Source of the DNA: Candidatus Omnitrophota bacterium
GTDB lineage: Bacteria > Omnitrophota > Gorgyraeia > Pluralincolimonadales > Pluralincolimonadaceae
NCBI GenBank assembly: GCA_041653595.1
Contig: JBAZFB010000005.1
Span: forward strand, 32,075 to 96,074
Reading direction: 5' to 3'
Length of the DNA stretch: 64,000 nucleotides
A program made the translations under genes and the position numbers. Shown here piece after piece: positions 1 to 64,000 of this stretch (the stretch's first letter is position 1; each line of letters starts with the position of its first letter). The notes under the pieces are model-generated. The model saw only the letters and a program-made list of their open reading frames with translations. It was not told the DNA's origin and ran no database searches.

Positions 1-2
1 TT

Positions 3-656
3 TTATCCCATCTCTTAACGGAGAAATTGCCCGCGTACGGCGGCGGCGGACATTCTCTCGATATGGCCAAGACAGGTTCCGTCTCCGGGGAAGGTTCGGC
101 TAACATCTACCGGTTTTCGATGGGAAGCCATTGGGGGACCCACGTAGATGCGCCCAACCATTTTTTTGAGAACGGGAGGAAGGCCGCGGATTATCCGCCC
201 GAATTTTGGCTGTTCAGGGCTCCGCAAGTCATCGACGTCACGCTGGCTCCTTCGGAGATACTGAATTCCGGCAAGTGGCTGGAGAGCATAGACGGATCGA
301 AGGACATCCTGCTTTTGAAGTCCGGCTGGAAAAGGCACAGGGACAAGGAATTGTACTGCAAGGAGAACCCTGGGATACATCCTGACGTGGGGATGTATAT
401 AAGGAAGAAGCTGCCTAACATAAGGGCCGTGGGGATCGACTGGATATCCGTTTCCCCGTTCTGCGCCCGTCCTATCGGCAGGCAGGCCCACAAGGCATTC
501 CTGGACCCGGAGGGCGAGAACAACCCCGTCCTTATAATAGAAGATATGGACCTGTCGTGCAACCTCAAGGGCCTGTTCGAAGTGACGGTCTCGCCGCTTA
601 GGGTTGAGGGAGCAGACAGCGCGCCATGCACGGTTATCGGAGGTTTCGATGATTAA
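3..656 (+). CDS. Cyclase-family protein (kynurenine formamidase-like), probably 5'-partial at window edge
   Basis: HWGTHVDAPNHF motif (HxGTHxDxPxH of PF04199 cyclases). The frame is open back to position 3 with no upstream stop. The motif lies only about 36 aa from the TTG at 27, so the N-terminus is likely outside the window. Confidence 0.6.
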   Translation, partial: LSHLLTEKLPAYGGGGHSLDMAKTGSVSGEGSANIYRFSMGSHWGTHVDAPNHFFENGRKAADYPPEFWLFRAPQVIDVTLAPSEILNSGKWLESIDGSKDILLLKSGWKRHRDKELYCKENPGIHPDVGMYIRKKLPNIRAVGIDWISVSPFCARPIGRQAHKAFLDPEGENNPVLIIEDMDLSCNLKGLFEVTVSPLRVEGADSAPCTVIGGFDD

Positions 657-1290
657 GGCCGTTGTATTCGATTTTGACGGCGTGCTCGTCGAATCGGTCG
701 ATATAAAGACGAACGCGTTCGCCAAGCTGTTTGAGAATGAAGGCCCTGAGATCGTGAAGCAGGTCGTCGATTATCATGTCAGGCATACCGGCGTATCAAG
801 GTTCGATAAGATAAAGTATTTTTACAAGACGCTGCTTAAGAAGGAGCTCGCGGAACGTAAATTCAATGAACTCTGCGAACGTTTCTCCGGCCTGGTCCTT
901 GAAGAAGTCGTAAACGCCCCTTATGTCAAAGGCGGCAGGGAATTCCTCGAAGCTTACAGCGCCGTATACAAATGCTTTATCGCGTCCGCTACCCCGCAGG
1001 AGGAGATCGAAGAGATAGCGCAGAAGAGAAAGATGGCCCGGTATTTCGCGGGTATTTACGGCGCGCCCAAATTGAAATCGACCATCGTAAAAGAGATCTT
1101 AAGCGGGAACCGGTTATCACCCGGCGAGGCGGTATACGTCGGCGACGCGATGAGCGATTATTCGGCGGCAAAAGATAACGGGGTCAGGTTCATCGCGCGG
1201 ATAAACGGCAACGCCGGTATTTTCGCGGCGATAGATTGCCTGAAGATAAACGACTTGTCCGGATTGTCCTCTATCCTGGGATCCTTATAA
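649..1290 (+). CDS. HAD-superfamily hydrolase (phosphatase/phosphoglycolate-phosphatase-like)
   Basis: N-terminal MIKAVVFDFDGVLVES (DxDG motif I), a C-terminal GDAMSDY motif, and the typical HAD length. Confidence 0.75.
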   Translation: MIKAVVFDFDGVLVESVDIKTNAFAKLFENEGPEIVKQVVDYHVRHTGVSRFDKIKYFYKTLLKKELAERKFNELCERFSGLVLEEVVNAPYVKGGREFLEAYSAVYKCFIASATPQEEIEEIAQKRKMARYFAGIYGAPKLKSTIVKEILSGNRLSPGEAVYVGDAMSDYSAAKDNGVRFIARINGNAGIFAAIDCLKINDLSGLSSILGSL

Positions 1291-1296
1291 TACTTA

Positions 1297-3024
1297 ATGG
1301 TATACATTGTCTTTCCGGAAGATAAACGTAATATAGAAAAATTAAAAGGCTTGCCCTGGTCTTACCTGGGCGCCGATGAAGGATCTTGCCCGGCCGAGGC
1401 CGTCCTCGGCAGGGAGAAGAGGATATTTGTGGGCAAGGGGATAGAACGGATTGTCTCACTGGTCAGGGATAATTACATCGACTATATAGGCAAGGTCTCG
1501 ACGCTCCAAAAGGACAGGGTGCTGTGGTATTCGAGCAGGGTGGCATCTAAGTCGACTTCCCAGATGGCCATGTTCCACCAATATGTCTATATCAAGCTTA
1601 TAGAGTCCTATGCCGCCTCCAAAGACAGCCATATATTTTTGGCGGACGACATCCGGCTTTTGGCGAACCTTAGACGGCTTCGCTTGCCGAATATCGAGGT
1701 CCGCGGATCGATACCCCTGGGTCATATAAAGACGGCCCTGAAAAAGGTCAAGGGTGGATGGGCGTTCTTTGACATATTTTTCCATTGGCTATTTTCCAGG
1801 CTGTTCTTGTCTTCCGCCGGGCCTAAAGCCGGCGATACCTTGCTGCACAGCTTTATCGACGACAGGGTCTTCTCGCGGCTTCCGGAGTACAATGACCCAT
1901 ACTTCGGGGGGCTGGAAGGTTTTTTAAGCAAGAACGGCCTTGGCGTCTTCAGGGTAACACCGCTTTTTGTTGAGTGTAAACACGCAATTAAATTGAAAAA
2001 GAATTTTAAGAATATCGGGCTTCTCCTGCCATATTTAAGATTGGCAGACTTTTTACGCGTATTTATTACCAGAATGTACATTAATTGCGGGCTTCCCGAC
2101 GATAACGGGATAAAAGACAGGGGATTGCTGGACCTGCTTTTAAAGAACGAGGAAAATAACGAGAACGAGACGAACGGCTTCCAGGCGTACCTTTTCTATT
2201 ATTACTGTTACAGGAACCTTGCAAAAAAGCTGGCTCCGGGGACTTCTATGATATATCCGTTCGAGAACCAGCCGTGGGAGAAGATGCTCAACCTTGCTTT
2301 CGGTGAGAAGGTAAAGAAGATCGCCTACCAGCATATGACGATCCCGGTTAATTGGCTGGATTACCACGTTTCGGTTTTCGAGAAGGATGCGCCCCTGCCG
2401 GAGGTGATCCTGGCTGCCGGGAAGAAGTGGCTCGATTTTTTAAAAGATCGCTATAAGGCCTGCCGGGTAGAGGAGGCCGGTGCTACCCGGCTTCAGCACC
2501 TCTTTCTTCGCGGCAAGGGCCGTAACGGGATGAAGACGAATAATATTGTCGTTGCCTTGCCTATTTTCCCCGAGGTAACAGTATCTTTACAAAGGCAGGT
2601 CCTCGCGTGCCTGGCTAGCGGTGAATTCAGCGGATATAAGTTCCTTATCAAGCCCCATCCGTATTCGTGGGGCTCAGCTTTACTCGCCAAAGAGTTCTCC
2701 GGATATAATAATTGCGAATTTACCGGGAAAGACATGAAAGAACTGCTGGAGGATTGTTTTTTGCTGGTCACCTCCGCGTCAACGGTAGTGTTTGAAGCCC
2801 TCTCCTTGGGCGTTAAAACGCTGTATTACATCCCCGAGGGCATTTCTTTAGGGCTCGAGTATTTTATAAGGGAGTATTTAGAGGTTTCTTTTGCAGAAGA
2901 TTTCAAGGAGAAGCTGGTTGCCGCGCTAGGGACTAAGGAGTACCCCGAATTTAATATTAAGGAATTTTTCTCCCCGCCGGATTATTCAGTCTTCTTAAAG
3001 CACGTTACGCATGGTACAGGATAA
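1297..3024 (+). CDS. Hypothetical 575-aa protein with a possible GT-B-like C-terminal half; putative polysaccharide biosynthesis protein
   Basis: No clear family motif was recognised. The C-terminal segment LLVTSASTVVFEALSLGVKTLYY resembles the conserved E-x7-E region of GT-B glycosyl/glycerophosphotransferases. It is the first gene of the glycan locus. Confidence 0.35.
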   Translation: MVYIVFPEDKRNIEKLKGLPWSYLGADEGSCPAEAVLGREKRIFVGKGIERIVSLVRDNYIDYIGKVSTLQKDRVLWYSSRVASKSTSQMAMFHQYVYIKLIESYAASKDSHIFLADDIRLLANLRRLRLPNIEVRGSIPLGHIKTALKKVKGGWAFFDIFFHWLFSRLFLSSAGPKAGDTLLHSFIDDRVFSRLPEYNDPYFGGLEGFLSKNGLGVFRVTPLFVECKHAIKLKKNFKNIGLLLPYLRLADFLRVFITRMYINCGLPDDNGIKDRGLLDLLLKNEENNENETNGFQAYLFYYYCYRNLAKKLAPGTSMIYPFENQPWEKMLNLAFGEKVKKIAYQHMTIPVNWLDYHVSVFEKDAPLPEVILAAGKKWLDFLKDRYKACRVEEAGATRLQHLFLRGKGRNGMKTNNIVVALPIFPEVTVSLQRQVLACLASGEFSGYKFLIKPHPYSWGSALLAKEFSGYNNCEFTGKDMKELLEDCFLLVTSASTVVFEALSLGVKTLYYIPEGISLGLEYFIREYLEVSFAEDFKEKLVAALGTKEYPEFNIKEFFSPPDYSVFLKHVTHGTG

Positions 3025-3031
3025 GGGAAGG

Positions 3032-3934
3032 ATGATGGAAAAAAACAGGATATTGATCACCGGCGGCACGGGATTGCTGGGAAAAGCGCTAATTGAAACC
3101 AACAGGATCGCAGATATCGACGCCGTCTATATCGGCGGCTATGATATGCGGGAGGGGGAACGTGTCACTTACCATAAGGCCGATATATGCGATAAAGACG
3201 CAATGCGCGCGGTCTTCGATAAGGTAAGGCCGCAGGTTGTCATACACACGGCAGGCATCGCCAGCGTAGATTACTGCGAGCGGAATTATCCGGAGGCGCG
3301 GAAGTCGAACGTATTCGGCACCCGGGCCATGGCGGAGTTATGCGCGGAATACGGCGCAGAGATGGTCTTCGTATCAACGAACGCGGTGTTTGACGGCAAG
3401 TCCGCCCCTTATTCGGAGGACGATAAGCCCTCACCCATCAACAAATACGGTGAAATGAAACTGGAAGGGGAAAAGATCGTCAGGGAAAGCGGCTTGAAAT
3501 TCCTGATCGTGAGGCCGATATTGATGTATGGCTGGAATAACAAAAATGAGCGGTCGAATCCCGTTACCTGGTTGATCCAGAAGCTTGGCCGCGGCGAAGG
3601 AGTGAAGATGGTGAACGATGTCTTCGAAAATCCGTTGTTAAATACCAGTTGCGCCGAGATAATATGGGCCCTTATAAGATCGGGAAAGGAAGGGCCCTAT
3701 CATATAGCCGGGAAGGATGTCTTGAACCGGTATGAATTTGCCCTCCTTGTGGCGGATATCTTTGGGTTAAGCCGTGCCCTCATCAGCCCCGTTTCAAGCG
3801 CCGCATTCAAAGACTTGGCGCCTCGTCCGAGCAACACGAGCTATAACACCGCCAAGATCGAAAGAGAACTGGACATAAGGCTTTTGACCGTAAAAGAAGG
3901 GCTGGAATTAATGAAGAAATCAGCCCAAGGATGA
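3032..3934 (+). CDS. dTDP-4-dehydrorhamnose reductase-like (RmlD family) NAD(P)-dependent sugar reductase
   Basis: ILITGGTGLLG Rossmann motif, a VFVSTNAVFDG...PYSEDDKPSPINKYGEMKLEGE block typical of RmlD, and an RBS-like aagggaagg upstream. Confidence 0.75.
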   Translation: MMEKNRILITGGTGLLGKALIETNRIADIDAVYIGGYDMREGERVTYHKADICDKDAMRAVFDKVRPQVVIHTAGIASVDYCERNYPEARKSNVFGTRAMAELCAEYGAEMVFVSTNAVFDGKSAPYSEDDKPSPINKYGEMKLEGEKIVRESGLKFLIVRPILMYGWNNKNERSNPVTWLIQKLGRGEGVKMVNDVFENPLLNTSCAEIIWALIRSGKEGPYHIAGKDVLNRYEFALLVADIFGLSRALISPVSSAAFKDLAPRPSNTSYNTAKIERELDIRLLTVKEGLELMKKSAQG

Positions 3935-3935
3935 T

Positions 3936-4904
3936 ATGCCAAAGGTAAGCGTAGTTATACCCGCATATAACTGCGAAAGGTTCATAGCTGCCGCCGTCAA
4001 TAGCGTGCTGGGGCAGTCTTATAAAGATTACGAATTGATCGTCGTGAATGACGGCTCGACGGATTCCACGGAAAATGCCCTTTCCGAATTCCGTTCAAGG
4101 ATCACCTATATATACCAAAAGAACGGGGGCCCGGCAAATGCCAGGAACACGGGAGTTTTAGCCGCGAAGGGGGAGTATGTGGCATTTTTGGACCAGGATG
4201 ACGCGTGGCTGCCCGATAAGCTGCGGATGCAAATCGATCTTTTTGAGAAGAAGGGGTCGTTGGGCCTTGTGTATGCCGACGAATACATGTTAAAAGACAG
4301 TTCCTTTGACATTTACGGCCCCGAGAACTTGCGGACTTTTCAATTCAGGCCCCCGCACAGGGGAAAAGTCTTCAAATACCTGTTTGCGCAAAATTTCATT
4401 CCCACATCTTCGGTGATGGCGCGAAAAGAGTGTTTTAGCAAAGTCGGCCTGTTCAACCCGGCGCTTGTCCCGATAGAGGACTACGACAGATGGCTGAGGA
4501 TCGCGGCTTTTTACGAGGTCGATTTTATCGACAGGCCTTTAGTGAGATACAGGGACCACGCCGCCACATTCCGAAAGGACGACGTAAGGACTTTTACCAA
4601 TATCGTCAATACCCTTAAGGGTGTTATCGCGGATTACCCGGATCTCAACGGCCTCATCGACAGGAGGGGAAGAGGGGAGCTGTCGAGGTTCCATGTTATT
4701 TTAGGAAGAAGGCATTTCCGCAGGAATGACCCGGGAAAAGCGCGGGAAAATTTTAAGTCCGCATTGAAGGTGTCGGGATTTCCGTCCTTCATTTTGTATG
4801 TTTTCATGTCCCCCGCTTATGCGCACCTCAGGGGAATATTCATTAAACTGGCATCAAGGTTCCGGCTGCGCATCAGGCACACCCGAAGGAAGGTAAATAC
4901 ATGA
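3936..4904 (+). CDS. Glycosyltransferase family 2
   Basis: VSVVIPAYNCERFI...ELIVVNDGSTDST...FLDQDDAW (GT2 DXD motifs). Confidence 0.85.
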   Translation: MPKVSVVIPAYNCERFIAAAVNSVLGQSYKDYELIVVNDGSTDSTENALSEFRSRITYIYQKNGGPANARNTGVLAAKGEYVAFLDQDDAWLPDKLRMQIDLFEKKGSLGLVYADEYMLKDSSFDIYGPENLRTFQFRPPHRGKVFKYLFAQNFIPTSSVMARKECFSKVGLFNPALVPIEDYDRWLRIAAFYEVDFIDRPLVRYRDHAATFRKDDVRTFTNIVNTLKGVIADYPDLNGLIDRRGRGELSRFHVILGRRHFRRNDPGKARENFKSALKVSGFPSFILYVFMSPAYAHLRGIFIKLASRFRLRIRHTRRKVNT

Positions 4905-5833
4905 AAAAAGTCTTAGTCACGGGAGTCAGCGGTTTTACGGGAAGGTATTTTGTCGATCTCGCCGGCAAGATGAGGCCGGGGACGGTGAAGATCTTCGGGG
5001 TAGATAAAAAGTGTTTCCCGGGCAGCCCGGAGAATTTTAAATTCATAAGATCGGACCTCTTGGACAAGGGGAGCATCTCGAAGATCATAGGCGATACACG
5101 GCCCGATTATATTTTGCACCTATCGGCATTGCTTTTCAGCAAGGATCATGAAGACCTGCTGAAATATAACGTACTTGCGACGAAGAACATCTTTGACGCA
5201 GTGATCGAGAAGGGGTTATCTCCACGAATATTGGTTATCGGCACCTCCGGCGAATATGGGATAAGCAGCCGGAATATACCGCTGAAAGAGACAGGCCCTT
5301 TAGCGCCTATAACGCCTTACGGCCTCAGTAAGGCGGCTCAGACGCTTTTGGCGCTGCAATACCATCAAGGATACGGCTTGGACATAGTCATCGCGCGGCC
5401 TTTTAACCTGATAGGCCCGGGCCAGACATCACAGCTGGTTTGCGGTTCGATCGTCAACCAGATCAAGGATATGGGCCCGAAAGGGCGCAGGAAAGGCAGA
5501 TTGCTGATAGGGAACCTTCATACCAGCAGGGATTTTATAGACGTAAGGGACGCGGTCAGGGCTTATTGGATGCTTATGGCATGCAAGAAACCGGTCGCGG
5601 GGGAGATATTTAACGTAGGCAGCGGGAAACCGCATTCGGTGCGGGAGATCGTGAAGATTCTTTCCGGCCTTTGCGGAAGGAAATTTTCGGTCGAGCAGCG
5701 GAAAGACAAGGTCATGAAGAAAGACATACCGGCGCAGACAGCGGATATTACCAAGATCAAGGCATTGACGGGATGGAAACCGGAGATCCCGATAGGCGCA
5801 TCCCTTATGGATATGTACCTTAATACGCCGTGA
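4901..5833 (+). CDS. NAD-dependent epimerase/dehydratase family protein (GDP-/UDP-sugar epimerase or reductase)
   Basis: VLVTGVSGFTGRYF Rossmann motif and a PYGLSKAAQTLL (YxxxK catalytic) block. An ATGA overlap joins it to the upstream gene. Confidence 0.8.
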   Translation: MKKVLVTGVSGFTGRYFVDLAGKMRPGTVKIFGVDKKCFPGSPENFKFIRSDLLDKGSISKIIGDTRPDYILHLSALLFSKDHEDLLKYNVLATKNIFDAVIEKGLSPRILVIGTSGEYGISSRNIPLKETGPLAPITPYGLSKAAQTLLALQYHQGYGLDIVIARPFNLIGPGQTSQLVCGSIVNQIKDMGPKGRRKGRLLIGNLHTSRDFIDVRDAVRAYWMLMACKKPVAGEIFNVGSGKPHSVREIVKILSGLCGRKFSVEQRKDKVMKKDIPAQTADITKIKALTGWKPEIPIGASLMDMYLNTP

Positions 5834-7008
5834 TGGATATCGCTATCGTGACTCCCACGCTGAATTACGGCGGCGGGGAGAGACAAGTTGAATTTCTGGC
5901 GTCAGGGTTGGCCGGCAGCGGGCACTCGGTAAGAGTCTACTGTTTCTTCGACGACGGCCCGATAGCGTACAGGTTGGCCGGAAAAGGCATAAAGGTCCAC
6001 AGGCTATATAACCGGGCCGTCACCGGGGCCGGTCCTGGGAAAAAAGTCGGCGCGCCCGCGGAAGACACCGGCGTTTTCAGGAAAAGCGGCGATACCGTCG
6101 ACAGGTTAAGGCGGCTTGCCAACGAATGCCTCGCGGCTTTAAAATTATTTGCCGCCTTTGCGAAAAAAAGGCCGGATGTCGTCCATCTATACCAGAACCA
6201 GACCAAGATGGCTGTCCTTGCCGGCAGGATGGCCGGCGTAAAAAGGATAGTCTATACCGAAACGTCCCTTATCGGGGATTGGCTTTCGCCTTCCCAATTG
6301 TCGGTTATGAGGTTTTTTTGGAGGCGATGTGATGCTATAATAGCCCTCTCGGAATCCATGAAACGGCATATGGTAGCCCTCGGCGCCGCGGTTACGGGAA
6401 AAGTATACGTCGTACCGACCATGCTCCCTTCTCCCGGAAAGAATGAGATAAAGCCCGTTGAGGGGAAGAGGGATGTAACCGTAGGCATAGTCGGAAGGCT
6501 TACCCCGGAAAAGGGGCACGTATTTTTTTTAAAGGCCGCCGAGTTGATAAATAAACAACGCAGTAATATCAAATTCATTATCGCGGGGCAGGGCTATCTG
6601 AAGAACGAGCTAAGCGTCCTCATCGAAAAAAACGGCCTGGCCGCAAATACAGAGCTTACCGGCGCGTTTAAGGATATCTCCGATATTATGTGCCGCATCG
6701 ATATACTTGTGCTTTCTTCCCTGACAGAGGGAGCGCCGTTGGTCCTGCTGGAAGGCATGGCTTACGGCAAACCTGTAGTCGCCGCCAATGTGGGGGGAGT
6801 AAGCGAACTGGTAGTTGAAGGCAAAACGGGTTTTTTGGTCGCTCCTAAAGACCCTGAGGCATTGGCTGATGCCATACTTAAGCTTGCCGGGGATACGCAA
6901 ATGAGGAAGAGATTCGCTGAGGCAGCGATCAACCGGTTCACGGAGAGATATTCCTCCGGGAAGCTTATCCCGGAAATAGAATCGATATACCGCGGAGGCA
7001 CGAATTAA
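5833..7008 (+). CDS. Glycosyltransferase family 4 (GT-B, Glycos_transf_1)
   Basis: C-terminal EGAPLVLLEGMAYGKPVVAANVGGVSELV is the EX7E motif of retaining GT4 enzymes. Confidence 0.85.
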   Translation: MDIAIVTPTLNYGGGERQVEFLASGLAGSGHSVRVYCFFDDGPIAYRLAGKGIKVHRLYNRAVTGAGPGKKVGAPAEDTGVFRKSGDTVDRLRRLANECLAALKLFAAFAKKRPDVVHLYQNQTKMAVLAGRMAGVKRIVYTETSLIGDWLSPSQLSVMRFFWRRCDAIIALSESMKRHMVALGAAVTGKVYVVPTMLPSPGKNEIKPVEGKRDVTVGIVGRLTPEKGHVFFLKAAELINKQRSNIKFIIAGQGYLKNELSVLIEKNGLAANTELTGAFKDISDIMCRIDILVLSSLTEGAPLVLLEGMAYGKPVVAANVGGVSELVVEGKTGFLVAPKDPEALADAILKLAGDTQMRKRFAEAAINRFTERYSSGKLIPEIESIYRGGTN

Positions 7009-7009
7009 A

Positions 7010-7705
7010 ATGAAGGTATCCGTCATTATACCTGTTTATAACGAAGCAAAGACAATAAAAGAGATCTTGAAAAAAGTCACGGATAGCGATGTCGTCGACG
7101 AGATAATCATAGTCGACGATTTTTCTAAGGACGATACCATGAAGATACTGGAAAGCCTGTCCCTTAAAGGGGTGAAGATATATTCTCATGATAAAAACCG
7201 CGGAAAGGGAGCGGCTATCCGTACAGGCCTCAAAAATGCGTCCGGCGACATAATAATTTTCCAGGATGCGGACTTAGAATATGATCCGGGGGATTATCCT
7301 AGGCTCGTGAAACCCATCAAAGAAGGCAAAGCGGATGTTGTATATGGTTCGAGGTTCCTGAATAGAAAAGACCTTTTCCATTGCAAAAAGGTCTTTTATC
7401 TGACGCATTTTATAGGAAATAAATTTCTTAATTTTATGGTGATGCTTCTTTACGGGGCAAGACTTACAGATATGGAGACTTGTTATAAGGTCATAAAAAA
7501 AGAGATATTGAACGGAATAGACTTAACTGCCAGGGGATTCGAAATAGAGCCTGAAATAACCGCAAAATTGCTGAGAAAAGGGGTAAAAATATACGAGGTC
7601 CCCATTTCCTATGTTCCGAGAGATTATCAGGAAGGCAAAAAGATCTCATGGCGGGACGGCTTAAAGGCATTATATGTGCTCGTAAAATACAGGGTGGGGA
7701 AATAG
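7010..7705 (+). CDS. Polyprenyl-phosphate sugar synthase, dolichol-phosphate-mannose synthase (DPM1)-like GT2
   Basis: MKVSVIIPVYNE...EIIIVDDFSKDDT...FQDADLEYDP. The short (231-aa) soluble GT2 architecture is typical of DPM1/ArnC/GtrB-like enzymes. Confidence 0.7.
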   Translation: MKVSVIIPVYNEAKTIKEILKKVTDSDVVDEIIIVDDFSKDDTMKILESLSLKGVKIYSHDKNRGKGAAIRTGLKNASGDIIIFQDADLEYDPGDYPRLVKPIKEGKADVVYGSRFLNRKDLFHCKKVFYLTHFIGNKFLNFMVMLLYGARLTDMETCYKVIKKEILNGIDLTARGFEIEPEITAKLLRKGVKIYEVPISYVPRDYQEGKKISWRDGLKALYVLVKYRVGK

Positions 7706-8407
7706 ATGCCCAAAGTCGTTTTTGATACGCTTACTTTCATGTCAAGGCTCGAGCGTTTGAAGTCCTGGTTTTACAAAAAGATCGAGCCATACCTCGGAGA
7801 GAGGATCCTGGAGGCGGGATGCGGGACCGGGAACCTGACTTCTTACCTGTCGGGCAAACAGCTGGTGCTGGCAGTAGACAATGACTCCGACATGCTGGAT
7901 GAATGCAGGAGCAGGTTTTCGGATAATCCGAACGTAAAATTCCTAAGATACGACTTAACCGACCCGTCGATAACAAAGCTTTCGGAAAATAACCTGGATA
8001 CGGTCGTTTGCGTCAATACCCTCGAACACATAAAGGATGACGAGGCGGTTTTGAGGAATTTCAATTCCGTATTAAGCGAAGGCGGCACCCTTATCTTGCT
8101 GGTACCCGCCTTCCAATCTTTATACTGCAGCCTTGACAGGGCGGCAGGCCACTACAGGAGGTACAGCCTGCCAGAGGTATCGGAAAAGATAGAAAAATGC
8201 GGTTTTACCGTCGATAAGAAGATGTATTTTAATTTTTTCGGGCTGATCGGGTGGTTCTTCAACGGGAAGGTCTTGAAAAAAGAAAAGATCTCCACCAGGC
8301 TGTTGAGGATGTTTAATTTCTTGACTCCGTTGCTGGATTTTTTCGAGAACCTGATAGGGCCTCCTATAGGCTTATCCATCATATTGGTATGCAGGAAGAG
8401 GGAATGA
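7706..8407 (+). CDS. Class I SAM-dependent methyltransferase
   Basis: ILEAGCGTGNL (motif I GxGxG) and VLEHI...LKPGG-like downstream motifs. Confidence 0.8.
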   Translation: MPKVVFDTLTFMSRLERLKSWFYKKIEPYLGERILEAGCGTGNLTSYLSGKQLVLAVDNDSDMLDECRSRFSDNPNVKFLRYDLTDPSITKLSENNLDTVVCVNTLEHIKDDEAVLRNFNSVLSEGGTLILLVPAFQSLYCSLDRAAGHYRRYSLPEVSEKIEKCGFTVDKKMYFNFFGLIGWFFNGKVLKKEKISTRLLRMFNFLTPLLDFFENLIGPPIGLSIILVCRKRE

Positions 8408-9861
8408 AGGTCTTATTTTTCCACAGGAACGCGGAATGGATGGGGATCGAATATCTTTCGAGCGCCCTGAAGAGGGCGGGGCACGACACCGAACTGCTCT
8501 TCGACCCCGGTTCCGGCGACGTGGAGTACAAGTTTAATATCATTGAAAGGTATTTCGACGTTTCCGGTAAAATGATAAAAAAGGCGAAGGCCTATAAACC
8601 CGACCTCATAGCGTTCTCTTGTTTGACCAATTTATACCCCTGGGTCTCCAAGATGGCTTCCCTGCTGAAGAAAGAAATGGCTGTGCCTATCATTGCGGGA
8701 GGCCTTCATCCCACCATTCTGCCTGAGTTCGTCATAAAAAACCCCGATATAGACATGATATGCGTCGGTGAAGGCGAAGAGGCCCTGGTAGAATTGGCGA
8801 ATAGCATGCAAAACGGTAAGATAGACTATTCGATAAAAAATATCTGGTTCAAGAAGGACGGGGAGATCGTCCGGAACCCGCCGAGGCCCCTGATGCAAGA
8901 CCTGGACTCCCTGCCTTTCCCGGACAAGGATATGTTCAGGCGGTACGGATGTTTTTCGGACAGGCTTTACGTCATGACCGGCAGGGGATGCCCGTACCAA
9001 TGCACATATTGTTTCAATTCTTACTACAGGAAATTGTTGAACCAGCCGGGCCATTCTTATACCCGCCGCAGGAGCGTCGGAAGGGTGATAGAAGAGCTTA
9101 AATATTTTAAGTCCAGGTACCGCATCAAGGAGGTCTTCTTCTATGACGATGTCTTCACAATAAATGACGAATGGATCAAGGACTTTGCCGCCAGGTATAA
9201 GAAGGAGATAGGCTTGCCTTTCAAGGTCCTGGTGCATCCCAAAAATGTAAAAAAAGACATTATGATACTCTTGAAAGAAGCGGGGTGTATTTATGTGGAT
9301 ATCGGCTTGGAGTCCGGGAGCGAGGATGTAAGGTATAAATTGCTGAAAAGGAACATGAGCAACGACGATATCATTAATACGGCCAGGGTCCTGAAGGAGG
9401 TAGGGATCAAGTTCTGCACATTGAACATAGTCGGTTTCCCGACCGAGACGACCGAACAGATGTGGGAGACTTATGAGTTAAATAGGAAGATAAAACCCGA
9501 CGGGACCATCGTGTCGATTTTTTACCCCTTTCCGAAAACAGAGCTGGCGGATTTCTGCGCTGAACGCGGGTTCATAAAAGAAGGCGAATATGAAAAGATC
9601 TGTAACGGCGAGGGAGGGTATAAACAGGGGTCTCTTATCAGGGATATAGACGAGAAAGAGGCCTTGAGGCTGCAAGTGTTGATCCCTTTCCTGACGAGAA
9701 TGCCGGCGTTTTTGCACCCAGCGATCAAGAGGATCCCGATCAACGGCTTCACCAGGATCATTTCCATACCGTTCCTTTCCGTTCCCAGGAACGCCTATAT
9801 ACGCATTAAGGAATCTTTGGTCATGTTCGTGAAATCCCATTGGAATTACCTGTGGGTATGA
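8404..9861 (+). CDS. B12-binding domain-containing radical SAM protein (paralog 1)
   Basis: N-terminal B12-binding-like Rossmann region (KPDLIAFSCLT...IIAGGLHPT) followed by GRGCPYQCTYC (CxxxCxxC). ATGA overlap with the upstream methyltransferase. Confidence 0.85.
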   Translation: MKVLFFHRNAEWMGIEYLSSALKRAGHDTELLFDPGSGDVEYKFNIIERYFDVSGKMIKKAKAYKPDLIAFSCLTNLYPWVSKMASLLKKEMAVPIIAGGLHPTILPEFVIKNPDIDMICVGEGEEALVELANSMQNGKIDYSIKNIWFKKDGEIVRNPPRPLMQDLDSLPFPDKDMFRRYGCFSDRLYVMTGRGCPYQCTYCFNSYYRKLLNQPGHSYTRRRSVGRVIEELKYFKSRYRIKEVFFYDDVFTINDEWIKDFAARYKKEIGLPFKVLVHPKNVKKDIMILLKEAGCIYVDIGLESGSEDVRYKLLKRNMSNDDIINTARVLKEVGIKFCTLNIVGFPTETTEQMWETYELNRKIKPDGTIVSIFYPFPKTELADFCAERGFIKEGEYEKICNGEGGYKQGSLIRDIDEKEALRLQVLIPFLTRMPAFLHPAIKRIPINGFTRIISIPFLSVPRNAYIRIKESLVMFVKSHWNYLWV

Positions 9862-9865
9862 ACAG

Positions 9866-11257
9866 ATGAATGTTTTACTGGTAAAGCCCTATAACCTTAG
9901 CGATCATATCCAGCCTTCCCTGGGCCTGGGCTATTTAGCCGAGTCGTGCAGGAGGGCCGGGCATAATGTGACGATACTCGATTGCATTAAAAAGGGCATG
10001 AAGGCGGATGCCTTGATCCATATGGTCAAAGAGGTAAAGCCCGACGTCGTCGGTTTCCAATGCTATACGTTCGATCTGAAATTCGTCAAGGAGGCCCTGG
10101 AAGGATGCAAAAACCTGAAGCCAGGCTTGATAACTGTCCTGGGCGGGCCGCATCCTTCTGCCGCCCCCGAAGAGAGCTTTAAGTATTTCGGCGCTTCTTT
10201 GGATTTTATCTTCGTAGGGGAAGCCGAAAAAGGCCTTCCTATGTTGCTGGAAAGGCTGGAAAGAAAAGGACCCCGGGACCTTTCGGATATCCCCGGGTTA
10301 GGATGGAGAGAGGACGGCCGTGTTCGCATAAATCCCCAGATATTCGTTGAAGACCTGGACAGCTTGGGCATGCCGGCATGGGACCTTATCCGGCCCGAGG
10401 AATATCCCGAATGCCAGCACGGCGCCGTTTTCCGGAAGTTCCCCATAGCGCCTATAATGGTCACCCGCGGTTGCCCTTTTTCCTGCACGTTTTGCGCGGG
10501 GAACATAATAGGGGGGAAAAAGATACGGAAACATAGCGTGGATTTCATTCTCGGGCAGATCAAGTATCTGTATGATAAGCATGGCATACGGGAATTCCAT
10601 ATTATAGATGATAACTTTACTTTTGACAGGGCCTACGCAAAGGAATTACTGCGGAAACTCGCCGATCTGCACTTGGATATAAGCTGGGCAACTCCAAACG
10701 GGGTCCGCATAGACTGTCTGGACGAAGAAATGCTTGTGCTGATGAAAAAAAGCGGCCTTTACCTTATTTCATTAGGGATAGAATCAGGCTCAGACAGGGT
10801 ACTTGCCTTAATGAAGAAAGGGACCACCACCGATAAGATACGGAAGGGGATAGATATGATCCGCCGGTTTAAGATAGATGTGGCGGGATTTTTTATCGTG
10901 GGCTTCCCGGGTGAGAAAGAAGAGGATATCAGGAAAACGATACGTTTTTCGCTTGATCTGGGTTTGATCAGGGCGAATTATTTTACATACCTGCCTTTTC
11001 CCGGCACGGCCAGTTATAAGAAATTGGCTTCAGGGGGGAAATTGGGCGGCGTTGACTGGGACAGGTTTTATTTTATGAGCGCCCCGTACGCGGGAGACGG
11101 CTTGAGCCAAAAACAGGTCAAATCTTTGCAGCGCGAAGCTTTCTTAAGATTTTATATGCGGCCGGGAATAATGATAAAGAACATATTGGCGATCAAGTCT
11201 CCGCGGCATTTCAAGTTCCTCCTGAAGAGGTTCTTCCATTGGGTCATCATGACATGA
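9866..11257 (+). CDS. B12-binding domain-containing radical SAM protein (paralog 2)
   Basis: KPDVVGFQCYT...VLGGPHPS B12-like region, then TRGCPFSCTFC (CxxxCxxC). Confidence 0.85.
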   Translation: MNVLLVKPYNLSDHIQPSLGLGYLAESCRRAGHNVTILDCIKKGMKADALIHMVKEVKPDVVGFQCYTFDLKFVKEALEGCKNLKPGLITVLGGPHPSAAPEESFKYFGASLDFIFVGEAEKGLPMLLERLERKGPRDLSDIPGLGWREDGRVRINPQIFVEDLDSLGMPAWDLIRPEEYPECQHGAVFRKFPIAPIMVTRGCPFSCTFCAGNIIGGKKIRKHSVDFILGQIKYLYDKHGIREFHIIDDNFTFDRAYAKELLRKLADLHLDISWATPNGVRIDCLDEEMLVLMKKSGLYLISLGIESGSDRVLALMKKGTTTDKIRKGIDMIRRFKIDVAGFFIVGFPGEKEEDIRKTIRFSLDLGLIRANYFTYLPFPGTASYKKLASGGKLGGVDWDRFYFMSAPYAGDGLSQKQVKSLQREAFLRFYMRPGIMIKNILAIKSPRHFKFLLKRFFHWVIMT

Positions 11258-12546
11258 AAAAAGTGATATCGATCGCCTTGGCGATCTTTGCCATTGCCCT
11301 GTTGCCGCGGCTTTATGTAGCCCTTTCTGACAGGCAGGTCTTTACACCCGACTCCATTTATTACAACGGACTCGCCGGGAACATTCTCGAGGGCAAGGGA
11401 TTCAGCGTGGGCGGGAAGCCTACCACTTTCAAAGAGCCGTTTTATCCTTTTTTTCTGGCGGCGGTATATCATATATTCGGCAATAACTACGCGGCCGTTA
11501 AAGTTATCCAGGCGATCATAGGCGCGCTGACATGCGTAATAATTTTTATGATAGCAAGGCGATTATTCGACGCCAAAACAGCCGTTTTGGGCGCGTTGAT
11601 AGGCTGTTTTTATCCGGCATTTATTAGAACTACGGAACTTATGATAACAGAGCTCCTTTATACTTTTTTGCTTATCTCTATCATATTCTTCCTTCTAAGG
11701 TATATCCAGGGCGGCGGTTATGGGAATTTGGCCTTTTGCGGGGCCGCGCTGGGGATAGCTTCGCTCACGCGCTCTGTTATAGTCCTGCTTCCCGTTTTTA
11801 TCCTTCTGTTGGCGGGAAAGATCTTTCTCTCCCAGGCCCGCAGCGTCAAAAAGTATATTATAAGCGCGGCCATCCTGCTTGCTTTTTTTATACTGCCGAT
11901 AGCTCCCTGGACCGTCAGGAACTGGAAAGTGGCCCATCGTTTTATCCCCATTTCCACCACGATGGGAATAGGGCTTTATAGCTCATATGTGCCCAAAGAG
12001 GGGAAATTATACGGCTTTATCGCCAGTGATGAAGTCGTGGAAAAGTCCAGGTCATTAGGATCTGAGGCCGCGCAAAGCGATTTCCTGGCAAAAGAGGCGC
12101 TAAAATATATAAAAAACAACCCTCTCCGCGTTCTAAAACTGGAGGTACTAAAAACCGTTTACTTCTGGAGCGTCTTCGATTGGGAGATCCTGGGTAACGG
12201 CGTGTATAATTACATGTATGCGTTCATTATGCCGTTTTTCATCTTAGGCATATTCGTTAATTCCAAAAGGTCCTGGGAGCTGGCCCCGGTCTATCTGCCT
12301 ATTATCTATTCTTTTTGCGTTTCTTTGGTGTTCTACGGTTCGCCGAGGTTCCGCCTGCCTATCGAGCCGTATATTATCATGATCGGCGCCGCGGGAATTT
12401 TCCATTTTATCCGCAGGTCCAGGAATAAGATTCTTCCCGGCCTATTAATAAGCGGTTACTTTATGTTGAACGTATGTTTTTATGCGGCCTCATATGAAAC
12501 AAAAGTGTTCTTCAGGTCCATATTCCAAAAGATAGGGCTCTGGTAG
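11254..12546 (+). CDS. GT-C fold membrane glycosyltransferase, ArnT/PMT (GT39/GT83-like, PMT_2) family
   Basis: Multi-TM protein with DSIYYNGLAGNILEGKGFS...FKEPFYPFFLAAV, the periplasmic-loop signature of polyprenyl-phosphate-sugar-dependent GT-C enzymes. ATGA overlap upstream. Confidence 0.7.
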   Translation: MKKVISIALAIFAIALLPRLYVALSDRQVFTPDSIYYNGLAGNILEGKGFSVGGKPTTFKEPFYPFFLAAVYHIFGNNYAAVKVIQAIIGALTCVIIFMIARRLFDAKTAVLGALIGCFYPAFIRTTELMITELLYTFLLISIIFFLLRYIQGGGYGNLAFCGAALGIASLTRSVIVLLPVFILLLAGKIFLSQARSVKKYIISAAILLAFFILPIAPWTVRNWKVAHRFIPISTTMGIGLYSSYVPKEGKLYGFIASDEVVEKSRSLGSEAAQSDFLAKEALKYIKNNPLRVLKLEVLKTVYFWSVFDWEILGNGVYNYMYAFIMPFFILGIFVNSKRSWELAPVYLPIIYSFCVSLVFYGSPRFRLPIEPYIIMIGAAGIFHFIRRSRNKILPGLLISGYFMLNVCFYAASYETKVFFRSIFQKIGLW

Positions 12547-13509
12547 ATGTTAAATGAAGAGTTGAAGGATAAATTGGCTTGTCCGGGCTGTTTGGGGGAC
12601 CTGTCATTCGGCGAAGGGGACTTTACTTGTAATAAGTGCCGCAGGAAATACCCTGTGGTCGACGGCATCCCTGTACTGATAAATGAGGACAAAAGCTTAT
12701 TCAGGATAAAGGATTTCCTGGGCAGGTCTTCGACTACCATCGAGTTAAGCGGCTTTAATAAAGGGTTACTGAGGAAGATATGGAGCAGGGTCACCCCGGA
12801 GCTTACCCTTAATATTTACAGCAAAAGAAATTTCAAAAAATTCATCAAAGAGGCATGTGATTCCGCGGCGAGGCCCGCGATATTGGTCATCGGGGGAGGA
12901 GTTTTGGGCTCGGGCCTGGCGGAAATTACCAAAAATGACAAAATAGTGCTCATCGAGAGCGACGTTTCTTTCGGCCCGCGGACGCAAATAATTTGCGACG
13001 CGCACAACCTGCCGTTCGTCGATTCTTCCCTCGACGGAGTGATCGCGCAGGCAGTGCTCGAGCATGTCACGGACCCGTACAAATGCGTAAGCGAGATATA
13101 CCGCGTCTTGAGACCGAAAGGGCTTGTGTATAGCGAAGTCCCTTTTATGCAGCAAGTCCATATGGGGAGATATGATTTTACAAGGTTCACCGATTTGGGG
13201 CACAGGAGGCTTTTTAGGAATTTCGAGGAGATAGAAAGGGGCGTAGCCGGAGGGCCTGCCAGCGCCCTGGCGTGGAGCCTCAGGTATTTTTTTGTGAGTT
13301 TTACCGACTCCCGTTTAATCAAAAAGATATTAAGCGCGTTCTCTATTTTCGCGTTCTTTTGGATCAAATATTTCGATTTTTGTCTTGTAAAAAAGGCCTC
13401 TTCCGCCGACGCGGCCGGAGGGTTCTATTTCCTCGGGAGAAAAAGCGATAAGACCGTGACGGATACCGAAATAGTCTCGCTCTATAAGGCAAAGGGCAAA
13501 GGATCTTGA
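12547..13509 (+). CDS. Trm112-like zinc-ribbon domain fused to a class I SAM methyltransferase
   Basis: N-terminal CPGC...CNKC...YPVVDGIPVL (Trm112/YcaR-like), then LVIGGGVLG and VLEHVTDPYKCVSEIYRVLRPKG methyltransferase motifs. Confidence 0.7.
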   Translation: MLNEELKDKLACPGCLGDLSFGEGDFTCNKCRRKYPVVDGIPVLINEDKSLFRIKDFLGRSSTTIELSGFNKGLLRKIWSRVTPELTLNIYSKRNFKKFIKEACDSAARPAILVIGGGVLGSGLAEITKNDKIVLIESDVSFGPRTQIICDAHNLPFVDSSLDGVIAQAVLEHVTDPYKCVSEIYRVLRPKGLVYSEVPFMQQVHMGRYDFTRFTDLGHRRLFRNFEEIERGVAGGPASALAWSLRYFFVSFTDSRLIKKILSAFSIFAFFWIKYFDFCLVKKASSADAAGGFYFLGRKSDKTVTDTEIVSLYKAKGKGS

Positions 13510-14924
13510 ATAAAATAGCGATATTTGCATATATTTTACTGGGGATCGCCCTCGGCTTTATTTTGACGTTTTATACCGCCGGTTTATTCGTTCTATCCCT
13601 TTTTTTGGCGTCACTGCTCGTAATAAAACTGTTTGTTAGAAAGGAATCTTCAGGTTTCCTGATAAAACTTTTCATCATAAGTTTTATCCTCAGGGCGGTA
13701 ATGTGCCTGGTCAATTATAATGTAGGCCTCGAGCCTCCTTTCTGGGGAGGAGATACCCAGCCTGACGCCGCAGTCTACAACGTTAACGCTTTTTATATCG
13801 CTCATTTGCTGAAGGATAATCCCGCGGAAGAAAGTCTTGCCAGGGCCAGGGACCCGTTCTTGGACAGGATGCTTGATAAGACGCGATACTTCCATGACAA
13901 CAGGCTGCCTGACCTCGGCGGATACCAATTCGACAGCAATGTTTTTGGGTTGGGGGTTTTGTATGCGTGGCTCGGCTATGCGCCGGTCGCGGCTAAAATG
14001 ACCAACAGCCTTATTTGCTGCTTAAGCATTATTCTCGTGTATTTGATCTCCCGCCGGCTCTTTGGAGAGGAGAAGCCCTCGCGTATCGCCGCCGTCATTT
14101 TTGCGTTCTTCCCGTCTATTTTCTACTGGTCTGTCACGGGTTTACGCGACAGCGTCAGTAATTTTTTGCTTTTGGCTTATTTATTATTCCTTGTCAAACT
14201 GATCGCGGAAAAGAAGTTTAAATATATATTCTGGGCCCTGTTTTTTATATATTTATCGAACCTCTTCAGGACTAAGTTATCAATATCATTATTGGCAGGA
14301 TTGGGCGTGGTTTCTGTATTCAGCCTTCTAAAAGCGCTTAAGGTAGGGAAAAACACTATTCTAAGGGTATCTTTGATCTTCGCCGTATATTTTATCTTAG
14401 TGTTTGTATTTGCGGATAGGACCGTGATAACCTCAAAGATCGTAAATACCGCTAATTTCATAGCCCGTGTTAACCTTGCCCAGGTCGTTTCTGAGGGGGC
14501 ATTCCATCCTTCTCAGACAAATTACAGGATATATTCAGATCTGGTTTACCAGCAGGGTAAGCTGACGCCCGGAGACGTCTTTTCTTTCGGATACCTGGCG
14601 ACTATCCTAAAAGCGATCTTATATTTTTTCTTTGCGCCGTTCCCGTTCGGGAACTGGACCTTGAGCTTCCTGCCTTTTTATCCGCAGGTCATTTATTGGT
14701 ATTTAATGGCCCCGTTCGCCGTAAGGGGATGGCTGCTTTTCTTAAAGAAAGATAAATATGCCTCGCTTGCCGTCACGGCTTTACTCTTGATACTTATCCT
14801 GCCTGCCGCTCTTTTCGAAAGCAATATAGGGACTGCTTTCCGGCATAAGGATATGTTTATGCCTGTCGCTTTCATGTTCGCGGCTTATGCCCTTACAAGA
14901 CAGCAGGCGGTCAATCGCTGCTAA
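13506..14924 (+). CDS. Polytopic membrane protein, GT-C-like (PMT_2/ArnT-like) glycosyltransferase or glycan polymerase
   Basis: More than 10 predicted TM helices. RRLFGEEKPSRIAAVIFAFFPSIFYWSVTGLRDS resembles the GT-C conserved region. TTG start with TTGA overlap. Confidence 0.5.
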   Translation: MNKIAIFAYILLGIALGFILTFYTAGLFVLSLFLASLLVIKLFVRKESSGFLIKLFIISFILRAVMCLVNYNVGLEPPFWGGDTQPDAAVYNVNAFYIAHLLKDNPAEESLARARDPFLDRMLDKTRYFHDNRLPDLGGYQFDSNVFGLGVLYAWLGYAPVAAKMTNSLICCLSIILVYLISRRLFGEEKPSRIAAVIFAFFPSIFYWSVTGLRDSVSNFLLLAYLLFLVKLIAEKKFKYIFWALFFIYLSNLFRTKLSISLLAGLGVVSVFSLLKALKVGKNTILRVSLIFAVYFILVFVFADRTVITSKIVNTANFIARVNLAQVVSEGAFHPSQTNYRIYSDLVYQQGKLTPGDVFSFGYLATILKAILYFFFAPFPFGNWTLSFLPFYPQVIYWYLMAPFAVRGWLLFLKKDKYASLAVTALLLILILPAALFESNIGTAFRHKDMFMPVAFMFAAYALTRQQAVNRC

Positions 14925-16120
14925 TGAAGAACATCCTGTATATAACTTATGACGGATTATTGGACCCGGTCGCGAAATCCCAGGTCTTGCCGTACCTGTC
15001 GGGATTGTCGAAAAAGGGATTTCTTGTTTCCGTCATCAGTTTTGAGAAGGAAAACAGGACAAGAACAGGAAAAGACGCTGACAGGACAAGGGCGGACCTG
15101 GAAAGAAATAACGTTTTTTGGAAAGCGTTAAAATACCACAAATCCCCGCCGGTCCCCGCGACTATTTTTGATATTATAACGGGTTTTTATTCGGCATTGT
15201 CGGGTCCCCGCAGGGACGATCTTGGGCTCATACACGCCAGGGGATACATTCCGGCCCTGTTGGGGGTTTCACTGAAATGGGTCAGCGGTAAAAAACTTAT
15301 ATTCGACATGCGGGGCTTTTGGCCGGACGAGAAAGTCGACGCGAAGGCCTGGAGGGAAGACAGCCCGATCTACGCTTTATTCAAGAAGATCGAAAGGATG
15401 CTCATAAACAGAAGCGACGAGATCGTTGTCTTGACCGTGGCCGCAGAAAAATACCTGAGGAAGGATTTCCCCGGGGCCGCAATTTCGGTAATCCCGTGCT
15501 GTGTAGATACCGGGCTCTTTGCGCCGAAACCGCGGGGGGATATCATACCCGATAAGGCAAAAGACAGGTTCATTTTGATATATTTAGGCAGCACGGGGAC
15601 CTTTTATGATCTGGACGGGATGGCCCTATTTTTTAAGGCCTTAAAAAACAAGAATCATAAGGCCTATTTCTGGCTGGTCACGAACTCGGCGGTCAAAGAT
15701 GTCGAAGGCGTCATGTTTGGACACGGTATAGACAGGAATGATTTTGCGGTAACCAATTTAGATTACAGGGATATCCCGTCTGCCTTATCAGGCTCGGACC
15801 TGTCCATAATGTTCTATAAACGCCGGCTTTCCTCTCGGGGTTGTTCCCCCATAAAGTTTGCCGAAAGCTTGTCTTGCGGCTTGCCCGTAGTCATTAATTC
15901 CGGAATCGGCGATACGGAGGAGTTCATAAACAAAGAAAAAGTAGGCGTGATCGCGGATGTTTCAAGCCCCGGAGGGGTCGAAAAGGCCGTCGAAAAAGCA
16001 TCGGAATTATTATCGGAAGGGGAAGACCTCAGTAAAAGATGCAGGTTTGCGGCGGAAAAATATTTTTCACTCGAATATGCAGTTGATAAGTACAGCATGA
16101 TTTATCGAAGGTTATTGTGA
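14924..16120 (+). CDS. Glycosyltransferase family 4
   Basis: GT-B architecture with a C-terminal FAESLSCGLPVVINSGIGDTEEFI (E-x7-E-like) motif. Confidence 0.75.
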   Translation: MKNILYITYDGLLDPVAKSQVLPYLSGLSKKGFLVSVISFEKENRTRTGKDADRTRADLERNNVFWKALKYHKSPPVPATIFDIITGFYSALSGPRRDDLGLIHARGYIPALLGVSLKWVSGKKLIFDMRGFWPDEKVDAKAWREDSPIYALFKKIERMLINRSDEIVVLTVAAEKYLRKDFPGAAISVIPCCVDTGLFAPKPRGDIIPDKAKDRFILIYLGSTGTFYDLDGMALFFKALKNKNHKAYFWLVTNSAVKDVEGVMFGHGIDRNDFAVTNLDYRDIPSALSGSDLSIMFYKRRLSSRGCSPIKFAESLSCGLPVVINSGIGDTEEFINKEKVGVIADVSSPGGVEKAVEKASELLSEGEDLSKRCRFAAEKYFSLEYAVDKYSMIYRRLL

Positions 16121-16121
16121 A

Positions 16122-17213
16122 ATGAGGATATTATTTTGGGTCCCATATCCGCACGAGGGAGCAAGCAACAGGTATAGGATAGAGCAGTACCTCCCTTATT
16201 TAAAAAAGGAAGGCATATCCGCCGACATCCATCCCTTTTGGAACAGCGCCGCATTCAAGGTTTTATATGAAAAGGGGAACTATTTAACGAAAATATTTTT
16301 CTTTTTAACGGGGACAGCCTACCGCTTTCTGGACATATTCCGGCTGCCCCGGTACGACGTCGTTTTTATACACAGAGAGGCTTTTCCGCTCGGCAGCTGT
16401 TTCTTCGAATCGGTTGTGAGTTTTGTCAGAAAACCGGTAATATTCGATTTTGATGACGCAATATTCCTGCCTTTTACCAGCCCGCAGAATAATTTTGTAG
16501 AAAAGTACAAAAAACCGCAGAAAATAGCCAAGATAGTGGAACTTAGCGACTACGTGATAGCCGGAAATGACTATCTGGCCGAATTTGCGCTGCGCCATAA
16601 CCGGTATGTTTCCGTGATACCCACTCCCGTCGATCTGGATAAGTATTATCCGGCCGCCAGGGACATCCGGGAAAAAGTGGTCGTTGGCTGGATAGGCAGC
16701 GTCACAACGATGGATTTCTTAAGACCGATGGCCGGCGTATTTGCGAAGTTATCGGAGCGGTTTCCCAATGTCGAATTTAAGATAGTCGGCGGGGATCTCG
16801 ATAACGGTAAAATTCCGGGCGTGATCTGCGTGCCATGGTCGCTTGAAGAAGAATTAAGCCAATTGAGGACGTTTGATATAGGGATAATGCCCATGCCGGA
16901 TAACGAATGGACAAGAGGGAAATGCGGGTTTAAGGCTATCCTGTATATGAGCATGGCAATACCTTCGGTATGCTCTCCGGTGGGCATGAACAAGGAGATA
17001 ATAGCGGACGGGGTTAACGGTTTCTTGGCTTATGACGAAGATCAATGGCTAAAAAAACTCACTCTATTGATCGAAGACTCCGGGCTTAGGAAGAGAACGG
17101 GGATTGAAGCGAAAAAGACGGTGGAAGAAAGATATTCGGTTAAGGTAAATGCGCCTAAATTTATAGCTGTTTTAAAAGAAGCTTATAATAAAAACAGGCA
17201 GGGCCAAATATAA
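16122..17213 (+). CDS. Glycosyltransferase family 4
   Basis: GT-B architecture with WIGSVTT...KAILYMSMAIPSVCSPVGMNKEII, typical of Glyco_trans_1-like enzymes. Confidence 0.75.
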   Translation: MRILFWVPYPHEGASNRYRIEQYLPYLKKEGISADIHPFWNSAAFKVLYEKGNYLTKIFFFLTGTAYRFLDIFRLPRYDVVFIHREAFPLGSCFFESVVSFVRKPVIFDFDDAIFLPFTSPQNNFVEKYKKPQKIAKIVELSDYVIAGNDYLAEFALRHNRYVSVIPTPVDLDKYYPAARDIREKVVVGWIGSVTTMDFLRPMAGVFAKLSERFPNVEFKIVGGDLDNGKIPGVICVPWSLEEELSQLRTFDIGIMPMPDNEWTRGKCGFKAILYMSMAIPSVCSPVGMNKEIIADGVNGFLAYDEDQWLKKLTLLIEDSGLRKRTGIEAKKTVEERYSVKVNAPKFIAVLKEAYNKNRQGQI

Positions 17214-19114
17214 TGTGCGGTATTTGCGGGATCGTCGATCATAGAGGGGGCGGTATTACCGGAGAAAAGACGATAAATGATATGTGCAGGGAATTGAGGC
17301 ACAGGGGCCCGGATGACGGGGGTATTTATCTGAACAGCGGGATGCCTTCCGTAGCCCTGGGCCATAGGAGACTAAGCATCATTGATCTGTCCCAGGCAGG
17401 CCACCAGCCGATGAGCAATGAGGACGGGTCGGTCCAGCTGGTCTTTAACGGAGAGATATATAATTACAAAGATCTAAAAGATGAACTGAAAATGAGAGGG
17501 CATATATTCAAGTCTGATTCAGACACCGAGGTCATGGTACATCTTTACGAGACTTACGGAGAGGAGTGCGTAAGGCATCTCCGCGGCATGTTTGCTTTTG
17601 CGGTATGGGATGAAAAAAAGAAAACCCTTTTTTTGGGGAGAGACAGGATAGGGAAAAAGCCGCTTCTTTATTGTCGATCAGGGAATATTTTTTGTTTTGG
17701 GTCTGAATTTTCATCAATTTTGGCAAGCGGTTTAATCAATAAAAGTATAAATCTCAAGGCGGTTAATTATTATATGAATTTCGGTTATGTGCCGGCCCCG
17801 TTCACGATCTATAACGGCATCTTTAAGCTTCCGGCGGCGCATACCTTGACATTGAAAGACGGAAATATCCGCCTGGAACGGTACTGGCAGGTTGATTATT
17901 CCGGCAAAATAAATATTTCGGAAGAAGAGGCCTCGGAGGAAGTCTTAAGATTGCTCAAAGAAGCGGTAAAAATCAGGTTATACAGCGATGTGCCCTTGGG
18001 GGCCTTCTTAAGCGGAGGAATCGACTCAAGCGCGGTAGTAGGCCTGATGAGCCAGGTATCCGGCGCTAAAGTAAAGACTTTTTCAATAGGTTTTGAGGAA
18101 TCCGATTACAACGAGCTTAAATACGCAAGGATGGTCGCGGGAAAATTCGCGACGGAACATCACGAGTTTATCGTGAAACCTAACGCACTTGAGATCCTTC
18201 CTTTGTTGGTAGAAAGGTACGGGGAACCTTATGCCGACTCCTCCTGTATACCTACTTATTACGTCTGCCGGGAGACAAGGCGGTTCGTGACGGTAGCCCT
18301 GAACGGCGACGGCGGCGACGAGGCATTCGGAGGGTATGAGAGATACCAGGCAATGCTGATCTCGGAAAACCTGCAAAAATTACCCATTTATTTAAGAAAC
18401 ATGATAAGCGGGTTAGCGGGCATCCTGCCCGATTCTGTAAACCAAAAAGATACGCTCAGGCGGTTAAAGAGATTTTTAGGCAGCGCGGGGCTGCCGGCGG
18501 GAGAGAGGTACCTGAGGTGGGCAGGTATCCTGGGGGAGGTCCGCCCGGATGAGTTGTATTCGGACGAGTTTTTAAAAGAGACCCGTTCAGCCGGTCCTTT
18601 AGCTATCCTGGAACCGTACTTAAACTGCCCCGGCAAACCGGATCTGCTGGACCGCCTTCTTTTGGCCGATACCTCGACGTACCTGCCCGATGACCTGCTG
18701 GTCAAGGTTGATATAGCCAGTATGGCTAACTCCCTCGAAGCAAGGTCTCCGTTCCTCGACCATAAACTCATCGAGTTCGCCGCAAAGCTGCCTTCCGATC
18801 TTAAGATCAGGGGGGCCGCAAAGAAATACATCCTGCGAAAGGCCGTCAAAGGGCTGCTTCCGGAAGAAAATATCCGCAGGAGAAAGATGGGGTTCGGCAT
18901 GCCGGTCGGGCAATGGTTCAGAGGGGAACTCAAAGGTTTCTTATGCGACACAGTGCTTTCCGCGGCCTCTCTTAAAAGGGGGTATTTTAAACCCGGTGCG
19001 GTAAAGAGGATGGTCGAAGACCATATCTCCGGGAAAAAAGATTACGCTTTCCAGTTATGGGCGATCTTGATGCTCGAATTGTGGCACAAAAAATTCATGG
19101 ATTCCGCGATATGA
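17213..19114 (+). CDS. asnB: Asparagine synthase (glutamine-hydrolysing) family amidotransferase
   Basis: MCGICGIV N-terminal nucleophile Cys2 (GATase type 2) and the SGGIDSS PP-loop ATP pyrophosphatase motif. Length 633 aa. Confidence 0.9.
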   Translation: MCGICGIVDHRGGGITGEKTINDMCRELRHRGPDDGGIYLNSGMPSVALGHRRLSIIDLSQAGHQPMSNEDGSVQLVFNGEIYNYKDLKDELKMRGHIFKSDSDTEVMVHLYETYGEECVRHLRGMFAFAVWDEKKKTLFLGRDRIGKKPLLYCRSGNIFCFGSEFSSILASGLINKSINLKAVNYYMNFGYVPAPFTIYNGIFKLPAAHTLTLKDGNIRLERYWQVDYSGKINISEEEASEEVLRLLKEAVKIRLYSDVPLGAFLSGGIDSSAVVGLMSQVSGAKVKTFSIGFEESDYNELKYARMVAGKFATEHHEFIVKPNALEILPLLVERYGEPYADSSCIPTYYVCRETRRFVTVALNGDGGDEAFGGYERYQAMLISENLQKLPIYLRNMISGLAGILPDSVNQKDTLRRLKRFLGSAGLPAGERYLRWAGILGEVRPDELYSDEFLKETRSAGPLAILEPYLNCPGKPDLLDRLLLADTSTYLPDDLLVKVDIASMANSLEARSPFLDHKLIEFAAKLPSDLKIRGAAKKYILRKAVKGLLPEENIRRRKMGFGMPVGQWFRGELKGFLCDTVLSAASLKRGYFKPGAVKRMVEDHISGKKDYAFQLWAILMLELWHKKFMDSAI

Positions 19115-19824
19115 AAAAATGCAGATACTGGCTGCTGGGCTGCGCAGCCGTTTTGGCCGTAACAGCGCTCCTCCTTAACCTGGAGGTCACGACCTTACAG
19201 GGAGTAAATTATAAAGTCCGCACCGTTAAGCTGCCTTTATACCTAAAATTACTGGATTTCTATGACAGGCATTATAATTATGGGGTCCTGGCGAAGAAGA
19301 TAGTCTCGGGCGCCAAAAGCGACGAAGATAAGGCGATGAAGATATTTGAATGGACACGCGCAAACATAAGGGACAATCCGAAGGAATTACCCATAATAGA
19401 CGATCATGTCTGGCATATCATTATAAGGGGATACGCGGTTGACGACCAGTTCCAGGATGTTTTTACCACCCTTTGTAACTACGCAAACATCAATTCCTTC
19501 TTTTATGACGTATATTCAGAAACGGGGGAGGGGAGGAAACCTTTGTCGTTCGTGAACTTAAGGGGTACGTGGGCCGTTTTTGACGTCTATAACGGCGTTT
19601 ATTTCGTGAACAAAAAAGGCCAGATAGCCGGCATTTCAGACTTATCCGGGGGAGACTGGAAAGCCGTCAGCGGCATTAAAAGAGATATCCCCGGTAACTA
19701 TGACAAGTTTTTCAAAAATTTAAATTCTATAAACTTTCAGAAATGGAGGCTAAGCAGGGGCGCGATCCAATCTCCGCTTAGGAGATTTATGTATTTCATG
19801 AAAAAACCGGTCAGCACGGACTAG
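19111..19824 (+). CDS. Hypothetical signal-anchored/secreted protein
   Basis: N-terminal hydrophobic segment WLLGCAAVLAVTALLL and no recognised catalytic motifs. ATGA overlap with asnB suggests co-translation. Confidence 0.5.
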   Translation: MKKCRYWLLGCAAVLAVTALLLNLEVTTLQGVNYKVRTVKLPLYLKLLDFYDRHYNYGVLAKKIVSGAKSDEDKAMKIFEWTRANIRDNPKELPIIDDHVWHIIIRGYAVDDQFQDVFTTLCNYANINSFFYDVYSETGEGRKPLSFVNLRGTWAVFDVYNGVYFVNKKGQIAGISDLSGGDWKAVSGIKRDIPGNYDKFFKNLNSINFQKWRLSRGAIQSPLRRFMYFMKKPVSTD

Positions 19825-20951
19825 GCTTTTATGTTTCGAAATAGGTCCAGGAGGGCCTTCTTGCATTTTTCTATGTCGAGGTCATTTTCTACAAATCTTG
19901 CCGCGTTCTCTACGATCTTTTCCGTCCCTTTTTTGTCGGAATGGATCTTAAGGATAGCTTTAAATATCTCTTCCGGGTCCAATTTTTTGATGAGTATCCC
20001 GCTTTCGCCGTCTTTTACCCATTCGCGTATAGAAGGGATATCGTAGGCAATTACCGGGACCCTGCAGGCCATCGATTCTGCTATACTTGAAGGCGTGCCG
20101 TCGAAAGAGGAGATAGATACGGTGCAATCCGAAGCGCAATAAAGTAGGGGCATTTCTTCATAGGCCCTTTCTCCCGTAAAGATCACATTATTTTCAATCC
20201 CGATCTTACGGGCGAGCTCTTTGATATAGTTTAAATATCTGGTATCGGCGACATAAGTATGCAGCATCAAAACGATGTTAGGTATTTTGTCCTTCAATAA
20301 AGGGACCGACTTGACCAGCAGATCTACATTGGTATATGTGACCAGCCTTCTGGGGCAAAAAACCACGAATTTACCCGTTAGATCCAAGTCTCTTTTTATC
20401 TGTGCGGTATCGTACCTGTTATTGAACATCTTTAAGTCAACGCCTAAGCCGATATCGCCCATGATAACGACTATCTTTTTGCCGGGTATGCCGTTTTCAA
20501 GCAAATGTTGTTTGTGATCCTTACAGCCGACGATTATCATATCGCTTGTTTTGAAGATAAATTTCGCCATTAGTTTATTATGTATTAAATATCTTAGCCA
20601 ATTCGTAGATCTATGGCCGTATATGTCTATGCCCCCCAAAATAGTTATCATTTGGGGATGGAAACCGGAAAGCGCCGCTAATAAGCCGGGCGTTCCAAGA
20701 GCATAGTGGCATGTCAGCGCATCCGGTTTTATTCTTTTTATGATCTTTTTAAGTTCGAGGAGGTATTTTAAGAAAACGAAGGGGTTCTTATTGACGGGCT
20801 CAAAATGGGCTATTTCAGAGACATTTTTAATTGTATTGGCATACCTGTTATGATAAGATAACACATAAATTTGATGTCCCGCTTCGCCTAAAAAACGCAG
20901 CCACTTTTGGGTATGTGAGGTCAAAGGCTCTGCAATAAATAATATCTTCAT
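19821..20951 (-). CDS. Glycosyltransferase family 4 (only minus-strand gene of the locus)
   Basis: MKILFIAEPLTSH...GGIDIYG and a C-terminal GT-B region (ESMACRVPVIAYDIPSIREWV). Confidence 0.8.
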   Translation of the reverse strand: MKILFIAEPLTSHTQKWLRFLGEAGHQIYVLSYHNRYANTIKNVSEIAHFEPVNKNPFVFLKYLLELKKIIKRIKPDALTCHYALGTPGLLAALSGFHPQMITILGGIDIYGHRSTNWLRYLIHNKLMAKFIFKTSDMIIVGCKDHKQHLLENGIPGKKIVVIMGDIGLGVDLKMFNNRYDTAQIKRDLDLTGKFVVFCPRRLVTYTNVDLLVKSVPLLKDKIPNIVLMLHTYVADTRYLNYIKELARKIGIENNVIFTGERAYEEMPLLYCASDCTVSISSFDGTPSSIAESMACRVPVIAYDIPSIREWVKDGESGILIKKLDPEEIFKAILKIHSDKKGTEKIVENAARFVENDLDIEKCKKALLDLFRNIKA

Positions 20952-21041
20952 CGGTACACCTAGTCTAAGTCTGGTTAATTTATTCTGTTAATGGCAACAT
21001 TTTATCACAAAAGTCGATAAAACGGAACATATACGTCGAAG
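20952..21041. promoter_or_regulatory. Divergent intergenic region (minus-strand GT4 / plus-strand radical SAM paralog 3); likely bidirectional promoter
   Basis: This 90-bp gap between divergently oriented starts is the only strand switch and the only sizeable gap inside the glycan locus. AT-rich stretches include ttaatttattctgttaatgg. Confidence 0.3.
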
Positions 21042-22547
21042 ATGGATATGAAGGATAAAAAACAATTCCGCGTCCTGTTCGCCTCGCTGTTTAACGATGA
21101 GGCCTTGAATATAAGGCTGTTACATTCGATCGTCTACCATAAAGGTTACGATGCCCGGATGGTCTTTATCAAGAAATTCCCCATAAGGAACCAGAGAGGA
21201 CAAGAGTACCTGAAAAAGTCGTTTTTACACGAACCGAATGAATTGACAGATGCAGAATTACAGATCTTTGCGGATTTCGTCGTAGATTATAAACCCGATG
21301 TAATAGCATTCAGCCTGGTATCATCGAACTTCGAGCTTTATAAGAAAATATATAGCAAGATCCGCGGCCTAGGCGATTTTACCATTATAATAGGGGGCTG
21401 GCAGGCATCCCTCAACCCCGAGCATACCATACAATATTGCGATGCGTTATGTATCGGCGAGGGAGACGAAGCCATATCCGAGGTCGTTGACAACTTGTTC
21501 AACGGCCGGCCGATCGACCATTTGCAGAATTTATGGGTCAATAAAGGCGGGGCTACGGTCAAAAATGGCGTGCGGCCTCTGGTTAAGGACCTAAACAGCA
21601 ATCCCGTGCCGGTTTTTGATGATGAGACCGTATATTCCGTCGAAGACGGCAGTTTGATCCCGGGAGAGCCTTTTGTGAATAATGTCCGGTACGGCATCAT
21701 GGCCAGCAGGGGTTGCCCCTATAAATGCACATATTGCTCCAATGAATACATGGCAAACAAGGTTTATCACCGGGACTGGTCTAGGACCAGGCACAGGAGC
21801 GTCAGCCACGTGCTGTCGGAACTGTCCGAGATCAGGGCGAGATTCCCGAAAATAGAAAGGATAGATTTCCTGGATGAAGTTTTTATCCCGGACAAGGCAT
21901 GGTTGGAGGAATTTTGCGGCAAGTATCCGAAAGAGATCGCCCTGCCTTTTTACTGTTTTTTCTATCCCGGGACATGCTCAAGGGAGACGGCAAAAGCGCT
22001 GAAGGGAGCCATGTTGAACGGGGTATGGCTCGGCGTACAATCGGGCTCCGAGAGGATAAGGAGGGATATCTTCAAAAGGTTTTACCCAAATGAAAAAGTC
22101 CTGAAACAGGCGGAAGTATTCAAGGAATACGGCATAAATGTGAAATACGACTTCATTTTCGATAACCCGTTCGAAACATTCGAAGACTCGCTTGAAAGCA
22201 TCAAACTTATCCTGGAGCTGCCCCAGCCGTTCTACCTTAACCTGTTTTCTTTAAAATATTTTCCAAAGACCGAAATAACCAGTATGGCCCTGGAGCGCGG
22301 GTTCATCACAGAAGCCGATACAGATGATTTTTATAAACCGCCTGAAGGCGTGCAATATTATAAAGTAAATATCGACGGGAGGGACAACGACGTTTCTTTT
22401 ATCAACCGTTTGGCAATGTATATCTCTTTCCTGGCCCTGGAAGAGAAAGTAAACAAGAAAGATATAAACGAAATGGTAGACCGGTATTATGATAGCAGGG
22501 ATCTGGGTCCTGTGACAAAATTACTGAATCCCTACCTTACCGCCTAA
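21042..22547 (+). CDS. B12-binding domain-containing radical SAM protein (paralog 3)
   Basis: KPDVIAFSLVS...IIGGWQAS B12-like region, then SRGCPYKCTYC (CxxxCxxC). Confidence 0.85.
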   Translation: MDMKDKKQFRVLFASLFNDEALNIRLLHSIVYHKGYDARMVFIKKFPIRNQRGQEYLKKSFLHEPNELTDAELQIFADFVVDYKPDVIAFSLVSSNFELYKKIYSKIRGLGDFTIIIGGWQASLNPEHTIQYCDALCIGEGDEAISEVVDNLFNGRPIDHLQNLWVNKGGATVKNGVRPLVKDLNSNPVPVFDDETVYSVEDGSLIPGEPFVNNVRYGIMASRGCPYKCTYCSNEYMANKVYHRDWSRTRHRSVSHVLSELSEIRARFPKIERIDFLDEVFIPDKAWLEEFCGKYPKEIALPFYCFFYPGTCSRETAKALKGAMLNGVWLGVQSGSERIRRDIFKRFYPNEKVLKQAEVFKEYGINVKYDFIFDNPFETFEDSLESIKLILELPQPFYLNLFSLKYFPKTEITSMALERGFITEADTDDFYKPPEGVQYYKVNIDGRDNDVSFINRLAMYISFLALEEKVNKKDINEMVDRYYDSRDLGPVTKLLNPYLTA

Positions 22548-22549
22548 AG

Positions 22550-23374
22550 ATGGATAAGTCCGGAATAACGGGGAAGACTTACGGGTTTCTATGGACAAGG
22601 CCGGATGTCTTAAAGCCGGTAGAAAAATGGCATTTCGACAGGATGCAGGATGTAATAGATGAGCCGATAGTAAGGGGGGAGATCGGCATAGATGTGGGCT
22701 CAGGCTGCGGTTTTGACAGTTTTATCATGGCAAGGGACAACCCCTCTGTCCGGATAGTCAGCATGGATATTTCGGACGGGGTATTTACGGAAAAAAAGAT
22801 CACAGCCGGGCTTAATAATATTGAGATTGTCAAGGGTTCCGCTTTGGAGATCCCTTTAAACGGCGGGATATTCGATTTCGCCTATTCATTCGGCGTTTTG
22901 CACCATACCCCGGAACCTAGAAAAGGCTTAGCCGAGATCGCGCGGATTTTAAAGAAAGGCGCGCCTATTTTCCTGTATCTCTATGAAGACCATTCCGAGA
23001 ACTTTTTTAAATATATGGCCATCAAATTGATCGATCTTCTAAGGATGCTCACGACAAGGGTCCCCAAGAGGGTCCTTTATTTATTGTGTTATGCGTTTTC
23101 GCCGGTCATTTATTTATTTTTTACCGTCCCTTCAAAAATATTGGGAATGTTTAAAGCAACGGAAAAGATAGCCGAGAATGTCCCTTTTAATTTTGGAAAG
23201 GGGCCATTCTCGTTGAGGGGCGACCTTTACGATAGATTCGGCGCGCCCATCGAGCATAGGTTCGGCAGGTCTGAATTAACGGGTCTTTTGGAAGAAGCCG
23301 GGTTTACAAGGACAAAAATTTCGAGGATGAAGGATACGGCCGGTTGGGTCTGCTGGGGGCATAAGAGAAAATGA
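22550..23374 (+). CDS. Class I SAM-dependent methyltransferase
   Basis: GIDVGSGCGFDS (motif I) and VLHHTPEPRKGLAEIARILKKGAP (motif post-II/III). Confidence 0.8.
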   Translation: MDKSGITGKTYGFLWTRPDVLKPVEKWHFDRMQDVIDEPIVRGEIGIDVGSGCGFDSFIMARDNPSVRIVSMDISDGVFTEKKITAGLNNIEIVKGSALEIPLNGGIFDFAYSFGVLHHTPEPRKGLAEIARILKKGAPIFLYLYEDHSENFFKYMAIKLIDLLRMLTTRVPKRVLYLLCYAFSPVIYLFFTVPSKILGMFKATEKIAENVPFNFGKGPFSLRGDLYDRFGAPIEHRFGRSELTGLLEEAGFTRTKISRMKDTAGWVCWGHKRK

Positions 23375-25245
23375 TCAAAAACGAAAATATTATCTGCATA
23401 TCCAGCATAGACTGGGATTTCATCTGGCAGGGGCATCAAGAGATAATGCTGACTTTGGCCAAGAACGGCAATAAGGTGTTTTTCATAGAGAACACCGGGG
23501 TGCGGATGCCGGGAGTAAGGGACATCTCGCGCATTAAAAAGAGGCTCAAGAACTGGTTCAGGGGAGTAAAAGGAGTGAGAAAGGAATCCGCGAATCTTTA
23601 CATCCTTTCGCCGCTGGTCGTGCCTTTCCCGTATTTCAGGCCTGCCCGATGGATCAACAGGATAATGATCTTATCCGTCCTTAAAAAATGGATGAAGGCG
23701 CTAAATTTCACAAACCCCATAATCTGGGTTTTTCTGCCCACCGCCCTTACCCTCGATTTAGTAAAACAGATCGATAGTAAATTATTGATATACTATTGCC
23801 TCGATAACCTTAAGTTGGTCTCGTCTACGGCAAAAAAAGTTGAACAGTACGAGAAGAAGATAATTAAAATGAGCGACGTCGTATTCGTGACCGCAGACAA
23901 GCTCTATGAATATTGCGCTCAGTTTAACGATAAAGTTTACAAGTTCCCGTTCACCGTAAATATCGATAAATTCGATAGAAGTAAAATAGATACAACTTAT
24001 GTGCCTGAAGATATGAGGGATATTAAACGGCCGATAATCGGTTTTTCGGGCGGGGTGAGGAAATGGGTAGATACGGAATTGATAAAATTCCTGGCTGATT
24101 CACATCCCGGGTATTCTTTTGTTTTTGTAGGGCCTTTGCAGATGGACGTGGGAGAGCTTGCGCGGCTCAAGAATGTCCATTTTTTGGGGCAGAAAAACCA
24201 CGATGAGTTACCGAATTACGTGAATAATTTTGACGTCGCGGTCATCCCGTATCTCGTGAACGATTTTACGGAATGTATTTACCCGGCAAAGTTGAACGAA
24301 TACCTGGCCCTCGGGAAAAGCGTTGTTTCCACCGACCTCCCCGAGCTGAGGTCTCTGGGGAAAAGAGACGGCGGGGTGATCTACATAGCGGCCAATAAAG
24401 AGGAGTTCAGCTCCTGCCTTGGTAAGGCCTTGAAGGAACAAGATGATAGCGTCGTAGGAAAAAGGGTTTCCTATGCCCGCGAAAACAGCTGGGAGAACCA
24501 GATAGAGCAGATGAGCTCCATAATAGAGAAAGCCATCGAGAAAAATATGCTTCAAAACGAAGCCAACTGGAAAGAGAGATTACTTATTTTTTATCATACG
24601 GCCGGAAGGCGCTTAGTGCGTTTTGCGGCGGCTTTAGCGGTCATTTATCTTTTGGTTTTTTGCACTCCTTTGATCTGGTTCCTGGCGGAGCCGCTCAAGA
24701 TATCCGACACTCCCCGTAAGGCGGATGCGATAGTGGTATTTGCCGGAGGCGTAGGCGAATCCGGCAAAGTAGGACAGGGCTACCTGGAAAGGACCGAATA
24801 CGCGGTAGAACTTTATAAGGCGGGATTCGCAAAAAATATCATTTTTTCGTCGGGATACATGTATATATTTAAAGAGCCGGTCATGATGAAAACCCTCGCC
24901 GTGTCGCTGGGAGTGCCGGAGGGATCGATCATCCTTGAAGACAAGGCGATGAGCACTTATCAACATGTCAGATTTTCAGAAGAGATGCTGAAAAGTAAAG
25001 GATGGAATAAGATCCTATTGGTGAGCTCCCCATATCATATGCGCCGTGTCTCATTGGTATTTGAAAAGACCGGCAAAGGGATAGAAGTGGCTTATACTCC
25101 GGTGAAGAAGAGCTCGTTTTATAAGCACAAAACCAGCAATATTTATGCCGGATGGAACTTGAAACAGATAAGCCTCGGGCAGATAGAAGGCATATTCCGC
25201 GAGTATCTGGCCATCGCTTATTATTGGTGGAAGGGCTATATTTAA
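23371..25245 (+). CDS. Fusion protein: TuaH-like GT4 glycosyltransferase (N-terminal) plus DUF218/YdcF/SanA-like domain (C-terminal)
   Basis: N-terminal ICISSIDWDFIWQGHQEI is typical of TuaH-type GTs. The C-terminal ADAIVVFAGGVG...YHMRR block is typical of DUF218. Confidence 0.65.
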   Translation: MIKNENIICISSIDWDFIWQGHQEIMLTLAKNGNKVFFIENTGVRMPGVRDISRIKKRLKNWFRGVKGVRKESANLYILSPLVVPFPYFRPARWINRIMILSVLKKWMKALNFTNPIIWVFLPTALTLDLVKQIDSKLLIYYCLDNLKLVSSTAKKVEQYEKKIIKMSDVVFVTADKLYEYCAQFNDKVYKFPFTVNIDKFDRSKIDTTYVPEDMRDIKRPIIGFSGGVRKWVDTELIKFLADSHPGYSFVFVGPLQMDVGELARLKNVHFLGQKNHDELPNYVNNFDVAVIPYLVNDFTECIYPAKLNEYLALGKSVVSTDLPELRSLGKRDGGVIYIAANKEEFSSCLGKALKEQDDSVVGKRVSYARENSWENQIEQMSSIIEKAIEKNMLQNEANWKERLLIFYHTAGRRLVRFAAALAVIYLLVFCTPLIWFLAEPLKISDTPRKADAIVVFAGGVGESGKVGQGYLERTEYAVELYKAGFAKNIIFSSGYMYIFKEPVMMKTLAVSLGVPEGSIILEDKAMSTYQHVRFSEEMLKSKGWNKILLVSSPYHMRRVSLVFEKTGKGIEVAYTPVKKSSFYKHKTSNIYAGWNLKQISLGQIEGIFREYLAIAYYWWKGYI

Positions 25246-25274
25246 AATAAGATGCCAAACAAAGGAGAAGGAAA

Positions 25275-25805
25275 ATGAAGTTTATCGATGAGAAAGGGAA
25301 AATATTCGGCAGGATCAACCTAATTGATTTTCTGGTGATCCTGTTCTTGCTGGGCCTTACGCCGGTCTTTTATTTAGGGAATAAGGCATTGACGCATAAA
25401 TGGGTGGTTAAGGATTACAAGAAAATCTCGATAAAGATCAAATGCGCCAGCGTCATGCCCGAATTAGCGGGTTTTTTCCGCGAAGGGGACTTAGTCAAGG
25501 ATAACGACGGCAATACGATAGGGGTCTTAAAGAAGATCATCAGCAACGTACCTTCGGAGATCATCACTATAAACCAGTTCAACCTGAGGAACAACGATTA
25601 TTTTTTGGTCCCGAACCCGAGCGGCAGGGATGTCGTGTGCTTATTTGACGTAAATTGCACGGAAGAGAGAGGGGTTATATTTTTTAACAATTACGCCGTG
25701 AAGATAGGGAATAGCGTTGTATTAAATACTGATAGTTATAATTTCCAGGGCGTGATAATAGATTTTGACCGTACGGCCTTAGCGGAGAAAAAAGGGGATA
25801 AATGA
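25275..25805 (+). CDS. DUF4330-like protein
   Basis: MKFIDEKGKIFGRINLIDFLVILFLLG N-terminus matches the remembered DUF4330 consensus. Has a single TM segment. Confidence 0.5.
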   Translation: MKFIDEKGKIFGRINLIDFLVILFLLGLTPVFYLGNKALTHKWVVKDYKKISIKIKCASVMPELAGFFREGDLVKDNDGNTIGVLKKIISNVPSEIITINQFNLRNNDYFLVPNPSGRDVVCLFDVNCTEERGVIFFNNYAVKIGNSVVLNTDSYNFQGVIIDFDRTALAEKKGDK

Positions 25806-26152
25806 ACCAAAAAGTGATAGAGGAAAGCAAGGTCGCGGCGTGGCTGGCCGGTTTCTGCGGTGAATCGCGGTCGACCATCGCGGGTTTAATTAAAAACAGC
25901 AAAACAGCAGGCTTGTTATCAAGGATTAAACAGGGATTTTTCAGTAAAGCGGCCAGATCGGCGTCTATTTTTATATTTACGGCGGTCACGGTGAATATTT
26001 TTTTGGATTTGGCGCTTCACAAGGAAATGAGTTTACCCGATATGATAATAAAAAGCGCGGTCTTGATTTTATGCCTGGGCGGATTTTCCTGCGAAACCGG
26101 TTGGCAGGAGATAAAGAAGAACAGTTTTATTTTAAGTAAAATTTTTAAATGA
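25802..26152 (+). CDS. Small hypothetical membrane protein
   Basis: 116 aa with two hydrophobic segments. Overlaps both neighbours by 4 nt. Confidence 0.4.
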   Translation: MNQKVIEESKVAAWLAGFCGESRSTIAGLIKNSKTAGLLSRIKQGFFSKAARSASIFIFTAVTVNIFLDLALHKEMSLPDMIIKSAVLILCLGGFSCETGWQEIKKNSFILSKIFK

Positions 26153-27327
26153 CCCCGAAAAAACTGAAGGTCCTCAGGATCATCGCCCGCCTGAATGTAG
26201 GCGGCCCGGCCATTCACACCATCCTCTTGACGCAAGCCTTAAACGACGAATATTACAGGTCTATCCTGGTTACGGGCAGGGTCGGTATCGATGAAAAGGA
26301 TATGGGCTATTTGGCCAGGGAGAAAGGCGTAGAACCGCTTATCATCCCGGAATTGGGGCGAAGGATCGATCCGGTAAACGATCTCATAGCGCTATGGAAG
26401 ATGTACTTGATCATGCGGCGGGAGAGGCCGGATATCGTGCATACCCATACAGCCAAGGCCGGTGCATTGGGAAGGGCCGCGGCAATTTTGGCAGGGGTCC
26501 CGGTCAGGATACACACTTTCCACGGGCATATATTTGAGAGTTATTTCAATAGTCTCTCCGCCGGCATCTTTCTTTTCATAGAGAGATCTTTGGCTTTTTT
26601 TTCCAAATATATAGTGGTGGTCAGCGAGACGCAGAAAAAAGAGATAATTAAAAAATATAAGATAGCCGGCGATGAAAAAGTAAAAGTAGTGCCCCTGGGC
26701 CTGGAGTTGGATGTGTTATCTTCGATCGGGTCGAGGAAGGGGAAGCTCAGGAATGAGCTGGGTATCGGCAATGACTGCGTCCTGATAGGGATAATCGGAA
26801 GGCTCGTTCCGGTCAAGAACCACAGGATGTTTTTGGATGCCTGCAAGAAGTTATTCGATACGGCAGGGGGACGGGATATAAAGTGCATCGTGATCGGTGA
26901 CGGGGAAGAGAGGACAGGGCTTGAAGGATATGCGGAGAAGTCAGGGATCCGCGAGAAGATCGTCTTTCGCGGTTGGAAAGAGGGGATGGCCGATGTATAT
27001 GCGGACCTGGATATCATCGCCCTGACATCGCTTAATGAAGGCACTCCCGTAGCTTTGATAGAGGCGCTCGCTGCCGGCAGGCCTGTCGTATCGACCGATG
27101 TGGGCGGCGTGAAGGATGTGGTGGAAGACGGGATAAATGGCTGTCTCGTCGCTTCGGGAGATGCCGCAGGTTTCGCAAAACGTCTCCTTGAGCTGGCCGG
27201 GGATCCTGAAAAAAGGGACGAATTCGGCAGGAACGGCCGCCGGAAAGTCCTGCAGAAATATTCCAAAGAGCGCCTTGTGAAGGATATAAAAGCCCTTTAC
27301 GAAGAGGCGCTTCGCCGAAGGGATTGA
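26149..27327 (+). CDS. Glycosyltransferase family 4
   Basis: VHTHTAKAGALG...EGTPVALIEALAAGRPVVSTDVGGVKDVV (EX7E). Confidence 0.85.
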   Translation: MTPKKLKVLRIIARLNVGGPAIHTILLTQALNDEYYRSILVTGRVGIDEKDMGYLAREKGVEPLIIPELGRRIDPVNDLIALWKMYLIMRRERPDIVHTHTAKAGALGRAAAILAGVPVRIHTFHGHIFESYFNSLSAGIFLFIERSLAFFSKYIVVVSETQKKEIIKKYKIAGDEKVKVVPLGLELDVLSSIGSRKGKLRNELGIGNDCVLIGIIGRLVPVKNHRMFLDACKKLFDTAGGRDIKCIVIGDGEERTGLEGYAEKSGIREKIVFRGWKEGMADVYADLDIIALTSLNEGTPVALIEALAAGRPVVSTDVGGVKDVVEDGINGCLVASGDAAGFAKRLLELAGDPEKRDEFGRNGRRKVLQKYSKERLVKDIKALYEEALRRRD

Positions 27328-27388
27328 GGCGTATTGCAAAATCGTATCAGATAACTTATAATAGAGTCCTACAAAAGGAGATAAATTC

Positions 27389-28354
27389 GTGAATTACCTG
27401 ATCACGGGAGGGGCCGGTTTTATCGGCTCCCATCTGTCGGACAAACTGGTGGGAGAGGGACACAAGGTGACCATCCTTGACGATCTTTCTACCGGGAAGA
27501 TAGAAAACGTAAAACATCTCGAGCGCAATCCCGCTTTCCAGCTTGTTGTCGGGACGATCCTTAACCAATCCCTCGTGGACAAGCTGGCCGAACGCTGCGA
27601 CGCCATATTCCATCTTGCGGCCGCGGTCGGGGTCGAGCTTATCGTAAATCATCCCCTCGAATCCCTTACGACGAATATTAAAGGAAGCGAGACCGTCATG
27701 GAGATGGCGTATCGCTACCATAAAAAGGTCCTCATTACGTCCACGTCCGAGATCTACGGTAAGAATACGCAGGGGCCGCTGAAGGAGGACCAGGACAGGA
27801 TACTCGGCTCGCCCCTTAAATCGAGATGGAGCTATTCGACCGCCAAGGCGGTGGACGAGATGCTTGCCTACGTATATTGGAAAGAGAAGAACGTCCCGGC
27901 CACGATCGTCAGGCTTTTTAATACCGTAGGGCCCCGCCAGTCGGGGGCATACGGTATGGTCGTCCCGAGGTTCGTGAAACAGGCTCTCGAGAACAGGGAT
28001 ATAACCGTTTACGGTTCCGGGAAACAATCAAGGTGTTTCCTTCACGTAAAAGACGTTGTGAATGCCCTTCCGAAAGTCATTGAAAACGAAAAGGCCTACG
28101 GGCAGGTCTTCAATATCGGAAGCCAGGAAGAGATCACGATCGAAGGGCTTGCTCAAAAGGTCATAGAGATAACGGGTAGCCGCTCAAAGGTAGTCCGCAT
28201 ACCTTACGAAAAGGCCTATGAGGAGGGCTTCGAGGACATGGAGAAAAGGGTCCCTGACACGACGAAGATACGCAACCTCATAGGATTCAGGCCCACCGCG
28301 GACTTAAAGACTATCATCGAAGACGTTGTTATGTATACAAAGGAAAAGGCTTAG
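27389..28354 (+). CDS. NAD-dependent epimerase/dehydratase (UDP-sugar 4-epimerase/decarboxylase-like)
   Basis: LITGGAGFIGSHL and a YSTAKAVDEML (YxxxK) block. GTG start preceded by AAAGGAG. Confidence 0.8.
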   Translation: MNYLITGGAGFIGSHLSDKLVGEGHKVTILDDLSTGKIENVKHLERNPAFQLVVGTILNQSLVDKLAERCDAIFHLAAAVGVELIVNHPLESLTTNIKGSETVMEMAYRYHKKVLITSTSEIYGKNTQGPLKEDQDRILGSPLKSRWSYSTAKAVDEMLAYVYWKEKNVPATIVRLFNTVGPRQSGAYGMVVPRFVKQALENRDITVYGSGKQSRCFLHVKDVVNALPKVIENEKAYGQVFNIGSQEEITIEGLAQKVIEITGSRSKVVRIPYEKAYEEGFEDMEKRVPDTTKIRNLIGFRPTADLKTIIEDVVMYTKEKA

Positions 28355-28356
28355 CC

Positions 28357-30147
28357 TTGAAATTCTTGTACTTGTTTTTGACGGCATTTTTAATCAGTTT
28401 CCTCCTTACGCCGCTGATAAAGTCAATAGCAGGCCGCGCGGGCGTTGTAGCCAGGCCAAAAGAGGACAGGTGGCACAAGAACGTTATTCCGCTCATGGGC
28501 GGAGCGGCCATTTACGCCGCATTTATAATAACCTATCTAATCTATTTAAAAGGCATGAAGGGGGGGCTTGGGCTTCTTATCGGAGGCACCTCCATATTTT
28601 TGCTCGGGGTAGCTGATGACCTCAAGGGATTGAGTCCGCAGTCCAAGCTCGTTGGACAGATAGTCTGCGCTTCCCTGACCGTCATATCGGGAGTCACGAT
28701 AAATATAATACCTTCGGCGTTGGCCATACCGTTGACTATCTTGTGGATCGTCGGTATAACCAATTCCTTCAATTTGCTGGATAATATGGATGGCTTGTCG
28801 TCAGGAGTTGCCGCGATCGCTTCGCTCACTGTCTTTGCCTGCGCCCTGGCGCTCAATAATCATGAAATGGCCATGTTCGCGCTTATACTGGGGGGTGCGT
28901 CCTTGGGCTTCTTGCCGCATAATTTTTATCCGGCCAAGATATTTATGGGAGATTGCGGCGCGATGTTCCTGGGTTTTGCCCTAGCCTCGATCACGGTCAT
29001 GGGGACATGGAAAGAAGCCTCACACCTATTTCTCGTCTTGCTTATACCCGTATTGGCGCTCGCGGTCCCGATCTTCGATACGATCTTCGTCACGGTGACC
29101 AGGACGATAGACGGGAGGTCGGTAGCAAAGGGAGGAAAAGACCACACCTCCCACAGGATGGTTTTTCTCGGTTGGCACGAAAGGAAAGCGGTCACGGTCC
29201 TGTATTTGATATCGCTCCTCTTCGGGCTTGCGGCCTACGCTTCTTTGTATATGAAGGCATATGTAAGCATTACGGTAGTGACGCTGCTCCTCATAGTAGT
29301 CTTCTCGCTAGGCGTGTTCCTCAATAAGATGACCCGCAGGGAAGAGGAGACGCCGGCCCTTGCATTGCCTCGCAGCGTCTCATATTACAAGAACCAGTCC
29401 GAGCTTATCGACGCCCTGATAAAATACAAGAGGGTCATTTTCGAAGTAGTATGCGACCTCTGCCTGATCTGCATCGCTTATTTTTCCAGTTATATAATCC
29501 GTTATGACGGCATAATAGATCCCTTTAATTTTAAACTGATAGCGAAATCGCTCCCGATAATGATAGTGGTAAACCTGCTTGCTTTCTCGATCACCGGTGT
29601 TTACGGGAATATCTGGAGATATATAGGGCTCAACGAGATATTGAATATAGTCAAAGGCGTCATATTAGGAACTGTGGTTTCGGCGGCCGCGCTTGTGGTA
29701 GCTTTCAGGTTCGAGGGCTTCTCAAGGATGATATTCCTGCTGGACGCGATGATCCTGCTTATTCTCATGTCAGCAGTGAGGATCGCCTTCAGGCTCTTCA
29801 AGGAGCAGATATTCGTTTCGCTGGACGCGAAAGGGAAGAAGATATTGATCTTCGGAGCGGGAGATACAGGAGACGCCTTCCTTCGCGAGGTGCGCAAGAA
29901 CAAGGCCTTTAACTACTGGCCGGTAGGATTCGTAGACGATGACCTGTCGAAGCAGGGCAGGAGGATCCAGGGGGTTTCGGTCTTAGGAGTAAGGTCCGAT
30001 ATTCCGCGGTTGGTTGAGGAACACTCGATAGATGAGGTGATCATCGCCATACCTTCAGCGGAAGATAAGACAAAAGAGGATATAGAGGCGATCTGCAGGG
30101 AGAGCGGAGCGCAGTACCATCAAGTAAGCGGGATATACCTGAGATGA
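28357..30147 (+). CDS. WecA/MraY-family polyprenyl-phosphate N-acetylhexosamine-1-phosphate transferase fused to a CapD/WbpM/PglF-type N-terminal membrane plus pseudo-Rossmann region
   Basis: N-terminal half has WecA/MraY-family (PF00953) motifs DDL and NLLDNMDGL. C-terminal half has 4 TM helices, then KILIFGAGDTGDAFLREV...YWPVGFVDDD...VSVLG, as at the start of CapD/WbpM. No SDR dehydratase domain follows. Confidence 0.7.
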   Translation: MKFLYLFLTAFLISFLLTPLIKSIAGRAGVVARPKEDRWHKNVIPLMGGAAIYAAFIITYLIYLKGMKGGLGLLIGGTSIFLLGVADDLKGLSPQSKLVGQIVCASLTVISGVTINIIPSALAIPLTILWIVGITNSFNLLDNMDGLSSGVAAIASLTVFACALALNNHEMAMFALILGGASLGFLPHNFYPAKIFMGDCGAMFLGFALASITVMGTWKEASHLFLVLLIPVLALAVPIFDTIFVTVTRTIDGRSVAKGGKDHTSHRMVFLGWHERKAVTVLYLISLLFGLAAYASLYMKAYVSITVVTLLLIVVFSLGVFLNKMTRREEETPALALPRSVSYYKNQSELIDALIKYKRVIFEVVCDLCLICIAYFSSYIIRYDGIIDPFNFKLIAKSLPIMIVVNLLAFSITGVYGNIWRYIGLNEILNIVKGVILGTVVSAAALVVAFRFEGFSRMIFLLDAMILLILMSAVRIAFRLFKEQIFVSLDAKGKKILIFGAGDTGDAFLREVRKNKAFNYWPVGFVDDDLSKQGRRIQGVSVLGVRSDIPRLVEEHSIDEVIIAIPSAEDKTKEDIEAICRESGAQYHQVSGIYLR

Positions 30148-31607
30148 GTGCCGACAGGCAAAGACTCTATACGGCCTGCGACAAGGTCATCGAGTATATG
30201 CTTTATACCCTCGTCTTCTTCATTCCCACCTCTAAGAGCGTGGTCGAGGTCTTTGCCACATTGTCGGTAATGATCTGGCTTTATAAAAACGGCCTCAAAG
30301 CATGGGAATGGACGCTCGAGAAGATAAAATCATTTGTTCCCCCCGCATCGACTTACGATGTATTAAAGATCCTCGTTCCTGTGGGTATCCTGGCGGTACT
30401 CCTCGTCTATTCATCGATCATGATCTCCCTGGCGGTCATCTCTCACCATTTTGATATTGAAGGAGACCTGTTCGTGACAGGGGTGTTCCTCCCAATAACC
30501 CTATTTGCCATATTCCTGAATATACTTTTTTTTATAATAGCCCTGGCGGTCGCAAGGTCAAATCATGGGTTTAGCCTTAAGGCATCAACCTTATCCTTTA
30601 TGGCCGTAAGCCTGATAACCTCTGCCTTCACAAGCCAGCGGTTGGGGATGAGCGCCGAGGCGTTCCTCTTCAAGACCATGGAATATCTTCTGATATTCCT
30701 GATAATGGCGGATGTAATTAACACGCCGAGGCGGGTCTTTAATCTTGTCTCTTCTTTTTTGATCGCCGCCTTTTTTTCCGGAATAGACGGCATATACCAG
30801 AGATTGACCGGCTATGACCTTTTCCGGAAGTTCCCCATGTTCGCTGACATGAAAATAACCGCGGCGTTCAAAGCCCCGAACGATTTCGGCACTTATGTAG
30901 CGACAATGTTGCCTTTGCCGCTTGCGCTCATTGCCTTTAGCGTGATGAATTGGAAGAAGAAGTTCGGGCTTTTAGTGATATCCCTGGTCCTTGCGGCCTG
31001 TTTGCTGCTTACTTTCGCGAGAGGGGCATGGATGGGATTCGTTGTCGGGTTTTTATTTCTTCTTATCTTTATCGGCTGGAAACGTCTCGTTGCCGCGCTC
31101 GTAATAGTAGCTTTACTGGTCTCATTAACTGCGTTGATCGCGCCTCCGGATATCAAGGCCCAGTTGGGCTCCTTATCTAAATTAGGGAGCGACCTCTCTT
31201 CGATGGACAGATTTTTGATATGGAAGACGGGCTGGAAGATGTTTTTAGACAGGCCTTTATTCGGCCATGGGTTAAATACGTTCATGAGCGTATTCGAGAA
31301 ATATAAACCCGCTAGTTACGAATGGATCGTTTATGCCCATAATTGTTTCCTCCAGATAGCCGCCGAGACAGGGATAATAGGCCTCCTGGTCTTTTTGTGG
31401 TTCTGCGTGAGTGTTTCAATCCGGGGGATCTCAAAATTTACCGGTACTTCCGATAAATTTTTGAAAGCCGCCGCAATAGGCGCGGTTGCATGTATAATAA
31501 CCACCCTCGTTAATAGTTTCTTCGACACCAACCTCTATTCCCTCCCGCTGGCGGTCCTTTTTTGGTCGATGTGCGGACTCGCGGTTGCAAGGGTTCGGCC
31601 TGAGTAG
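30144..31607 (+). CDS. O-antigen ligase / Wzy_C-domain membrane protein
   Basis: Polytopic protein with FARGAWMGFVVG and HNCFLQIAAETGIIGLLVFLWF, the Wzy_C/WaaL signature. ATGA overlap upstream. Confidence 0.75.
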   Translation: MSADRQRLYTACDKVIEYMLYTLVFFIPTSKSVVEVFATLSVMIWLYKNGLKAWEWTLEKIKSFVPPASTYDVLKILVPVGILAVLLVYSSIMISLAVISHHFDIEGDLFVTGVFLPITLFAIFLNILFFIIALAVARSNHGFSLKASTLSFMAVSLITSAFTSQRLGMSAEAFLFKTMEYLLIFLIMADVINTPRRVFNLVSSFLIAAFFSGIDGIYQRLTGYDLFRKFPMFADMKITAAFKAPNDFGTYVATMLPLPLALIAFSVMNWKKKFGLLVISLVLAACLLLTFARGAWMGFVVGFLFLLIFIGWKRLVAALVIVALLVSLTALIAPPDIKAQLGSLSKLGSDLSSMDRFLIWKTGWKMFLDRPLFGHGLNTFMSVFEKYKPASYEWIVYAHNCFLQIAAETGIIGLLVFLWFCVSVSIRGISKFTGTSDKFLKAAAIGAVACIITTLVNSFFDTNLYSLPLAVLFWSMCGLAVARVRPE

Positions 31608-31614
31608 GTCCAAT

Positions 31615-32625
31615 TTGTTAAAGCCCCGCAGGATCCTTCTTGTCAGGACGGACAGAATAGGAGAGTTACTGCTTACTACCCCGGCGTTCGGCTCGGTACG
31701 CGAGAGTTTCCCCGGAGCCAAAATTACGCTCCTGGTAAAGCCTTCTTCTTCGCCTGTGGTCGAGGGGAATCCCTGCGTCGATTCCATCGTCAAACTCGAT
31801 CCCGTTCCCGATCTCGATTCGTTCGCAAAGCGCTTGGGATTTATCCGCTTCCTGAGGGTGTCGGGGTTCGATATGGTCGTCATCTTCAATCCGAGCAAGT
31901 TTTTTAATGTCGCCGCCTTTCTCGCAGGGATACCCGTGAGGGTAGGTTACGACAGGAAACTCGGGTTCCTGCTTACGCGTGCGATAGAAGATAAAAAATA
32001 CCTTTGCGGGAAACACGAGGTCGAATATAACCTTGACCTTGCGAAGGCCGCAGGCGCCGGGATCTTAAGTAAAAAACTCTGTTTCCCTTTGGCAGATACG
32101 GACGAACGCGCCGCGGCGGAAATATTAGCGCGGAACGGCATCGCCGGAGGCGGTTTCGCAGCCGTCCATCCGGGCACAAGCAACCCGGAAAAATTATGGC
32201 CGGCCGAAAGATTCGCCCAAGTCTGCGATAAGATGATCGACGCGTTCGGGATAAAAGCCGTTTTGGTCGGCGGAGAAGATGAGCGCAGCGCCGCCGCCGG
32301 AGTAAAGGCGAAGATGCGCAATGAAGTCACCGACCTTACCGGAAAGCTGTCGCTCAAGGAATCCGGCGCCCTTATAAAAAGCTCGGCTCTCCTGATATCG
32401 TGCGATTCGGGGCCGGTGCATATTGCCTCTGCGGTGGGCACTCCGGTGATCGCCCTTTTTGGAGAGGCGCGCCCGGGCGGATCATCAAAAAGGTGGGGGC
32501 CTTACGGCCAGGGGCAAAGTCCCGCCGCAGCGGGGCATATAGTCGTCGGGAGACCGAAGGTCACGGATATCACGGTTGACGACGTATTTGAAGCGGTGAG
32601 CGGGAAATTATGCAAAAAGCCCTAA
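31615..32625 (+). CDS. Glycosyltransferase family 9 (ADP-heptose:LPS heptosyltransferase-like)
   Basis: RILLVRTDRIGELLLTTP N-terminus and a C-terminal DSGPVHIASAVGTPVIALFG block. TTG start at 31615 is assumed, with an alternative TTG at 31585. Confidence 0.75.
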   Translation: MLKPRRILLVRTDRIGELLLTTPAFGSVRESFPGAKITLLVKPSSSPVVEGNPCVDSIVKLDPVPDLDSFAKRLGFIRFLRVSGFDMVVIFNPSKFFNVAAFLAGIPVRVGYDRKLGFLLTRAIEDKKYLCGKHEVEYNLDLAKAAGAGILSKKLCFPLADTDERAAAEILARNGIAGGGFAAVHPGTSNPEKLWPAERFAQVCDKMIDAFGIKAVLVGGEDERSAAAGVKAKMRNEVTDLTGKLSLKESGALIKSSALLISCDSGPVHIASAVGTPVIALFGEARPGGSSKRWGPYGQGQSPAAAGHIVVGRPKVTDITVDDVFEAVSGKLCKKP

Positions 32626-33695
32626 AAAATATACTTATCATCAATCCTTTCGGCATAGGAGACGTGCTTTTTACGACGCCTCTCATTGAGGCGCTAAGCG
32701 CGCGGACCGAAGGCTCCGGAATAGGTTTCCTTTGTAACCGCCGCACAGAACCCTTGCTAAGGGCTAACCCGAAGATAAAATGGGTTTTCGTCTACGAAAA
32801 AGACGAGCTGAGGGCGCTCTGGAAGGGATCGAAGGCCGGATATTACAAAAGATTCATTGCCTTGGCGAAAGATATCAGGGAGAAAAAATTTGATGCGGCC
32901 ATAGACCTTTCGCTGAGCAGGGAATATTGGTTCCTGTGTTTCCTAGCGGGTATAAAGGAAAGGATAGGGTTTAATTATAAAGGCAGGGGCAGTTACCTGA
33001 CCAGGAAGATAACTATAGACGGTTATCACGATAAGCATGTAATAGAATATTATTTGGGGCTTTTGCGGTTTATGGGGGTTGAGCCGGCGCAAAAAGGGAT
33101 AAGCCTGTACCTTTCGCAGGAAGATAAAGAGTGGGCTCGCGGTTTCCTCAAAACAAACGGGATTAAAGAGGGTGAGTTGGTCATCGGTATCGCACCGGCA
33201 GGAGGCGCGAGCTGGGGCAGGGAAGCCGCGATAAAGCATTGGCGAAGCGATGGCTTTGCCGGAGTCGCCGACCGCCTTATAGAAGAACGGGGCGCGAAGG
33301 TGATCATAATGGGTAGCGAGGCCGAGGCCGGAATATGCGAAAAGACGGCGAAGGCTATGAGGAATCCGGCTGTGATGGCTTGCGGCAAGACCACGCTTCT
33401 GCATTCCGCGGCGCTTATGTCCCTGTGCGGGCTTGTCATCGCCAATGACGGAGGGCCTTTGCATCTTGCCGTTGCTGCCGGGACGAAGACCGTGGGGATA
33501 TTCGGGCCGGTCGATGAGAAGGTGTATGGGCAGTATCCGCCCTCAGGGAGGCATAAAGTCGTCAAAGATGATATCGCGTGCCGCCCATGTTACAGGGATT
33601 TCAGGATGAAAGAGTGCGCCGAGAGGAAGTGCGTCTCGGAGATAAGTGCCGAAGCCGTTTTTAAGGCGGCAACGGAGGCATTGGCGGCCAAATGA
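32610..33695 (+). CDS. Glycosyltransferase family 9 (heptosyltransferase-like), second paralog
   Basis: ILIINPFGIGDVLFTTP and a NDGGPLHLAVAAGTKTVGIFGP block. Confidence 0.8.
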   Translation: MQKALKNILIINPFGIGDVLFTTPLIEALSARTEGSGIGFLCNRRTEPLLRANPKIKWVFVYEKDELRALWKGSKAGYYKRFIALAKDIREKKFDAAIDLSLSREYWFLCFLAGIKERIGFNYKGRGSYLTRKITIDGYHDKHVIEYYLGLLRFMGVEPAQKGISLYLSQEDKEWARGFLKTNGIKEGELVIGIAPAGGASWGREAAIKHWRSDGFAGVADRLIEERGAKVIIMGSEAEAGICEKTAKAMRNPAVMACGKTTLLHSAALMSLCGLVIANDGGPLHLAVAAGTKTVGIFGPVDEKVYGQYPPSGRHKVVKDDIACRPCYRDFRMKECAERKCVSEISAEAVFKAATEALAAK

Positions 33696-34528
33696 AACTC
33701 GCGCTGATCTTTAATAAGGAGAGGGAAGACACGATAGGGCGTTATTTTGAGCGTGCCGCGGCGAAAATGGGCATAGAGTTCGACCATTTCTGGACGAGCA
33801 ATAACAATATTCCGGCCGGATATGACCTTTACCTGCGCATCGACCATGGCGACTATAAATATGACATACCGGGCCACCTCAAGCCTTCCGCCTTTTACGC
33901 GATAGACACCCATCTCGAAAAGCCGTACAGGAAGATAAAAGAACAGGCCGGGCATTACGGTTTTGTTTTTTGCGCCCAAAAGCCCGGGGTGAAAAAACTT
34001 AAAAGAGATGCCGGTATCGCCGCCGAGTGGGTCCACATCGCCTGCGATCCGGAGATACATAAAGACCTGAAGATCGACCGCAACCTCGACATCGCTTTTG
34101 TCGGGACGGAAGGCAAGAAGAATTTAAGGGGAGAACTCCTTAAGCTCCTCGCGCGGGGATACCCGGACAGTTATATCGGCAGGGCGGATTCGCGCTTTAT
34201 GTCTAACATCTACAGCGGCGCGAAGATAGGGTTCAATTATTCGATAAACGGCGATATAAACATGAGGATGTTCGAAGTGCTTTCGTGCGGAGCGCTGCTT
34301 ATTACGAACAGGTTGAGGGATGACAGCGGCTTTAACGAGCTATTCGCGGACGGAAAGAACCTCGTGACATACGGCAGCGCCGGGGAATTATTGAGGAAGA
34401 CGGAATATTATCTTTCCCATGACGAAGAGAGGGTAAATATCGCCGGGGAGGGCCGTGCGCTTGCGGTCAGCCGGTATACCTATGAAGCCAGCCTGAAGAA
34501 AATGCTGGAGGTGTGCGGATGGAAATAA
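33692..34528 (+). CDS. CgeB-family / DUF3880-like glycosyltransferase-domain protein
   Basis: NMRMFEVLSCGALLITN...LVTYGSAGELLRKTEYYLSHDEER resembles CgeB-type Glyco_trans_1_2 proteins. Confidence 0.55.
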   Translation: MKLALIFNKEREDTIGRYFERAAAKMGIEFDHFWTSNNNIPAGYDLYLRIDHGDYKYDIPGHLKPSAFYAIDTHLEKPYRKIKEQAGHYGFVFCAQKPGVKKLKRDAGIAAEWVHIACDPEIHKDLKIDRNLDIAFVGTEGKKNLRGELLKLLARGYPDSYIGRADSRFMSNIYSGAKIGFNYSINGDINMRMFEVLSCGALLITNRLRDDSGFNELFADGKNLVTYGSAGELLRKTEYYLSHDEERVNIAGEGRALAVSRYTYEASLKKMLEVCGWK

Positions 34529-35547
34529 GGTGCGACCTTGTCCTTTTAAGCTGGAACAACCTCGCTATCCTGAAACGGTGCGTGGAATCGTTGATGCGCT
34601 GCACCGGCGTCGCTTCGCGCCTGATAATTGTCGACAACGGGTCGACAGAAAAAGGGATCCGCGAGTTCCTGTCGGAGATCAAGGACGGGCCGAACATCCG
34701 CGTAGAGGTGATCTTCAACCGCCTCAACGAAGGTTTTCCGCTTGGCATGAACAAGGGAATGGAGAGATCCCGCGCCCCGTACGTTTGCCTGCTTAACAAT
34801 GATATAATCGCGACTGAAGGCTGGCTGGAGGAGATGATAAGGGTGGCCGGGAGCGACCCGTCGGTAGGCATCGTCAACCCTTCTTCCAATAACTTCGGGC
34901 TGCGTTTCGGAGAAGACACCACGCTGGAGGAATTTTCGAGGGGATTCGTGAAACACTCCGGCGAATGGATCGAGATGAACGCCTCTGTCGGCTTCTGCAT
35001 GCTCATTAAGCGGGAAGTGATAGAAAAGATCGGATTTCTCGACGACAAATTCGGTTACGCCTATTTCGAGGATACGGATTACAGCCGCAGGGCACAGGCC
35101 GCGGGGTTTAAATGCGCGATGGCGAACGGATGCTACGTGTACCACGAGGAGGGCAAGTCCGGGAAATTTCTCAAGGACAAGGATGATACGTTCGACAGGA
35201 GCGCGCGGATATTCGAGAAGAGATGGGGCAGGATACTTCGCGTCGCCTTTATCGTGACGGAGAAAGAAGCCGTTTCCATGGAAAAGGCCGCGCAGGAGAT
35301 AAGAGAGGAACTGGTTGGGCATAACAGGGTTTGGCTCTTCGTGGAAAAAGGCGTCGACCTCAGCTCCCTCCCAAAACATCTTGACCTTATGAACGATTCC
35401 CCTAAAAACTTCTTTAAGTTGAGATCATTTTGGAATATCATTATAAGGAAAAAGAGGTTCGACAGGATATATACCGGGGATCCCGTGCTGCGCGGCGCGC
35501 TTGCGGGTTACCGGTTCTTCCGCGGCGCGGAGATAAGGGAAATTTAA
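34519..35547 (+). CDS. Glycosyltransferase family 2
   Basis: DLVLLSWNN...LIIVDNGSTE...LLNNDII...YFEDTDY (GT2 DXD motifs). Confidence 0.8.
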   Translation: MEIRCDLVLLSWNNLAILKRCVESLMRCTGVASRLIIVDNGSTEKGIREFLSEIKDGPNIRVEVIFNRLNEGFPLGMNKGMERSRAPYVCLLNNDIIATEGWLEEMIRVAGSDPSVGIVNPSSNNFGLRFGEDTTLEEFSRGFVKHSGEWIEMNASVGFCMLIKREVIEKIGFLDDKFGYAYFEDTDYSRRAQAAGFKCAMANGCYVYHEEGKSGKFLKDKDDTFDRSARIFEKRWGRILRVAFIVTEKEAVSMEKAAQEIREELVGHNRVWLFVEKGVDLSSLPKHLDLMNDSPKNFFKLRSFWNIIIRKKRFDRIYTGDPVLRGALAGYRFFRGAEIREI

Positions 35548-35550
35548 ACT

Positions 35551-36333
35551 ATGGAGCAGAAGATACCGGTTTCGGTGGTTGTAATAGTAAAGAATGAGGA
35601 GAAGAGGATCGCATCCTGCCTCGAGAGCGTTGCATGGGCCGACGATATCGTGATCGTGGACGATATGAGCACGGACAGGACAGTCGAGATCGCGCGCCGC
35701 TACACAGACAGGATATTTGAGAGGAAGATGGACATAGAAGGCGTCCACAGGAATTATGCCTACTCCCAGGCGAAGAACGGATGGGTCTTCAGCCTGGATG
35801 CCGACGAGATCATAAGCCCGGAATTGAAAGAAGAGATCGTCCGCGTGATCAAAGAGGACGCGGATAACAAGCTTAATGAGTATGTTGTTTTTGCCGTGCC
35901 GATGCGCAATTATATCGGCGATCACTGGGTAAAATGGGGCGGCTGGTATCCGGCGCATAAGGACAGGTTCTTCAGGAAGGGAAGGTTTAAATACGAAGAG
36001 GCGGCCGTGCACCCGCGCGTCTTCTACGACGGAAAGTGCGGCCGGCTCAACGGCGATATAATCCATTATTCCTACGAGAATTTCGCGGAACTTATCGATT
36101 CGCTGAACGGCCAGACTTCAAAAGAAGCGGAGAAGTGGTTTTCTACGGGGAAGAAGATGCCTCTGCAGACGGCTTTGTGGCGCACCCTGGACAGGTTCTT
36201 CAGGAGTTATGTCGGCAACAAAGGGTATCGCGACGGCGTCATCGGCCTCATGGTGGCGGTGAACGGCGGTCTTTACCAGTTGTTAAGTTACGCCAAATAC
36301 AGGGAGCTGGGTCGTGGCCAAAAAGCAAAATAA
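35551..36333 (+). CDS. Glycosyltransferase family 2, LPS-core KdtX/WaaE-like
   Basis: VSVVVIVKNEEKRIASCLESVAWADDIVIVDDMSTDRT...FSLDADE matches the KdtX/WaaE-type GT2 pattern. Confidence 0.7.
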   Translation: MEQKIPVSVVVIVKNEEKRIASCLESVAWADDIVIVDDMSTDRTVEIARRYTDRIFERKMDIEGVHRNYAYSQAKNGWVFSLDADEIISPELKEEIVRVIKEDADNKLNEYVVFAVPMRNYIGDHWVKWGGWYPAHKDRFFRKGRFKYEEAAVHPRVFYDGKCGRLNGDIIHYSYENFAELIDSLNGQTSKEAEKWFSTGKKMPLQTALWRTLDRFFRSYVGNKGYRDGVIGLMVAVNGGLYQLLSYAKYRELGRGQKAK

Positions 36334-36892
36334 AGTAATATTCCTCGACAGGGACGGGGTCATAAACAAGGACCCTGAACATCTGAAATTCCAATATGTG
36401 ACCAAGTGGAAGGATTTCAAGTTCCTGCCGGGAGCGAAACGCGCCATAAAGATGCTTACGGACGCCGGGTATTCGGTATATATAATCTCCAACCAGGCAG
36501 GGATCGCAAAAAAGTATTTCTCGATGCGGGACCTTAAACGTATAACTGTTAACATGGCGAGGGAAGCGGAAAAGGCCGGCGGGAAGATAACGGGGGCCTA
36601 TTACTGCCCGCACCGGACCGAGGATAACTGCGGCTGCCGGAAACCCAAGGCGGGCCTTTTCAAAAAGGCGCTGAAGAGGGGCCCGATCGATTTCAAGAAG
36701 ACTTTTTTTGTAGGCGACAATATCAGGGATGTCCAGGCCGGGAAGGCGATAGGATGCAGGACCCTTTTGGTGTTGTCCGGTAAGGTAAGGTCGAGGAAGG
36801 ATGACGGCTGGGCGGCAAAACCGGACTTCATTAGACAGGATCTTTTGGAAGCCGTGGAATTCATATTAAAGAATGATAGGAGAAATATATGA
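36314..36892 (+). CDS. gmhB: D-glycero-D-manno-heptose 1,7-bisphosphate phosphatase
   Basis: HAD DRDGVIN motif plus a Zn-binding CPH...CGCRKP insertion characteristic of GmhB/HisB-N phosphatases. GTG start. Confidence 0.8.
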   Translation: MAKKQNKVIFLDRDGVINKDPEHLKFQYVTKWKDFKFLPGAKRAIKMLTDAGYSVYIISNQAGIAKKYFSMRDLKRITVNMAREAEKAGGKITGAYYCPHRTEDNCGCRKPKAGLFKKALKRGPIDFKKTFFVGDNIRDVQAGKAIGCRTLLVLSGKVRSRKDDGWAAKPDFIRQDLLEAVEFILKNDRRNI

Positions 36893-38037
36893 AGGTATTC
36901 ATCATCCATGCCCAGGCCGGGGCCGGGCACAAGAGCGCCGCCCTGGCGATAAAAGACGCCTTCGATAAGGCCAACACAGGCCACGATGTCAGGGTGGTAG
37001 ATTCCCTGGAATACGCGAACCGGCTGTTCAGGTTCACCTATGTCTGGGGATATAACTTCATGGTCTCGAAGGCGCCTTTCCTCTGGACATTCTCGTTCTA
37101 TTTTACCGATTTCAAGCCGCTGCGGCCGCTTATAAGGACTGTAAGGCGCATGATGAATTTCGTAAACGGGCATAAACTCTACTCCTTCATAAGGAAAGAG
37201 AAGCCGGATTGTATCGTCGCTACGCATTTCCTGGCGACGGACATAGTATCCAACCTTAAAATGTCGAAACTCTATGACGGCAAACTCATCACGTGCGTCA
37301 CGGATTACGGCGTGCATGATTTCTGGATATCGTCCCAGGTGGACATCTATGTCGCTGCGGCAGAATACACCAAGAACGAGCTTGTGAGCAAAGGCATACA
37401 AGCCGATAAGATAAGGGTGCTCGGCATCCCGGTCCAGGAGAAATTCACGAAGAAACTGGATCGAGGAGAGGCGGCGGCGAAACTCGGCCTGAAAGAGGGC
37501 CTATTTACCGTCCTTATTATCGGGGGCGGGCTTGGCGTCGGCCCGATACCGGAGATGGTCGAGACTATCGCCGGGACATCGGAGCCGTTCCAGCTCCTCG
37601 TAGTATGCGGCAGGAACGAGGGTCTTCTCAAGGAGATAGGGGATATCGCCAGGAGATCAAAAATATTTATCAAGCCTTACGGTTTTGTCGACAACGTGAA
37701 CGAATTGATGGACGCCTCCGACGTGATGATATCCAAACCCGGCGGGCTGAGCATATCCGAGGCAATGGTCAAGGGCGTGCCTGTCATTGTCAATGCCTAT
37801 ATACCGGGGCAGGAAGAGAGCAACCTTATGTTCCTGGAAAAGAACGGGGTGGGCGTGGGAGTCAAGACCATCGGTGAGACCCTCGACAAGCTTGAAGCCC
37901 TTTACAGGTCAAAAGATACCCTCGATACGATGAGGGCGAAGGCGAAACAGCTGGGCAAGCCGTCATCGGCGAGCGATATAGTCCTGCTTGTGCTGGAGAC
38001 CATCGAGAAGAAATGGTCAACACTCGTAAAGAACTGA
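36889..38037 (+). CDS. GT28 glycolipid synthase (MGDG-synthase / UgtP-YpfP-like diacylglycerol glycosyltransferase)
   Basis: MKVFIIHAQAGAGHKSAALAI N-terminus (MGDG_synth domain) and C-terminal PGGLSISEAMVKGVPVIV (Glyco_tran_28_C). ATGA overlap with gmhB. Confidence 0.7.
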   Translation: MKVFIIHAQAGAGHKSAALAIKDAFDKANTGHDVRVVDSLEYANRLFRFTYVWGYNFMVSKAPFLWTFSFYFTDFKPLRPLIRTVRRMMNFVNGHKLYSFIRKEKPDCIVATHFLATDIVSNLKMSKLYDGKLITCVTDYGVHDFWISSQVDIYVAAAEYTKNELVSKGIQADKIRVLGIPVQEKFTKKLDRGEAAAKLGLKEGLFTVLIIGGGLGVGPIPEMVETIAGTSEPFQLLVVCGRNEGLLKEIGDIARRSKIFIKPYGFVDNVNELMDASDVMISKPGGLSISEAMVKGVPVIVNAYIPGQEESNLMFLEKNGVGVGVKTIGETLDKLEALYRSKDTLDTMRAKAKQLGKPSSASDIVLLVLETIEKKWSTLVKN

Positions 38038-38046
38038 CCATCAGCG

Positions 38047-38766
38047 ATGACAAATAAGAAAGATCTTGCCGGCATCGCCAGCAACGCTCGTGAAGATCTT
38101 GCCGGCATCGCCCGGGACCTGAAGTCCTATATAAAATCCGAGAAGGCGGCCGGCATTGCCGATGTCATAACGCCTGCCCGGCGCAGGGATGCCGCATCCG
38201 GGTCGAAGAAAGCCGCATTGCTCGAGCCGGTAAAGAAAGAAGTATTTTCATGCCGGCGCTGCCTACTTTATAAGATCAAGAAGAATTACGTATTTTCAGA
38301 CGGGGACCCCGAAGCCCGGCTTGTATTCATAGGTGAGGCGCCGGGCGAAGACGAAGATATCCGGGGGGTACCGTTCGTCGGCCGCGCAGGGCAGCTCCTG
38401 ACGAAGATGATAGAGGCGATGGGCCTCAGGCGCCAAGACGTCTATATCTGCAACGTCATAAAATGCCGGCCTCCTAACAACAGGGCGCCCCTGCCGGAAG
38501 AAGTTACCGCATGCAAGGATTACCTCCTCAGGCAGGTCGGGATAATCTCGCCTAAGGTCATCTGCTGCCTCGGGAAACATGCCGCTGAGGCGCTACTGGG
38601 CACCGAGGTCTTCATAACAAAGATCAGGGGTAAAGAGTTCGAATTTAACGGCGTCACGCTTATCCCCACTTATCATCCCGCCTACCTTTTAAGGAATCCC
38701 TCCGCCAAGAAAGAAGTATGGCAGGACCTAAAGAAGATAATGAATATCCTTTCGGAGCAGGATTGA
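38047..38766 (+). CDS. Uracil-DNA glycosylase, family 4 (Fe-S type)
   Basis: CRRC...GEAPGEDEDIRGVPFVGRAG...CNVIKCRPPNNR...HPAYLLRNP are family-4 UDG motifs. The N-terminal extension has a short tandem repeat. Confidence 0.85.
   Translation: MTNKKDLAGIASNAREDLAGIARDLKSYIKSEKAAGIADVITPARRRDAASGSKKAALLEPVKKEVFSCRRCLLYKIKKNYVFSDGDPEARLVFIGEAPGEDEDIRGVPFVGRAGQLLTKMIEAMGLRRQDVYICNVIKCRPPNNRAPLPEEVTACKDYLLRQVGIISPKVICCLGKHAAEALLGTEVFITKIRGKEFEFNGVTLIPTYHPAYLLRNPSAKKEVWQDLKKIMNILSEQD
38058..38112 (+). repeat. Short imperfect tandem direct repeat (about 21 bp, 34-bp period) inside the 5' end of the UDG gene
   Basis: gaaagatcttgccggcatcgcc at 38058-38079 and gaagatcttgccggcatcgcc at 38092-38112. It encodes KDLAGIA...EDLAGIA. 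Confidence 0.6.
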
Positions 38767-40802
38767 CGAATCCGAAGGCAAAAGAGTTCGTTGAAGTAGC
38801 GGTCGGCCTTCCCGTCAGGAAACCGTTCCACTACAGGGTTCCCGCCTCCCTGAAAGAAAAAGTGGAGATCGGCAAGCGTGTTTGGGTACCTTTCGGCCCG
38901 AGGCGGATCGTCGGTTATGTCACCGATTTTGTCGATAAGCCCCGGTTCGAAGGTATAAAGGAGATCCTCTCGGTAATAGACGAGGAGGGCCCGGTGATCA
39001 GCGCCGAGCTGCTGGCGCTTACGAAGTGGATCGCCGGTTATTACCACTCGTCGTGGGGAGAGGCGATCGAGGCCGCGCTTCCCGGCACGCTGAAGAAAGG
39101 GAAGATAAAGACAAAGCCCCGCCATCCTTTGGTCGAAGAGGAATACGAACCCACCGGGAATTTCAAGCCCACGGACGAGCAGGACGCCGCTCTGAGATCC
39201 ATCAGGGAATCCATATCGAAAGGCAAAAACAACGTCTACCTGCTGCACGGCATCACAGGCAGCGGCAAGACCGAGGTCTATATGCAGTCGATCGAATCGG
39301 CGCTCAAATTGGGGAGGTCCGCAATAGTATTGGTGCCGGAGATCTCTCTTACGCCCCAGGCGGCCGAACGTTTCAAGTCGAGGTTCGGGAGTATCGTGGC
39401 GGTCCTGCACAGCAGGCTTCTCGGGAGCGAAAGGTTTTTAGAATGGAAAAAACTTAAGGAAGGGACCGCGAAGATCGCGGTGGGCGCGCGATCGGCCATA
39501 TTCGCGCCGGTCAAAAACCTCGGCCTGATAGTGATAGATGAAGAACACGAGACGTCCTATAAACAGGACGACGCGCCGAGATATAATGCCAGGGACGTCG
39601 CGATAGAACGCGCCAGGTCCGCGGGCGCCGCGGTCATCCTCGGCAGCGCCACCCCGTCCCTTGAAAGTTTCCAGAAGGCGGCGTCAGGCGAATACAAATT
39701 ACTGAAGATCACCGAGCGCATAGAGAAGAGGGCCCTGCCGAAGGTCGATATAATAGACATGCGCCAGGAGCTTATCGATTCCAGGGAGCCGAAGATATTC
39801 TCCCGCGCGCTTGAACACGCCATATCGCAGGTCCTGAGCAGGCACGGCCAGGTGATGCTCTTCATGAACAGGAGGGGGTTCTCGACCTTCATAAACTGCA
39901 AGAAGTGCGGCTATGTGGTGACCTGCAAATACTGCAACGTCTCGATGACATATCATTTCGACACAAAGAAGCTTAACTGCCATTACTGCAATTACCAGGT
40001 TGGTCCTCCTGAGAAATGTCCGAAATGCAAAGGAGGAGATATCAGGTATTTCGGCATCGGCACGCAAAAGATCGAGAGCGAGGCGGCCAGGCTTTTTCCT
40101 GCCGCGAGGATAGCCAGGATGGATACCGACGCGACGGTAAAGAGGGGCTCCCACCGCCAGATACTCTCGGAATTCAAGAAACATAAAATAGATATCCTTG
40201 TCGGGACTCAGATGATAGCCAAGGGCCACGACTTCCCGCGGGTGACGCTCGTCGGGGTCGTCTCGGCGGATACGGCTCTCAACCTGCCGGATTTCAGGGC
40301 CGGCGAGAGGACTTTCAACCTCCTGACGCAGGTCGCGGGCCGCGCGGGCAGAGGATCAGAACCCGGCAGGGTGATCGTCCAGACATTCTCTCCCAACCAT
40401 TACGCGATAGAAAAGAGCATCGAGCACGATTATGTCGGATTTTTCAACGAGGAGATAAAATTCCGCAAAGAGCTGAATTACCCTCCGTTCACGCATATCG
40501 TCGAGATAAAGCTGAGGGGAAGGAAGGAAGAGAGGGTGATAAAGGCCGCGCAGGACCTCGGGGCCGTCCTGAACCTTTTCATCGCCGGCGAAGTCCTTAG
40601 CGAAGCTAAGGGAAAGCCGGTGGAGATGGTAGGCCCGGCGCCGGAATTCATATCGAAGATAAAAGGGCAATTCAGGTGGAACCTGCTGCTTAAAGGGCAA
40701 GACCCTGCGGTGATCTGCGGATTTATAGACAAAGCCCTGGATAACCTGAAAGGGAAGTCGGGCCTGATCATTACGGTAGATGTCGACCCGATGGGATTGT
40801 GA
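38718..40802 (+). CDS. priA: Primosomal protein N' (replication restart helicase)
   Basis: Walker A GITGSGKT, DEEH box, and zinc-binding CKKCGY...CKYC...CHYC...CPKC. The start is uncertain and may be the TTG at 38763 overlapping the udg stop. Confidence 0.9.
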   Translation: MAGPKEDNEYPFGAGLTNPKAKEFVEVAVGLPVRKPFHYRVPASLKEKVEIGKRVWVPFGPRRIVGYVTDFVDKPRFEGIKEILSVIDEEGPVISAELLALTKWIAGYYHSSWGEAIEAALPGTLKKGKIKTKPRHPLVEEEYEPTGNFKPTDEQDAALRSIRESISKGKNNVYLLHGITGSGKTEVYMQSIESALKLGRSAIVLVPEISLTPQAAERFKSRFGSIVAVLHSRLLGSERFLEWKKLKEGTAKIAVGARSAIFAPVKNLGLIVIDEEHETSYKQDDAPRYNARDVAIERARSAGAAVILGSATPSLESFQKAASGEYKLLKITERIEKRALPKVDIIDMRQELIDSREPKIFSRALEHAISQVLSRHGQVMLFMNRRGFSTFINCKKCGYVVTCKYCNVSMTYHFDTKKLNCHYCNYQVGPPEKCPKCKGGDIRYFGIGTQKIESEAARLFPAARIARMDTDATVKRGSHRQILSEFKKHKIDILVGTQMIAKGHDFPRVTLVGVVSADTALNLPDFRAGERTFNLLTQVAGRAGRGSEPGRVIVQTFSPNHYAIEKSIEHDYVGFFNEEIKFRKELNYPPFTHIVEIKLRGRKEERVIKAAQDLGAVLNLFIAGEVLSEAKGKPVEMVGPAPEFISKIKGQFRWNLLLKGQDPAVICGFIDKALDNLKGKSGLIITVDVDPMGL

Positions 40803-40805
40803 TGT

Positions 40806-41411
40806 CTACTGGTCGAACGAGCCCTTGATGAGGGTCTTTATGGCGTCGAGCTCTTTTATGCCGTGTTCGGCGTCCATATCGCCTGGGTTGGCCTGCAGGG
40901 CCGCCTTATAGAAAGCGCGCGCCTTTTCATAATTCTCCATGCCCTTGTAAAGCCCCGCCAGTTTCTTGAGTGTTTTAGAATCGTTGTTATTTATCATCGG
41001 GACGCCTTCCAATATCTTTATGGCGTTTAAGGTTTGCCCCTCGCTCAGGAAGCAATCGGCTATGGCGTTCAGGATCGCGGCATTTCCCGGGTCGGCCTTC
41101 ATTGCCTTCTCGAACTGATAGATCGCCTCCCACGTCTTGCCCGCTTTTTGGAGCGAAAACCCGCCCATCATGGTGATAAACCCGAATATTTTTCCGGTGA
41201 CCAATTTAATTATATTCGGATGATGCCTTTGCTGCTCCCAAAGGGAGAGCCAGAGGTAGAAGCGCGCCTCCGCAAAATCCTGTTTTAAGGCGAGCGCGGA
41301 ACTGAAGAGTTCTATAGCGTAACCGAAATTTTCTCTTTTGACGGCCTCAAGGCCTTTTTGATAATAATCGCTTACCTGTTTCGGAAGATTGGCTAAATCC
41401 GATTCGTCCAT
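40806..41411 (-). CDS. TPR-repeat protein
   Basis: Repeated A-x-x-Y/F-x-x-A-L 34-residue periodicity (AIELFSSALALKQDFAEARFYL, YEKARAFYKAALQANPGD). Confidence 0.7.
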   Translation of the reverse strand: MDESDLANLPKQVSDYYQKGLEAVKRENFGYAIELFSSALALKQDFAEARFYLWLSLWEQQRHHPNIIKLVTGKIFGFITMMGGFSLQKAGKTWEAIYQFEKAMKADPGNAAILNAIADCFLSEGQTLNAIKILEGVPMINNNDSKTLKKLAGLYKGMENYEKARAFYKAALQANPGDMDAEHGIKELDAIKTLIKGSFDQ

Positions 41412-41508
41412 GCTCGTGCTCCTTTTACCTGATTATAGAGCATCGGGGCGGAGAGGTCAACTTTTTTTTGGATTTGGTTTTTTCGGGGGTTTATAGTAGA
41501 ATAGTGCC

Positions 41509-42003
41509 ATGTCCATCTTACAGGTACGCAAATATCCGGATCCTGTCCTCAAGAAGAAGGCCCGGCCGGTCAAAACCGTGACCGAGCGCGAGAGGAGCCT
41601 TATCGAGGATATGATCGAGACGATGAAGCTCTCCGAAGGGGTCGGCCTCGCGGCCACGCAGGTAGGGGTATCTAAAAGGATCATCGTCTTCAACCCGTCT
41701 TGCGACGAGTGGCGAGCAGATGCCCTCATAAACCCGGTCATAGTGAAAAAGCGCGGGAGCGAGAAGAAGGAGGAGGGCTGCCTGAGCCTGCCCGGGACAA
41801 ACGGTCTTGTCCGTCGCAGCACCTATATAGTGGTCGAAGGGCTTGATATAAAAGGAAAACCCGCCTGCTTTGAGGCGAGGGACCTCCTGGCCAGGATATT
41901 CCAGCACGAGATAGACCACCTCGATGGGATCCTCTTCATCGACAGGCTCAGCCCTGTCAAGCGCTTCATGGCGAAGCGCAAACTCAAAAAAGAGCTCAAA
42001 TGA
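41509..42003 (+). CDS. def: Peptide deformylase
   Basis: GVGLAATQVG, EGCLSLPG and HEIDHLDG motifs. Confidence 0.95.
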   Translation: MSILQVRKYPDPVLKKKARPVKTVTERERSLIEDMIETMKLSEGVGLAATQVGVSKRIIVFNPSCDEWRADALINPVIVKKRGSEKKEEGCLSLPGTNGLVRRSTYIVVEGLDIKGKPACFEARDLLARIFQHEIDHLDGILFIDRLSPVKRFMAKRKLKKELK

Positions 42004-42935
42004 CGATAGTCTTTTTCGGCACGTCCGGGTTCGCGGTCCCAAGCCTCGTTAAATTGAGCAAATTCCACGATATCGCCGCCGTAGTGACCAAACCGGATAA
42101 GCCGAGTGGCAGGAGCCTCAAGACGGCGCAGTCCCCGGTAAAGATAAAAGCGGATTCCCTGGGGATACCCGTCACCTCGATAGACGACATTTCTGCAGCC
42201 CAAGCCTTGGCCGAACTCAAAAAATATAAGGCCGACCTCTTCGTAGTGATCTCGTACGGGAAGATACTATCCGGCGATATACTCTCTTTGCCGAAACTTT
42301 ATCCGGTAGGCTTGCACGCGTCGCTGCTCCCGGAATACAGGGGCGCCTCGCCTATAAGCTCTGCGTTGTTGAACGGCGAAGTGAGGACAGGCGTCACGGT
42401 TTTTAAGTTGACAGGGAAGATGGATGCAGGCGAGATAATTATGCAAAAGGAAGCCGATATCCTCGATTTGGATAATGCCGAGACGCTCTCCGAAAAGCTC
42501 TCTAACCTCGGCGCCAACCTGCTTGTCAATGCCGTGGATTCGATAGCCGAGCGGAAAGCGCAATTCACAAAACAGGATGAATCCGAAGCTACATTTACCC
42601 CTAAACTGAAGAAAGAGGACGGAAGGATAGATTGGAACAAGCCGGCTCAAGAAGTCCGCGACAAGGTCAGGGCTTATTACGGCTGGCCCGGCGCGTTCTC
42701 CCGCCTTAACGGCCGGACAATAAAAATATGGGCCGCAGAGCCTGTAGGCCTCCCGGAGCAGAAGGGCCTTGCGCCCGGGCAGATAGCCGCGCTCGACGGC
42801 ACCGGTATGATCGTAGCGTGCGGCAGCGGCTTTCTCAGGATAAAGGAGCTCCAGGCCGAGGGCGGAAAGCGCATGAAGGCCAGGGATTACGTCCTCGGCA
42901 ACAAGGTTTCAGTCGGCGACAGCTTCGTTAATTGA
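42000..42935 (+). CDS. fmt: Methionyl-tRNA formyltransferase
   Basis: IVFFGTSGFAVPSL and a HASLLPEYRGASPI block. ATGA overlap with def. Confidence 0.95.
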   Translation: MTIVFFGTSGFAVPSLVKLSKFHDIAAVVTKPDKPSGRSLKTAQSPVKIKADSLGIPVTSIDDISAAQALAELKKYKADLFVVISYGKILSGDILSLPKLYPVGLHASLLPEYRGASPISSALLNGEVRTGVTVFKLTGKMDAGEIIMQKEADILDLDNAETLSEKLSNLGANLLVNAVDSIAERKAQFTKQDESEATFTPKLKKEDGRIDWNKPAQEVRDKVRAYYGWPGAFSRLNGRTIKIWAAEPVGLPEQKGLAPGQIAALDGTGMIVACGSGFLRIKELQAEGGKRMKARDYVLGNKVSVGDSFVN

Positions 42936-42936
42936 C

Positions 42937-42964
42937 TTGAATTCCCGCCCGCATATGATATAAT
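42937..42964 (+). promoter_or_regulatory. Candidate promoter with extended -10 (TTGAAT-N16-TGaTATAAT) upstream of the CBS-domain gene
   Basis: ttgaat at 42937-42942 and tgatataat at 42956-42964, spanning the fmt 3' end and intergenic region. The ATG at 42991 follows. Confidence 0.3.
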
Positions 42965-42990
42965 ATTTTCTTGTATTTCCCAAAATTTAT

Positions 42991-44310
42991 ATGATAAATA
43001 ATAAAGTTGCGCCCAGCGAATTAATACGACGTGATTTCCAACATCTCAAAGAGACCGAAGAGCTAAACACTACCGATGAGATAGCGGAGCTGCTTTTTAT
43101 CCAGTCGCTCGAAGGAAGGTCCCACAACGGCGCGGGAGCCTTCCAGAAGAGCTTCTACGTCAACACGACCATCGACGATATCGTCCGCGCGCTTAAGTTC
43201 GACCCGAACAAGGTCAAGACCAGGCGCCAGATGCTCATAGACGACATCGCCGGGTTCGTTGAGGATATTATCAAGGGGAAACCGAGGACGCGCCTCGTTA
43301 ACGGCAAAGGCGAACCGTTCATCGGCGTACCTGACCTCAAGGATATCGAAGTGAACGCCCAGGACGTCCTCAGGGGCATATATATCGGCGGCCTCAGGGA
43401 TGATCCTGGCCCGCGCGCGGCGGCAGAAGAAAAATTCGGGATAACGATCGGTTATGGCAAGTGTTATCCGATAAATCTCGATGTGATGGATAAGATGAAT
43501 CTCGACGGTGAATTGCTCGCCCACCGTGAACACGCCGGTTCGATAGAGGCGTTCAAAAGAGCGGGCCTTATCATCGCCGAAGCTGACCTCAAGAAGATCG
43601 CGCCTGACAAGATAAGATACCTTTATATAAGGCATAAGATCGGGCCGGGCCAGTCGGATGACGGGGCACTCGTTGCCGCGGGAATGGTATATAACAAGAG
43701 CACGGCGCTCGGGATATTCCTGGCCGATGCGATCGATACTCTGGAAAAATACGTCCACCTATATAAGGACCAGGACGACGAGTTGGGCTATTACATTTCG
43801 AAGAATTGGCCGGGCCTGAACGTCTCGATGGATGAAGTCCTCGAGATAACTTACATGGCCGCGGTTCCGGAAGAACTCGACGACATAATGCCGGACAGCT
43901 CTTTGAGGTATTTCCTTTCGATAGACAGGCAGATCGGGCAGTGCGCGCTCCAGAGCCACCTGAATTTCATAGATAAGAAGCCGTATTTCCCGATGTTCAT
44001 AAGCTTCAACAGGACTTTATCATCGGAATTTTATACATATATACGCAACAGGGTCAATTCGCTCAAGAACCTCCAGGCCGTCGTCACGTCCGATACGGTC
44101 ATGAAGGGGCTCGAGATGCCGGTAAACAGTTTCCTGAAGCGGCCCGCGATAGTCGTGAAATCGGGCGTACCGCTTAAGGACGCGCTGGAGAAGATGAAAG
44201 CTGCCGGCGCGGAGTTCCTGGTCATACAGGACGAGAACAACGCCGTGCAGGGCGTAATATCGCTGCATGACCTGATAAAGCTTATGATGGAAAACGGAAA
44301 GCGCGAATAG
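42991..44310 (+). CDS. Hypothetical protein with C-terminal CBS domain
   Basis: About 380-aa N-terminal region with no recognised motif. The C-terminal VVKSGVPLKDALEKMKAAGAEFLVIQDENNAVQGVISLHDLIKL is a CBS motif. Confidence 0.5.
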   Translation: MINNKVAPSELIRRDFQHLKETEELNTTDEIAELLFIQSLEGRSHNGAGAFQKSFYVNTTIDDIVRALKFDPNKVKTRRQMLIDDIAGFVEDIIKGKPRTRLVNGKGEPFIGVPDLKDIEVNAQDVLRGIYIGGLRDDPGPRAAAEEKFGITIGYGKCYPINLDVMDKMNLDGELLAHREHAGSIEAFKRAGLIIAEADLKKIAPDKIRYLYIRHKIGPGQSDDGALVAAGMVYNKSTALGIFLADAIDTLEKYVHLYKDQDDELGYYISKNWPGLNVSMDEVLEITYMAAVPEELDDIMPDSSLRYFLSIDRQIGQCALQSHLNFIDKKPYFPMFISFNRTLSSEFYTYIRNRVNSLKNLQAVVTSDTVMKGLEMPVNSFLKRPAIVVKSGVPLKDALEKMKAAGAEFLVIQDENNAVQGVISLHDLIKLMMENGKRE

Positions 44311-45342
44311 ATGCCTGAATTCAGAAAAGACCCTATAATCGGAAGGTGGGTGATAGTCGCGACCGAAAGGGCGCGCCGGCCCACCGATTTTGTGCCGCAT
44401 TCCGTATCCGAGGAGAAGATGGCCGAACCTCCCTGCCCGTTCTGCGAGGGGAAGGAAGACCAGACGCCTCAGCCGGAGATCTTTGCGATACGCAACCCCG
44501 GCACAAAACCGTGCACGCCTGGATGGAAGGTCAGGGTCGTGCCGTCGGTCTCGCCGGTCCTCAAGGTGGAAGGCAAGGTCGAAAGGCACGGGAAGGGCAT
44601 GTATGACGTGGTGAACGGCATCGGCGCCCACGAGATAATCGTCGAGACCCCCCAGCATATCTATAATATGGCTGACCTGCCCGAGCAGCAGATCACCGAT
44701 TCAATAACCGCTTACATAGAACGCATCACCGACCTCGGCAGGGATCCGCGATTGAAATACGCGCTCCTTTTCAAAAATTACGGCCTCGCGGCAGGCTCTG
44801 GAAGGATAAGGCACGCCCATTCGCAGCTGATAGCCATGCCCGTAAACCCGATACGCCTTAAGGATGAACTGGTCGGCGCGCGCCAGTACTTTGAATACAA
44901 GGAACGCTGTATATTCTGCGATGTCATAAAGCAGGAATTGGACACCGGAAAGCGGATCGTGGCCGACGTGGACGGTTTCGTGGCATTCGCGCCTTTCGCC
45001 TCTAGGTTCCCGTTCGAGACGTGGATCCTTCCGAAGAAACACAGCGCGGATTTCGCGCATCTTTCTGTCGACAAGAGGGCGGATTTGGCGAGGACGCTCA
45101 AGCTTGTGCTCACGAAATTGAAGAAAGCTCTCGTCGACCCGGCGTATAATATAATCCTCCATACCGCGCCGTTCCGCGTACCCAAGGCCGGATACTGGAG
45201 GACGATAGACGACGATTTCCACTGGCACCTCGAGATAATGCCGAGGCTTACAAGGGTCGCAGGTTTCGAGTGGGGCAGCGGGTTCTATATTAACCCGACC
45301 CCGCCTGAAGACGCGGCCAAATACCTAAGCGGGATAGAATGA
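44311..45342 (+). CDS. Galactose-1-phosphate uridylyltransferase (GalT, HIT-like) family nucleotidyltransferase/phosphorylase, paralog 1
   Basis: CPFCEGKE zinc motif and RIRHAHSQLIAMP (HxHxQ nucleotidyl-histidine motif). Confidence 0.8.
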   Translation: MPEFRKDPIIGRWVIVATERARRPTDFVPHSVSEEKMAEPPCPFCEGKEDQTPQPEIFAIRNPGTKPCTPGWKVRVVPSVSPVLKVEGKVERHGKGMYDVVNGIGAHEIIVETPQHIYNMADLPEQQITDSITAYIERITDLGRDPRLKYALLFKNYGLAAGSGRIRHAHSQLIAMPVNPIRLKDELVGARQYFEYKERCIFCDVIKQELDTGKRIVADVDGFVAFAPFASRFPFETWILPKKHSADFAHLSVDKRADLARTLKLVLTKLKKALVDPAYNIILHTAPFRVPKAGYWRTIDDDFHWHLEIMPRLTRVAGFEWGSGFYINPTPPEDAAKYLSGIE

Positions 45343-45345
45343 CAA

Positions 45346-47426
<2,081 letters not shown>

Positions 47427-47429
47427 AAT

Positions 47430-48653
47430 ATGAACAAGCTTACGATTAAAGACCTGGACCTTAAAGGAAAACGCGTATTGATGCGCGTCGACTTTAATGT
47501 CCCGCTAGATGATAAACTCAACATAACCGATGACACGAGGATAAGGGCGACTTTGCCGACGATAAAATACGCGCTCGACAAAGGAGCAAAGCTTATCCTG
47601 ATGAGCCATCTCGGCAGGCCGGACGGAAAGGTAATAGCTAAGTACAGCCTCGCCCCGTGCGCCGCGAAGCTTAGCCAATTGCTAGGCAAGCCGGTGAAGA
47701 TGGCGAAAGACTGCATCGGGCCCGAGGTCAAGGCGATGGAAGATGCCATGAAACCGGGCGAGTGCATCCTTCTCGAGAACTTGCGTTTCCACGCCGAGGA
47801 AGAAGCCAACGACGCAAATTTCGCGAAAGAGCTCGCGAGCCTCGGAGACGTATTCGTGAATGACGCTTTCGGGACCGCACACCGCGCGCACGCATCGACA
47901 GAGGGCGTGACGAAATATTTGAAGTCGGCTGCGGGTTTCCTTCTTGAAAAAGAGATAGAGTATCTCGAAGATAAGGTCATGCACCCGGCAAAGCCGTTTG
48001 TGACGATACTCGGCGGCGCCAAAGTATCGGACAAAATAGGCGTCATCGAGAACCTTCTGGACAAGGCCGACTCGATACTCATCGGCGGCGGGATGGCTTA
48101 TACTTTTTATGCGGCGCAGGGCAAATCGATAGGCGCCTCGAAGGTCGAGAAGGACAAGATAGATATCGCGAAATCGCTTCTCGAGAAAGCCAAACAGAAG
48201 AAAGTCAACATCGTTCTGCCTGTCGATAACATCATAGCCGACAAATTCGATGCCAACGCGAACACCAAGGTCGTCGGAGACCAGATACCCGACGGATGGA
48301 TGGGATTAGATGTCGGCCCGAAGACGGTCGAGGCGTTTAAGAATGTCTTGAAGAGCGCGAAGACGATCGTCTGGAACGGTCCGCTCGGCGTATTCGAGAT
48401 GGATAAATTCGCGAAGGGGACCGAGGAAGTCGCCAAGTATATCGCCTGCCTTTCGAGCGGAAGCAGCTCATGCTGTTCGTGCTGCGGCGGCGGCAAAGTG
48501 ATATCCATCATCGGCGGCGGCGACACTGCGGCCGCGATCGCGAAGTTCAAACTTGAAGACAAGATGACTCACATATCTACCGGCGGCGGCGCCTCGCTTG
48601 AGTATCTAGAAGGCAAAGTCCTGCCCGGCATAAAGGCGCTGACAGATAAATAA
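47430..48653 (+). CDS. pgk: Phosphoglycerate kinase (with Cys/Ser-rich insertion)
   Basis: [26 protein letters not shown] and STGGGASLE motifs. Confidence 0.95.
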
Positions 48654-48654
48654 C

Positions 48655-49413
48655 ATGAGAAAACCTATAATCGCAGGCAACTGGAAGATGTACAAGACCT
48701 CAGGCGAGGCGCTTGAGCTCGTCAACGGCCTTAAGAATGAATTAAAAGACGAGACCGCGGTAGAGGTGGTGGTCTGTCCGCCTTTTACCTCGATATCTAA
48801 AGTCGCGGAGGCGCTCAAGGGCTCAAACATCGGATACGGCGCGCAGGATATCTACTGGGAAGAGGAAGGCGCCTATACCGGTGAAGTAGCCCCTAAGATG
48901 CTCACCGACCTCGGCTGTAAATTCTGCATAATCGGGCATTCCGAGCGCAGGACGTATTTCCACGAGACTAATGAGACGGTTAACAAGAAGGTCAAAGCCG
49001 CTTTAAAGCACGGCCTTACGCCGATAATGTGCGTGGGCGAGCGCCTCGAAGAGCGTGATTCCGGAAAGACTTTTGATGTGGTAAAGAACCATGTCGAAGG
49101 CGGGTTAGCCGGCCTCCCTAAAGAGGATGTCGCCAAAATAGTCATTGCCTATGAACCTGTCTGGGCGATCGGGACCGGAAGGACCGCTACGCCGGAACAG
49201 GCGCAGGAAGTCCATAAATATATCCGCGAGCTGCTCAAGAAAGCTTACGGCGAGGATGTCTCTTCAAAAGTGAGGATACAATACGGCGGGAGCGTAAAAC
49301 CCGACAATACGAAGAGCATAATGGCCGGTCCTGACATCGACGGGGCGCTGGTCGGAGGGGCGAGCCTTAAGGTAAAGGATTTCGCCGAAATAGTAAGACA
49401 GGGTAAGAAATGA
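48655..49413 (+). CDS. tpiA: Triosephosphate isomerase
   Basis: IAGNWKM, IIGHSERR, AYEPVWAIGTG and QYGGSV motifs. Confidence 0.95.
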   Translation: MRKPIIAGNWKMYKTSGEALELVNGLKNELKDETAVEVVVCPPFTSISKVAEALKGSNIGYGAQDIYWEEEGAYTGEVAPKMLTDLGCKFCIIGHSERRTYFHETNETVNKKVKAALKHGLTPIMCVGERLEERDSGKTFDVVKNHVEGGLAGLPKEDVAKIVIAYEPVWAIGTGRTATPEQAQEVHKYIRELLKKAYGEDVSSKVRIQYGGSVKPDNTKSIMAGPDIDGALVGGASLKVKDFAEIVRQGKK

Positions 49414-49445
49414 ATTAGTTCCCGTTAAAAAGGAGTGGAAATAAG

Positions 49446-49811
49446 ATGTTCGCGTTCTTGATAACTTTGCATGTGATGGCGTGTTTAGTCCTGATAATGG
49501 TCATCCTGCTCCAGGCGGGTAAGGGCGGCGGGATATCCGAGACGTTCGGCGGGAGCGGCGGCCTCCAGTCTATGCTGGGGACCAAGGCGTCGTCTTTCCT
49601 TACGAAAGCGACCGCCGCGTGCGCTGTCCTCTTTTTGGTGACATCCATGACCTTGGCGCTGATGAGCACCGAAAGGTCCGGCTCGATAGTCGAGAGGGAA
49701 GTCACGAAAGAAGAGAAGAAGGCCCCGGCTAAGGCAGCGGGCGAGGCGCCCCAGGCGCAGACGGTGAAACCACAACCCGTGACTGCCGGGACTCAGCAAG
49801 CTCCTAAATAA
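49446..49811 (+). CDS. secG: Preprotein translocase subunit SecG
   Basis: LQAGKGGG...FGGSG motif with two TM segments. Canonical position after tpiA. Confidence 0.85.
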   Translation: MFAFLITLHVMACLVLIMVILLQAGKGGGISETFGGSGGLQSMLGTKASSFLTKATAACAVLFLVTSMTLALMSTERSGSIVEREVTKEEKKAPAKAAGEAPQAQTVKPQPVTAGTQQAPK

Positions 49812-49834
49812 ATAATAACCCGGGAGAATAAGAT

Positions 49835-51421
49835 ATGTTTAAAAAAATACCGCTTCTTGCGGTATTTTTTTTGCTAGCATCGGGGTCGCTTATGGCGGCC
49901 GATTACGGCGACGCCATCATCACGGCCTCAATCGGCGACGCCTCAACGCTTGTCCCTATCCTCGCCTCGGATTCTGCCTCCGCCGAGATATGCGGCCTCG
50001 TTTTTAACGGCCTGGTGCGCTATGATAAGGACCTTAATCTCGAAGGTGAGCTTGCCGAGAGCTGGGAGATAAAAGAGGGCGGGCTTGTCATAATCTTCCA
50101 CCTGCGAAAGAATGCGAGATGGCACGACGGCCAACCCTTTACCGCGCGCGATGTGGAATTCACCTACCAAAAACTTATCGACCCCAACGTAAAGACCCCG
50201 TACAGCGGGGATTTTGAGCGGGTTAAATCGCTCGAGGTCCTCGACGACCATACCGTAAAGGTGACTTACAAAGAGCCGTTCTCTCCGGGTCTATCCAGCT
50301 GGGGTATGTGGATAATCCCGAAACACTTACTCGAGAAAGAGGATCTGGGTAATACAAAGTTCTCTCGCAATCCGGTCGGGACAGGCCCGTATAAATTCAA
50401 GGAATGGAAGACCGGCGAGAAGATAGTCCTCACCTCGAACCCGGATTACTACGAAGGCCGTCCTTATATAAACAGGTATATCTATAGGATAATCCCTGAC
50501 CAGGCGACCACTTTCCTCGAGCTGCAGACGCAGGGGGTAGATGAGGTCAGCCTGACCCCGCTCCAATACGCGCGCCAGACAGACACGCCGTTCTTCAAGA
50601 AATATTACAAAAAGTACAGATATCCTTCGTTCGGTTATACGTACATGGGTTTTAATATGAAAGACCCGGTTTTCACGGACAGGCGCGTAAGGCTAGCGCT
50701 CGATTACGCTATCGATAAGGACGAGATAATAAAAGGGGTGCTCCTGGGCCTTGGCAGGATCTCGACCGGCCCGTTCCCGCCCGAGTCGTGGGCGTATAAT
50801 AAGGAAGTAAAACCCGCCCCATATGACCCTAAAAAAGCGAAGGAATTATTGAAAGAAGCGGGATGGGAAGACCGTGACGGAGACGGCTGGCTCGATAAGG
50901 ACGGCAAAAAGTTTAAATTCATCATATTGACAAATATGGGGAACGATACGCGCCAGATCTGCGCCGAGATAATCCAAAGGAGATTAAAGGAGATAGGGAT
51001 AGACGTTGAGATAAGGATAATAGAGTGGGCTACCTTTTTGTCGGAGTTCATAGATAAACATAGATTTAGCGCGGTCATCATGGGATGGAATCTTTCACGC
51101 GACCCGGATTGCTATGATATATGGCATTCTTCCAAGCAGAGGCCGGGTGAGTTCAACTTTATCGGGTACGAGAACAAGGAAGTCGACGCCCTTCTCGAGG
51201 CAGGCCGCCGCGAGTTTGACGAGGGGAAAAGGAAAGAGATATATAATAAGATGCACCGGTTGATATTCGACGACCATCCCTGCATATTTTTATTCGTGCC
51301 GGACGCCTTGCCTATCGTCCATTCGAGATTCAAGGGGATATCGCCGGCGCCGTTGGGTATCGGGTATAATTTCATAAAATGGAACGTGCCTAAAGAAGAG
51401 CAGAGATACACCAGATGGTAA
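49835..51421 (+). CDS. ABC transporter substrate-binding protein, family 5 (oligopeptide/dipeptide OppA/DppA-like)
   Basis: Signal peptide, about 528 aa, SBP_bac_5-like content and first gene of an oppABCDF-type operon. Confidence 0.8.
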
Positions 51422-52395
51422 ACTACATTTTAAGGCGGCTTGTCGGCTTAATGCCGGTGCTGTTCGGTATAACGGTCATCACTTTTTTCCTGATACACCT
51501 CTCGCCTGGAAAACCTACCCGCCTTCAGGCCGAGATGTCGCCGAAGATAACCCTAGAGGCGCGGGAGAAACTCGACAGGCTCTACGGCCTAGACAAACCC
51601 GTACACGTCCAATACTGGCAATGGATAAAGAGGCTTGCCGTATTCGATTTCGGAAAATCCTTTACCGACGAAAGGCCGGTACTCGTCAAGATCGGTGAAC
51701 GCATACCGATAACGATAACGATAGAGATATTATCGTTGCTCCTGATATTCCTGATCGCCGCGCCGATCGGTATAATGAGCGCGGTAAAAGAAAATTCCAT
51801 TTTTGATAAGAGCTCTACGGTTTTTGTCTTTATCGGTTTCGCGACTCCGACCTTCTGGCTGGCCCTCCTGGCGATGAGCTTATTCGGAGTCCATCTCGGA
51901 TGGCTGCCGATCTCCGGCATAAAATCCCTCGACTTTGAGGAGCTTAATTTCTTCCAGAAGATAGCGGACGTCTCGCGCCATCTGATCCTGCCCGTCTTCG
52001 TCTCGGCCTTCGGCGGCCTAGCCGGCATATCCCGTTATATGCGGACCAGCATGCTTGAGGTCATGCATAAGGATTTCATAAGGACGGCGCGGGCGAAGGG
52101 GCTTTCCGAGAAAGAGGTAATTTACAAACACGCGCTCAAGAACGCGCTCCTGCCGATAGTGACGATAATCGGGCTTTCGGTGCCGGGGTTGATAGGCGGC
52201 AGCGTCATATTCGAATCTATCTACGCCATCCCGGGTATGGGGAAACTCTTCTTCGATTCGGTCATGGCGCGCGATTATCCGGTTATAATGGGGATACTCT
52301 TCGTGGGCGCTATTCTTACTCTTCTCGGTAACCTTTTGGCCGACGTGATGTACGCCTGCGTCGACCCGCGTATCCGCGTGGGGGAGAAGCGATGA
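51415..52395 (+). CDS. ABC transporter permease (OppB/DppB-like)
   Basis: Six TM helices and the EAA-like motif [21 protein letters not shown]. Confidence 0.85.
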
Positions 52396-53204
52396 GGATA
52401 AACAAACTTACCGCGGCAGGCATCATTATAGTCTGCGTAATGGGATTTCTCGCTATATTCGCTCCGCAGGTGAGCCGCTATGACCCGAACGGGATAAATC
52501 TCGAGAAGGCGCTCTTGCCGCCTTCACACGAACACCCGATGGGGACTGACTCGCTCGGCCGCGACCTCTTCGCGCGTATGGCCTACGGAGGGAGGATATC
52601 GCTCTCGGTAGGTTTTGTCGCGGTCGGGATAGCCGTAATAATAGGGTTGATATTGGGTTCACTCGCAGGTTATTACGGCGGCTGGATAGATAGCGTTGTC
52701 TCAAGATTTATCGATGTTATGTTGTGTTTCCCCACGCTTTTTTTGATACTGACAGTGATCGCAATAATGGGGCCGAGCATTTTCAGTATTATGGTTGTCA
52801 TAGGATTGACCGGTTGGATGGGAGCGGCCCGGTTGATAAGGGCCGAAATTTTGAGTTTAAAAGAACGGGAATTCGTCGAAGCGGCCCGCGCTACAGGAGC
52901 CAGCGACTTTCGTATCATAGTTCGCCATCTGATCCCTAACGGGATGGGGCCTGTTTTAGTCAACGTTGTGTTAGGTGTAGCGGGGGCGATCCTTATAGAA
53001 TCGGGGTTGAGTTTCCTCGGCCTCGGCGTCCAGCCGCCAACGCCGAGCTGGGGGAATATTCTCACTGAGGCGAAATCGACCCTGGGCATTGCCTGGTGGA
53101 TAACCGTCTTTCCCGGATTTGCTATATTAGTCACCGTATTGGGCTATAACCTTTTAGGAGAAGGGTTGCGCGAACATTTCAACCCTCATAAAAAAGGACA
53201 ATGA
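52392..53204 (+). CDS. ABC transporter permease (OppC/DppC-like)
   Basis: N-terminal anchor helix, then a permease core with [21 protein letters not shown]. Confidence 0.85.
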
Positions 53205-53998
53205 ACGAACCGCTTTTAGAGATTAAAAACTTATACGTCAATTTCAAACAGGGCGAGAAGACGATCGAGGCTGTCAGGGGCGCTGACCTCAAAGTCTATG
53301 AAGGCGAGATCCTAGGCCTCGTCGGGGAATCCGGCTCCGGAAAATCCGTGACCGCGCTTTCCGTGACGAGGCTCCTCCCAAGTTCGGCCGAAATAACCAA
53401 GGGCGACATATTATTCGACGGCCGCGAGATATTTAAATTATCGGAAGAACAGCTCAGGAATATAAGAGGGGCGAAGGTCTCATATGTATTCCAGGACCCG
53501 GCGACGTCCCTTAACCCGGTCTTTACCATAGGCGACCAGCTTATCGAGACGATACGGCTCCACCAGAGATCGAAGGAGAACGAGGCATTCGATACGGCCG
53601 TCGGGCTGCTCAAGGACGTCGGGATGCCGTCGCCGAAAGAAGTAATGTTCTCTTATCCGCACCAGCTCTCAGGCGGTATGAAGCAGAGGGTGATGATAGC
53701 AATGGCGATATCATGCAGGCCGAAACTTTTGATCGCCGATGAGCCGACTACCGCGCTCGACGTCACCATACAGGCGCAGATCCTTGAGCTCCTCGAAAAA
53801 TTGAGGGAGGATCTTAAACTCACCGTCCTTTTAATTACCCACGACCTTTCGATAGTCGCGCAGGTCGCGGAGAAGACCGCGGTGATGCAGGAGGGGAAGA
53901 TCGTCGAATACGGCGATACCGACATGATATACAAGAAGCCGTCGCATCCTTACACGAAGAAACTAATAGATTGCATCCCGAAGATGAGCAGGAGATAG
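53201..53998 (+). CDS. ABC transporter ATP-binding protein (OppD/DppD-like)
   Basis: Walker A GESGSGKS, signature LSGGMKQR and Walker B LLIADEPTTALD. Confidence 0.9.
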   Translation: MNEPLLEIKNLYVNFKQGEKTIEAVRGADLKVYEGEILGLVGESGSGKSVTALSVTRLLPSSAEITKGDILFDGREIFKLSEEQLRNIRGAKVSYVFQDPATSLNPVFTIGDQLIETIRLHQRSKENEAFDTAVGLLKDVGMPSPKEVMFSYPHQLSGGMKQRVMIAMAISCRPKLLIADEPTTALDVTIQAQILELLEKLREDLKLTVLLITHDLSIVAQVAEKTAVMQEGKIVEYGDTDMIYKKPSHPYTKKLIDCIPKMSRR

Positions 53999-53999
53999 A

Positions 54000-54977
54000 G
54001 TGCAGCCGGTACTTTCTGTAAAAGACGTAAAAAAATATTTCCCGGTCGCTAGGGGGCTTGCCCGCCATATCGTAGGCGAGGTCAAGGCCGTCGACGGGAT
54101 ATCCTTCGATGTCGAAGCAGGGAAGACGCTCGGCTTGGTCGGTGAATCGGGCTGCGGAAAGACGACGCTGGCCAGGATAATACTCAATCTCCTTAACCCT
54201 ACAGCCGGGAAGATATCATTCGAAGGGCAGCAGATAACCGGCCTCGCGCAGGATAGGATGCGGCCGTTAAGGAAAAGATTGCAAGTCGTCTTCCAGGACC
54301 CGTATAATTCGCTTAACCCGAGGATGAAAATTGGCGAGATCTTAAGTGAGCCGCTGCTGGTTCACGGAATCGGCGACGCCAAGCAGCGCCGGCTGAAAGT
54401 CATGGAGCTGCTTTCGAAGGTCGGATTGCAGGCCGACCACGCGAAGCGTTACCCGCACCAGTTCAGCGGCGGGGAGCGCCAGAGGATAGGTATAGCGCGG
54501 GCGCTCGCGACAGATCCCAAACTTATTGTCTGCGACGAGCCGGTTTCATCACTCGACCTCTCGATACAGGCGCAGATATTGAAATTGCTGACGGGCCTCC
54601 AGAAGGAATTGGGCCTATCATATCTCTTTATCTCGCACGACCTGCGGGTCATAGAATCTATATCCGATTCGGTCCTGGTAATGTACCTGGGCAAGGCCTT
54701 TGAATACGCCTCTACCGATGAGCTTTACTCATTTCCTATACACCCTTACACCGAGGCTCTCTTCTCAGCGATATCTATCGGGCCGGATCGCAAGAAGAAA
54801 AAGATGATAGTAAAAGGCGAACTGCCGTCTCCGTTATCCCCGCCTGCCGGCTGCAAATTCCATCCCCGTTGCCCATACGCCGAACCCCGGTGCAAGATAG
54901 AAGAACCTCTCTTAGAGGAGGTCAAACCGGGGCATTTCGTCGCCTGCCCGCCAAGGGTGAGGCAGTTGGTTAAATAA
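54000..54977 (+). CDS. ABC transporter ATP-binding protein (OppF/DppF-like)
   Basis: Walker A GESGCGKTT, signature FSGGERQR and Walker B LIVCDEPVSSLD. GTG start. Confidence 0.9.
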   Translation: MQPVLSVKDVKKYFPVARGLARHIVGEVKAVDGISFDVEAGKTLGLVGESGCGKTTLARIILNLLNPTAGKISFEGQQITGLAQDRMRPLRKRLQVVFQDPYNSLNPRMKIGEILSEPLLVHGIGDAKQRRLKVMELLSKVGLQADHAKRYPHQFSGGERQRIGIARALATDPKLIVCDEPVSSLDLSIQAQILKLLTGLQKELGLSYLFISHDLRVIESISDSVLVMYLGKAFEYASTDELYSFPIHPYTEALFSAISIGPDRKKKKMIVKGELPSPLSPPAGCKFHPRCPYAEPRCKIEEPLLEEVKPGHFVACPPRVRQLVK

Positions 54978-55004
54978 TTAAGCATATACTCAATTGTTAT
55001 AGGG

Positions 55005-55033
55005 TTGCATTTCTAACGTCTTTTCGCTATAAT
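55005..55033 (+). promoter_or_regulatory. Candidate sigma70 promoter (TTGCAT-N17-TATAAT) upstream of the MarC-family gene
   Basis: ttgcat at 55005-55010, a 17-nt spacer, and tataat at 55028-55033. The -10 is very close to the GGAGG/ATG at 55035-55046, so a short leader would be implied. Confidence 0.35.
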
Positions 55034-55043
55034 CGGAGGTGCT

Positions 55044-55682
55044 ATGGTAGACAAGATAATATTCTTTCTGATAAAGCCGCTTTCACCGTTGGCCCCGTTC
55101 ATACTCAGTTTTATACCGGTATTCGTTGCGGTCAATGCCTTTGGCAACCTGCCGTTATATATCGGCCTGACCGAGGGCATGAGCAAATCCGATAAAAAGA
55201 GGGTCATCAACAAGAGTATACTTGTAGCAACAGTGGTGGCGTTATTATTTATATTCGCGGGAAAGCTCGCCCTGCGGCTTACCGGGGTCGAGGTCTTTGA
55301 CTTCAGGATAGGCGGTGGCATACTTTTATTGGTACTTTCGGTGCACCTCCTGCTTCCGGGCGAAGAGAAGAAGAGGCATGCCTCAGCGGATGTAGGCGTA
55401 TTTCCGTTGGGGACGCCGCTTATAACGGGGCCGGCGGTCCTGACGACGATACTTATCATTATAGACCTTTACGGCATATTGCCCACCGTCATATCGATAT
55501 TGGCAAATATGGCCATAAGCTGGGCCGTATTGACCTATTCGGAGTTCTTCATAAAAATGCTCGGGCAGGGCGGTTCCAGGGCCCTGGCGAAGGTTGCGGA
55601 CATATTCCTGGCGGCGATCGCAATAATGATGATAAGGATGGGGATATTGGAGATAATCGTAAGGATGGCGGCGAAAAAATAA
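55044..55682 (+). CDS. MarC-family (UPF0056) integral membrane protein
   Basis: AVNAFGNLPLY (the NPxGNxP-type MarC motif) and six TM helices. Confidence 0.75.
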   Translation: MVDKIIFFLIKPLSPLAPFILSFIPVFVAVNAFGNLPLYIGLTEGMSKSDKKRVINKSILVATVVALLFIFAGKLALRLTGVEVFDFRIGGGILLLVLSVHLLLPGEEKKRHASADVGVFPLGTPLITGPAVLTTILIIIDLYGILPTVISILANMAISWAVLTYSEFFIKMLGQGGSRALAKVADIFLAAIAIMMIRMGILEIIVRMAAKK

Positions 55683-55683
55683 T

Positions 55684-56913
55684 ATGAAAAAGAATGTAAT
55701 AGCTTTCATAATGGCGGGCGGGAAGGGCGAGAGGCTCATCCCCCTGACGAGGGACAGGACCAAACCGGCCGTCCCGTTCGGCGGGATATACAGGATCATC
55801 GACGTCACGCTCTCGAACTGCATAAATTCGGGCATACGCCGCATACACGTCCTCATCCAGTATAAATGCAACTCACTCATAAGGCACCTGCGGCTCGGGT
55901 GGAACATATTCGACGCCGAACTCGGGGAATATATAGATATCGTCCCGGCGCAGATGAGGACCGGAGATACGTGGTATATGGGCACCGCCGACTCGATTTT
56001 CCAGAACCTTTATTTCATCGAGACCGAAAAACCCGAATATGTCCTGATACTGGCCGGCGACCACATCTACAAGATGAATTACGCGGAGATGATCGACTAC
56101 CACATCGCCAAGGGCGCGGACTGCACCGTCTCGGTCGTCGAGATGGATAAGAAGGATTCGCAGCATTTCGGCGTGCTCGAGGTCGACCGGAATGAGAGGA
56201 TACTCGGTTTCGAGGAGAAGCCGAAGACCCCTAAGACGATCCCCGGCGACCCGGCTCATATCTACGCGTCGATGGGCATATACGTCTTCAAGACAGATGT
56301 GCTAAAAGAGGTGCTTAACGCCGACTCACAGGACCCGGCGAGCAAACACGATTTCGGAAAGAATATCCTCCCCGGGATGGTCGCGAGGAAGGAGAAGGTC
56401 TTTGCTTATAATTTTAAGGACGAGAACAAGAAAGAGGCGCAATACTGGCGCGACATAGGGACGCTCGACGCGTATTATGAGGCGAATATGGACCTTGTCG
56501 GCGTGACGCCGGTCTTTAACCTTTACGACAAGGAATGGCCGATCCGCACCTATATGGAGAAATACCCGCCGGCCAAGTTCGTTTTCGCGGGCGGCGACGA
56601 CGGCGCGCGCATCGGCGTGGCGATAGATTCGATGGTCTCGAACGGATGCATAATATCCGGCGGCAAGGTCGACCGCTCGATACTCTCGCCGAACGTGAGG
56701 GTAAACAGCTACGCCAGCGTCACCGATTCGATAGTGATGGAAGGCGTGGATATCGGCCGCAACGCCAGGATAAGACGGGCGATAATAGATAAAGATGTCA
56801 AAGTCCCGCAGGGGACAGAGATCGGGTACGATCTCGAGGAAGACAAGAAGAGATTTACGGTGACCGAGTCCGGGCTGGTCGTGGTAGCCAAGAGCACGGT
56901 CATAGAAAGATAG
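55684..56913 (+). CDS. glgC: Glucose-1-phosphate adenylyltransferase
   Basis: IMAGGKGERLIPLTRDRTKPAVPFGGIYRIID and WYMGTADSI motifs, with a C-terminal left-handed beta-helix region. Confidence 0.9.
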   Translation: MKKNVIAFIMAGGKGERLIPLTRDRTKPAVPFGGIYRIIDVTLSNCINSGIRRIHVLIQYKCNSLIRHLRLGWNIFDAELGEYIDIVPAQMRTGDTWYMGTADSIFQNLYFIETEKPEYVLILAGDHIYKMNYAEMIDYHIAKGADCTVSVVEMDKKDSQHFGVLEVDRNERILGFEEKPKTPKTIPGDPAHIYASMGIYVFKTDVLKEVLNADSQDPASKHDFGKNILPGMVARKEKVFAYNFKDENKKEAQYWRDIGTLDAYYEANMDLVGVTPVFNLYDKEWPIRTYMEKYPPAKFVFAGGDDGARIGVAIDSMVSNGCIISGGKVDRSILSPNVRVNSYASVTDSIVMEGVDIGRNARIRRAIIDKDVKVPQGTEIGYDLEEDKKRFTVTESGLVVVAKSTVIER

Positions 56914-57597
56914 ATGCGGCGCGATATACCGGTTGTGATCAGGCTTTTGCGCCGCCGTTTCGGAAGGCTCAGGTTCAGGAGAGAGAAAGACGCGGTAGGC
57001 CTGCTCGTCAAGACTATCCTCTCGCAGAACACCTCTGATGTAACTTCCTTTCGGGCGTTCGACAACCTAAAAAAGCGTTTCAGGAACTGGGAGAGCTTAA
57101 GGAGGGCGGACGTCCCGGCCATAAGGCGCGAGATAAAGATCGCCGGCCTTTCGAATATCAAGGCGTCCCGCATCAAACATGCCTTGAACTTAATATATTT
57201 GATGCGGGGCTCGCTGGAGTTGGATTTTTTAAAGCGGACGGGTACGCGTGAAGGATACGCGTTCTTAAGATCAATAAAAGGCGTCGGGCCTAAGACGGCG
57301 GCGATAGTCCTGCTCTTTGGGTTTAATAAGCCGGTTATGCCGGTAGATACGCATATATTCAGGGTGACAAAGCGCCTCGGGCTTATCGGCGGAAAGATTA
57401 CGCCGGAGAAGGCGCAGGAATACCTGACCGCGGAAACACCAGCGGACGCGATAAAGGAATTCCACGTGCACCTGATAATGCACGGCAGGCAGGTATGCGC
57501 GGCACGGGACCCGAAATGCCCGTTGTGCGACCTTAAGCAGGCGTGTAAATATTACGGAGAAAAGTATGGAAGACAAGGCGTTAATAATAGGAAATAG
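56914..57597 (+). CDS. nth: Endonuclease III (HhH-GPD DNA glycosylase with 4Fe-4S cluster)
   Basis: Hh[17 protein letters not shown], catalytic D in VDTHIFRV, and [17 protein letters not shown] (Cx6Cx2Cx5C). Confidence 0.9.
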
Positions 57598-58348
57598 GGA
57601 GTTTAGGTCGCGGCTACTCGTCGGCACCGGCAAGTACGCCGATTTCGATGTAATGAAAAAAGCGCTTGAGGCATCCGGCGCCGAGATAGTCACCGTCGCG
57701 ATAAGGCGGCTCGACCTCGGCGATGCCGGCGCGAAGAAAGAAACTCTACTTGACCATATCGACAGAAATAAATATACTATATTGCCTAACACGGCAGGCT
57801 GCTACACGGCGGAGGACGCGATAAGGATAGCGCATATCGCGCGAGGGATGGGCCTGTCCGAGTTGGTAAAACTCGAGGTCATAGGCGATGAAAAGACGCT
57901 CTTCCCGGACACGGAAGCGCTGCTCGCGGCGACCAAAGTCCTCGTCAAGGAAGGTTTCACCGTCATGCCGTACACGAACGACGACCCGGTCATGGCGAAG
58001 AAGCTCGCGGACGCGGGCGCGGCGTGCGTCATGCCCCTGGCTTCTCCGATCGGTTCGGGTATGGGGATATTGAACCCCATAAATATAAGATTTATCCGGG
58101 AAGCCGTTAAAGTGCCGGTGATAGTCGACGCGGGTGTAGGCACGGCCTCGGATGTGGCGGTAGCGATGGAATTAGGTGTCGACGGCGTGCTTATGAATAC
58201 CGGCATCGCGGGGGCAAAAGACCCGGTTGGGATGGCCCGTGCTATGAGATTGGCGACCGAAGCGGGGAGATTGGCATATCTGTCGGGAAGGATAGCGATG
58301 AAGCAATACGCTTCGCCGTCGAGCCCGACAACAGGGATCATAAAATAA
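57566..58348 (+). CDS. thiG: Thiazole synthase
   Basis: [27 protein letters not shown] and [12 protein letters not shown] motifs. Confidence 0.9.
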
Positions 58349-58349
58349 T

Positions 58350-58799
58350 ATGGTAAGAAAAGCGCAGGTAAAGGACACAGGGCGTATACACGAGCTTATA
58401 GACTATTACGCGAAGAATAATCTGATGCTTCCCCGTGCGGAGAGCGAGATCGCGGAGAACATTAGGGATTTCTGGGTATACGAGAAAGGCAGCGTCCTGA
58501 TAGGCTGCGCCGCGCTGCATATCTTCTCGAATAAACTGGCGGAAATAAGGTCTTTGGCTGTCGATGCCGGCCACGTGAAATCAGGGATCGGTACCGGGCT
58601 GGTGAAGTCATGCCTGAAAGAAGCGCAGGATATGGGGATAAAAAGCGTTTTCGTGCTTACGCAGAAATCGGATTTCTTCAAGAGATTCGGGTTTATGCCG
58701 ATCGAGAAGAAGAAGCTGCCTCAGAAGATATGGACAGATTGCAGCATCTGCGCGAAGTTCGCGAAGTGCGATGAGATAGCATATGTCAAGGAGTTGTAA
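58350..58799 (+). CDS. GNAT-family N-acetyltransferase (ArgA-C-terminal-like)
   Basis: IRSLAVDAGHVKSGIGTGLV acetyl-CoA-binding motif A (R/Q-x-x-G-x-G/A). Length 149 aa. Confidence 0.75.
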   Translation: MVRKAQVKDTGRIHELIDYYAKNNLMLPRAESEIAENIRDFWVYEKGSVLIGCAALHIFSNKLAEIRSLAVDAGHVKSGIGTGLVKSCLKEAQDMGIKSVFVLTQKSDFFKRFGFMPIEKKKLPQKIWTDCSICAKFAKCDEIAYVKEL

Positions 58800-60071
58800 A
58801 TGGGATACACGATAACTGAAAAAATATTGATGGCGCATGCGGACAGGAAGTCGATATCTCCCGGCGATTTGATCGACTGCAAGGTCGACCTCTGCCTCGG
58901 CAACGATATCACCGCGCCTATAGCGATATCGGAGTTCGAGAAAGCCGGCGCAGGTAAGGTCTTCGATAATAAGAAGATAGCGCTCGTCCCTGACCACTTC
59001 TCTCCGGCGAAGGATATTAAATCCGCCGAACAGCTCAAGGTGCTCAGGGAGTTCGCGAAGAAGCATAGCATCAAGTATTATTACGAGATCGGGTGCATGG
59101 GCATCGAGCATGCGCTCCTCCCGGAAGAGGGGCTTACCATGCCCGGTGACCTTATAATCGGCGCGGATTCGCATACCTGCACATACGGCGCTGTCGGCGC
59201 GTTCTCGACAGGCGTCGGCTCGACAGACCTCGCCGCGGTATTCATAAGGGGCAGGATATGGTTTAAAGTGCCGGAGTCGATAAAATTCGTATACAGCGGA
59301 AAGCTCAATAAATGGGTCGGAGGCAAGGACCTCATACTCTACACGATAGGCGATATCGGCGTAGACGGGGCTTTGTATAAGGCGATGGAGTTCACAGGCG
59401 GCGCGATCGAGCGCCTTCCGATGGACGACCGTTTCGCGATGTGCAATATGGCCATCGAGGCCGGCGGCAAGAACGGCATCATCGCGGCCGATGGAACTAC
59501 ATTGAAATACGTGAAAGAGACTACCAAGAAATCCAAGAAGAAATGGAAAATATACAAGAGCGATAAGGACGCGCAATATAGTGAGGTAAAGGAATACGAC
59601 GTCTCGAAACTCGAGCCGATGGTATCCTTGCCGCCGTTGCCGTCCAACGCGAAGCCTGTAAGCCAGGTCAAGAACGTCAGGATCGACCAGTCGGTAATCG
59701 GCTCATGCACGAATGGCCGCATCAGCGACTTAAGGATGGCCGCGAAGGTCTTGAAGGGAAAGAAAGTCCATAAGGACGTGCGCTGCATAATCTTCCCGGC
59801 CACACAGGCGGTATATTTACAGGCGATGGACGAAGGATTGCTCGAGATATTCGTGAGATCTGGCTGCGCAGTCTCGACTCCTACGTGCGGGCCGTGTTTA
59901 GGCGGGCATATGGGGATATTGGCCGCGGGCGAGCGCTCTATCGCGACGACGAACCGCAACTTTGTCGGGCGGATGGGGCACTTGAAGTCCGAGGTCTATC
60001 TCTCGAACCCGGCTGTAGCCGCGGCTAGCGCGATAAAGGGCAGGATCGCGCATCCGGAGGAAGTAATATGA
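58800..60071 (+). CDS. leuC: 3-isopropylmalate dehydratase large subunit (aconitase family, short LeuC/HacA type)
   Basis: Cluster-ligand region DSHTCTYGA and GSCTNGR...CGPCLG. Adjacent to leuD and leuB. Confidence 0.85.
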
Positions 60072-60559
60072 TACTCAAAGGGAAGACCTGGAAATTCGGA
60101 AATGACATAAATACAGATGAGATAATTCCGGCGAAGTACCTTGTTTCGGTTGACCCAAAGGTGCTCGGGGAGAATTGCATGGACGGTATAACCCCCGGGT
60201 TTTCTAAGAAGATCTCTGCCGGCGATATTATAGTGGGCGGCAAGAACTTCGGCTGCGGCTCGAGCCGTGAGCACGCGCCGCTCGCGATAAAAGGAAGCGG
60301 CATTTCGTGCGTCATCGCGGACAGCTTCGCGAGGATATTCTACAGGAACAGCATAAACATCGGCCTCCCGATATTTGAATGCCCGGAGGCCGCGAAGTCA
60401 ATAGAAGAAGGCGACGAAGTGGAAGTCGACGCCTCGACAGGGTTGATAAGGAACCTCACAAAAAACAAGAAGTACCAGGCGAAGCCGATGCCCGCGTTCA
60501 TGCAGGAGCTTATCGGGGCGGGCGGGCTCATGAAATGGGTGGTCAAGAAAAATGGGTAA
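60068..60559 (+). CDS. leuD: 3-isopropylmalate dehydratase small subunit
   Basis: [15 protein letters not shown] and [15 protein letters not shown] motifs. ATGA overlap with leuC. Confidence 0.85.
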
Positions 60560-61607
60560 TTACAGGATAGCGGTCATACCCGGCGACGGGACAGGGCCGG
60601 AAGTGATAAACGAAGGACTTAAGGTCTTAAAAGCCGCAAGCGATAAGTTCGGCTTCAAATACGAGACGAAGGTATTCGATTTCAGCGGCGAACGCTACCT
60701 GAGGACAGGAAAGACCGTCGAGGATAAAGATGTCGAGGAGCTCAGGAAATATAACGCGATCTATCTCGGCGCTGTCGGGCATCCTGATGTAAAGCCAGGC
60801 ATCCTCGAACAGCAGGTCCTTCTTAAATTGCGGTTTTCGCTAGACCAGTATATAAACCTCCGCCCGGTAAAGCTCTATAACTCGGCATACTGCCCGCTCA
60901 AGGACAAGAAACCGGAGGATATAGATTTTGTCGTCGTGCGAGAGAATTCGGAAGGCCTCTACAAGGGGATGGGCGAGTTCCAGAAGAAAGGGTCTGATGA
61001 AGAGGTGGCTATACAGATCTCTTATAACACCCGCAAGGGCGTCGAGCGCTGTATCCGTTACGCTTTCGAGTTATGCAAGAAGCGCAACAGGAAAAATAGG
61101 CTTACGCTCTGCGGAAAGACGAACGTCCTGACTTACGCCTGGGACTTATGGCAGAGGACGTTCAACGAGGTCGCGAAAGAGTTTCCCGAGGTCAAGACAG
61201 ATTACGCGCATGTCGACGCGACTACGATGTGGTTCGTCAAGAACCCGGAATGGTTCGACGTCATCGTGACAGACAACCTCTTCGGAGATATCATAACCGA
61301 CCTCGGCGCGATGATACAGGGCGGTATGGGTATCGCGGCCGGCGGGAACATCAACCCGAAGGGCGTATCGATGTTCGAGCCGATAGGCGGCTCAGCCCCG
61401 AAATACACGGGCCAGAACGTAATCAACCCCTTGGCCGCTATCTGCGCCGGCGGGATGATGCTCGAAAACCTCGGCGAGGAAAAAGCCGGAAAGGCGATAG
61501 AGGACGCGGTCATAAAGGTCGTGAACACGAAATTGAAGTCTCTCGCTGCCGGTAAAATGGGTTATTCAACAAGCGAAGTCGGCGATATGGTCGCCGTAAT
61601 GATATAA
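60552..61607 (+). CDS. leuB: 3-isopropylmalate dehydrogenase (short isocitrate/isopropylmalate dehydrogenase family)
   Basis: IAVIPGDGTGPEV and NLFGDIITDLGA motifs. Context with leuCD. Confidence 0.8.
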   Translation: MGNYRIAVIPGDGTGPEVINEGLKVLKAASDKFGFKYETKVFDFSGERYLRTGKTVEDKDVEELRKYNAIYLGAVGHPDVKPGILEQQVLLKLRFSLDQYINLRPVKLYNSAYCPLKDKKPEDIDFVVVRENSEGLYKGMGEFQKKGSDEEVAIQISYNTRKGVERCIRYAFELCKKRNRKNRLTLCGKTNVLTYAWDLWQRTFNEVAKEFPEVKTDYAHVDATTMWFVKNPEWFDVIVTDNLFGDIITDLGAMIQGGMGIAAGGNINPKGVSMFEPIGGSAPKYTGQNVINPLAAICAGGMMLENLGEEKAGKAIEDAVIKVVNTKLKSLAAGKMGYSTSEVGDMVAVMI

Positions 61608-61618
61608 GGGTTAAAGAA

Positions 61619-62650
61619 ATGAAAAGAAAAAGTAAATATAATGTAGTCGTTGTCGGAGTAGGTGTCGTAGGGATAGAGATGCTGCGCGTATTGCGCCAGC
61701 GGAATTTCCCGGTAGGAGACCTGCGGGTTTTGGCGCGCAGCGAAAGGGAGATAACCGTTGACGGAGAAAAATACTCTGTCCGGGCGATCTCACCTGAGGC
61801 GTTTGACGGGATGGACATAGCGCTTTTTGCCGGAACTGAGGGCGAGAAGGGCGCGGCTGTCACTTATGCCCCTGAGGCGGTAAAGAGGGGTTGCATCGTC
61901 ATAGATAACGGCGCCGATTTCAGGATGGACCCGAAAGTCCCCTTGGTCGTACCGGAAGTTAACGCCGCCGACGTCAAAAAGCATAAAGGGATAATCGCGA
62001 ACCCGAACTGTTCGACCATACAGATGGTCGTAGCGCTTAACCCGATCCACAAAAAGGTCGGGATAAAGAGGATAATCGTCACTACCCTGCAGGCGTCATC
62101 CGGCGCCGGAAAGAGCGCGGTAGATCAGTTGAAAGCAGAGGCGGCGGCGATCCACGCGAGCAGATACGAGAATATACACGTAGACGTCGAGCGCTCGATG
62201 CCGCAGCAGCTGGCATATAACGTCTTTCCACACATCGGCAGTTTCGTTGAATGTGATTATACCAACGAGGAGTGGAAGCTTGTCAACGAGACCCATAAGA
62301 TAATGCACGCGGATAAGATAAAGATCTCCGCGACCACCGTGAGGGTGCCTGTCAGGACCGGCCATTCCGAATCTGTATATATAGAGACAGGGAAACCGAT
62401 AAGCCCGGATAAGGTCAGGGCGCTCCTTTCGAGTTCGCCGGGCATCATAGTCGAGGATGACCCCAAGAAAGGCCTTTATCCCATGCCCAAGGACGCTGAG
62501 GGAAGGGATGAAACCTTTGTTGGCCGCATCCGCTCCGATTGTTTCGTAAAGAACGGGCTGTGGCTGTGGGTCGTAGCGGATAACCTGCGCAAGGGCGCCG
62601 CTACCAACGCGGTCCAGATCGCCGAATGCGTAATATCCTACTCAAAATAG
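61619..62650 (+). CDS. asd: Aspartate-semialdehyde dehydrogenase
   Basis: VVVGVGVVG Rossmann motif and active-site IIANPNCSTIQMVVAL. Confidence 0.9.
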   Translation: MKRKSKYNVVVVGVGVVGIEMLRVLRQRNFPVGDLRVLARSEREITVDGEKYSVRAISPEAFDGMDIALFAGTEGEKGAAVTYAPEAVKRGCIVIDNGADFRMDPKVPLVVPEVNAADVKKHKGIIANPNCSTIQMVVALNPIHKKVGIKRIIVTTLQASSGAGKSAVDQLKAEAAAIHASRYENIHVDVERSMPQQLAYNVFPHIGSFVECDYTNEEWKLVNETHKIMHADKIKISATTVRVPVRTGHSESVYIETGKPISPDKVRALLSSSPGIIVEDDPKKGLYPMPKDAEGRDETFVGRIRSDCFVKNGLWLWVVADNLRKGAATNAVQIAECVISYSK

Positions 62651-63360
62651 AATACGACGGCACCGATTACGCCGGTTGGCAGTCGCAGAAGAACGCAAAG
62701 AGCATACAGGATACTATAGAAGCCGCGCTTAATCGGATAACAGGCCGTAAAGCGCGGCTTATCTCTTGCGGGAGGACCGACTCCGGCGTCCACGCGTTAA
62801 GCCTGTTCGCGAATTTTAAGACCGAATCGAAGATCCCGCCCTTCAAGCTGCAGAGGGCGCTCAACAGCGTCCTGCCCAAGGATATAGCGATAAAGGAAGC
62901 GAAAGAAGCCCCGCTTAAATTCAATTCAAGGTTCGACGCTAAGTCTAAACTATACCGCTACACTATAATGAACGGCTCATCCCGGTCCGCGATCTCCGGG
63001 AATTTTACAGTTTATCTTCCTTATAAGCTTAATGTCGCATTGATGAAAAAAGAAGCGAAGGTCCTCGCGGGAAAGCATGACTTCAAATCGTTCCAGGCCG
63101 CGGACAGGGTTGAACGCTCCTCGGTCCGCACTATAAAGAAACTTGATATAAAAAAGAAGGGCGAGGCTATAATTATTGATATCGAGGCAGACGGATTTTT
63201 GTATAATATGGTAAGGAATATCGCCGGGACGTTGGTAGATATCGGCCGCGGAAAGCTTCCGGCAGGGAGCATGGTCCGTATCCTTAAAGCAAAGGATAGG
63301 GAACTTGCCGGTGAGACAGCCCCGGCGAAGGGGTTGTGCCTCATTGAGGTAAAATATTAG
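62626..63360 (+). CDS. truA: tRNA pseudouridine(38-40) synthase
   Basis: IEYDGTDYAGWQSQ and catalytic GRTDSGVHAL motifs. Confidence 0.9.
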   Translation: MRNILLKIEYDGTDYAGWQSQKNAKSIQDTIEAALNRITGRKARLISCGRTDSGVHALSLFANFKTESKIPPFKLQRALNSVLPKDIAIKEAKEAPLKFNSRFDAKSKLYRYTIMNGSSRSAISGNFTVYLPYKLNVALMKKEAKVLAGKHDFKSFQAADRVERSSVRTIKKLDIKKKGEAIIIDIEADGFLYNMVRNIAGTLVDIGRGKLPAGSMVRILKAKDRELAGETAPAKGLCLIEVKY

Positions 63361-63380
63361 CGGATTGGACTAATTTTCCC

Positions 63381-63408
63381 TTGACATTCCCTCGTATTAT
63401 GTTATAAT
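63381..63408 (+). promoter_or_regulatory. Candidate consensus sigma70 promoter (TTGACA-N16-TATAAT) for rplM-rpsI
   Basis: ttgaca at 63381-63386, a 16-nt spacer, and tataat at 63403-63408. A GAGGAAGG RBS follows before the ATG at 63449. Confidence 0.5.
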
Positions 63409-63448
63409 TCTTACTTCTTGGTGTTTACCTATCTGAGGAAGGCCTAAA

Positions 63449-63868
63449 ATGGTGAAAAAGGAAGAAAAAATATCGGAAAAATGGTTTATAGTCGATGCCG
63501 AAGGCAAGATCCTGGGAAGGGTCGCCGTGGCTGTCGCGCGCGTACTTTCGGGCAAAAATAAGCCCACGTACCGCAGGGATTTCAATACCGGCGACGGGGT
63601 AGTCGTCGTGAACGCCGCAAAGATAAAAGTGACCGGCAATAAGCTGAAGGCAAAAGAATATGACTGGTATTCGGGCTATCCCGGCGGCAGGAGATCCGAG
63701 ATGTTAGGGGATCTGCTCGTGAGGAAGCCGGAATACGTCATTACCCACGCGGTGAAAGGCATGCTGCCGAAGAACAAGGTCGGGAAGAGCGCGTTGGGCA
63801 AATTGAAAGTATTCGCGGGCAAGGAACATAACATGGCGGCCCAGAAACCCGAACCTTTAAAGGTATAA
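63449..63868 (+). CDS. rplM: 50S ribosomal protein L13
   Basis: WFIVDAEGKILGRVA...GKNKPTY...VVVVNA, a canonical L13 N-terminus. Confidence 0.95.
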   Translation: MVKKEEKISEKWFIVDAEGKILGRVAVAVARVLSGKNKPTYRRDFNTGDGVVVVNAAKIKVTGNKLKAKEYDWYSGYPGGRRSEMLGDLLVRKPEYVITHAVKGMLPKNKVGKSALGKLKVFAGKEHNMAAQKPEPLKV

Positions 63869-63880
63869 TACAGGAGCGAA

Positions 63881-64000
63881 ATGGAAGCGCAGGCATTATT
63901 TTTAGGTACAGGAAGAAGGAAAGAGTCGACGGCCAGGGTCATATTGAAACCCGGCTCAGGCCAGTTCGTCGTCAATAAAAGGACTATCGATGATTATTTT
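63881..64000 (+). CDS. rpsI: 30S ribosomal protein S9 (3'-truncated by window end)
   Basis: [19 protein letters not shown] matches the S9 N-terminus and follows rplM as usual. Confidence 0.85.

Follow-up and report, generated by a model that had tools for sequence, protein, structure and literature searches.

The stretch of DNA analysed here (the window; 64,000 nucleotides) is from the genome of an uncultured bacterium, Candidatus Omnitrophota, and hosts a surface-glycan locus of about 37 kb of the LPS/O-antigen type. Genes typical of such loci surround the module described below: a WecA-like transferase, a Wzy_C ligase-like protein, two GT9 heptosyltransferases and a GmhB-like HAD protein. 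From 604 to 19824 all genes have the same direction and are separated by at most 6 nt or overlap, for which a single-operon layout is plausible. Directly downstream of a GT4 glycosyltransferase (5830–7008), seven genes occupy positions 7010–14924 of the + strand, in the order: GT2 glycosyltransferase, methyltransferase, B12-binding radical-SAM enzyme 1 (rSAM1), B12-binding radical-SAM enzyme 2 (rSAM2), GT-C1 glycosyltransferase, methyltransferase, GT-C2 glycosyltransferase. A sequence-only reading of this DNA had described a module of the three glycosyltransferases (GT2, 7010–7705; GT-C1, 11254–12546; GT-C2, 13506–14924). These three genes are real, with the strand and positions it gave; the four genes between them, two class I SAM methyltransferases and two B12-rSAM enzymes, had been overlooked.

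The glycosyltransferases

GT2 (7010–7705, 231 aa) matches Glycos_transf_2 of Pfam with 131.6 bits. Its top solved relative is the Dol-P-Man synthase of P. furiosus (5mlz; E 1.5e-24, residues 1–210), followed by three ArnC entries (E about 4e-16, about 210 residues aligned), and its best NCBIfam matches are AglJ, PpgS and ArnC, although all NCBIfam equivalog cut-offs were missed widely by the proteins of the module. The protein has a DAD motif (D86–D88) and a GSRF motif, and no hydrophobic or transmembrane segment is predicted in it. Thus, as judged from its nearest solved relatives, GT2 is of the DPM1/ArnC type rather than a processive synthase, as had been proposed, and is a putative polyprenyl-phosphate monosaccharide synthase.

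GT-C1 (11254–12546, 430 aa) is a polytopic protein whose start agrees with that of the gene callers (P0001, 430 aa, 100% identical) and which matches PMT_2 with 69.7 bits (cut-off 26.1). Its AF2 model has a pLDDT of 95.8, and the best 41 Foldseek matches of the model in the PDB are all of the GT-C type, 30 of them at E <= 1e-3; they include STT3, AglB, ArnT (within the top six), PglB, PMT, ALG, Aft/Emb and GPI enzymes. The modelled fold confirms, with high confidence, that GT-C1 is a GT-C enzyme. The DSxxY...GxGF loop previously pointed out in this protein is present (P32-D33-S34-I35-Y36-Y37 ... G47-K-G-F50), and D33 is invariant among 28 homologues; other conserved residues are E133, W219/R222/N223 and R365/R367/E371. 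According to the AF2 helices and the positive-inside rule, the K/R-rich loops lie on one face of the membrane and the conserved polar residues on the opposite face.

GT-C2 (13506–14924, 472 aa) matches PMT_2 marginally (29.2 bits, cut-off 26.1) but is a distant homologue of GT-C1: a profile–profile comparison with the GT-C1 family gave 97.2% probability (E 3.4e-11, 342 columns) and aligned the invariant D87 of GT-C2 with D33 of GT-C1. In its AF2 model (pLDDT 74), which has two extra N-terminal helices, the top 7 matches are AglB and PglB, at E values of only 4e-3 to 9e-2. Conserved motifs are GGDTQPDAxxY (D83, D87), FFPSIxYWS and GTAFRHKD. Thus, as expected from the sequence-only reading, models and profiles place both membrane proteins in the GT-C type, with a conserved Asp just past the first canonical transmembrane helix.

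The company that GT-C2 keeps is a different one, however. It is followed by a block (14924–19824, + strand) of a GT4, a GT4-like protein, an AsnB-type amidotransferase (TIGR03108-like, 667 bits, cut-off 817) and a transglutaminase-like protein, and this arrangement is syntenic with two related loci (L003, L004). GT-C2 is therefore conserved with the GT4–GT4–AsnB–transglutaminase-like block and not specifically with GT2, so that of the proposed "enzyme trio" the pair of GT2 and GT-C1 stood (15 of 39 loci, see below), whereas GT-C2 is from another unit. The methyltransferase that precedes GT-C2 (12547–13509, 320 aa; N-terminal Trm112-like zinc ribbon) has a variable position in related loci, and its counterparts in L003 and L004 are non-homologous.

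The tailoring genes and their linkage to GT2

The methyltransferase directly downstream of GT2 (7706–8407, 233 aa) is a class I SAM-dependent enzyme (Methyltransf_25/11/12 at about 62–64 bits) and a candidate tailoring enzyme. Eight other loci, four of them from Pyrinomonadaceae (L034, L044, L047, L049) and four others (L009, L070, L074, L086), have a homologue (28–50% identity) between GT2 and GT-C1 or next to them. rSAM1 (8389–9861, 490 aa) has a B12-binding domain (69 bits), a Radical_SAM domain (99 bits) and the CxxxCxxC motif, and its orthologues (70–72%) have the same position in three loci (L002, L056, L086). rSAM2 (9866–11257, 463 aa) has the same domains, with the motif at C203-x3-C207-x2-C210; it has at least 1696 relatives at E <= 1e-60, all with generic names only. 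Hydrophobic segments are predicted neither in the methyltransferases nor in the rSAMs. The substrate of the rSAMs may be a nucleotide sugar rather than a lipid-linked sugar; the gene order is compatible with either.

In 15 of 39 species-representative genome loci a GT2 orthologue (>=40% identity) is directly upstream of a GT-C1 homologue, and in 5 more it is within 3.5 kb. Loci with this linkage are found in Omnitrophota, Acidobacteriota, Nitrospinota, Planctomycetota and other groups; the pairing of GT2 with GT-C1 is genuine and is conserved in many phyla. Inserted between the two in related loci are methyltransferase genes (the four Pyrinomonadaceae loci), B12-rSAM genes (L002, L005, L010) or both, and one locus, L086, repeats the full order of the module seen in the window; there, a methyltransferase gene (4067–5038 of that locus) separates the GT4 (2950–4113) from GT2. 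Only 6 of the 39 genome loci have B12-rSAM genes, and in many loci GT2 is beside GT-C1 without an rSAM, which marks the rSAM as accessory to the module rather than as one of its core components.

In the reciprocal comparison, which started from rSAM2 orthologues in metagenomes, 26 of 56 loci had a GT2 orthologue as the gene directly upstream, often with overlapping start and stop codons (e.g. L058, L078, L129), and rSAM2 is the most faithful neighbour of the GT2 orthogroup in metagenomes. Among 30 well-flanked rSAM2 loci, 27 have a GT2 orthologue, a GT-C-like protein or both within 8 kb; a GT-C-like protein is present in 22, of which 13 also have a GT2 orthologue. The GT-C-like partners in many of these loci form a divergent subfamily, whose PMT_2 matches are weak (20–30 bits) and whose profiles are weakly related to those of GT-C1 and GT-C2. 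The GT2 orthologues that adjoin GT-C1 homologues and rSAM2 orthologues have 43–60% identity. GT2, methyltransferase, B12-rSAM, B12-rSAM and GT-C1 are a conserved module.

Proposed mechanism and its alternatives

The reading that we favour, with a probability of roughly 0.5, is a periplasmic glycosylation resembling the three-component systems, in which the sugar is tailored in the cytoplasm, probably by methylation, by SAM-dependent and B12-rSAM enzymes. By homology, GT2 would use a nucleotide sugar to load polyprenyl phosphate with a single sugar on the cytoplasmic side of the membrane. The class I methyltransferase and the two B12-rSAM enzymes would then modify this sugar, most probably by O- and C-methylation, as suggested by gene linkage and cofactor logic: the tailoring enzymes are soluble and need SAM (the rSAMs also a reductant), and would thus have to act while the sugar is still on the cytoplasmic side. 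A flippase, as expected of such systems, would carry the lipid-linked sugar across the membrane; none was found by profile or domain matches within the window, and it would be encoded elsewhere. GT-C1 would transfer the sugar to a periplasmic acceptor at a periplasm-facing site around the invariant D33, and the context suggests that the acceptor is most probably the glycan of the surrounding locus. GT-C2 would perform a separate periplasmic transfer, as part of the other conserved block.

Rather doubtful in our view is a plain side-chain glycosylation of the three-component type, as put forward in the sequence-only reading, in which the polyprenyl-P-sugar made by GT2 would remain unmodified and its sugar be added to a glycan by the GT-Cs. 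The methyltransferases and rSAMs would then be neighbours without a part in it, at work on nucleotide sugars or elsewhere on the O-antigen. Consistent with this, GT2 and GT-C1 are directly adjacent without an rSAM in most loci outside the Omnitrophota, and B12-rSAM genes are generally abundant in the glycan loci of Omnitrophota; the window itself has a third rSAM–methyltransferase pair (21042–23374) away from any GT2, implying that such enzymes are common in the locus for other reasons too. However, the adjacency of rSAM2 and GT2, with its overlapping codons, is far above that of chance neighbours and also occurs outside large glycan loci (e.g. L007). It is unlikely that GT-C1 acts in an ArnC/ArnT-like manner, decorating lipid A phosphates or core sugars with a modified sugar and so altering surface charge: neither ArnT nor ArnC is matched at the equivalog level of NCBIfam, genes for an aminotransferase, a formyltransferase or a deformylase are missing from the vicinity of the module in the window, and the AF2 model of GT-C1, with its 430 aa, lacks the C-terminal periplasmic domain of ArnT. 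This has to be set against the rank of ArnC as second-best solved relative of GT2 and of ArnT among the top six matches of GT-C1, the LPS core genes in the same locus, and the Arn-like layout in CP070837, where a GT-C1 orthologue (58% identical) comes after an aminotransferase, an oxidoreductase, a formyltransferase and a short GT2.

Protein O-glycosylation, in which one or both GT-Cs would put a sugar on Ser/Thr of membrane or secreted proteins as Pmt enzymes do, had been suggested by the sequence-only reading and found no support, the neighbours (WecA-like, Wzy_C, GT9, GmhB-like HAD) being of the LPS/O-antigen type. It is very unlikely, even though PMT_2 of Pfam takes its name from protein mannosyltransferases, the fold matches include structures of PMT and of oligosaccharyltransferases, and the ligase-like and amidotransferase genes resemble the PEP-CTERM-associated TIGR03097 and TIGR03108, at scores below the cut-offs; no acceptor protein was found, nor a MIR domain or a large luminal domain, and many members of the PMT_2 family have glycan or lipid acceptors. 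The hopanoid pathway has a GT2 (HpnI) and a B12-rSAM (HpnJ) that together form a cyclitol on a sugar attached to a lipid, and by analogy the GT2–rSAM pair might make a stand-alone glycolipid head group to which the GT-Cs are unrelated. We regard this as the least probable reading: among the NCBIfam families, HpnJ ranks first for rSAM1 (138 bits) and third for rSAM2 (153 bits), but both scores are far below its cut-off of 577.6, and no hopanoid genes are present in the window. Five of the 30 well-flanked rSAM2 loci, with a GT2 orthologue and no detectable GT-C-like protein, would suit it, whereas the 22 with a GT-C-like protein would not.

Comparison with known systems

As in the three-component systems (GtrA/GtrB/GtrC O-antigen glucosylation; pentofuranose systems, Kelly et al. 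2024, PMC11127046), a surface-glycan locus encodes a GT-C together with a polyprenyl-phosphate sugar synthase, and the pentofuranose systems are also a precedent for auxiliary enzymes, there epimerases, that diversify the polyprenyl-phosphate sugar donor. The Omnitrophota locus differs in having no flippase gene, in its synthase, which is a GT2 of 231 aa without transmembrane segments rather than a GtrB with transmembrane helices or a PRPP-dependent synthase, in the two SAM methyltransferases and two B12 radical-SAM enzymes inserted, and in its two GT-Cs. With ArnC (Und-P-L-Ara4FN synthase) and ArnT (lipid A aminoarabinose transferase) there is likeness in the alignment of GT2 with ArnC, in the match of ArnT to GT-C1 and in a sugar modified while lipid-linked, which in the Arn pathway is deformylated by ArnD. 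However, GT2 scores only 72 bits with the NCBIfam model of ArnC (cut-off 529), the ArnT model is not matched, and no ArnA, ArnB or ArnD homologues are adjacent to the module.

Dol-P-Man synthase (DPM1; PfDPMS, 5mlz), the best solved relative of GT2, aligns with it in the DAD and GSR motifs, but has four C-terminal transmembrane helices that GT2 lacks; PMT and ALG mannosyltransferases have the fold in common with GT-C1, although neither mannose nor protein acceptors are indicated here. In mycobacteria, PpgS (Rv3631) and Rv3779 form a polyprenyl-P-GalNAc pathway that decorates a cell-envelope polysaccharide. This, too, combines a short GT2 (about 230 aa) without transmembrane segments with a PMT_2-type GT-C, and PpgS is the second-best NCBIfam match of GT2 (78 bits, far below the cut-off of 370); a homologue of the GtrA-like Rv3632 is absent here, and the mycobacterial system has no rSAM or methyltransferase genes.

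The rSAMs have in common with the class B (cobalamin-dependent) radical-SAM methylases the order of B12-binding and radical-SAM domains and the CxxxCxxC motif, and the nearest solved structures, for rSAM1 in particular, are the glutamine C-methyltransferase QCMT/MgmA (9ccb), AprD4, TokK and CysS, but neither rSAM has an equivalog-level match in NCBIfam. HpnJ is said to act on a lipid-attached sugar; we know of no characterised class B member with a link to GT-C enzymes or polyprenyl-phosphate sugars. The words glycan, polysaccharide and polyprenyl do not occur in a 2026 review of the cobalamin-dependent radical-SAM class. While the overall scheme, a sugar on a lipid carrier that is probably attached to a surface glycan outside the cytoplasm, is an ordinary one, vitamin-B12 radical enzymes as part of a probable lipid-linked glycosylation operon are, to our knowledge, a novelty.

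Gene order of the surface-glycan locus

Between ~600 and 38000, the window consists of one closely packed array of surface-glycan genes, in which all genes lie on the + strand except one GT4 gene (19821-20951). This array is preceded by the end of a cyclase-like protein (bases 1-600) and followed by housekeeping genes (UDG, PriA, def, fmt, glycolysis and Opp). Assignments from Pfam and NCBIfam give, for the upstream part of the array, a HAD phosphatase, an LIC13510-like surface-carbohydrate protein, an RmlD-like reductase, a GT2 and an NDP-sugar epimerase/dehydratase, in that order. There follow, by the same assignments and all on the + strand, a GT4 (5830-7008), a short GT2 glycosyltransferase (7010-7705), a class I SAM methyltransferase (7706-8407), two B12-binding radical-SAM enzymes (rSAM1, 8389-9861; rSAM2, 9866-11257), a PMT_2 membrane protein (GT-C1, 11254-12546), a methyltransferase with a Trm112-like zinc ribbon (12547-13509) and a second membrane protein (GT-C2, 13506-14924). 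Downstream of GT-C2 are two GT4s, an AsnB-type amidotransferase and a transglutaminase-like protein and, farther on, more glycosyltransferases (including a third B12-binding radical-SAM–methyltransferase pair), a WecA-like initiating transferase and a Wzy_C ligase-like protein; the locus ends with two GT9 heptosyltransferases and then a GmhB-like HAD. The sequence-only reading had named three of these genes, those of the short GT2, GT-C1 and GT-C2, and the presence of all three was confirmed. Gene junctions across 7010-14924 are gaps of 0-4 nt or overlaps of 1-19 nt, which is compatible with a single operon. A scan for consensus promoters and terminators between 500 and 20400 returned counts equal to the shuffled expectation, and hence was uninformative.

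The 575-aa protein encoded at 1297-3024 weakly matches TIGR04326 (55 bits vs a cut-off of 250), the Leptospira LIC13510-type surface carbohydrate biosynthesis family, and no record of this exact product was found in the protein collection. An unusual 596-aa fusion (28357-30147) has an N-terminal half corresponding to a WecA/MraY-type phosphotransferase (PF00953) and a C-terminal half that matches CoA_binding_3 and, of the WcaJ/WbaP-type models, the N-terminal ~225 positions but not the catalytic end. The last 58 nt of the amidotransferase gene lie within the transglutaminase-like open reading frame as listed (19057-19824); the true start of this frame is probably farther downstream than 19057, the orthologue in the related locus L003 being 235 aa long. 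Two tandem galactose-1-phosphate uridylyltransferase/HIT-type paralogues (343 and 332 aa; 44311-46344) adjoin the glycolysis genes gap, pgk and tpi.

Glycosyltransferases and radical-SAM enzymes of the module

The short GT2 (231 aa) is soluble by prediction and has a GT-A fold catalytic domain with a DXD motif (PF00535, 131.6 bits, residues 4-167). Its best match in the PDB was the Dol-P-Man synthase of P. furiosus (5mlz, E 1.5e-24, residues 1-210), the DAD of which aligned with D86-A-D88, and ArnC was matched at E about 4e-16, also over about 210 residues. The top three NCBIfam families were AglJ, PpgS and ArnC, with scores that missed the equivalog cut-offs (137 vs 325, 78 vs 370 and 72.5 vs 529, respectively). 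Because the best relatives are DPMS and ArnC and the equivalog scores are far under the cut-offs, the short GT2 can be classed as a member of the DPM1/ArnC-type family, yet as the orthologue of no named enzyme. Identity as a processive synthase was rejected, as processive and other GT2s in the PDB search aligned to the N-terminal ~90-150 residues only.

GT-C1 (430 aa) is identical (100%) to a protein encoded on a 111.6-kb contig of a Candidatus Omnitrophota MAG and scores 69.7 bits with PF13231 (PMT_2, GT39/GT83-like; gathering score 26.1). Fold prediction was needed because a sequence search of solved structures with GT-C1 and GT-C2 gave nothing useful. The AF2 model of GT-C1 (pLDDT 95.8, pTM 0.93) was compared with the PDB by Foldseek, and the best 41 matches were all of GT-C type, with a TM-score of about 0.55 normalised to the query; they include STT3, AglB, ArnT, PglB, PMT, ALG9/12/3, AftA/B, Emb and GPI enzymes. 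In the model, D33 sits in the motif P-D-S-I-Y-Y of the predicted first extracytoplasmic loop, where the helix after TM1 begins; this residue is invariant in an alignment of 28 sequences and nearly so in one of 67. Further conserved residues are E133, W219/R222/N223 and R365/R367/E371. By the positive-inside rule, applied to the AF2 helices, the conserved residues would face the periplasm and the loops rich in K/R the other side of the membrane. The large C-terminal soluble, acceptor-binding domain found in ArnT, PMT and STT3 is absent from the GT-C1 model, which ends in transmembrane helices; the model has one soluble stretch only, a predicted periplasmic insertion that is about 90 residues long (228-316).

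GT-C2 (472 aa) is only marginally recognised by PF13231 (29.2 vs 26.1 bits), and its AF2 model is mediocre (pLDDT 74), the top seven fold matches being AglB/PglB with E 4e-3 to 9e-2. Alignment of the GT-C2 and GT-C1 families by hhalign, on the other hand, gave a probability of 97.2% (E 3.4e-11, 342 columns) and paired D87 of GT-C2 (in TQPDAAVY) with D33 of GT-C1, and GTAFRHKD with GSPRFRLP, so that the conserved Asp is common to both proteins. Identity as Wzy or WaaL was rejected, as WaaL was at rank 30 with a probability of 0.08 and hhalign links GT-C2 to the PMT_2 type; GT-C2 was accepted as a GT-C of PMT_2 type, albeit a divergent one, with two additional helices at the N terminus. A word-indexed search found 15 relatives, and a full HMM scan found 5389 cluster representatives at E <= 1e-3, mostly of 440-480 aa. 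Thus, the three family assignments of the sequence-only reading were borne out: the closest relatives of the short GT2 over the whole catalytic domain are polyprenyl-phosphate sugar synthases and not processive enzymes, the loop that had been singled out in GT-C1 is the P-D-S-I-Y-Y loop with D33 of a protein with PMT_2 homology and a GT-C fold, and GT-C2 is homologous to the GT-C1 family.

The two radical-SAM enzymes between the short GT2 and GT-C1 score 69 and 72 bits with PF02310 (B12-binding) and 99 and 97 bits with PF04055, and both have the CxxxCxxC motif (GCPYQCTYC and GCPFSCTFC). Their domain order, with the B12-binding domain N-terminal, is that expected of class B cobalamin-dependent radical-SAM enzymes. 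Because the nearest solved structures are the C-methylases QCMT (9ccb), TokK and CysS, together with the dehydratase AprD4, methylation would be their likeliest, but not their sole, chemistry. At E <= 1e-60, at least 1696 relatives of the rSAM2 orthogroup were counted, all of them under generic or wrong names. The third radical-SAM enzyme of this type in the array has 501 aa, and the next gene encodes a class I methyltransferase of 274 aa (21042-23374 for the pair); because no short GT2 adjoins this pair, its substrate may be a different sugar of the same glycan.

Linkage of the genes in related loci

Related loci from other genomes and metagenomes (designated by L numbers) were viewed in three ways: contigs with GT-C1 homologues, a scan of one genome per species, and a reciprocal search for rSAM2 in metagenomes. 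In the Omnitrophota contigs with GT-C1, the recurrent order is a short GT2, one or two B12-binding radical-SAM enzymes, the GT-C1 orthologue and more PMT_2 proteins. L002 keeps the order of the window, with GT2 (60% identity), rSAM1 (70%), rSAM2 (70%) and GT-C1 (47%), and the order in L086 is GT4, methyltransferase, GT2, methyltransferase, rSAM1, rSAM2, GT-C1 and a GT-C2-like protein, then unrelated genes. Other arrangements were seen. In L001 (5919-15797; the Omnitrophota chromosome CP070837), a GT-C1 orthologue of 58% identity lies in an Arn-like layout, preceded by a DegT aminotransferase, a GFO oxidoreductase, a formyltransferase and a different short GT2, and followed by two more PMT_2 proteins and one B12-binding radical-SAM enzyme. 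L007 (8001-13664; the same as L027), a record labelled ‘archaeon’ yet bearing sigma-54 activator genes, has, outside a large glycan cluster, a PMT_2 protein, an MttB-like methyltransferase, a short GT2, a DUF2304 small membrane protein and a B12-binding radical-SAM enzyme.

The species-level scan, for which the 28-sequence GT-C1 alignment was the query (that of 67 sequences being too diverse), found 47 loci in Omnitrophota, Acidobacteriota (Pyrinomonadaceae), Nitrospinota, Glassbacteria, Gemmatimonadota, Planctomycetota, Desulfobacterota, Oligoflexia and WOR-3. Upstream neighbours were counted in the 39 of these 47 loci with at least 1 kb 5′ of the GT-C1 homologue: a GT2 with at least 40% identity to that of the window is directly 5′ in 15, and in 5 more a GT2 lies within 3.5 kb, the gene between being typically a homologue of the 7706-8407 methyltransferase gene. 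The reciprocal search found rSAM2 orthologues (40-70% identity) in 80 metagenome loci. A GT2 orthologue is directly 5′ of rSAM2 in 26 of the 56 loci with enough upstream sequence, and the start and stop codons of the two genes often overlap. Among the 30 rSAM2 loci with at least 3 kb on each side, 13 have a GT2 and a GT-C-like gene, 5 a GT2 only, 9 a GT-C-like gene only, and 3 neither; in several rSAM2 loci the GT-C-like partner is of a subfamily that diverges further, scores weakly with PMT_2 and has the motif PIESYDA. As home-made GT-C HMMs under-detect this subfamily, an iterative search took their place. In three loci (L078:9387-9734, L083:9520-9939 and L129:9368-9772), a small conserved protein (115-139 aa) that spans the membrane once, with the motif RAVYYLYPR and no Pfam match, is encoded between the rSAM2 orthologue and a divergent GT-C-like protein (461-465 aa, PIESYDA); it is absent from the window.

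The surroundings of GT-C2 are different. In L003 and L004, GT-C2 orthologues are followed, as in the window, by GT4, GT4, the AsnB-type amidotransferase and the transglutaminase-like protein, and the gene directly 5′ is not conserved. The methyltransferases 5′ of GT-C2 in the related loci were rejected as mutual orthologues, that of L003 (233 aa) being only a weak match; because the genes there are non-orthologous, the 12547-13509 methyltransferase occupies a variable position. Because GT-C2 keeps its own downstream block and the gene upstream of it is not conserved, the span contains two conserved units and not one trio; nonetheless, GT-C1-like and GT-C2-like genes are often in the same locus. 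Thus, of the trio first proposed, the pairing of GT2 and GT-C1 genes holds in the window and in the genome loci counted above, whereas GT-C2 travels with the GT4-GT4-AsnB-transglutaminase-like block.

Proposed pathway and comparison with three-component systems

O-antigen diversity, polymyxin resistance (Arn) and the assembly of the mycobacterial wall all depend on glycosylation in the periplasm with polyprenyl-phosphate sugars as donors. In the pathway that we propose, the short GT2 would load a sugar onto polyprenyl phosphate; the methyltransferase and the radical-SAM enzymes would act in the cytoplasm, ahead of sugar flipping, because they are soluble and SAM-dependent and the radical-SAM enzymes also need a reductant; and GT-C1 would next move the sugar in the periplasm. 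We give this overall mechanism (a lipid-linked sugar, tailoring by SAM and B12 radical-SAM enzymes, and transfer by GT-C1) a probability of about 0.5. If the radical-SAM enzymes are unrelated neighbours, what is left is a GT2/GT-C glycosylation module of the ordinary kind, which the sequence-only reading had recognised correctly. The product of the GT2 is favoured as the substrate of the radical-SAM enzymes by the gene order, which runs from GT2 via the radical-SAM enzyme to GT-C, and by the fact that the radical-SAM gene is tied to a GT2 of polyprenyl-phosphate type and not to nucleotide-sugar genes. A narrower and rather doubtful proposal is that enzymes of the rSAM2 type C-methylate, or otherwise rearrange by radical chemistry, the monosaccharide while it is linked to polyprenyl phosphate. 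If this is true, glycan assembly would gain its first radical-SAM step on a sugar already bound to the lipid carrier, and with it donors that have no possible nucleotide-sugar route and that only GT-C enzymes, working in the periplasm, could install.

As to the acceptor, the LPS/O-antigen context of the genes favours a glycan or LPS over proteins, and the suggestion of protein O-glycosylation in the sequence-only reading found no support. Lipid A or the core is still considered as acceptor, because the GT-C1 orthologue of CP070837 lies in an Arn-like layout. The core GT2/GT-C logic of that reading stands, and its description of the module was incomplete, since B12 radical-SAM and methyltransferase genes lie between the transferase genes.

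To our knowledge, the modifications so far described for sugars in the lipid-linked state are deformylation and epimerisation. If real, a cobalamin radical-SAM step in such modules would be a new class of chemistry for the synthesis of glycan donors; it would provide a testable function for a large orphan family, which counts at least 1696 close relatives and abounds in Omnitrophota and further uncultured phyla, and would predict unusual C-methylated or rearranged surface sugars on the hosts of this family. Literature searches found no paper linking B12-binding radical-SAM enzymes with polyprenyl or undecaprenyl phosphate, its sugars or GT-C enzymes, and nothing relevant on glycosylation in Omnitrophota; a 2026 review of the enzyme class makes no mention of glycans or polyprenyl carriers.

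Among the scanned open reading frames of at least 150 aa (604-55682), there is no GtrA, MATE, SMR/ArnEF or Wzx-like flippase. The glycan locus (600-38000) has no recognisable ABC exporter either, and there is no room for a flippase gene in it because the genes are packed too tightly; such a gene may lie in another part of the genome. A Polysacc_synt flippase is present in the related Omnitrophota loci L003 and L005. In outline, the module resembles the three-component systems (Gtr, Arn, PpgS/Rv3779 and the pentofuranose systems of PMC11127046), in which auxiliary enzymes that diversify the lipid-linked donor have precedent (PMC11127046). It differs from these in that the locus is without a flippase, the GT2 is without transmembrane segments and the GT-C proteins are without C-terminal soluble domains, and in that genes for B12 radical-SAM enzymes and SAM methyltransferases are integrated into it. 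This conserved coupling to B12 radical-SAM enzymes is what is new relative to the known GT2/GT-C modules.

What the first reader, a model, noticed from the sequence alone, without database searches (positions are those of the whole stretch)
7706..23374. Three paralogous B12-binding radical SAM enzymes interleaved with four SAM methyltransferases inside a glycosyltransferase locus
Three cobalamin-binding radical SAM proteins are embedded in the glycan locus at 8404-9861, 9866-11257 and 21042-22547. Each has a B12-like Rossmann region and a CxxxCxxC motif. Two of them are flanked by class I methyltransferases (7706-8407 and 22550-23374) through ATGA/4-nt overlaps. A Trm112-like::methyltransferase fusion lies between them. 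Class B radical SAM enzymes typically methylate unactivated carbon or phosphorus centres, or do other radical chemistry on sugars or aminoglycosides. Three copies plus four conventional methyltransferases in one sugar-assembly operon predicts an unusually heavily tailored glycan, possibly C- and O-methylated. Loci with this combination are not well characterised biochemically.
Basis: partly seen in the sequence, partly recalled or inferred. Interest (0 to 1): 0.75.

Follow-up and report, generated by a model that had tools for sequence, protein, structure and literature searches.

The report
Radical SAM sugar-tailoring genes in glycan locus
An uncultured Omnitrophota bacterium carries three uncharacterised vitamin-B12-type radical SAM enzymes and three ordinary methyltransferases inside a cell-surface sugar locus, two of them in a gene cassette shared across many phyla that probably builds an unusually modified sugar on a lipid carrier.

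Summary
Three class-B-type radical SAM genes (8404-9861, 9866-11257, 21042-22547) have a B12-binding domain above the Pfam cut-off and a CxxxCxxC motif. They sit in a roughly 37-kb glycan locus of a Candidatus Omnitrophota contig. I found three class I methyltransferases in the range, not four. The rS3/MT3 junction is a 2-nt gap, not an overlap.

None of the three reaches the cut-off of any NCBIfam family, including HpnJ, BchE, PhpK, MgmA, AprD4, TsrM and TIGR04072. Pairwise identity is only 24-34%.

- **Cassette:** rS1 and rS2 lie in a tightly packed run of genes: a small GT2 resembling polyprenyl-phosphate-sugar synthases, MT1, rS1, rS2, a GT-C, a Trm112-MT and a second GT-C. Its core recurs in other Omnitrophota, Patescibacteria and Scalindua.
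- **Second pair:** rS3 orthologs sit with methyltransferases in other glycan loci, including a Sulfurimonas flagellin/NeuB/Maf island.
- **Wider pattern:** across 80 species-level genomes, glycan genes and further B12-type rSAMs concentrate next to rS1 relatives.

The glycan link is well supported. The chemistry and the substrate stage are inferred: probably C-methylation, possibly on a lipid-linked sugar. I found no paper describing this association.

The parts
7010..7705 (+). GT2s: small soluble GT2 (231 aa) resembling polyprenyl-phosphate monosaccharide synthases.
   Evidence: PF00535 E=3.6e-38. Best PDB matches are Dol-P-Man synthase 5MLZ (E=1.5e-24, residues 1-210), ArnC and GtrB. Best NCBIfam matches are AglJ, PpgS and ArnC, all below cut-off. 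No TM segment. A GT2s-like gene lies within 3 kb of 15 of 38 rS1-like genes.
7706..8407 (+). MT1: class I SAM methyltransferase (233 aa) with a hydrophobic C-terminus
   Evidence: Methyltransf_25/11/12/23 E=1e-13 to 1e-17. No NCBIfam cut-off reached. Zero gap after GT2s and an ATGA overlap with rS1. An ortholog sits upstream of rS1 in L001/L002.
8404..9861 (+). rS1: class-B-architecture radical SAM enzyme (485 aa; alternative start 8389 gives 490 aa)
   Evidence: PF02310 69 bits and PF04055 99 bits. CPYQCTYC at residue 196. AF2 pLDDT 91.6. Foldseek best match is MgmA 9CCB at 1.8e-23. Best NCBIfam match is HpnJ at 138 bits against a 578 cut-off. Orthologs of 64-87% identity occur in Omnitrophota and Patescibacteria.
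9866..11257 (+). rS2: class-B-architecture radical SAM enzyme (463 aa) with a basic, aromatic C-terminal tail
   Evidence: PF02310 72 bits and PF04055 97 bits. CPFSCTFC at residue 203. Best NCBIfam match is the Sden_1168 P-methyltransferase family at 180 bits against a 575 cut-off. Always next to rS1 in close orthologous loci L001, L086, L087 and L118.
11254..12546 (+). GT-C 1: multi-pass membrane glycosyltransferase of the PMT_2 (ArnT/PMT-like) family
   Evidence: PF13231 E=4.5e-19. Multiple hydrophobic segments. ATGA overlap with rS2. Called as 430 aa on L118. Same position in L001 and L087.
12547..13509 (+). Trm112-like zinc ribbon fused to a class I methyltransferase (320 aa)
   Evidence: PF03966 E=1.3e-5 and Methyltransf_11 E=7e-13. 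NCBIfam Trm112_arch E=1e-6. TrmMT-like genes also lie beside class-B rSAM runs in L011 and L085.
13506..14924 (+). GT-C 2: second PMT_2-family membrane protein (472 aa)
   Evidence: PF13231 E=1.2e-6, 29.2 bits against a 26.1 cut-off. About nine hydrophobic segments. TTGA overlap with the preceding gene.
21042..22547 (+). rS3: class-B-architecture radical SAM enzyme (501 aa). First gene of a second + strand unit, after a 90-nt gap from a divergent GT4 gene.
   Evidence: PF04055 58 bits and PF02310 38 bits. CPYKCTYC at residue 225. Orthologs of 45-51% identity lie in glycan loci and in a flagellin/NeuB/Maf island, each with a methyltransferase nearby.
22550..23374 (+). MT3: class I SAM methyltransferase (274 aa) with one hydrophobic segment
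   Evidence: Methyltransf_11 E=4e-15. PDB matches include a D-glucose O-methyltransferase, 6UV6, at E=1.2e-8. 2-nt gap after rS3 and an ATGA overlap with the next gene.
23371..25245 (+). GT4-DUF218 fusion glycosyltransferase, translationally coupled to MT3
   Evidence: PF00534/PF13692 plus PF02698. The ortholog in L001 sits directly upstream of the GT2s-MT-rS1-rS2 cassette.
14924..19114 (+). Operon continuation: two GT4 glycosyltransferases and an AsnB-like amidotransferase
   Evidence: Pfam results. The AsnB-like protein scores 667 bits on the XrtA/PEP-CTERM amidotransferase model TIGR03108, against a cut-off of 817.
28357..33695 (+). Locus framework: WecA-like initiating transferase fused to CoA_binding_3, an O-antigen-ligase-like Wzy_C protein, and two GT9 heptosyltransferase-like genes

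Best explanation
The three genes encode functional class-B-type radical SAM enzymes: an N-terminal cobalamin-type Rossmann domain followed by a [4Fe-4S]/SAM barrel. They belong to large, uncharacterised subfamilies whose job is tailoring sugars of cell-surface glycans.

**Module 1 (7010-14924).** This is a tightly packed cassette. The proposed sequence of events is:
1. A soluble GT2 of the DPM1/ArnC/PpgS/AglJ type loads a monosaccharide onto polyprenyl phosphate.
2. rS1 and rS2 modify unactivated positions of that sugar by radical chemistry. Cobalamin-dependent C-methylation is the most likely reaction. MT1 and the Trm112-MT add O- or N-methyl groups.
3. After flipping across the membrane, the two PMT_2 GT-C enzymes transfer the decorated sugar outside the cytoplasmic membrane. 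The acceptor would be the LPS-like glycan built by the rest of the locus, or a protein.

**Module 2 (21042-25245).** rS3 and MT3 form a second radical-plus-conventional methylation pair, coupled to a GT4-DUF218 glycosyltransferase.

**Shown:** domain architecture, motifs, fold, gene packing, conserved synteny and the association with glycan genes.

**Inferred:** methylation as the chemistry, the lipid-linked stage of the substrate, and the acceptor.

**How the confidence breaks down:** about 0.7 that these are sugar/glycan-tailoring class B enzymes, and about 0.3 for the specific route of C-methylation on a polyprenyl-phosphate-linked sugar. The single figure given is a compromise between the two.
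For: - **Architecture and motifs:**. GG, GEGE and CxxxCxxC are essentially invariant in 157 related ORFs from the fetched loci.
- **Fold:** the rS1 model has pLDDT 91.6, and its best structural matches are all class I B12-rSAM structures.
- **GT2s identity:** its best matches are polyprenyl-phosphate glycosyltransferases only: PfDPMS at 1.5e-24, ArnC, GtrB, AglJ and PpgS.
- **GT-C identity:** both are PMT_2 family.
- **Gene packing from 7010 to 14924:** successive gaps are 0, -4, +4, -4, 0 and -4 nt.
- **Cassette conservation:**
  - L001 (87% identity): GT2s-MT-rS1-rS2-PMT_2-x-PMT_2.
  - L087 (70%): MT-GT2s-rS1-rS2-GDSL-PMT-x-PMT_2.
  - L086, Tagabacteria (72%): Ugd-epimerase-GT2s-rS1-rS2.
  - L003 (73%) and L005 (Scalindua) also carry it.
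- **Neighbourhood counts:** of 38 rS1-like genes, 15 have a GT2s-like gene within 3 kb, 17 an rS2-like gene, 19 another rS1/rS3-like gene and 10 a methyltransferase.
- **Distance decay in 80 species-representative loci:** glycan-gene density falls from 1.9 to 0.5 per 10 kb with distance from the rSAM. Extra rSAMs fall from 1.9 to 0.3 per 10 kb.
- **rS3 orthologs:** they lie with methyltransferases in a glycan locus (L115), a CMP-sugar-type locus (L116) and a flagellin-Maf-NeuB island (L117).
- **Membrane hints:** the methyltransferases have hydrophobic C-termini and rS1 and rS2 have basic, hydrophobic ones, which fits action at the membrane.
- **Precedent:** most characterised class B enzymes are methylases, and the nearest solved structure is the C-methylase MgmA (PMC12931638).
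Against: - No family cut-off is reached, so no function transfers by homology.
- Close relatives by sequence or structure include non-methylating enzymes: AprD4 (a diol dehydratase, best profile match at 3.2e-25), OxsB, HpnJ and BchE.
- The position aligned with the lower-axial Trp of TokK/CysS is Asn in rS1, Phe in rS2 and Ser in rS3. In relatives it is mostly G/N/D/S/P. PMC12931638 associates a hydrophobic residue at this position with radical methylases. The alignment in this loop is uncertain.
- Cobalamin binding cannot be proved from sequence. AprD4 has a similar N-terminal domain, and by my recollection it does not bind cobalamin.
- GT-C genes were detected only near the closest orthologs. 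The L117 island has the rSAM and methyltransferase genes but no GT2s or GT-C. The substrate could therefore be a nucleotide sugar or an N-acyl side chain rather than a lipid-linked sugar.
- One 47%-identical Asgard homolog (L088) sits among acyl-CoA genes.
- No flippase was identified in the cassette.
Confidence: 0.45

Rival explanations
1. The context is the same (glycan tailoring) but the chemistry differs. One or more of the three enzymes perform a non-methylating radical reaction on the sugar. Candidates are ring contraction to a cyclitol-type unit, as proposed for HpnJ and Cds on lipid-linked hexoses and shown for OxsB; 1,2-diol dehydration or deoxygenation as in AprD4; or epimerisation. 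The neighbouring class I methyltransferases would then supply all the methyl groups.
For: - HpnJ is the best NCBIfam match of rS1, and BchE and AprD4 are also listed.
- AprD4 is the best PDB match of the rS1-family profile, and OxsB is also matched.
- Polar or small residues occupy the position aligned with the TokK/CysS lower-axial Trp in rS1, rS3 and most relatives. PMC12931638 links a hydrophilic lower face to non-methylating TsrM and OxsB.
- HpnJ and Cds are proposed to act on a hexose already attached to a lipid (PMC13459092).
- A class I methyltransferase next to each rSAM module could mean the rSAMs are not the methyl donors.
Against: - All family scores are far below cut-off: HpnJ 138 against 578, AprD4 59-85 against 500.
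- Methylation is the commonest class B function.
- No partner reductase for an AprD4/AprD3-type deoxygenation lies in the cassette.
- A ring-contracted carbasugar on a phosphate carrier would not be an obvious GT-C donor.
Confidence: 0.25
2. The enzymes tailor sugars as soluble nucleotide-sugar intermediates or their N-acyl substituents, before any transfer to lipid. The link to GT2s and the GT-C genes would reflect only the delivery route of the finished sugar.
For: - rS3 orthologs and rS2-like enzymes lie in a flagellin/NeuB/CMP-transferase/Maf island without GT2s or GT-C (L117), and in a CMP-sugar-type locus (L116).
- All three rSAMs lack TM helices.
- Known sugar-modifying class B enzymes such as GenK act on soluble pseudo-oligosaccharides (literature recalled; reviews listed).
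Against: - The tightest conserved neighbour of rS1 is GT2s, with no nucleotide-sugar enzyme consistently inside the cassette.
- The hydrophobic and basic C-termini of rS1, rS2 and the methyltransferases suggest membrane proximity.
Confidence: 0.3
3. The substrates are not sugars but lipids. Candidates are polyprenyl or acyl chains, membrane-spanning or hopanoid-type lipids, or lipid A acyl chains, as for Grs, Hgm/Gmm and HpnP/HpnR.
For: - Many class B rSAMs modify lipids (PMC13459092).
- Omnitrophota carry homologs of membrane-spanning-lipid enzymes (10.1101/2023.10.20.563219).
- The lipid-biosynthesis family TIGR04072 and HpnJ are among the best matches.
- The L088 homolog lies among acyl-CoA genes.
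Against: - No lipid-synthesis genes are in the window.
- Neighbours across phyla are glycosyltransferases, epimerases and NulO genes.
- Scores on lipid families are far below cut-off.
- The cassette occurs in Patescibacteria and in DPANN archaea (including Woesearchaeota), whose lipids differ widely.
Confidence: 0.07
4. The co-location is incidental. Generic or decayed rSAM genes were carried along in a horizontally mobile, low-GC glycan island and have no role in the glycan.
For: The locus has lower GC than the rest of the window. Glycan loci are hypervariable in Omnitrophota (10.64898/2026.06.07.730766).
Against: - The ORFs are intact and all catalytic motifs are conserved.
- The genes are translationally coupled.
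- Orthologs are 64-87% identical with the same gene order in other genomes.
- The distance-decay of glycan genes around relatives holds across 80 species.
Confidence: 0.02

Closest known systems
Cobalamin-dependent (class B) radical SAM C-methyltransferases: MgmA/QCMT (PDB 9CCB), TokK, CysS, and GenK/GenD1 of gentamicin biosynthesis
   Same: - N-terminal Rossmann cobalamin-type domain followed by a CxxxCxxC radical SAM barrel.
- MgmA is the best structural match.
- By recollection, GenK and GenD1 C-methylate sugar carbons. By recollection, CysS extends an O-methyl group that a conventional methyltransferase installed; this parallels the methyltransferase-plus-rSAM pairing seen here.
   Different: - Sequence identity is only 14-20%.
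- The C-terminal domain of TokK/CysS is absent.
- The TokK/CysS Trp residues are not conserved.
- The substrates of the known enzymes are peptides or antibiotics, not envelope glycans.
- No NCBIfam cut-off is met.
Polyprenyl-phosphate-sugar side-branch systems: ArnC/ArnD/ArnT (lipid A Ara4N), GtrA/GtrB/Gtr* (O-antigen glucosylation), PpgS/Rv3779 (mycobacterial GalN), AglD/AglS (Haloferax)
   Same: - A small GT2 related to DPM1/ArnC/PpgS/AglJ is paired with GT-C transferases.
- In the Arn and PpgS systems the sugar is edited while on the lipid carrier before GT-C transfer (established knowledge).
   Different: - In those systems the editing is hydrolytic (deformylation or deacetylation). Here two radical SAM enzymes and methyltransferases sit between the synthase and the GT-C genes.
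- GT2s lacks the TM helices of GtrB and ArnC.
- No GtrA or ArnE/F-type flippase was found.
HpnJ (hopanoid cyclitol ether formation) and calditol synthase Cds
   Same: Both are radical SAM enzymes proposed to rearrange a hexose already attached to a lipid (PMC13459092). HpnJ is the best NCBIfam match of rS1.
   Different: - rS1 scores 138 bits against a cut-off of 578.
- No hopanoid or GDGT genes are nearby.
- The proposed chemistry of HpnJ and Cds is ring contraction, not methylation.
AprD4 (apramycin C3' deoxygenation; PDB 6FD2)
   Same: A sugar-modifying radical SAM enzyme with the same two-domain fold. It is the best PDB match of the rS1-family profile (3.2e-25).
   Different: - By recollection, AprD4 does not use cobalamin, and it works with a reductase partner, AprD3.
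- No such partner is in the cassette.
- NCBIfam scores are 33-85 bits against a cut-off of 500.

Membership tests
Class B (cobalamin-binding) radical SAM superfamily group | CxxxCxxC motif for the radical SAM [4Fe-4S] cluster within a PF04055 domain | tested here: met
   One motif in each protein. PF04055 scores 98.7, 96.9 and 58.3 bits against a 29.5 cut-off. The three Cys are invariant in 157 relatives.
Class B (cobalamin-binding) radical SAM superfamily group | N-terminal Rossmann-type B12-binding domain (PF02310) preceding the barrel | tested here: met
   PF02310 scores 69.2, 71.7 and 38.1 bits against a 32.1 cut-off. GG and GEGE motifs are conserved. The rS1 model matches MgmA, TsrM, CysS, OxsB and TokK over both domains.
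Class B (cobalamin-binding) radical SAM superfamily group | Actual binding of cobalamin | not testable with these tools
   AprD4 shares the fold and, by my recollection, lacks the cofactor. This needs UV-vis or mass spectrometry of purified protein, or a cofactor-aware structure prediction.
Radical methylating class B enzymes (TokK/CysS type) | Hydrophobic lower-axial residue (TokK W76) and an aromatic residue between cobalamin and the cluster (TokK W215), per PMC12931638 | tested here: inconclusive
   By profile alignment, CysS W75 aligns with N76 of rS1, F in rS2 and S in rS3. The Trp after the CysS motif aligns with N, G and N respectively. These residues vary between methylase subfamilies, and the loop alignment is uncertain.
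HpnJ (TIGR03471) | Score at or above the curated equivalog cut-off (577.6 bits) | tested here: not met
   rS1 137.8, rS2 152.8 and rS3 83.5 bits.
   114.7, 121.9 and 87.9 bits. NCBI describes the family as lipid biosynthesis, not exosortase-associated.
MgmA/QCMT (TIGR04014), PhpK (TIGR04479), Sden_1168 P-methyltransferase (NF038361), BchE (TIGR02026), TsrM (TIGR04428), AprD4 (NF033070), HpnR (TIGR04367) | Score at or above each curated cut-off | tested here: not met
   The best case is rS2 on NF038361, at 180.3 bits against 575. All others are lower relative to their cut-offs.
GenK / Fom3 / Grs / Hgm clades | Phylogenetic placement with characterised members | not tested
Polyprenyl-phosphate monosaccharide synthases (DPM1/ArnC/GtrB/PpgS/AglJ-type GT2) | GT-A catalytic domain most similar to proven polyprenyl-P glycosyltransferases over its full length | tested here: met
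   PfDPMS at 1.5e-24 over residues 1-210, then ArnC and GtrB. AglJ 137 bits and PpgS 78 bits are the best NCBIfam matches.
Polyprenyl-phosphate monosaccharide synthases (DPM1/ArnC/GtrB/PpgS/AglJ-type GT2) | Score at or above a curated equivalog cut-off, or demonstrated lipid-phosphate acceptor | tested here: not met
   AglJ 137 against 325, PpgS 78 against 370 and ArnC 72 against 529. The acceptor is not testable here.
GT-C glycosyltransferases of the PMT_2 family (ArnT/PMT-like) | PF13231 above the gathering score, plus multi-pass membrane topology | tested here: met
   69.7 and 29.2 bits against a 26.1 cut-off. Eight to nine hydrophobic segments each. No PDB sequence match for GT-C 1.

The most novel reading that the evidence does not exclude
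GT2s-rS1-rS2-GT-C is a previously undescribed, horizontally spread cassette. In it, cobalamin-dependent radical SAM enzymes alkylate or rearrange a monosaccharide while it is bound to polyprenyl phosphate. A GT-C enzyme then installs this sugar on the cell envelope. The product would be a new class of C-branched or otherwise radical-modified envelope sugars in Omnitrophota, Patescibacteria, DPANN archaea, anammox bacteria and others. It would also be the first radical editing step on a lipid-linked glycosyl donor.
Probability: 0.3. Interest if true: 0.75.

Novelty: new variant of a known kind. Interest (0 to 1): 0.58.

Why it matters
Class B radical SAM enzymes are one of the largest pools of unassigned enzyme chemistry. 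Almost all characterised members work on antibiotics, cofactors, peptides or membrane lipids. This locus and its relatives show whole subfamilies dedicated to cell-surface glycan loci. They often occur in multiple tandem copies, up to about nine in one locus, and mostly in uncultivated lineages.

If they methylate or rearrange sugars at unactivated carbons, envelope glycans of these organisms contain sugar types that current glycan chemistry has not catalogued. That would bear on phage and host recognition, on biomarkers, and on enzymatic routes to C-branched sugars.

The cassette offers a compact experiment: four soluble enzymes plus a lipid carrier.

Tried and rejected
- **Family assignment.** NCBIfam scans of all three rSAMs, the methyltransferases and GT2s reached no curated cut-off, so no name can be transferred.
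- **Literature.** Searches combined B12/class B radical SAM with polysaccharide, O-antigen, LPS, C-methylated sugar, flagellin glycosylation and Omnitrophota. They returned only gentamicin-type pathways, lipid enzymes and general reviews.
- **Fourth methyltransferase.** I looked for one in 7706-23374 and found none.
- **Promoter and terminator scan of 6.5-26 kb.** Counts were within chance (32 found against 28.6 expected; 32 against 23.7), so it is not used.
- **Rfam scan for a cobalamin riboswitch or other RNA in the window.** No match.
- **Reading the contig upstream of the window.** One look-up found no record. The other returned a shorter contig that starts inside the locus.
- **AFDB fold search.** The library was unavailable.
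- **PDB matches of MT1 and MT3.** These were generic class I methyltransferases and gave no substrate information.
- **Lower-axial residue as a test of methylase versus non-methylase.** The position is too variable and the alignment too uncertain to decide.
- **Metagenome scan for close orthologs.** It returned few long contigs.

Full report
**1. What is in the sequence**

The region 604-38037 of the window is one long, almost entirely + strand glycan-assembly locus.
- It contains GT2, GT4 and GT9 genes, two PMT_2 GT-C genes and NDP-sugar epimerases/reductases.
- It also has an AsnB-like amidotransferase, a WecA-like initiating transferase and a Wzy_C/O-antigen-ligase-like gene.
- From 38 kb onwards the window holds housekeeping genes: UDG, PriA, def, fmt, GAPDH, PGK, TPI, Opp, ThiG, LeuCD/LeuB-like and Asd.
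- The PGK protein is 100% identical to a protein that NCBI names as from a 'MAG: Candidatus Omnitrophota bacterium' on a 111,574-bp contig. All close relatives are Omnitrophota.
- The glycan locus has lower G+C (0.44-0.49 between 6 and 26 kb) than the housekeeping part (0.51-0.55).

**2. Check of the observation**

The three ORFs at 8404(8389)-9861 (rS1), 9866-11257 (rS2) and 21042-22547 (rS3) each carry PF02310 and PF04055 above the Pfam gathering scores. Each has a single CxxxCxxC motif.

Class I methyltransferases lie at 7706-8407 (MT1), 12547-13509 (Trm112-like zinc ribbon plus methyltransferase) and 22550-23374 (MT3). I found three methyltransferases, not four.

Junctions:
- MT1/rS1 is an ATGA overlap.
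- rS3/MT3 is a 2-nt gap.
- MT3 overlaps the next gene, a GT4-DUF218 fusion, by ATGA.

Pairwise identity is 34% (rS1-rS3), 27% (rS1-rS2) and 24% (rS2-rS3). These are members of different subfamilies, not recent duplicates. An independent gene call on another assembly of the same locus (L118) agrees with the ORFs.

**3. Are they real class B enzymes?**

- An AlphaFold2 model of rS1, built on 25 homologs, has mean pLDDT 91.6 and pTM 0.90.
- Foldseek against the PDB gives, in order, MgmA/QCMT (9CCB, 1.8e-23), TsrM, AprD4, CysS, OxsB and TokK. These are the 'class I' B12-radical SAM structures (classes as in PMC12931638).
- In 157 related ORFs from the loci fetched here, the GG and GEGE motifs of the N-terminal domain and the three cluster cysteines are essentially invariant.
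- Cobalamin binding itself cannot be shown from sequence.

**4. Family membership**

No NCBIfam model is matched above its curated cut-off. The best scores are:

| Protein | Best NCBIfam model | Bits | Cut-off |
|---|---|---|---|
| rS1 | HpnJ | 138 | 578 |
| rS2 | Sden_1168 P-methyltransferase family | 180 | 575 |
| rS3 | TIGR04013 | 97 | 251 |

It is now described as a lipid-biosynthesis family. The enzymes are therefore unassigned.

The position aligned with the lower-axial Trp of CysS/TokK is Asn in rS1, Phe in rS2 and Ser in rS3, and it varies among relatives. This shows they are not of the TokK/CysS subfamily. It does not settle the chemistry.

**5. The cassette around rS1 and rS2**

The gene at 7010-7705 is a 231-aa soluble GT2.
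- Its best solved relatives are Pyrococcus Dol-P-Man synthase (1.5e-24, full length), ArnC and GtrB.
- Its best NCBIfam matches are AglJ, PpgS and ArnC.
- All of these are polyprenyl-phosphate monosaccharide synthases, although no cut-off is reached.

The gene order is GT2s, MT1, rS1, rS2, GT-C 1 (PMT_2), Trm112-MT and GT-C 2 (PMT_2). Successive gaps are 0, -4, +4, -4, 0 and -4 nt.

The same core recurs elsewhere:
- L001/L002 (rS1 87% identical): GT2s-MT-rS1-rS2-PMT_2-unknown-PMT_2.
- L087 (70%): MT-GT2s-rS1-rS2-GDSL-PMT-unknown-PMT_2, followed by another rSAM and another small GT2.
- L086, a Tagabacteria (Patescibacteria) contig (72%): UDP-sugar dehydrogenase-epimerase-GT2s-rS1-rS2.
- L003 (73%): rSAM-rS1-GT2s-rSAM-rSAM, followed by an uncharacterised gene and then Wzy_C and Wzx genes.
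- Candidatus Scalindua japonica (L005): PMT, GT2, rSAM, GT2s, rSAM, rSAM.

**6. Breadth of the association**

rS1 has thousands of relatives in metagenomes, from Omnitrophota, Patescibacteria, Nanoarchaeota, Asgard archaea, Scalindua and others. The species-representative genome collection adds many further phyla, including Nitrospinae.

Of 38 genes scoring at least 300 bits to rS1:
- 15 have a GT2s-like gene within 3 kb.
- 17 have an rS2-like gene within 3 kb.
- 19 have another rS1/rS3-like gene within 3 kb.
- 10 have a methyltransferase within 3 kb.
- 21 have other glycan genes within 10 kb.

Many of these contigs are short, so the counts are lower bounds.

In the 80 loci from species-representative genomes:
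- 47 contain a recognisable glycan gene and 34 a further class-B rSAM.
- Glycan-gene density falls from 1.9 per 10 kb within 1 kb of the rSAM to 0.5 at 8-10 kb.
- Extra rSAMs fall from 1.9 to 0.3 per 10 kb.
- Methyltransferases are concentrated within 2 kb.

This decline with distance is an internal control for real linkage. Some loci hold many copies: L085 has about nine and L099 at least four close together. One exception is the Asgard homolog L088 (47% identity), which lies among acyl-CoA-metabolising genes.

**7. rS3 and MT3**

rS3 starts a second + strand unit after a minus-strand GT4 gene. Its orthologs (45-51% identity) occur in three contexts:
- L115: a glycan locus with a methyltransferase, GT4 genes and the same WecA-like::CoA_binding_3 fusion as here.
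- L116, Candidatus Magnetobacterium bavaricum: a locus with a CMP-sugar-type cytidylyltransferase, an epimerase, methyltransferases, an oxidoreductase, an aminotransferase and a second B12-rSAM.
- L117, Sulfurimonas: a position between flagellin/Maf/CTP_transf_3/NeuB/methyltransferase genes and FliD/FliS, next to a second B12-rSAM.

The last is a flagellin nonulosonic-acid glycosylation island. The pairing of a class-B rSAM with a class I methyltransferase is therefore a recurrent sugar-tailoring unit, independent of the type of glycan.

**8. Mechanism proposed**

*Shown:* architecture, fold, gene packing, conserved synteny and glycan linkage.

*Inferred:*
- GT2s loads a sugar onto polyprenyl phosphate.
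- rS1 and rS2 act by radical chemistry on the sugar. Cobalamin-dependent C-methylation is most likely, because it is the commonest class B function and the nearest structure, MgmA, is a C-methylase.
- MT1 and the Trm112-MT add heteroatom methyl groups.
- The GT-C enzymes transfer the finished sugar outside the membrane. This follows the ArnC/ArnD/ArnT, Gtr, PpgS/Rv3779 and AglD/AglS logic, in which a lipid-linked monosaccharide is edited and then transferred (established knowledge).
- The hydrophobic or basic C-termini of the methyltransferases, rS1 and rS2 fit work at the membrane surface.
- A variant worth testing is CysS-like extension of an O-methyl group installed by the neighbouring methyltransferase.

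**9. Rivals**

- **Non-methylating radical chemistry.** This would be HpnJ/Cds/OxsB-type ring contraction or AprD4-type dehydration. It is favoured by the identity of several best matches and by polar residues at the TokK/CysS Trp positions (PMC13459092).
- **Action on nucleotide sugars or N-acyl groups rather than on the lipid-linked sugar.** It is favoured by L116 and L117.
- **Lipid substrates.** Possible in principle (PMC13459092), but not supported by any neighbouring gene.
- **Chance co-location.** Excluded by the synteny.

**10. Novelty**

The held literature contains no paper that links class B radical SAM enzymes to polysaccharide, LPS or flagellin-glycan loci. Recent reviews of B12-radical SAM enzymes and of lipid-modifying radical SAM enzymes do not mention such a system.

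The enzymes belong to a known superfamily and the delivery logic is known. Their combination is not described: radical SAM editing placed between a polyprenyl-P-sugar synthase and GT-C transferases, spread across many uncultivated phyla. I rate it a new variant of a known kind. Interest is moderate to high, limited by the fact that chemistry, substrate and product are all inferred.

Noticed in passing
window 27-1290 (Cyclase PF04199 ORF 27-656; HAD ORF 604-1290): A putative cyclase/arylformamidase-like gene and a HAD phosphatase open the window. Orthologous pairs (44%/54% identity in Magnetobacterium L116; 36%/42% in Omnitrophota L087) sit beside a 2-hydroxyacid dehydrogenase, an epimerase and further B12-radical SAM genes. 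This may be a conserved sub-module for a glycerate-like or other acyl substituent. Its upstream part is cut off by the window edge.
   Followed up: partly
window 6000-26000 versus 32000-64000: The part of the glycan locus holding the rSAM genes has G+C of 0.44-0.49, against 0.51-0.55 in the housekeeping region. rS1 is 72% identical to a Tagabacteria (Patescibacteria) protein. Both suggest horizontal exchange of the cassette between very distant lineages.
   Followed up: partly
L085 (1-21059) and L099 (3006-13228): Some genomes carry very large runs of class-B radical SAM paralogs. L085 has about nine ORFs in 21 kb, with a small GT2 and a Trm112-MT-like gene. L099 has at least four close together.
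   Followed up: no
L117 (Sulfurimonas MAG) 423-12872: A flagellin glycosylation island has the order flagellin, Maf, CMP-sugar synthetase, NeuB, methyltransferase, two B12-radical SAM genes, FliD and FliS. This implies radical tailoring of a flagellar nonulosonic acid, which I did not find described.
   Followed up: partly
L088 (Promethearchaeota MAG) 9502-10977: A 47%-identical rS1 homolog lies among acyl-CoA ligase, thiolase, enoyl-CoA hydratase and CoA-transferase genes. It is not in a glycan locus, so the family may not be uniform in substrate.
   Followed up: no
window 28357-30147: A WecA/MraY-family domain (PF00953) is fused to a C-terminal CoA_binding_3 domain of the type found in WbaP/WcaJ-class initiating transferases. 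The same 596-aa architecture recurs in L115.
   Followed up: no
window 19057-19824: A 255-aa ORF has one N-terminal hydrophobic segment and a weak transglutaminase-core match (E=8e-5). It overlaps the end of the AsnB-like gene by 58 nt. It has no NCBIfam match, and its role in the locus is unknown.
   Followed up: no
window 44311-46344: Two tandem, diverged galactose-1-phosphate uridylyltransferase-like (HIT-family) genes lie just upstream of GAPDH-PGK-TPI.
   Followed up: no
window 25275-26152: A DUF4330 protein (176 aa, N-terminal TM segment) and a 116-aa hydrophobic ORF with no family match sit between the GT4-DUF218 gene and the next GT4. The small ORF could be the missing lipid-linked-sugar flippase, but nothing supports this yet.
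   Followed up: no
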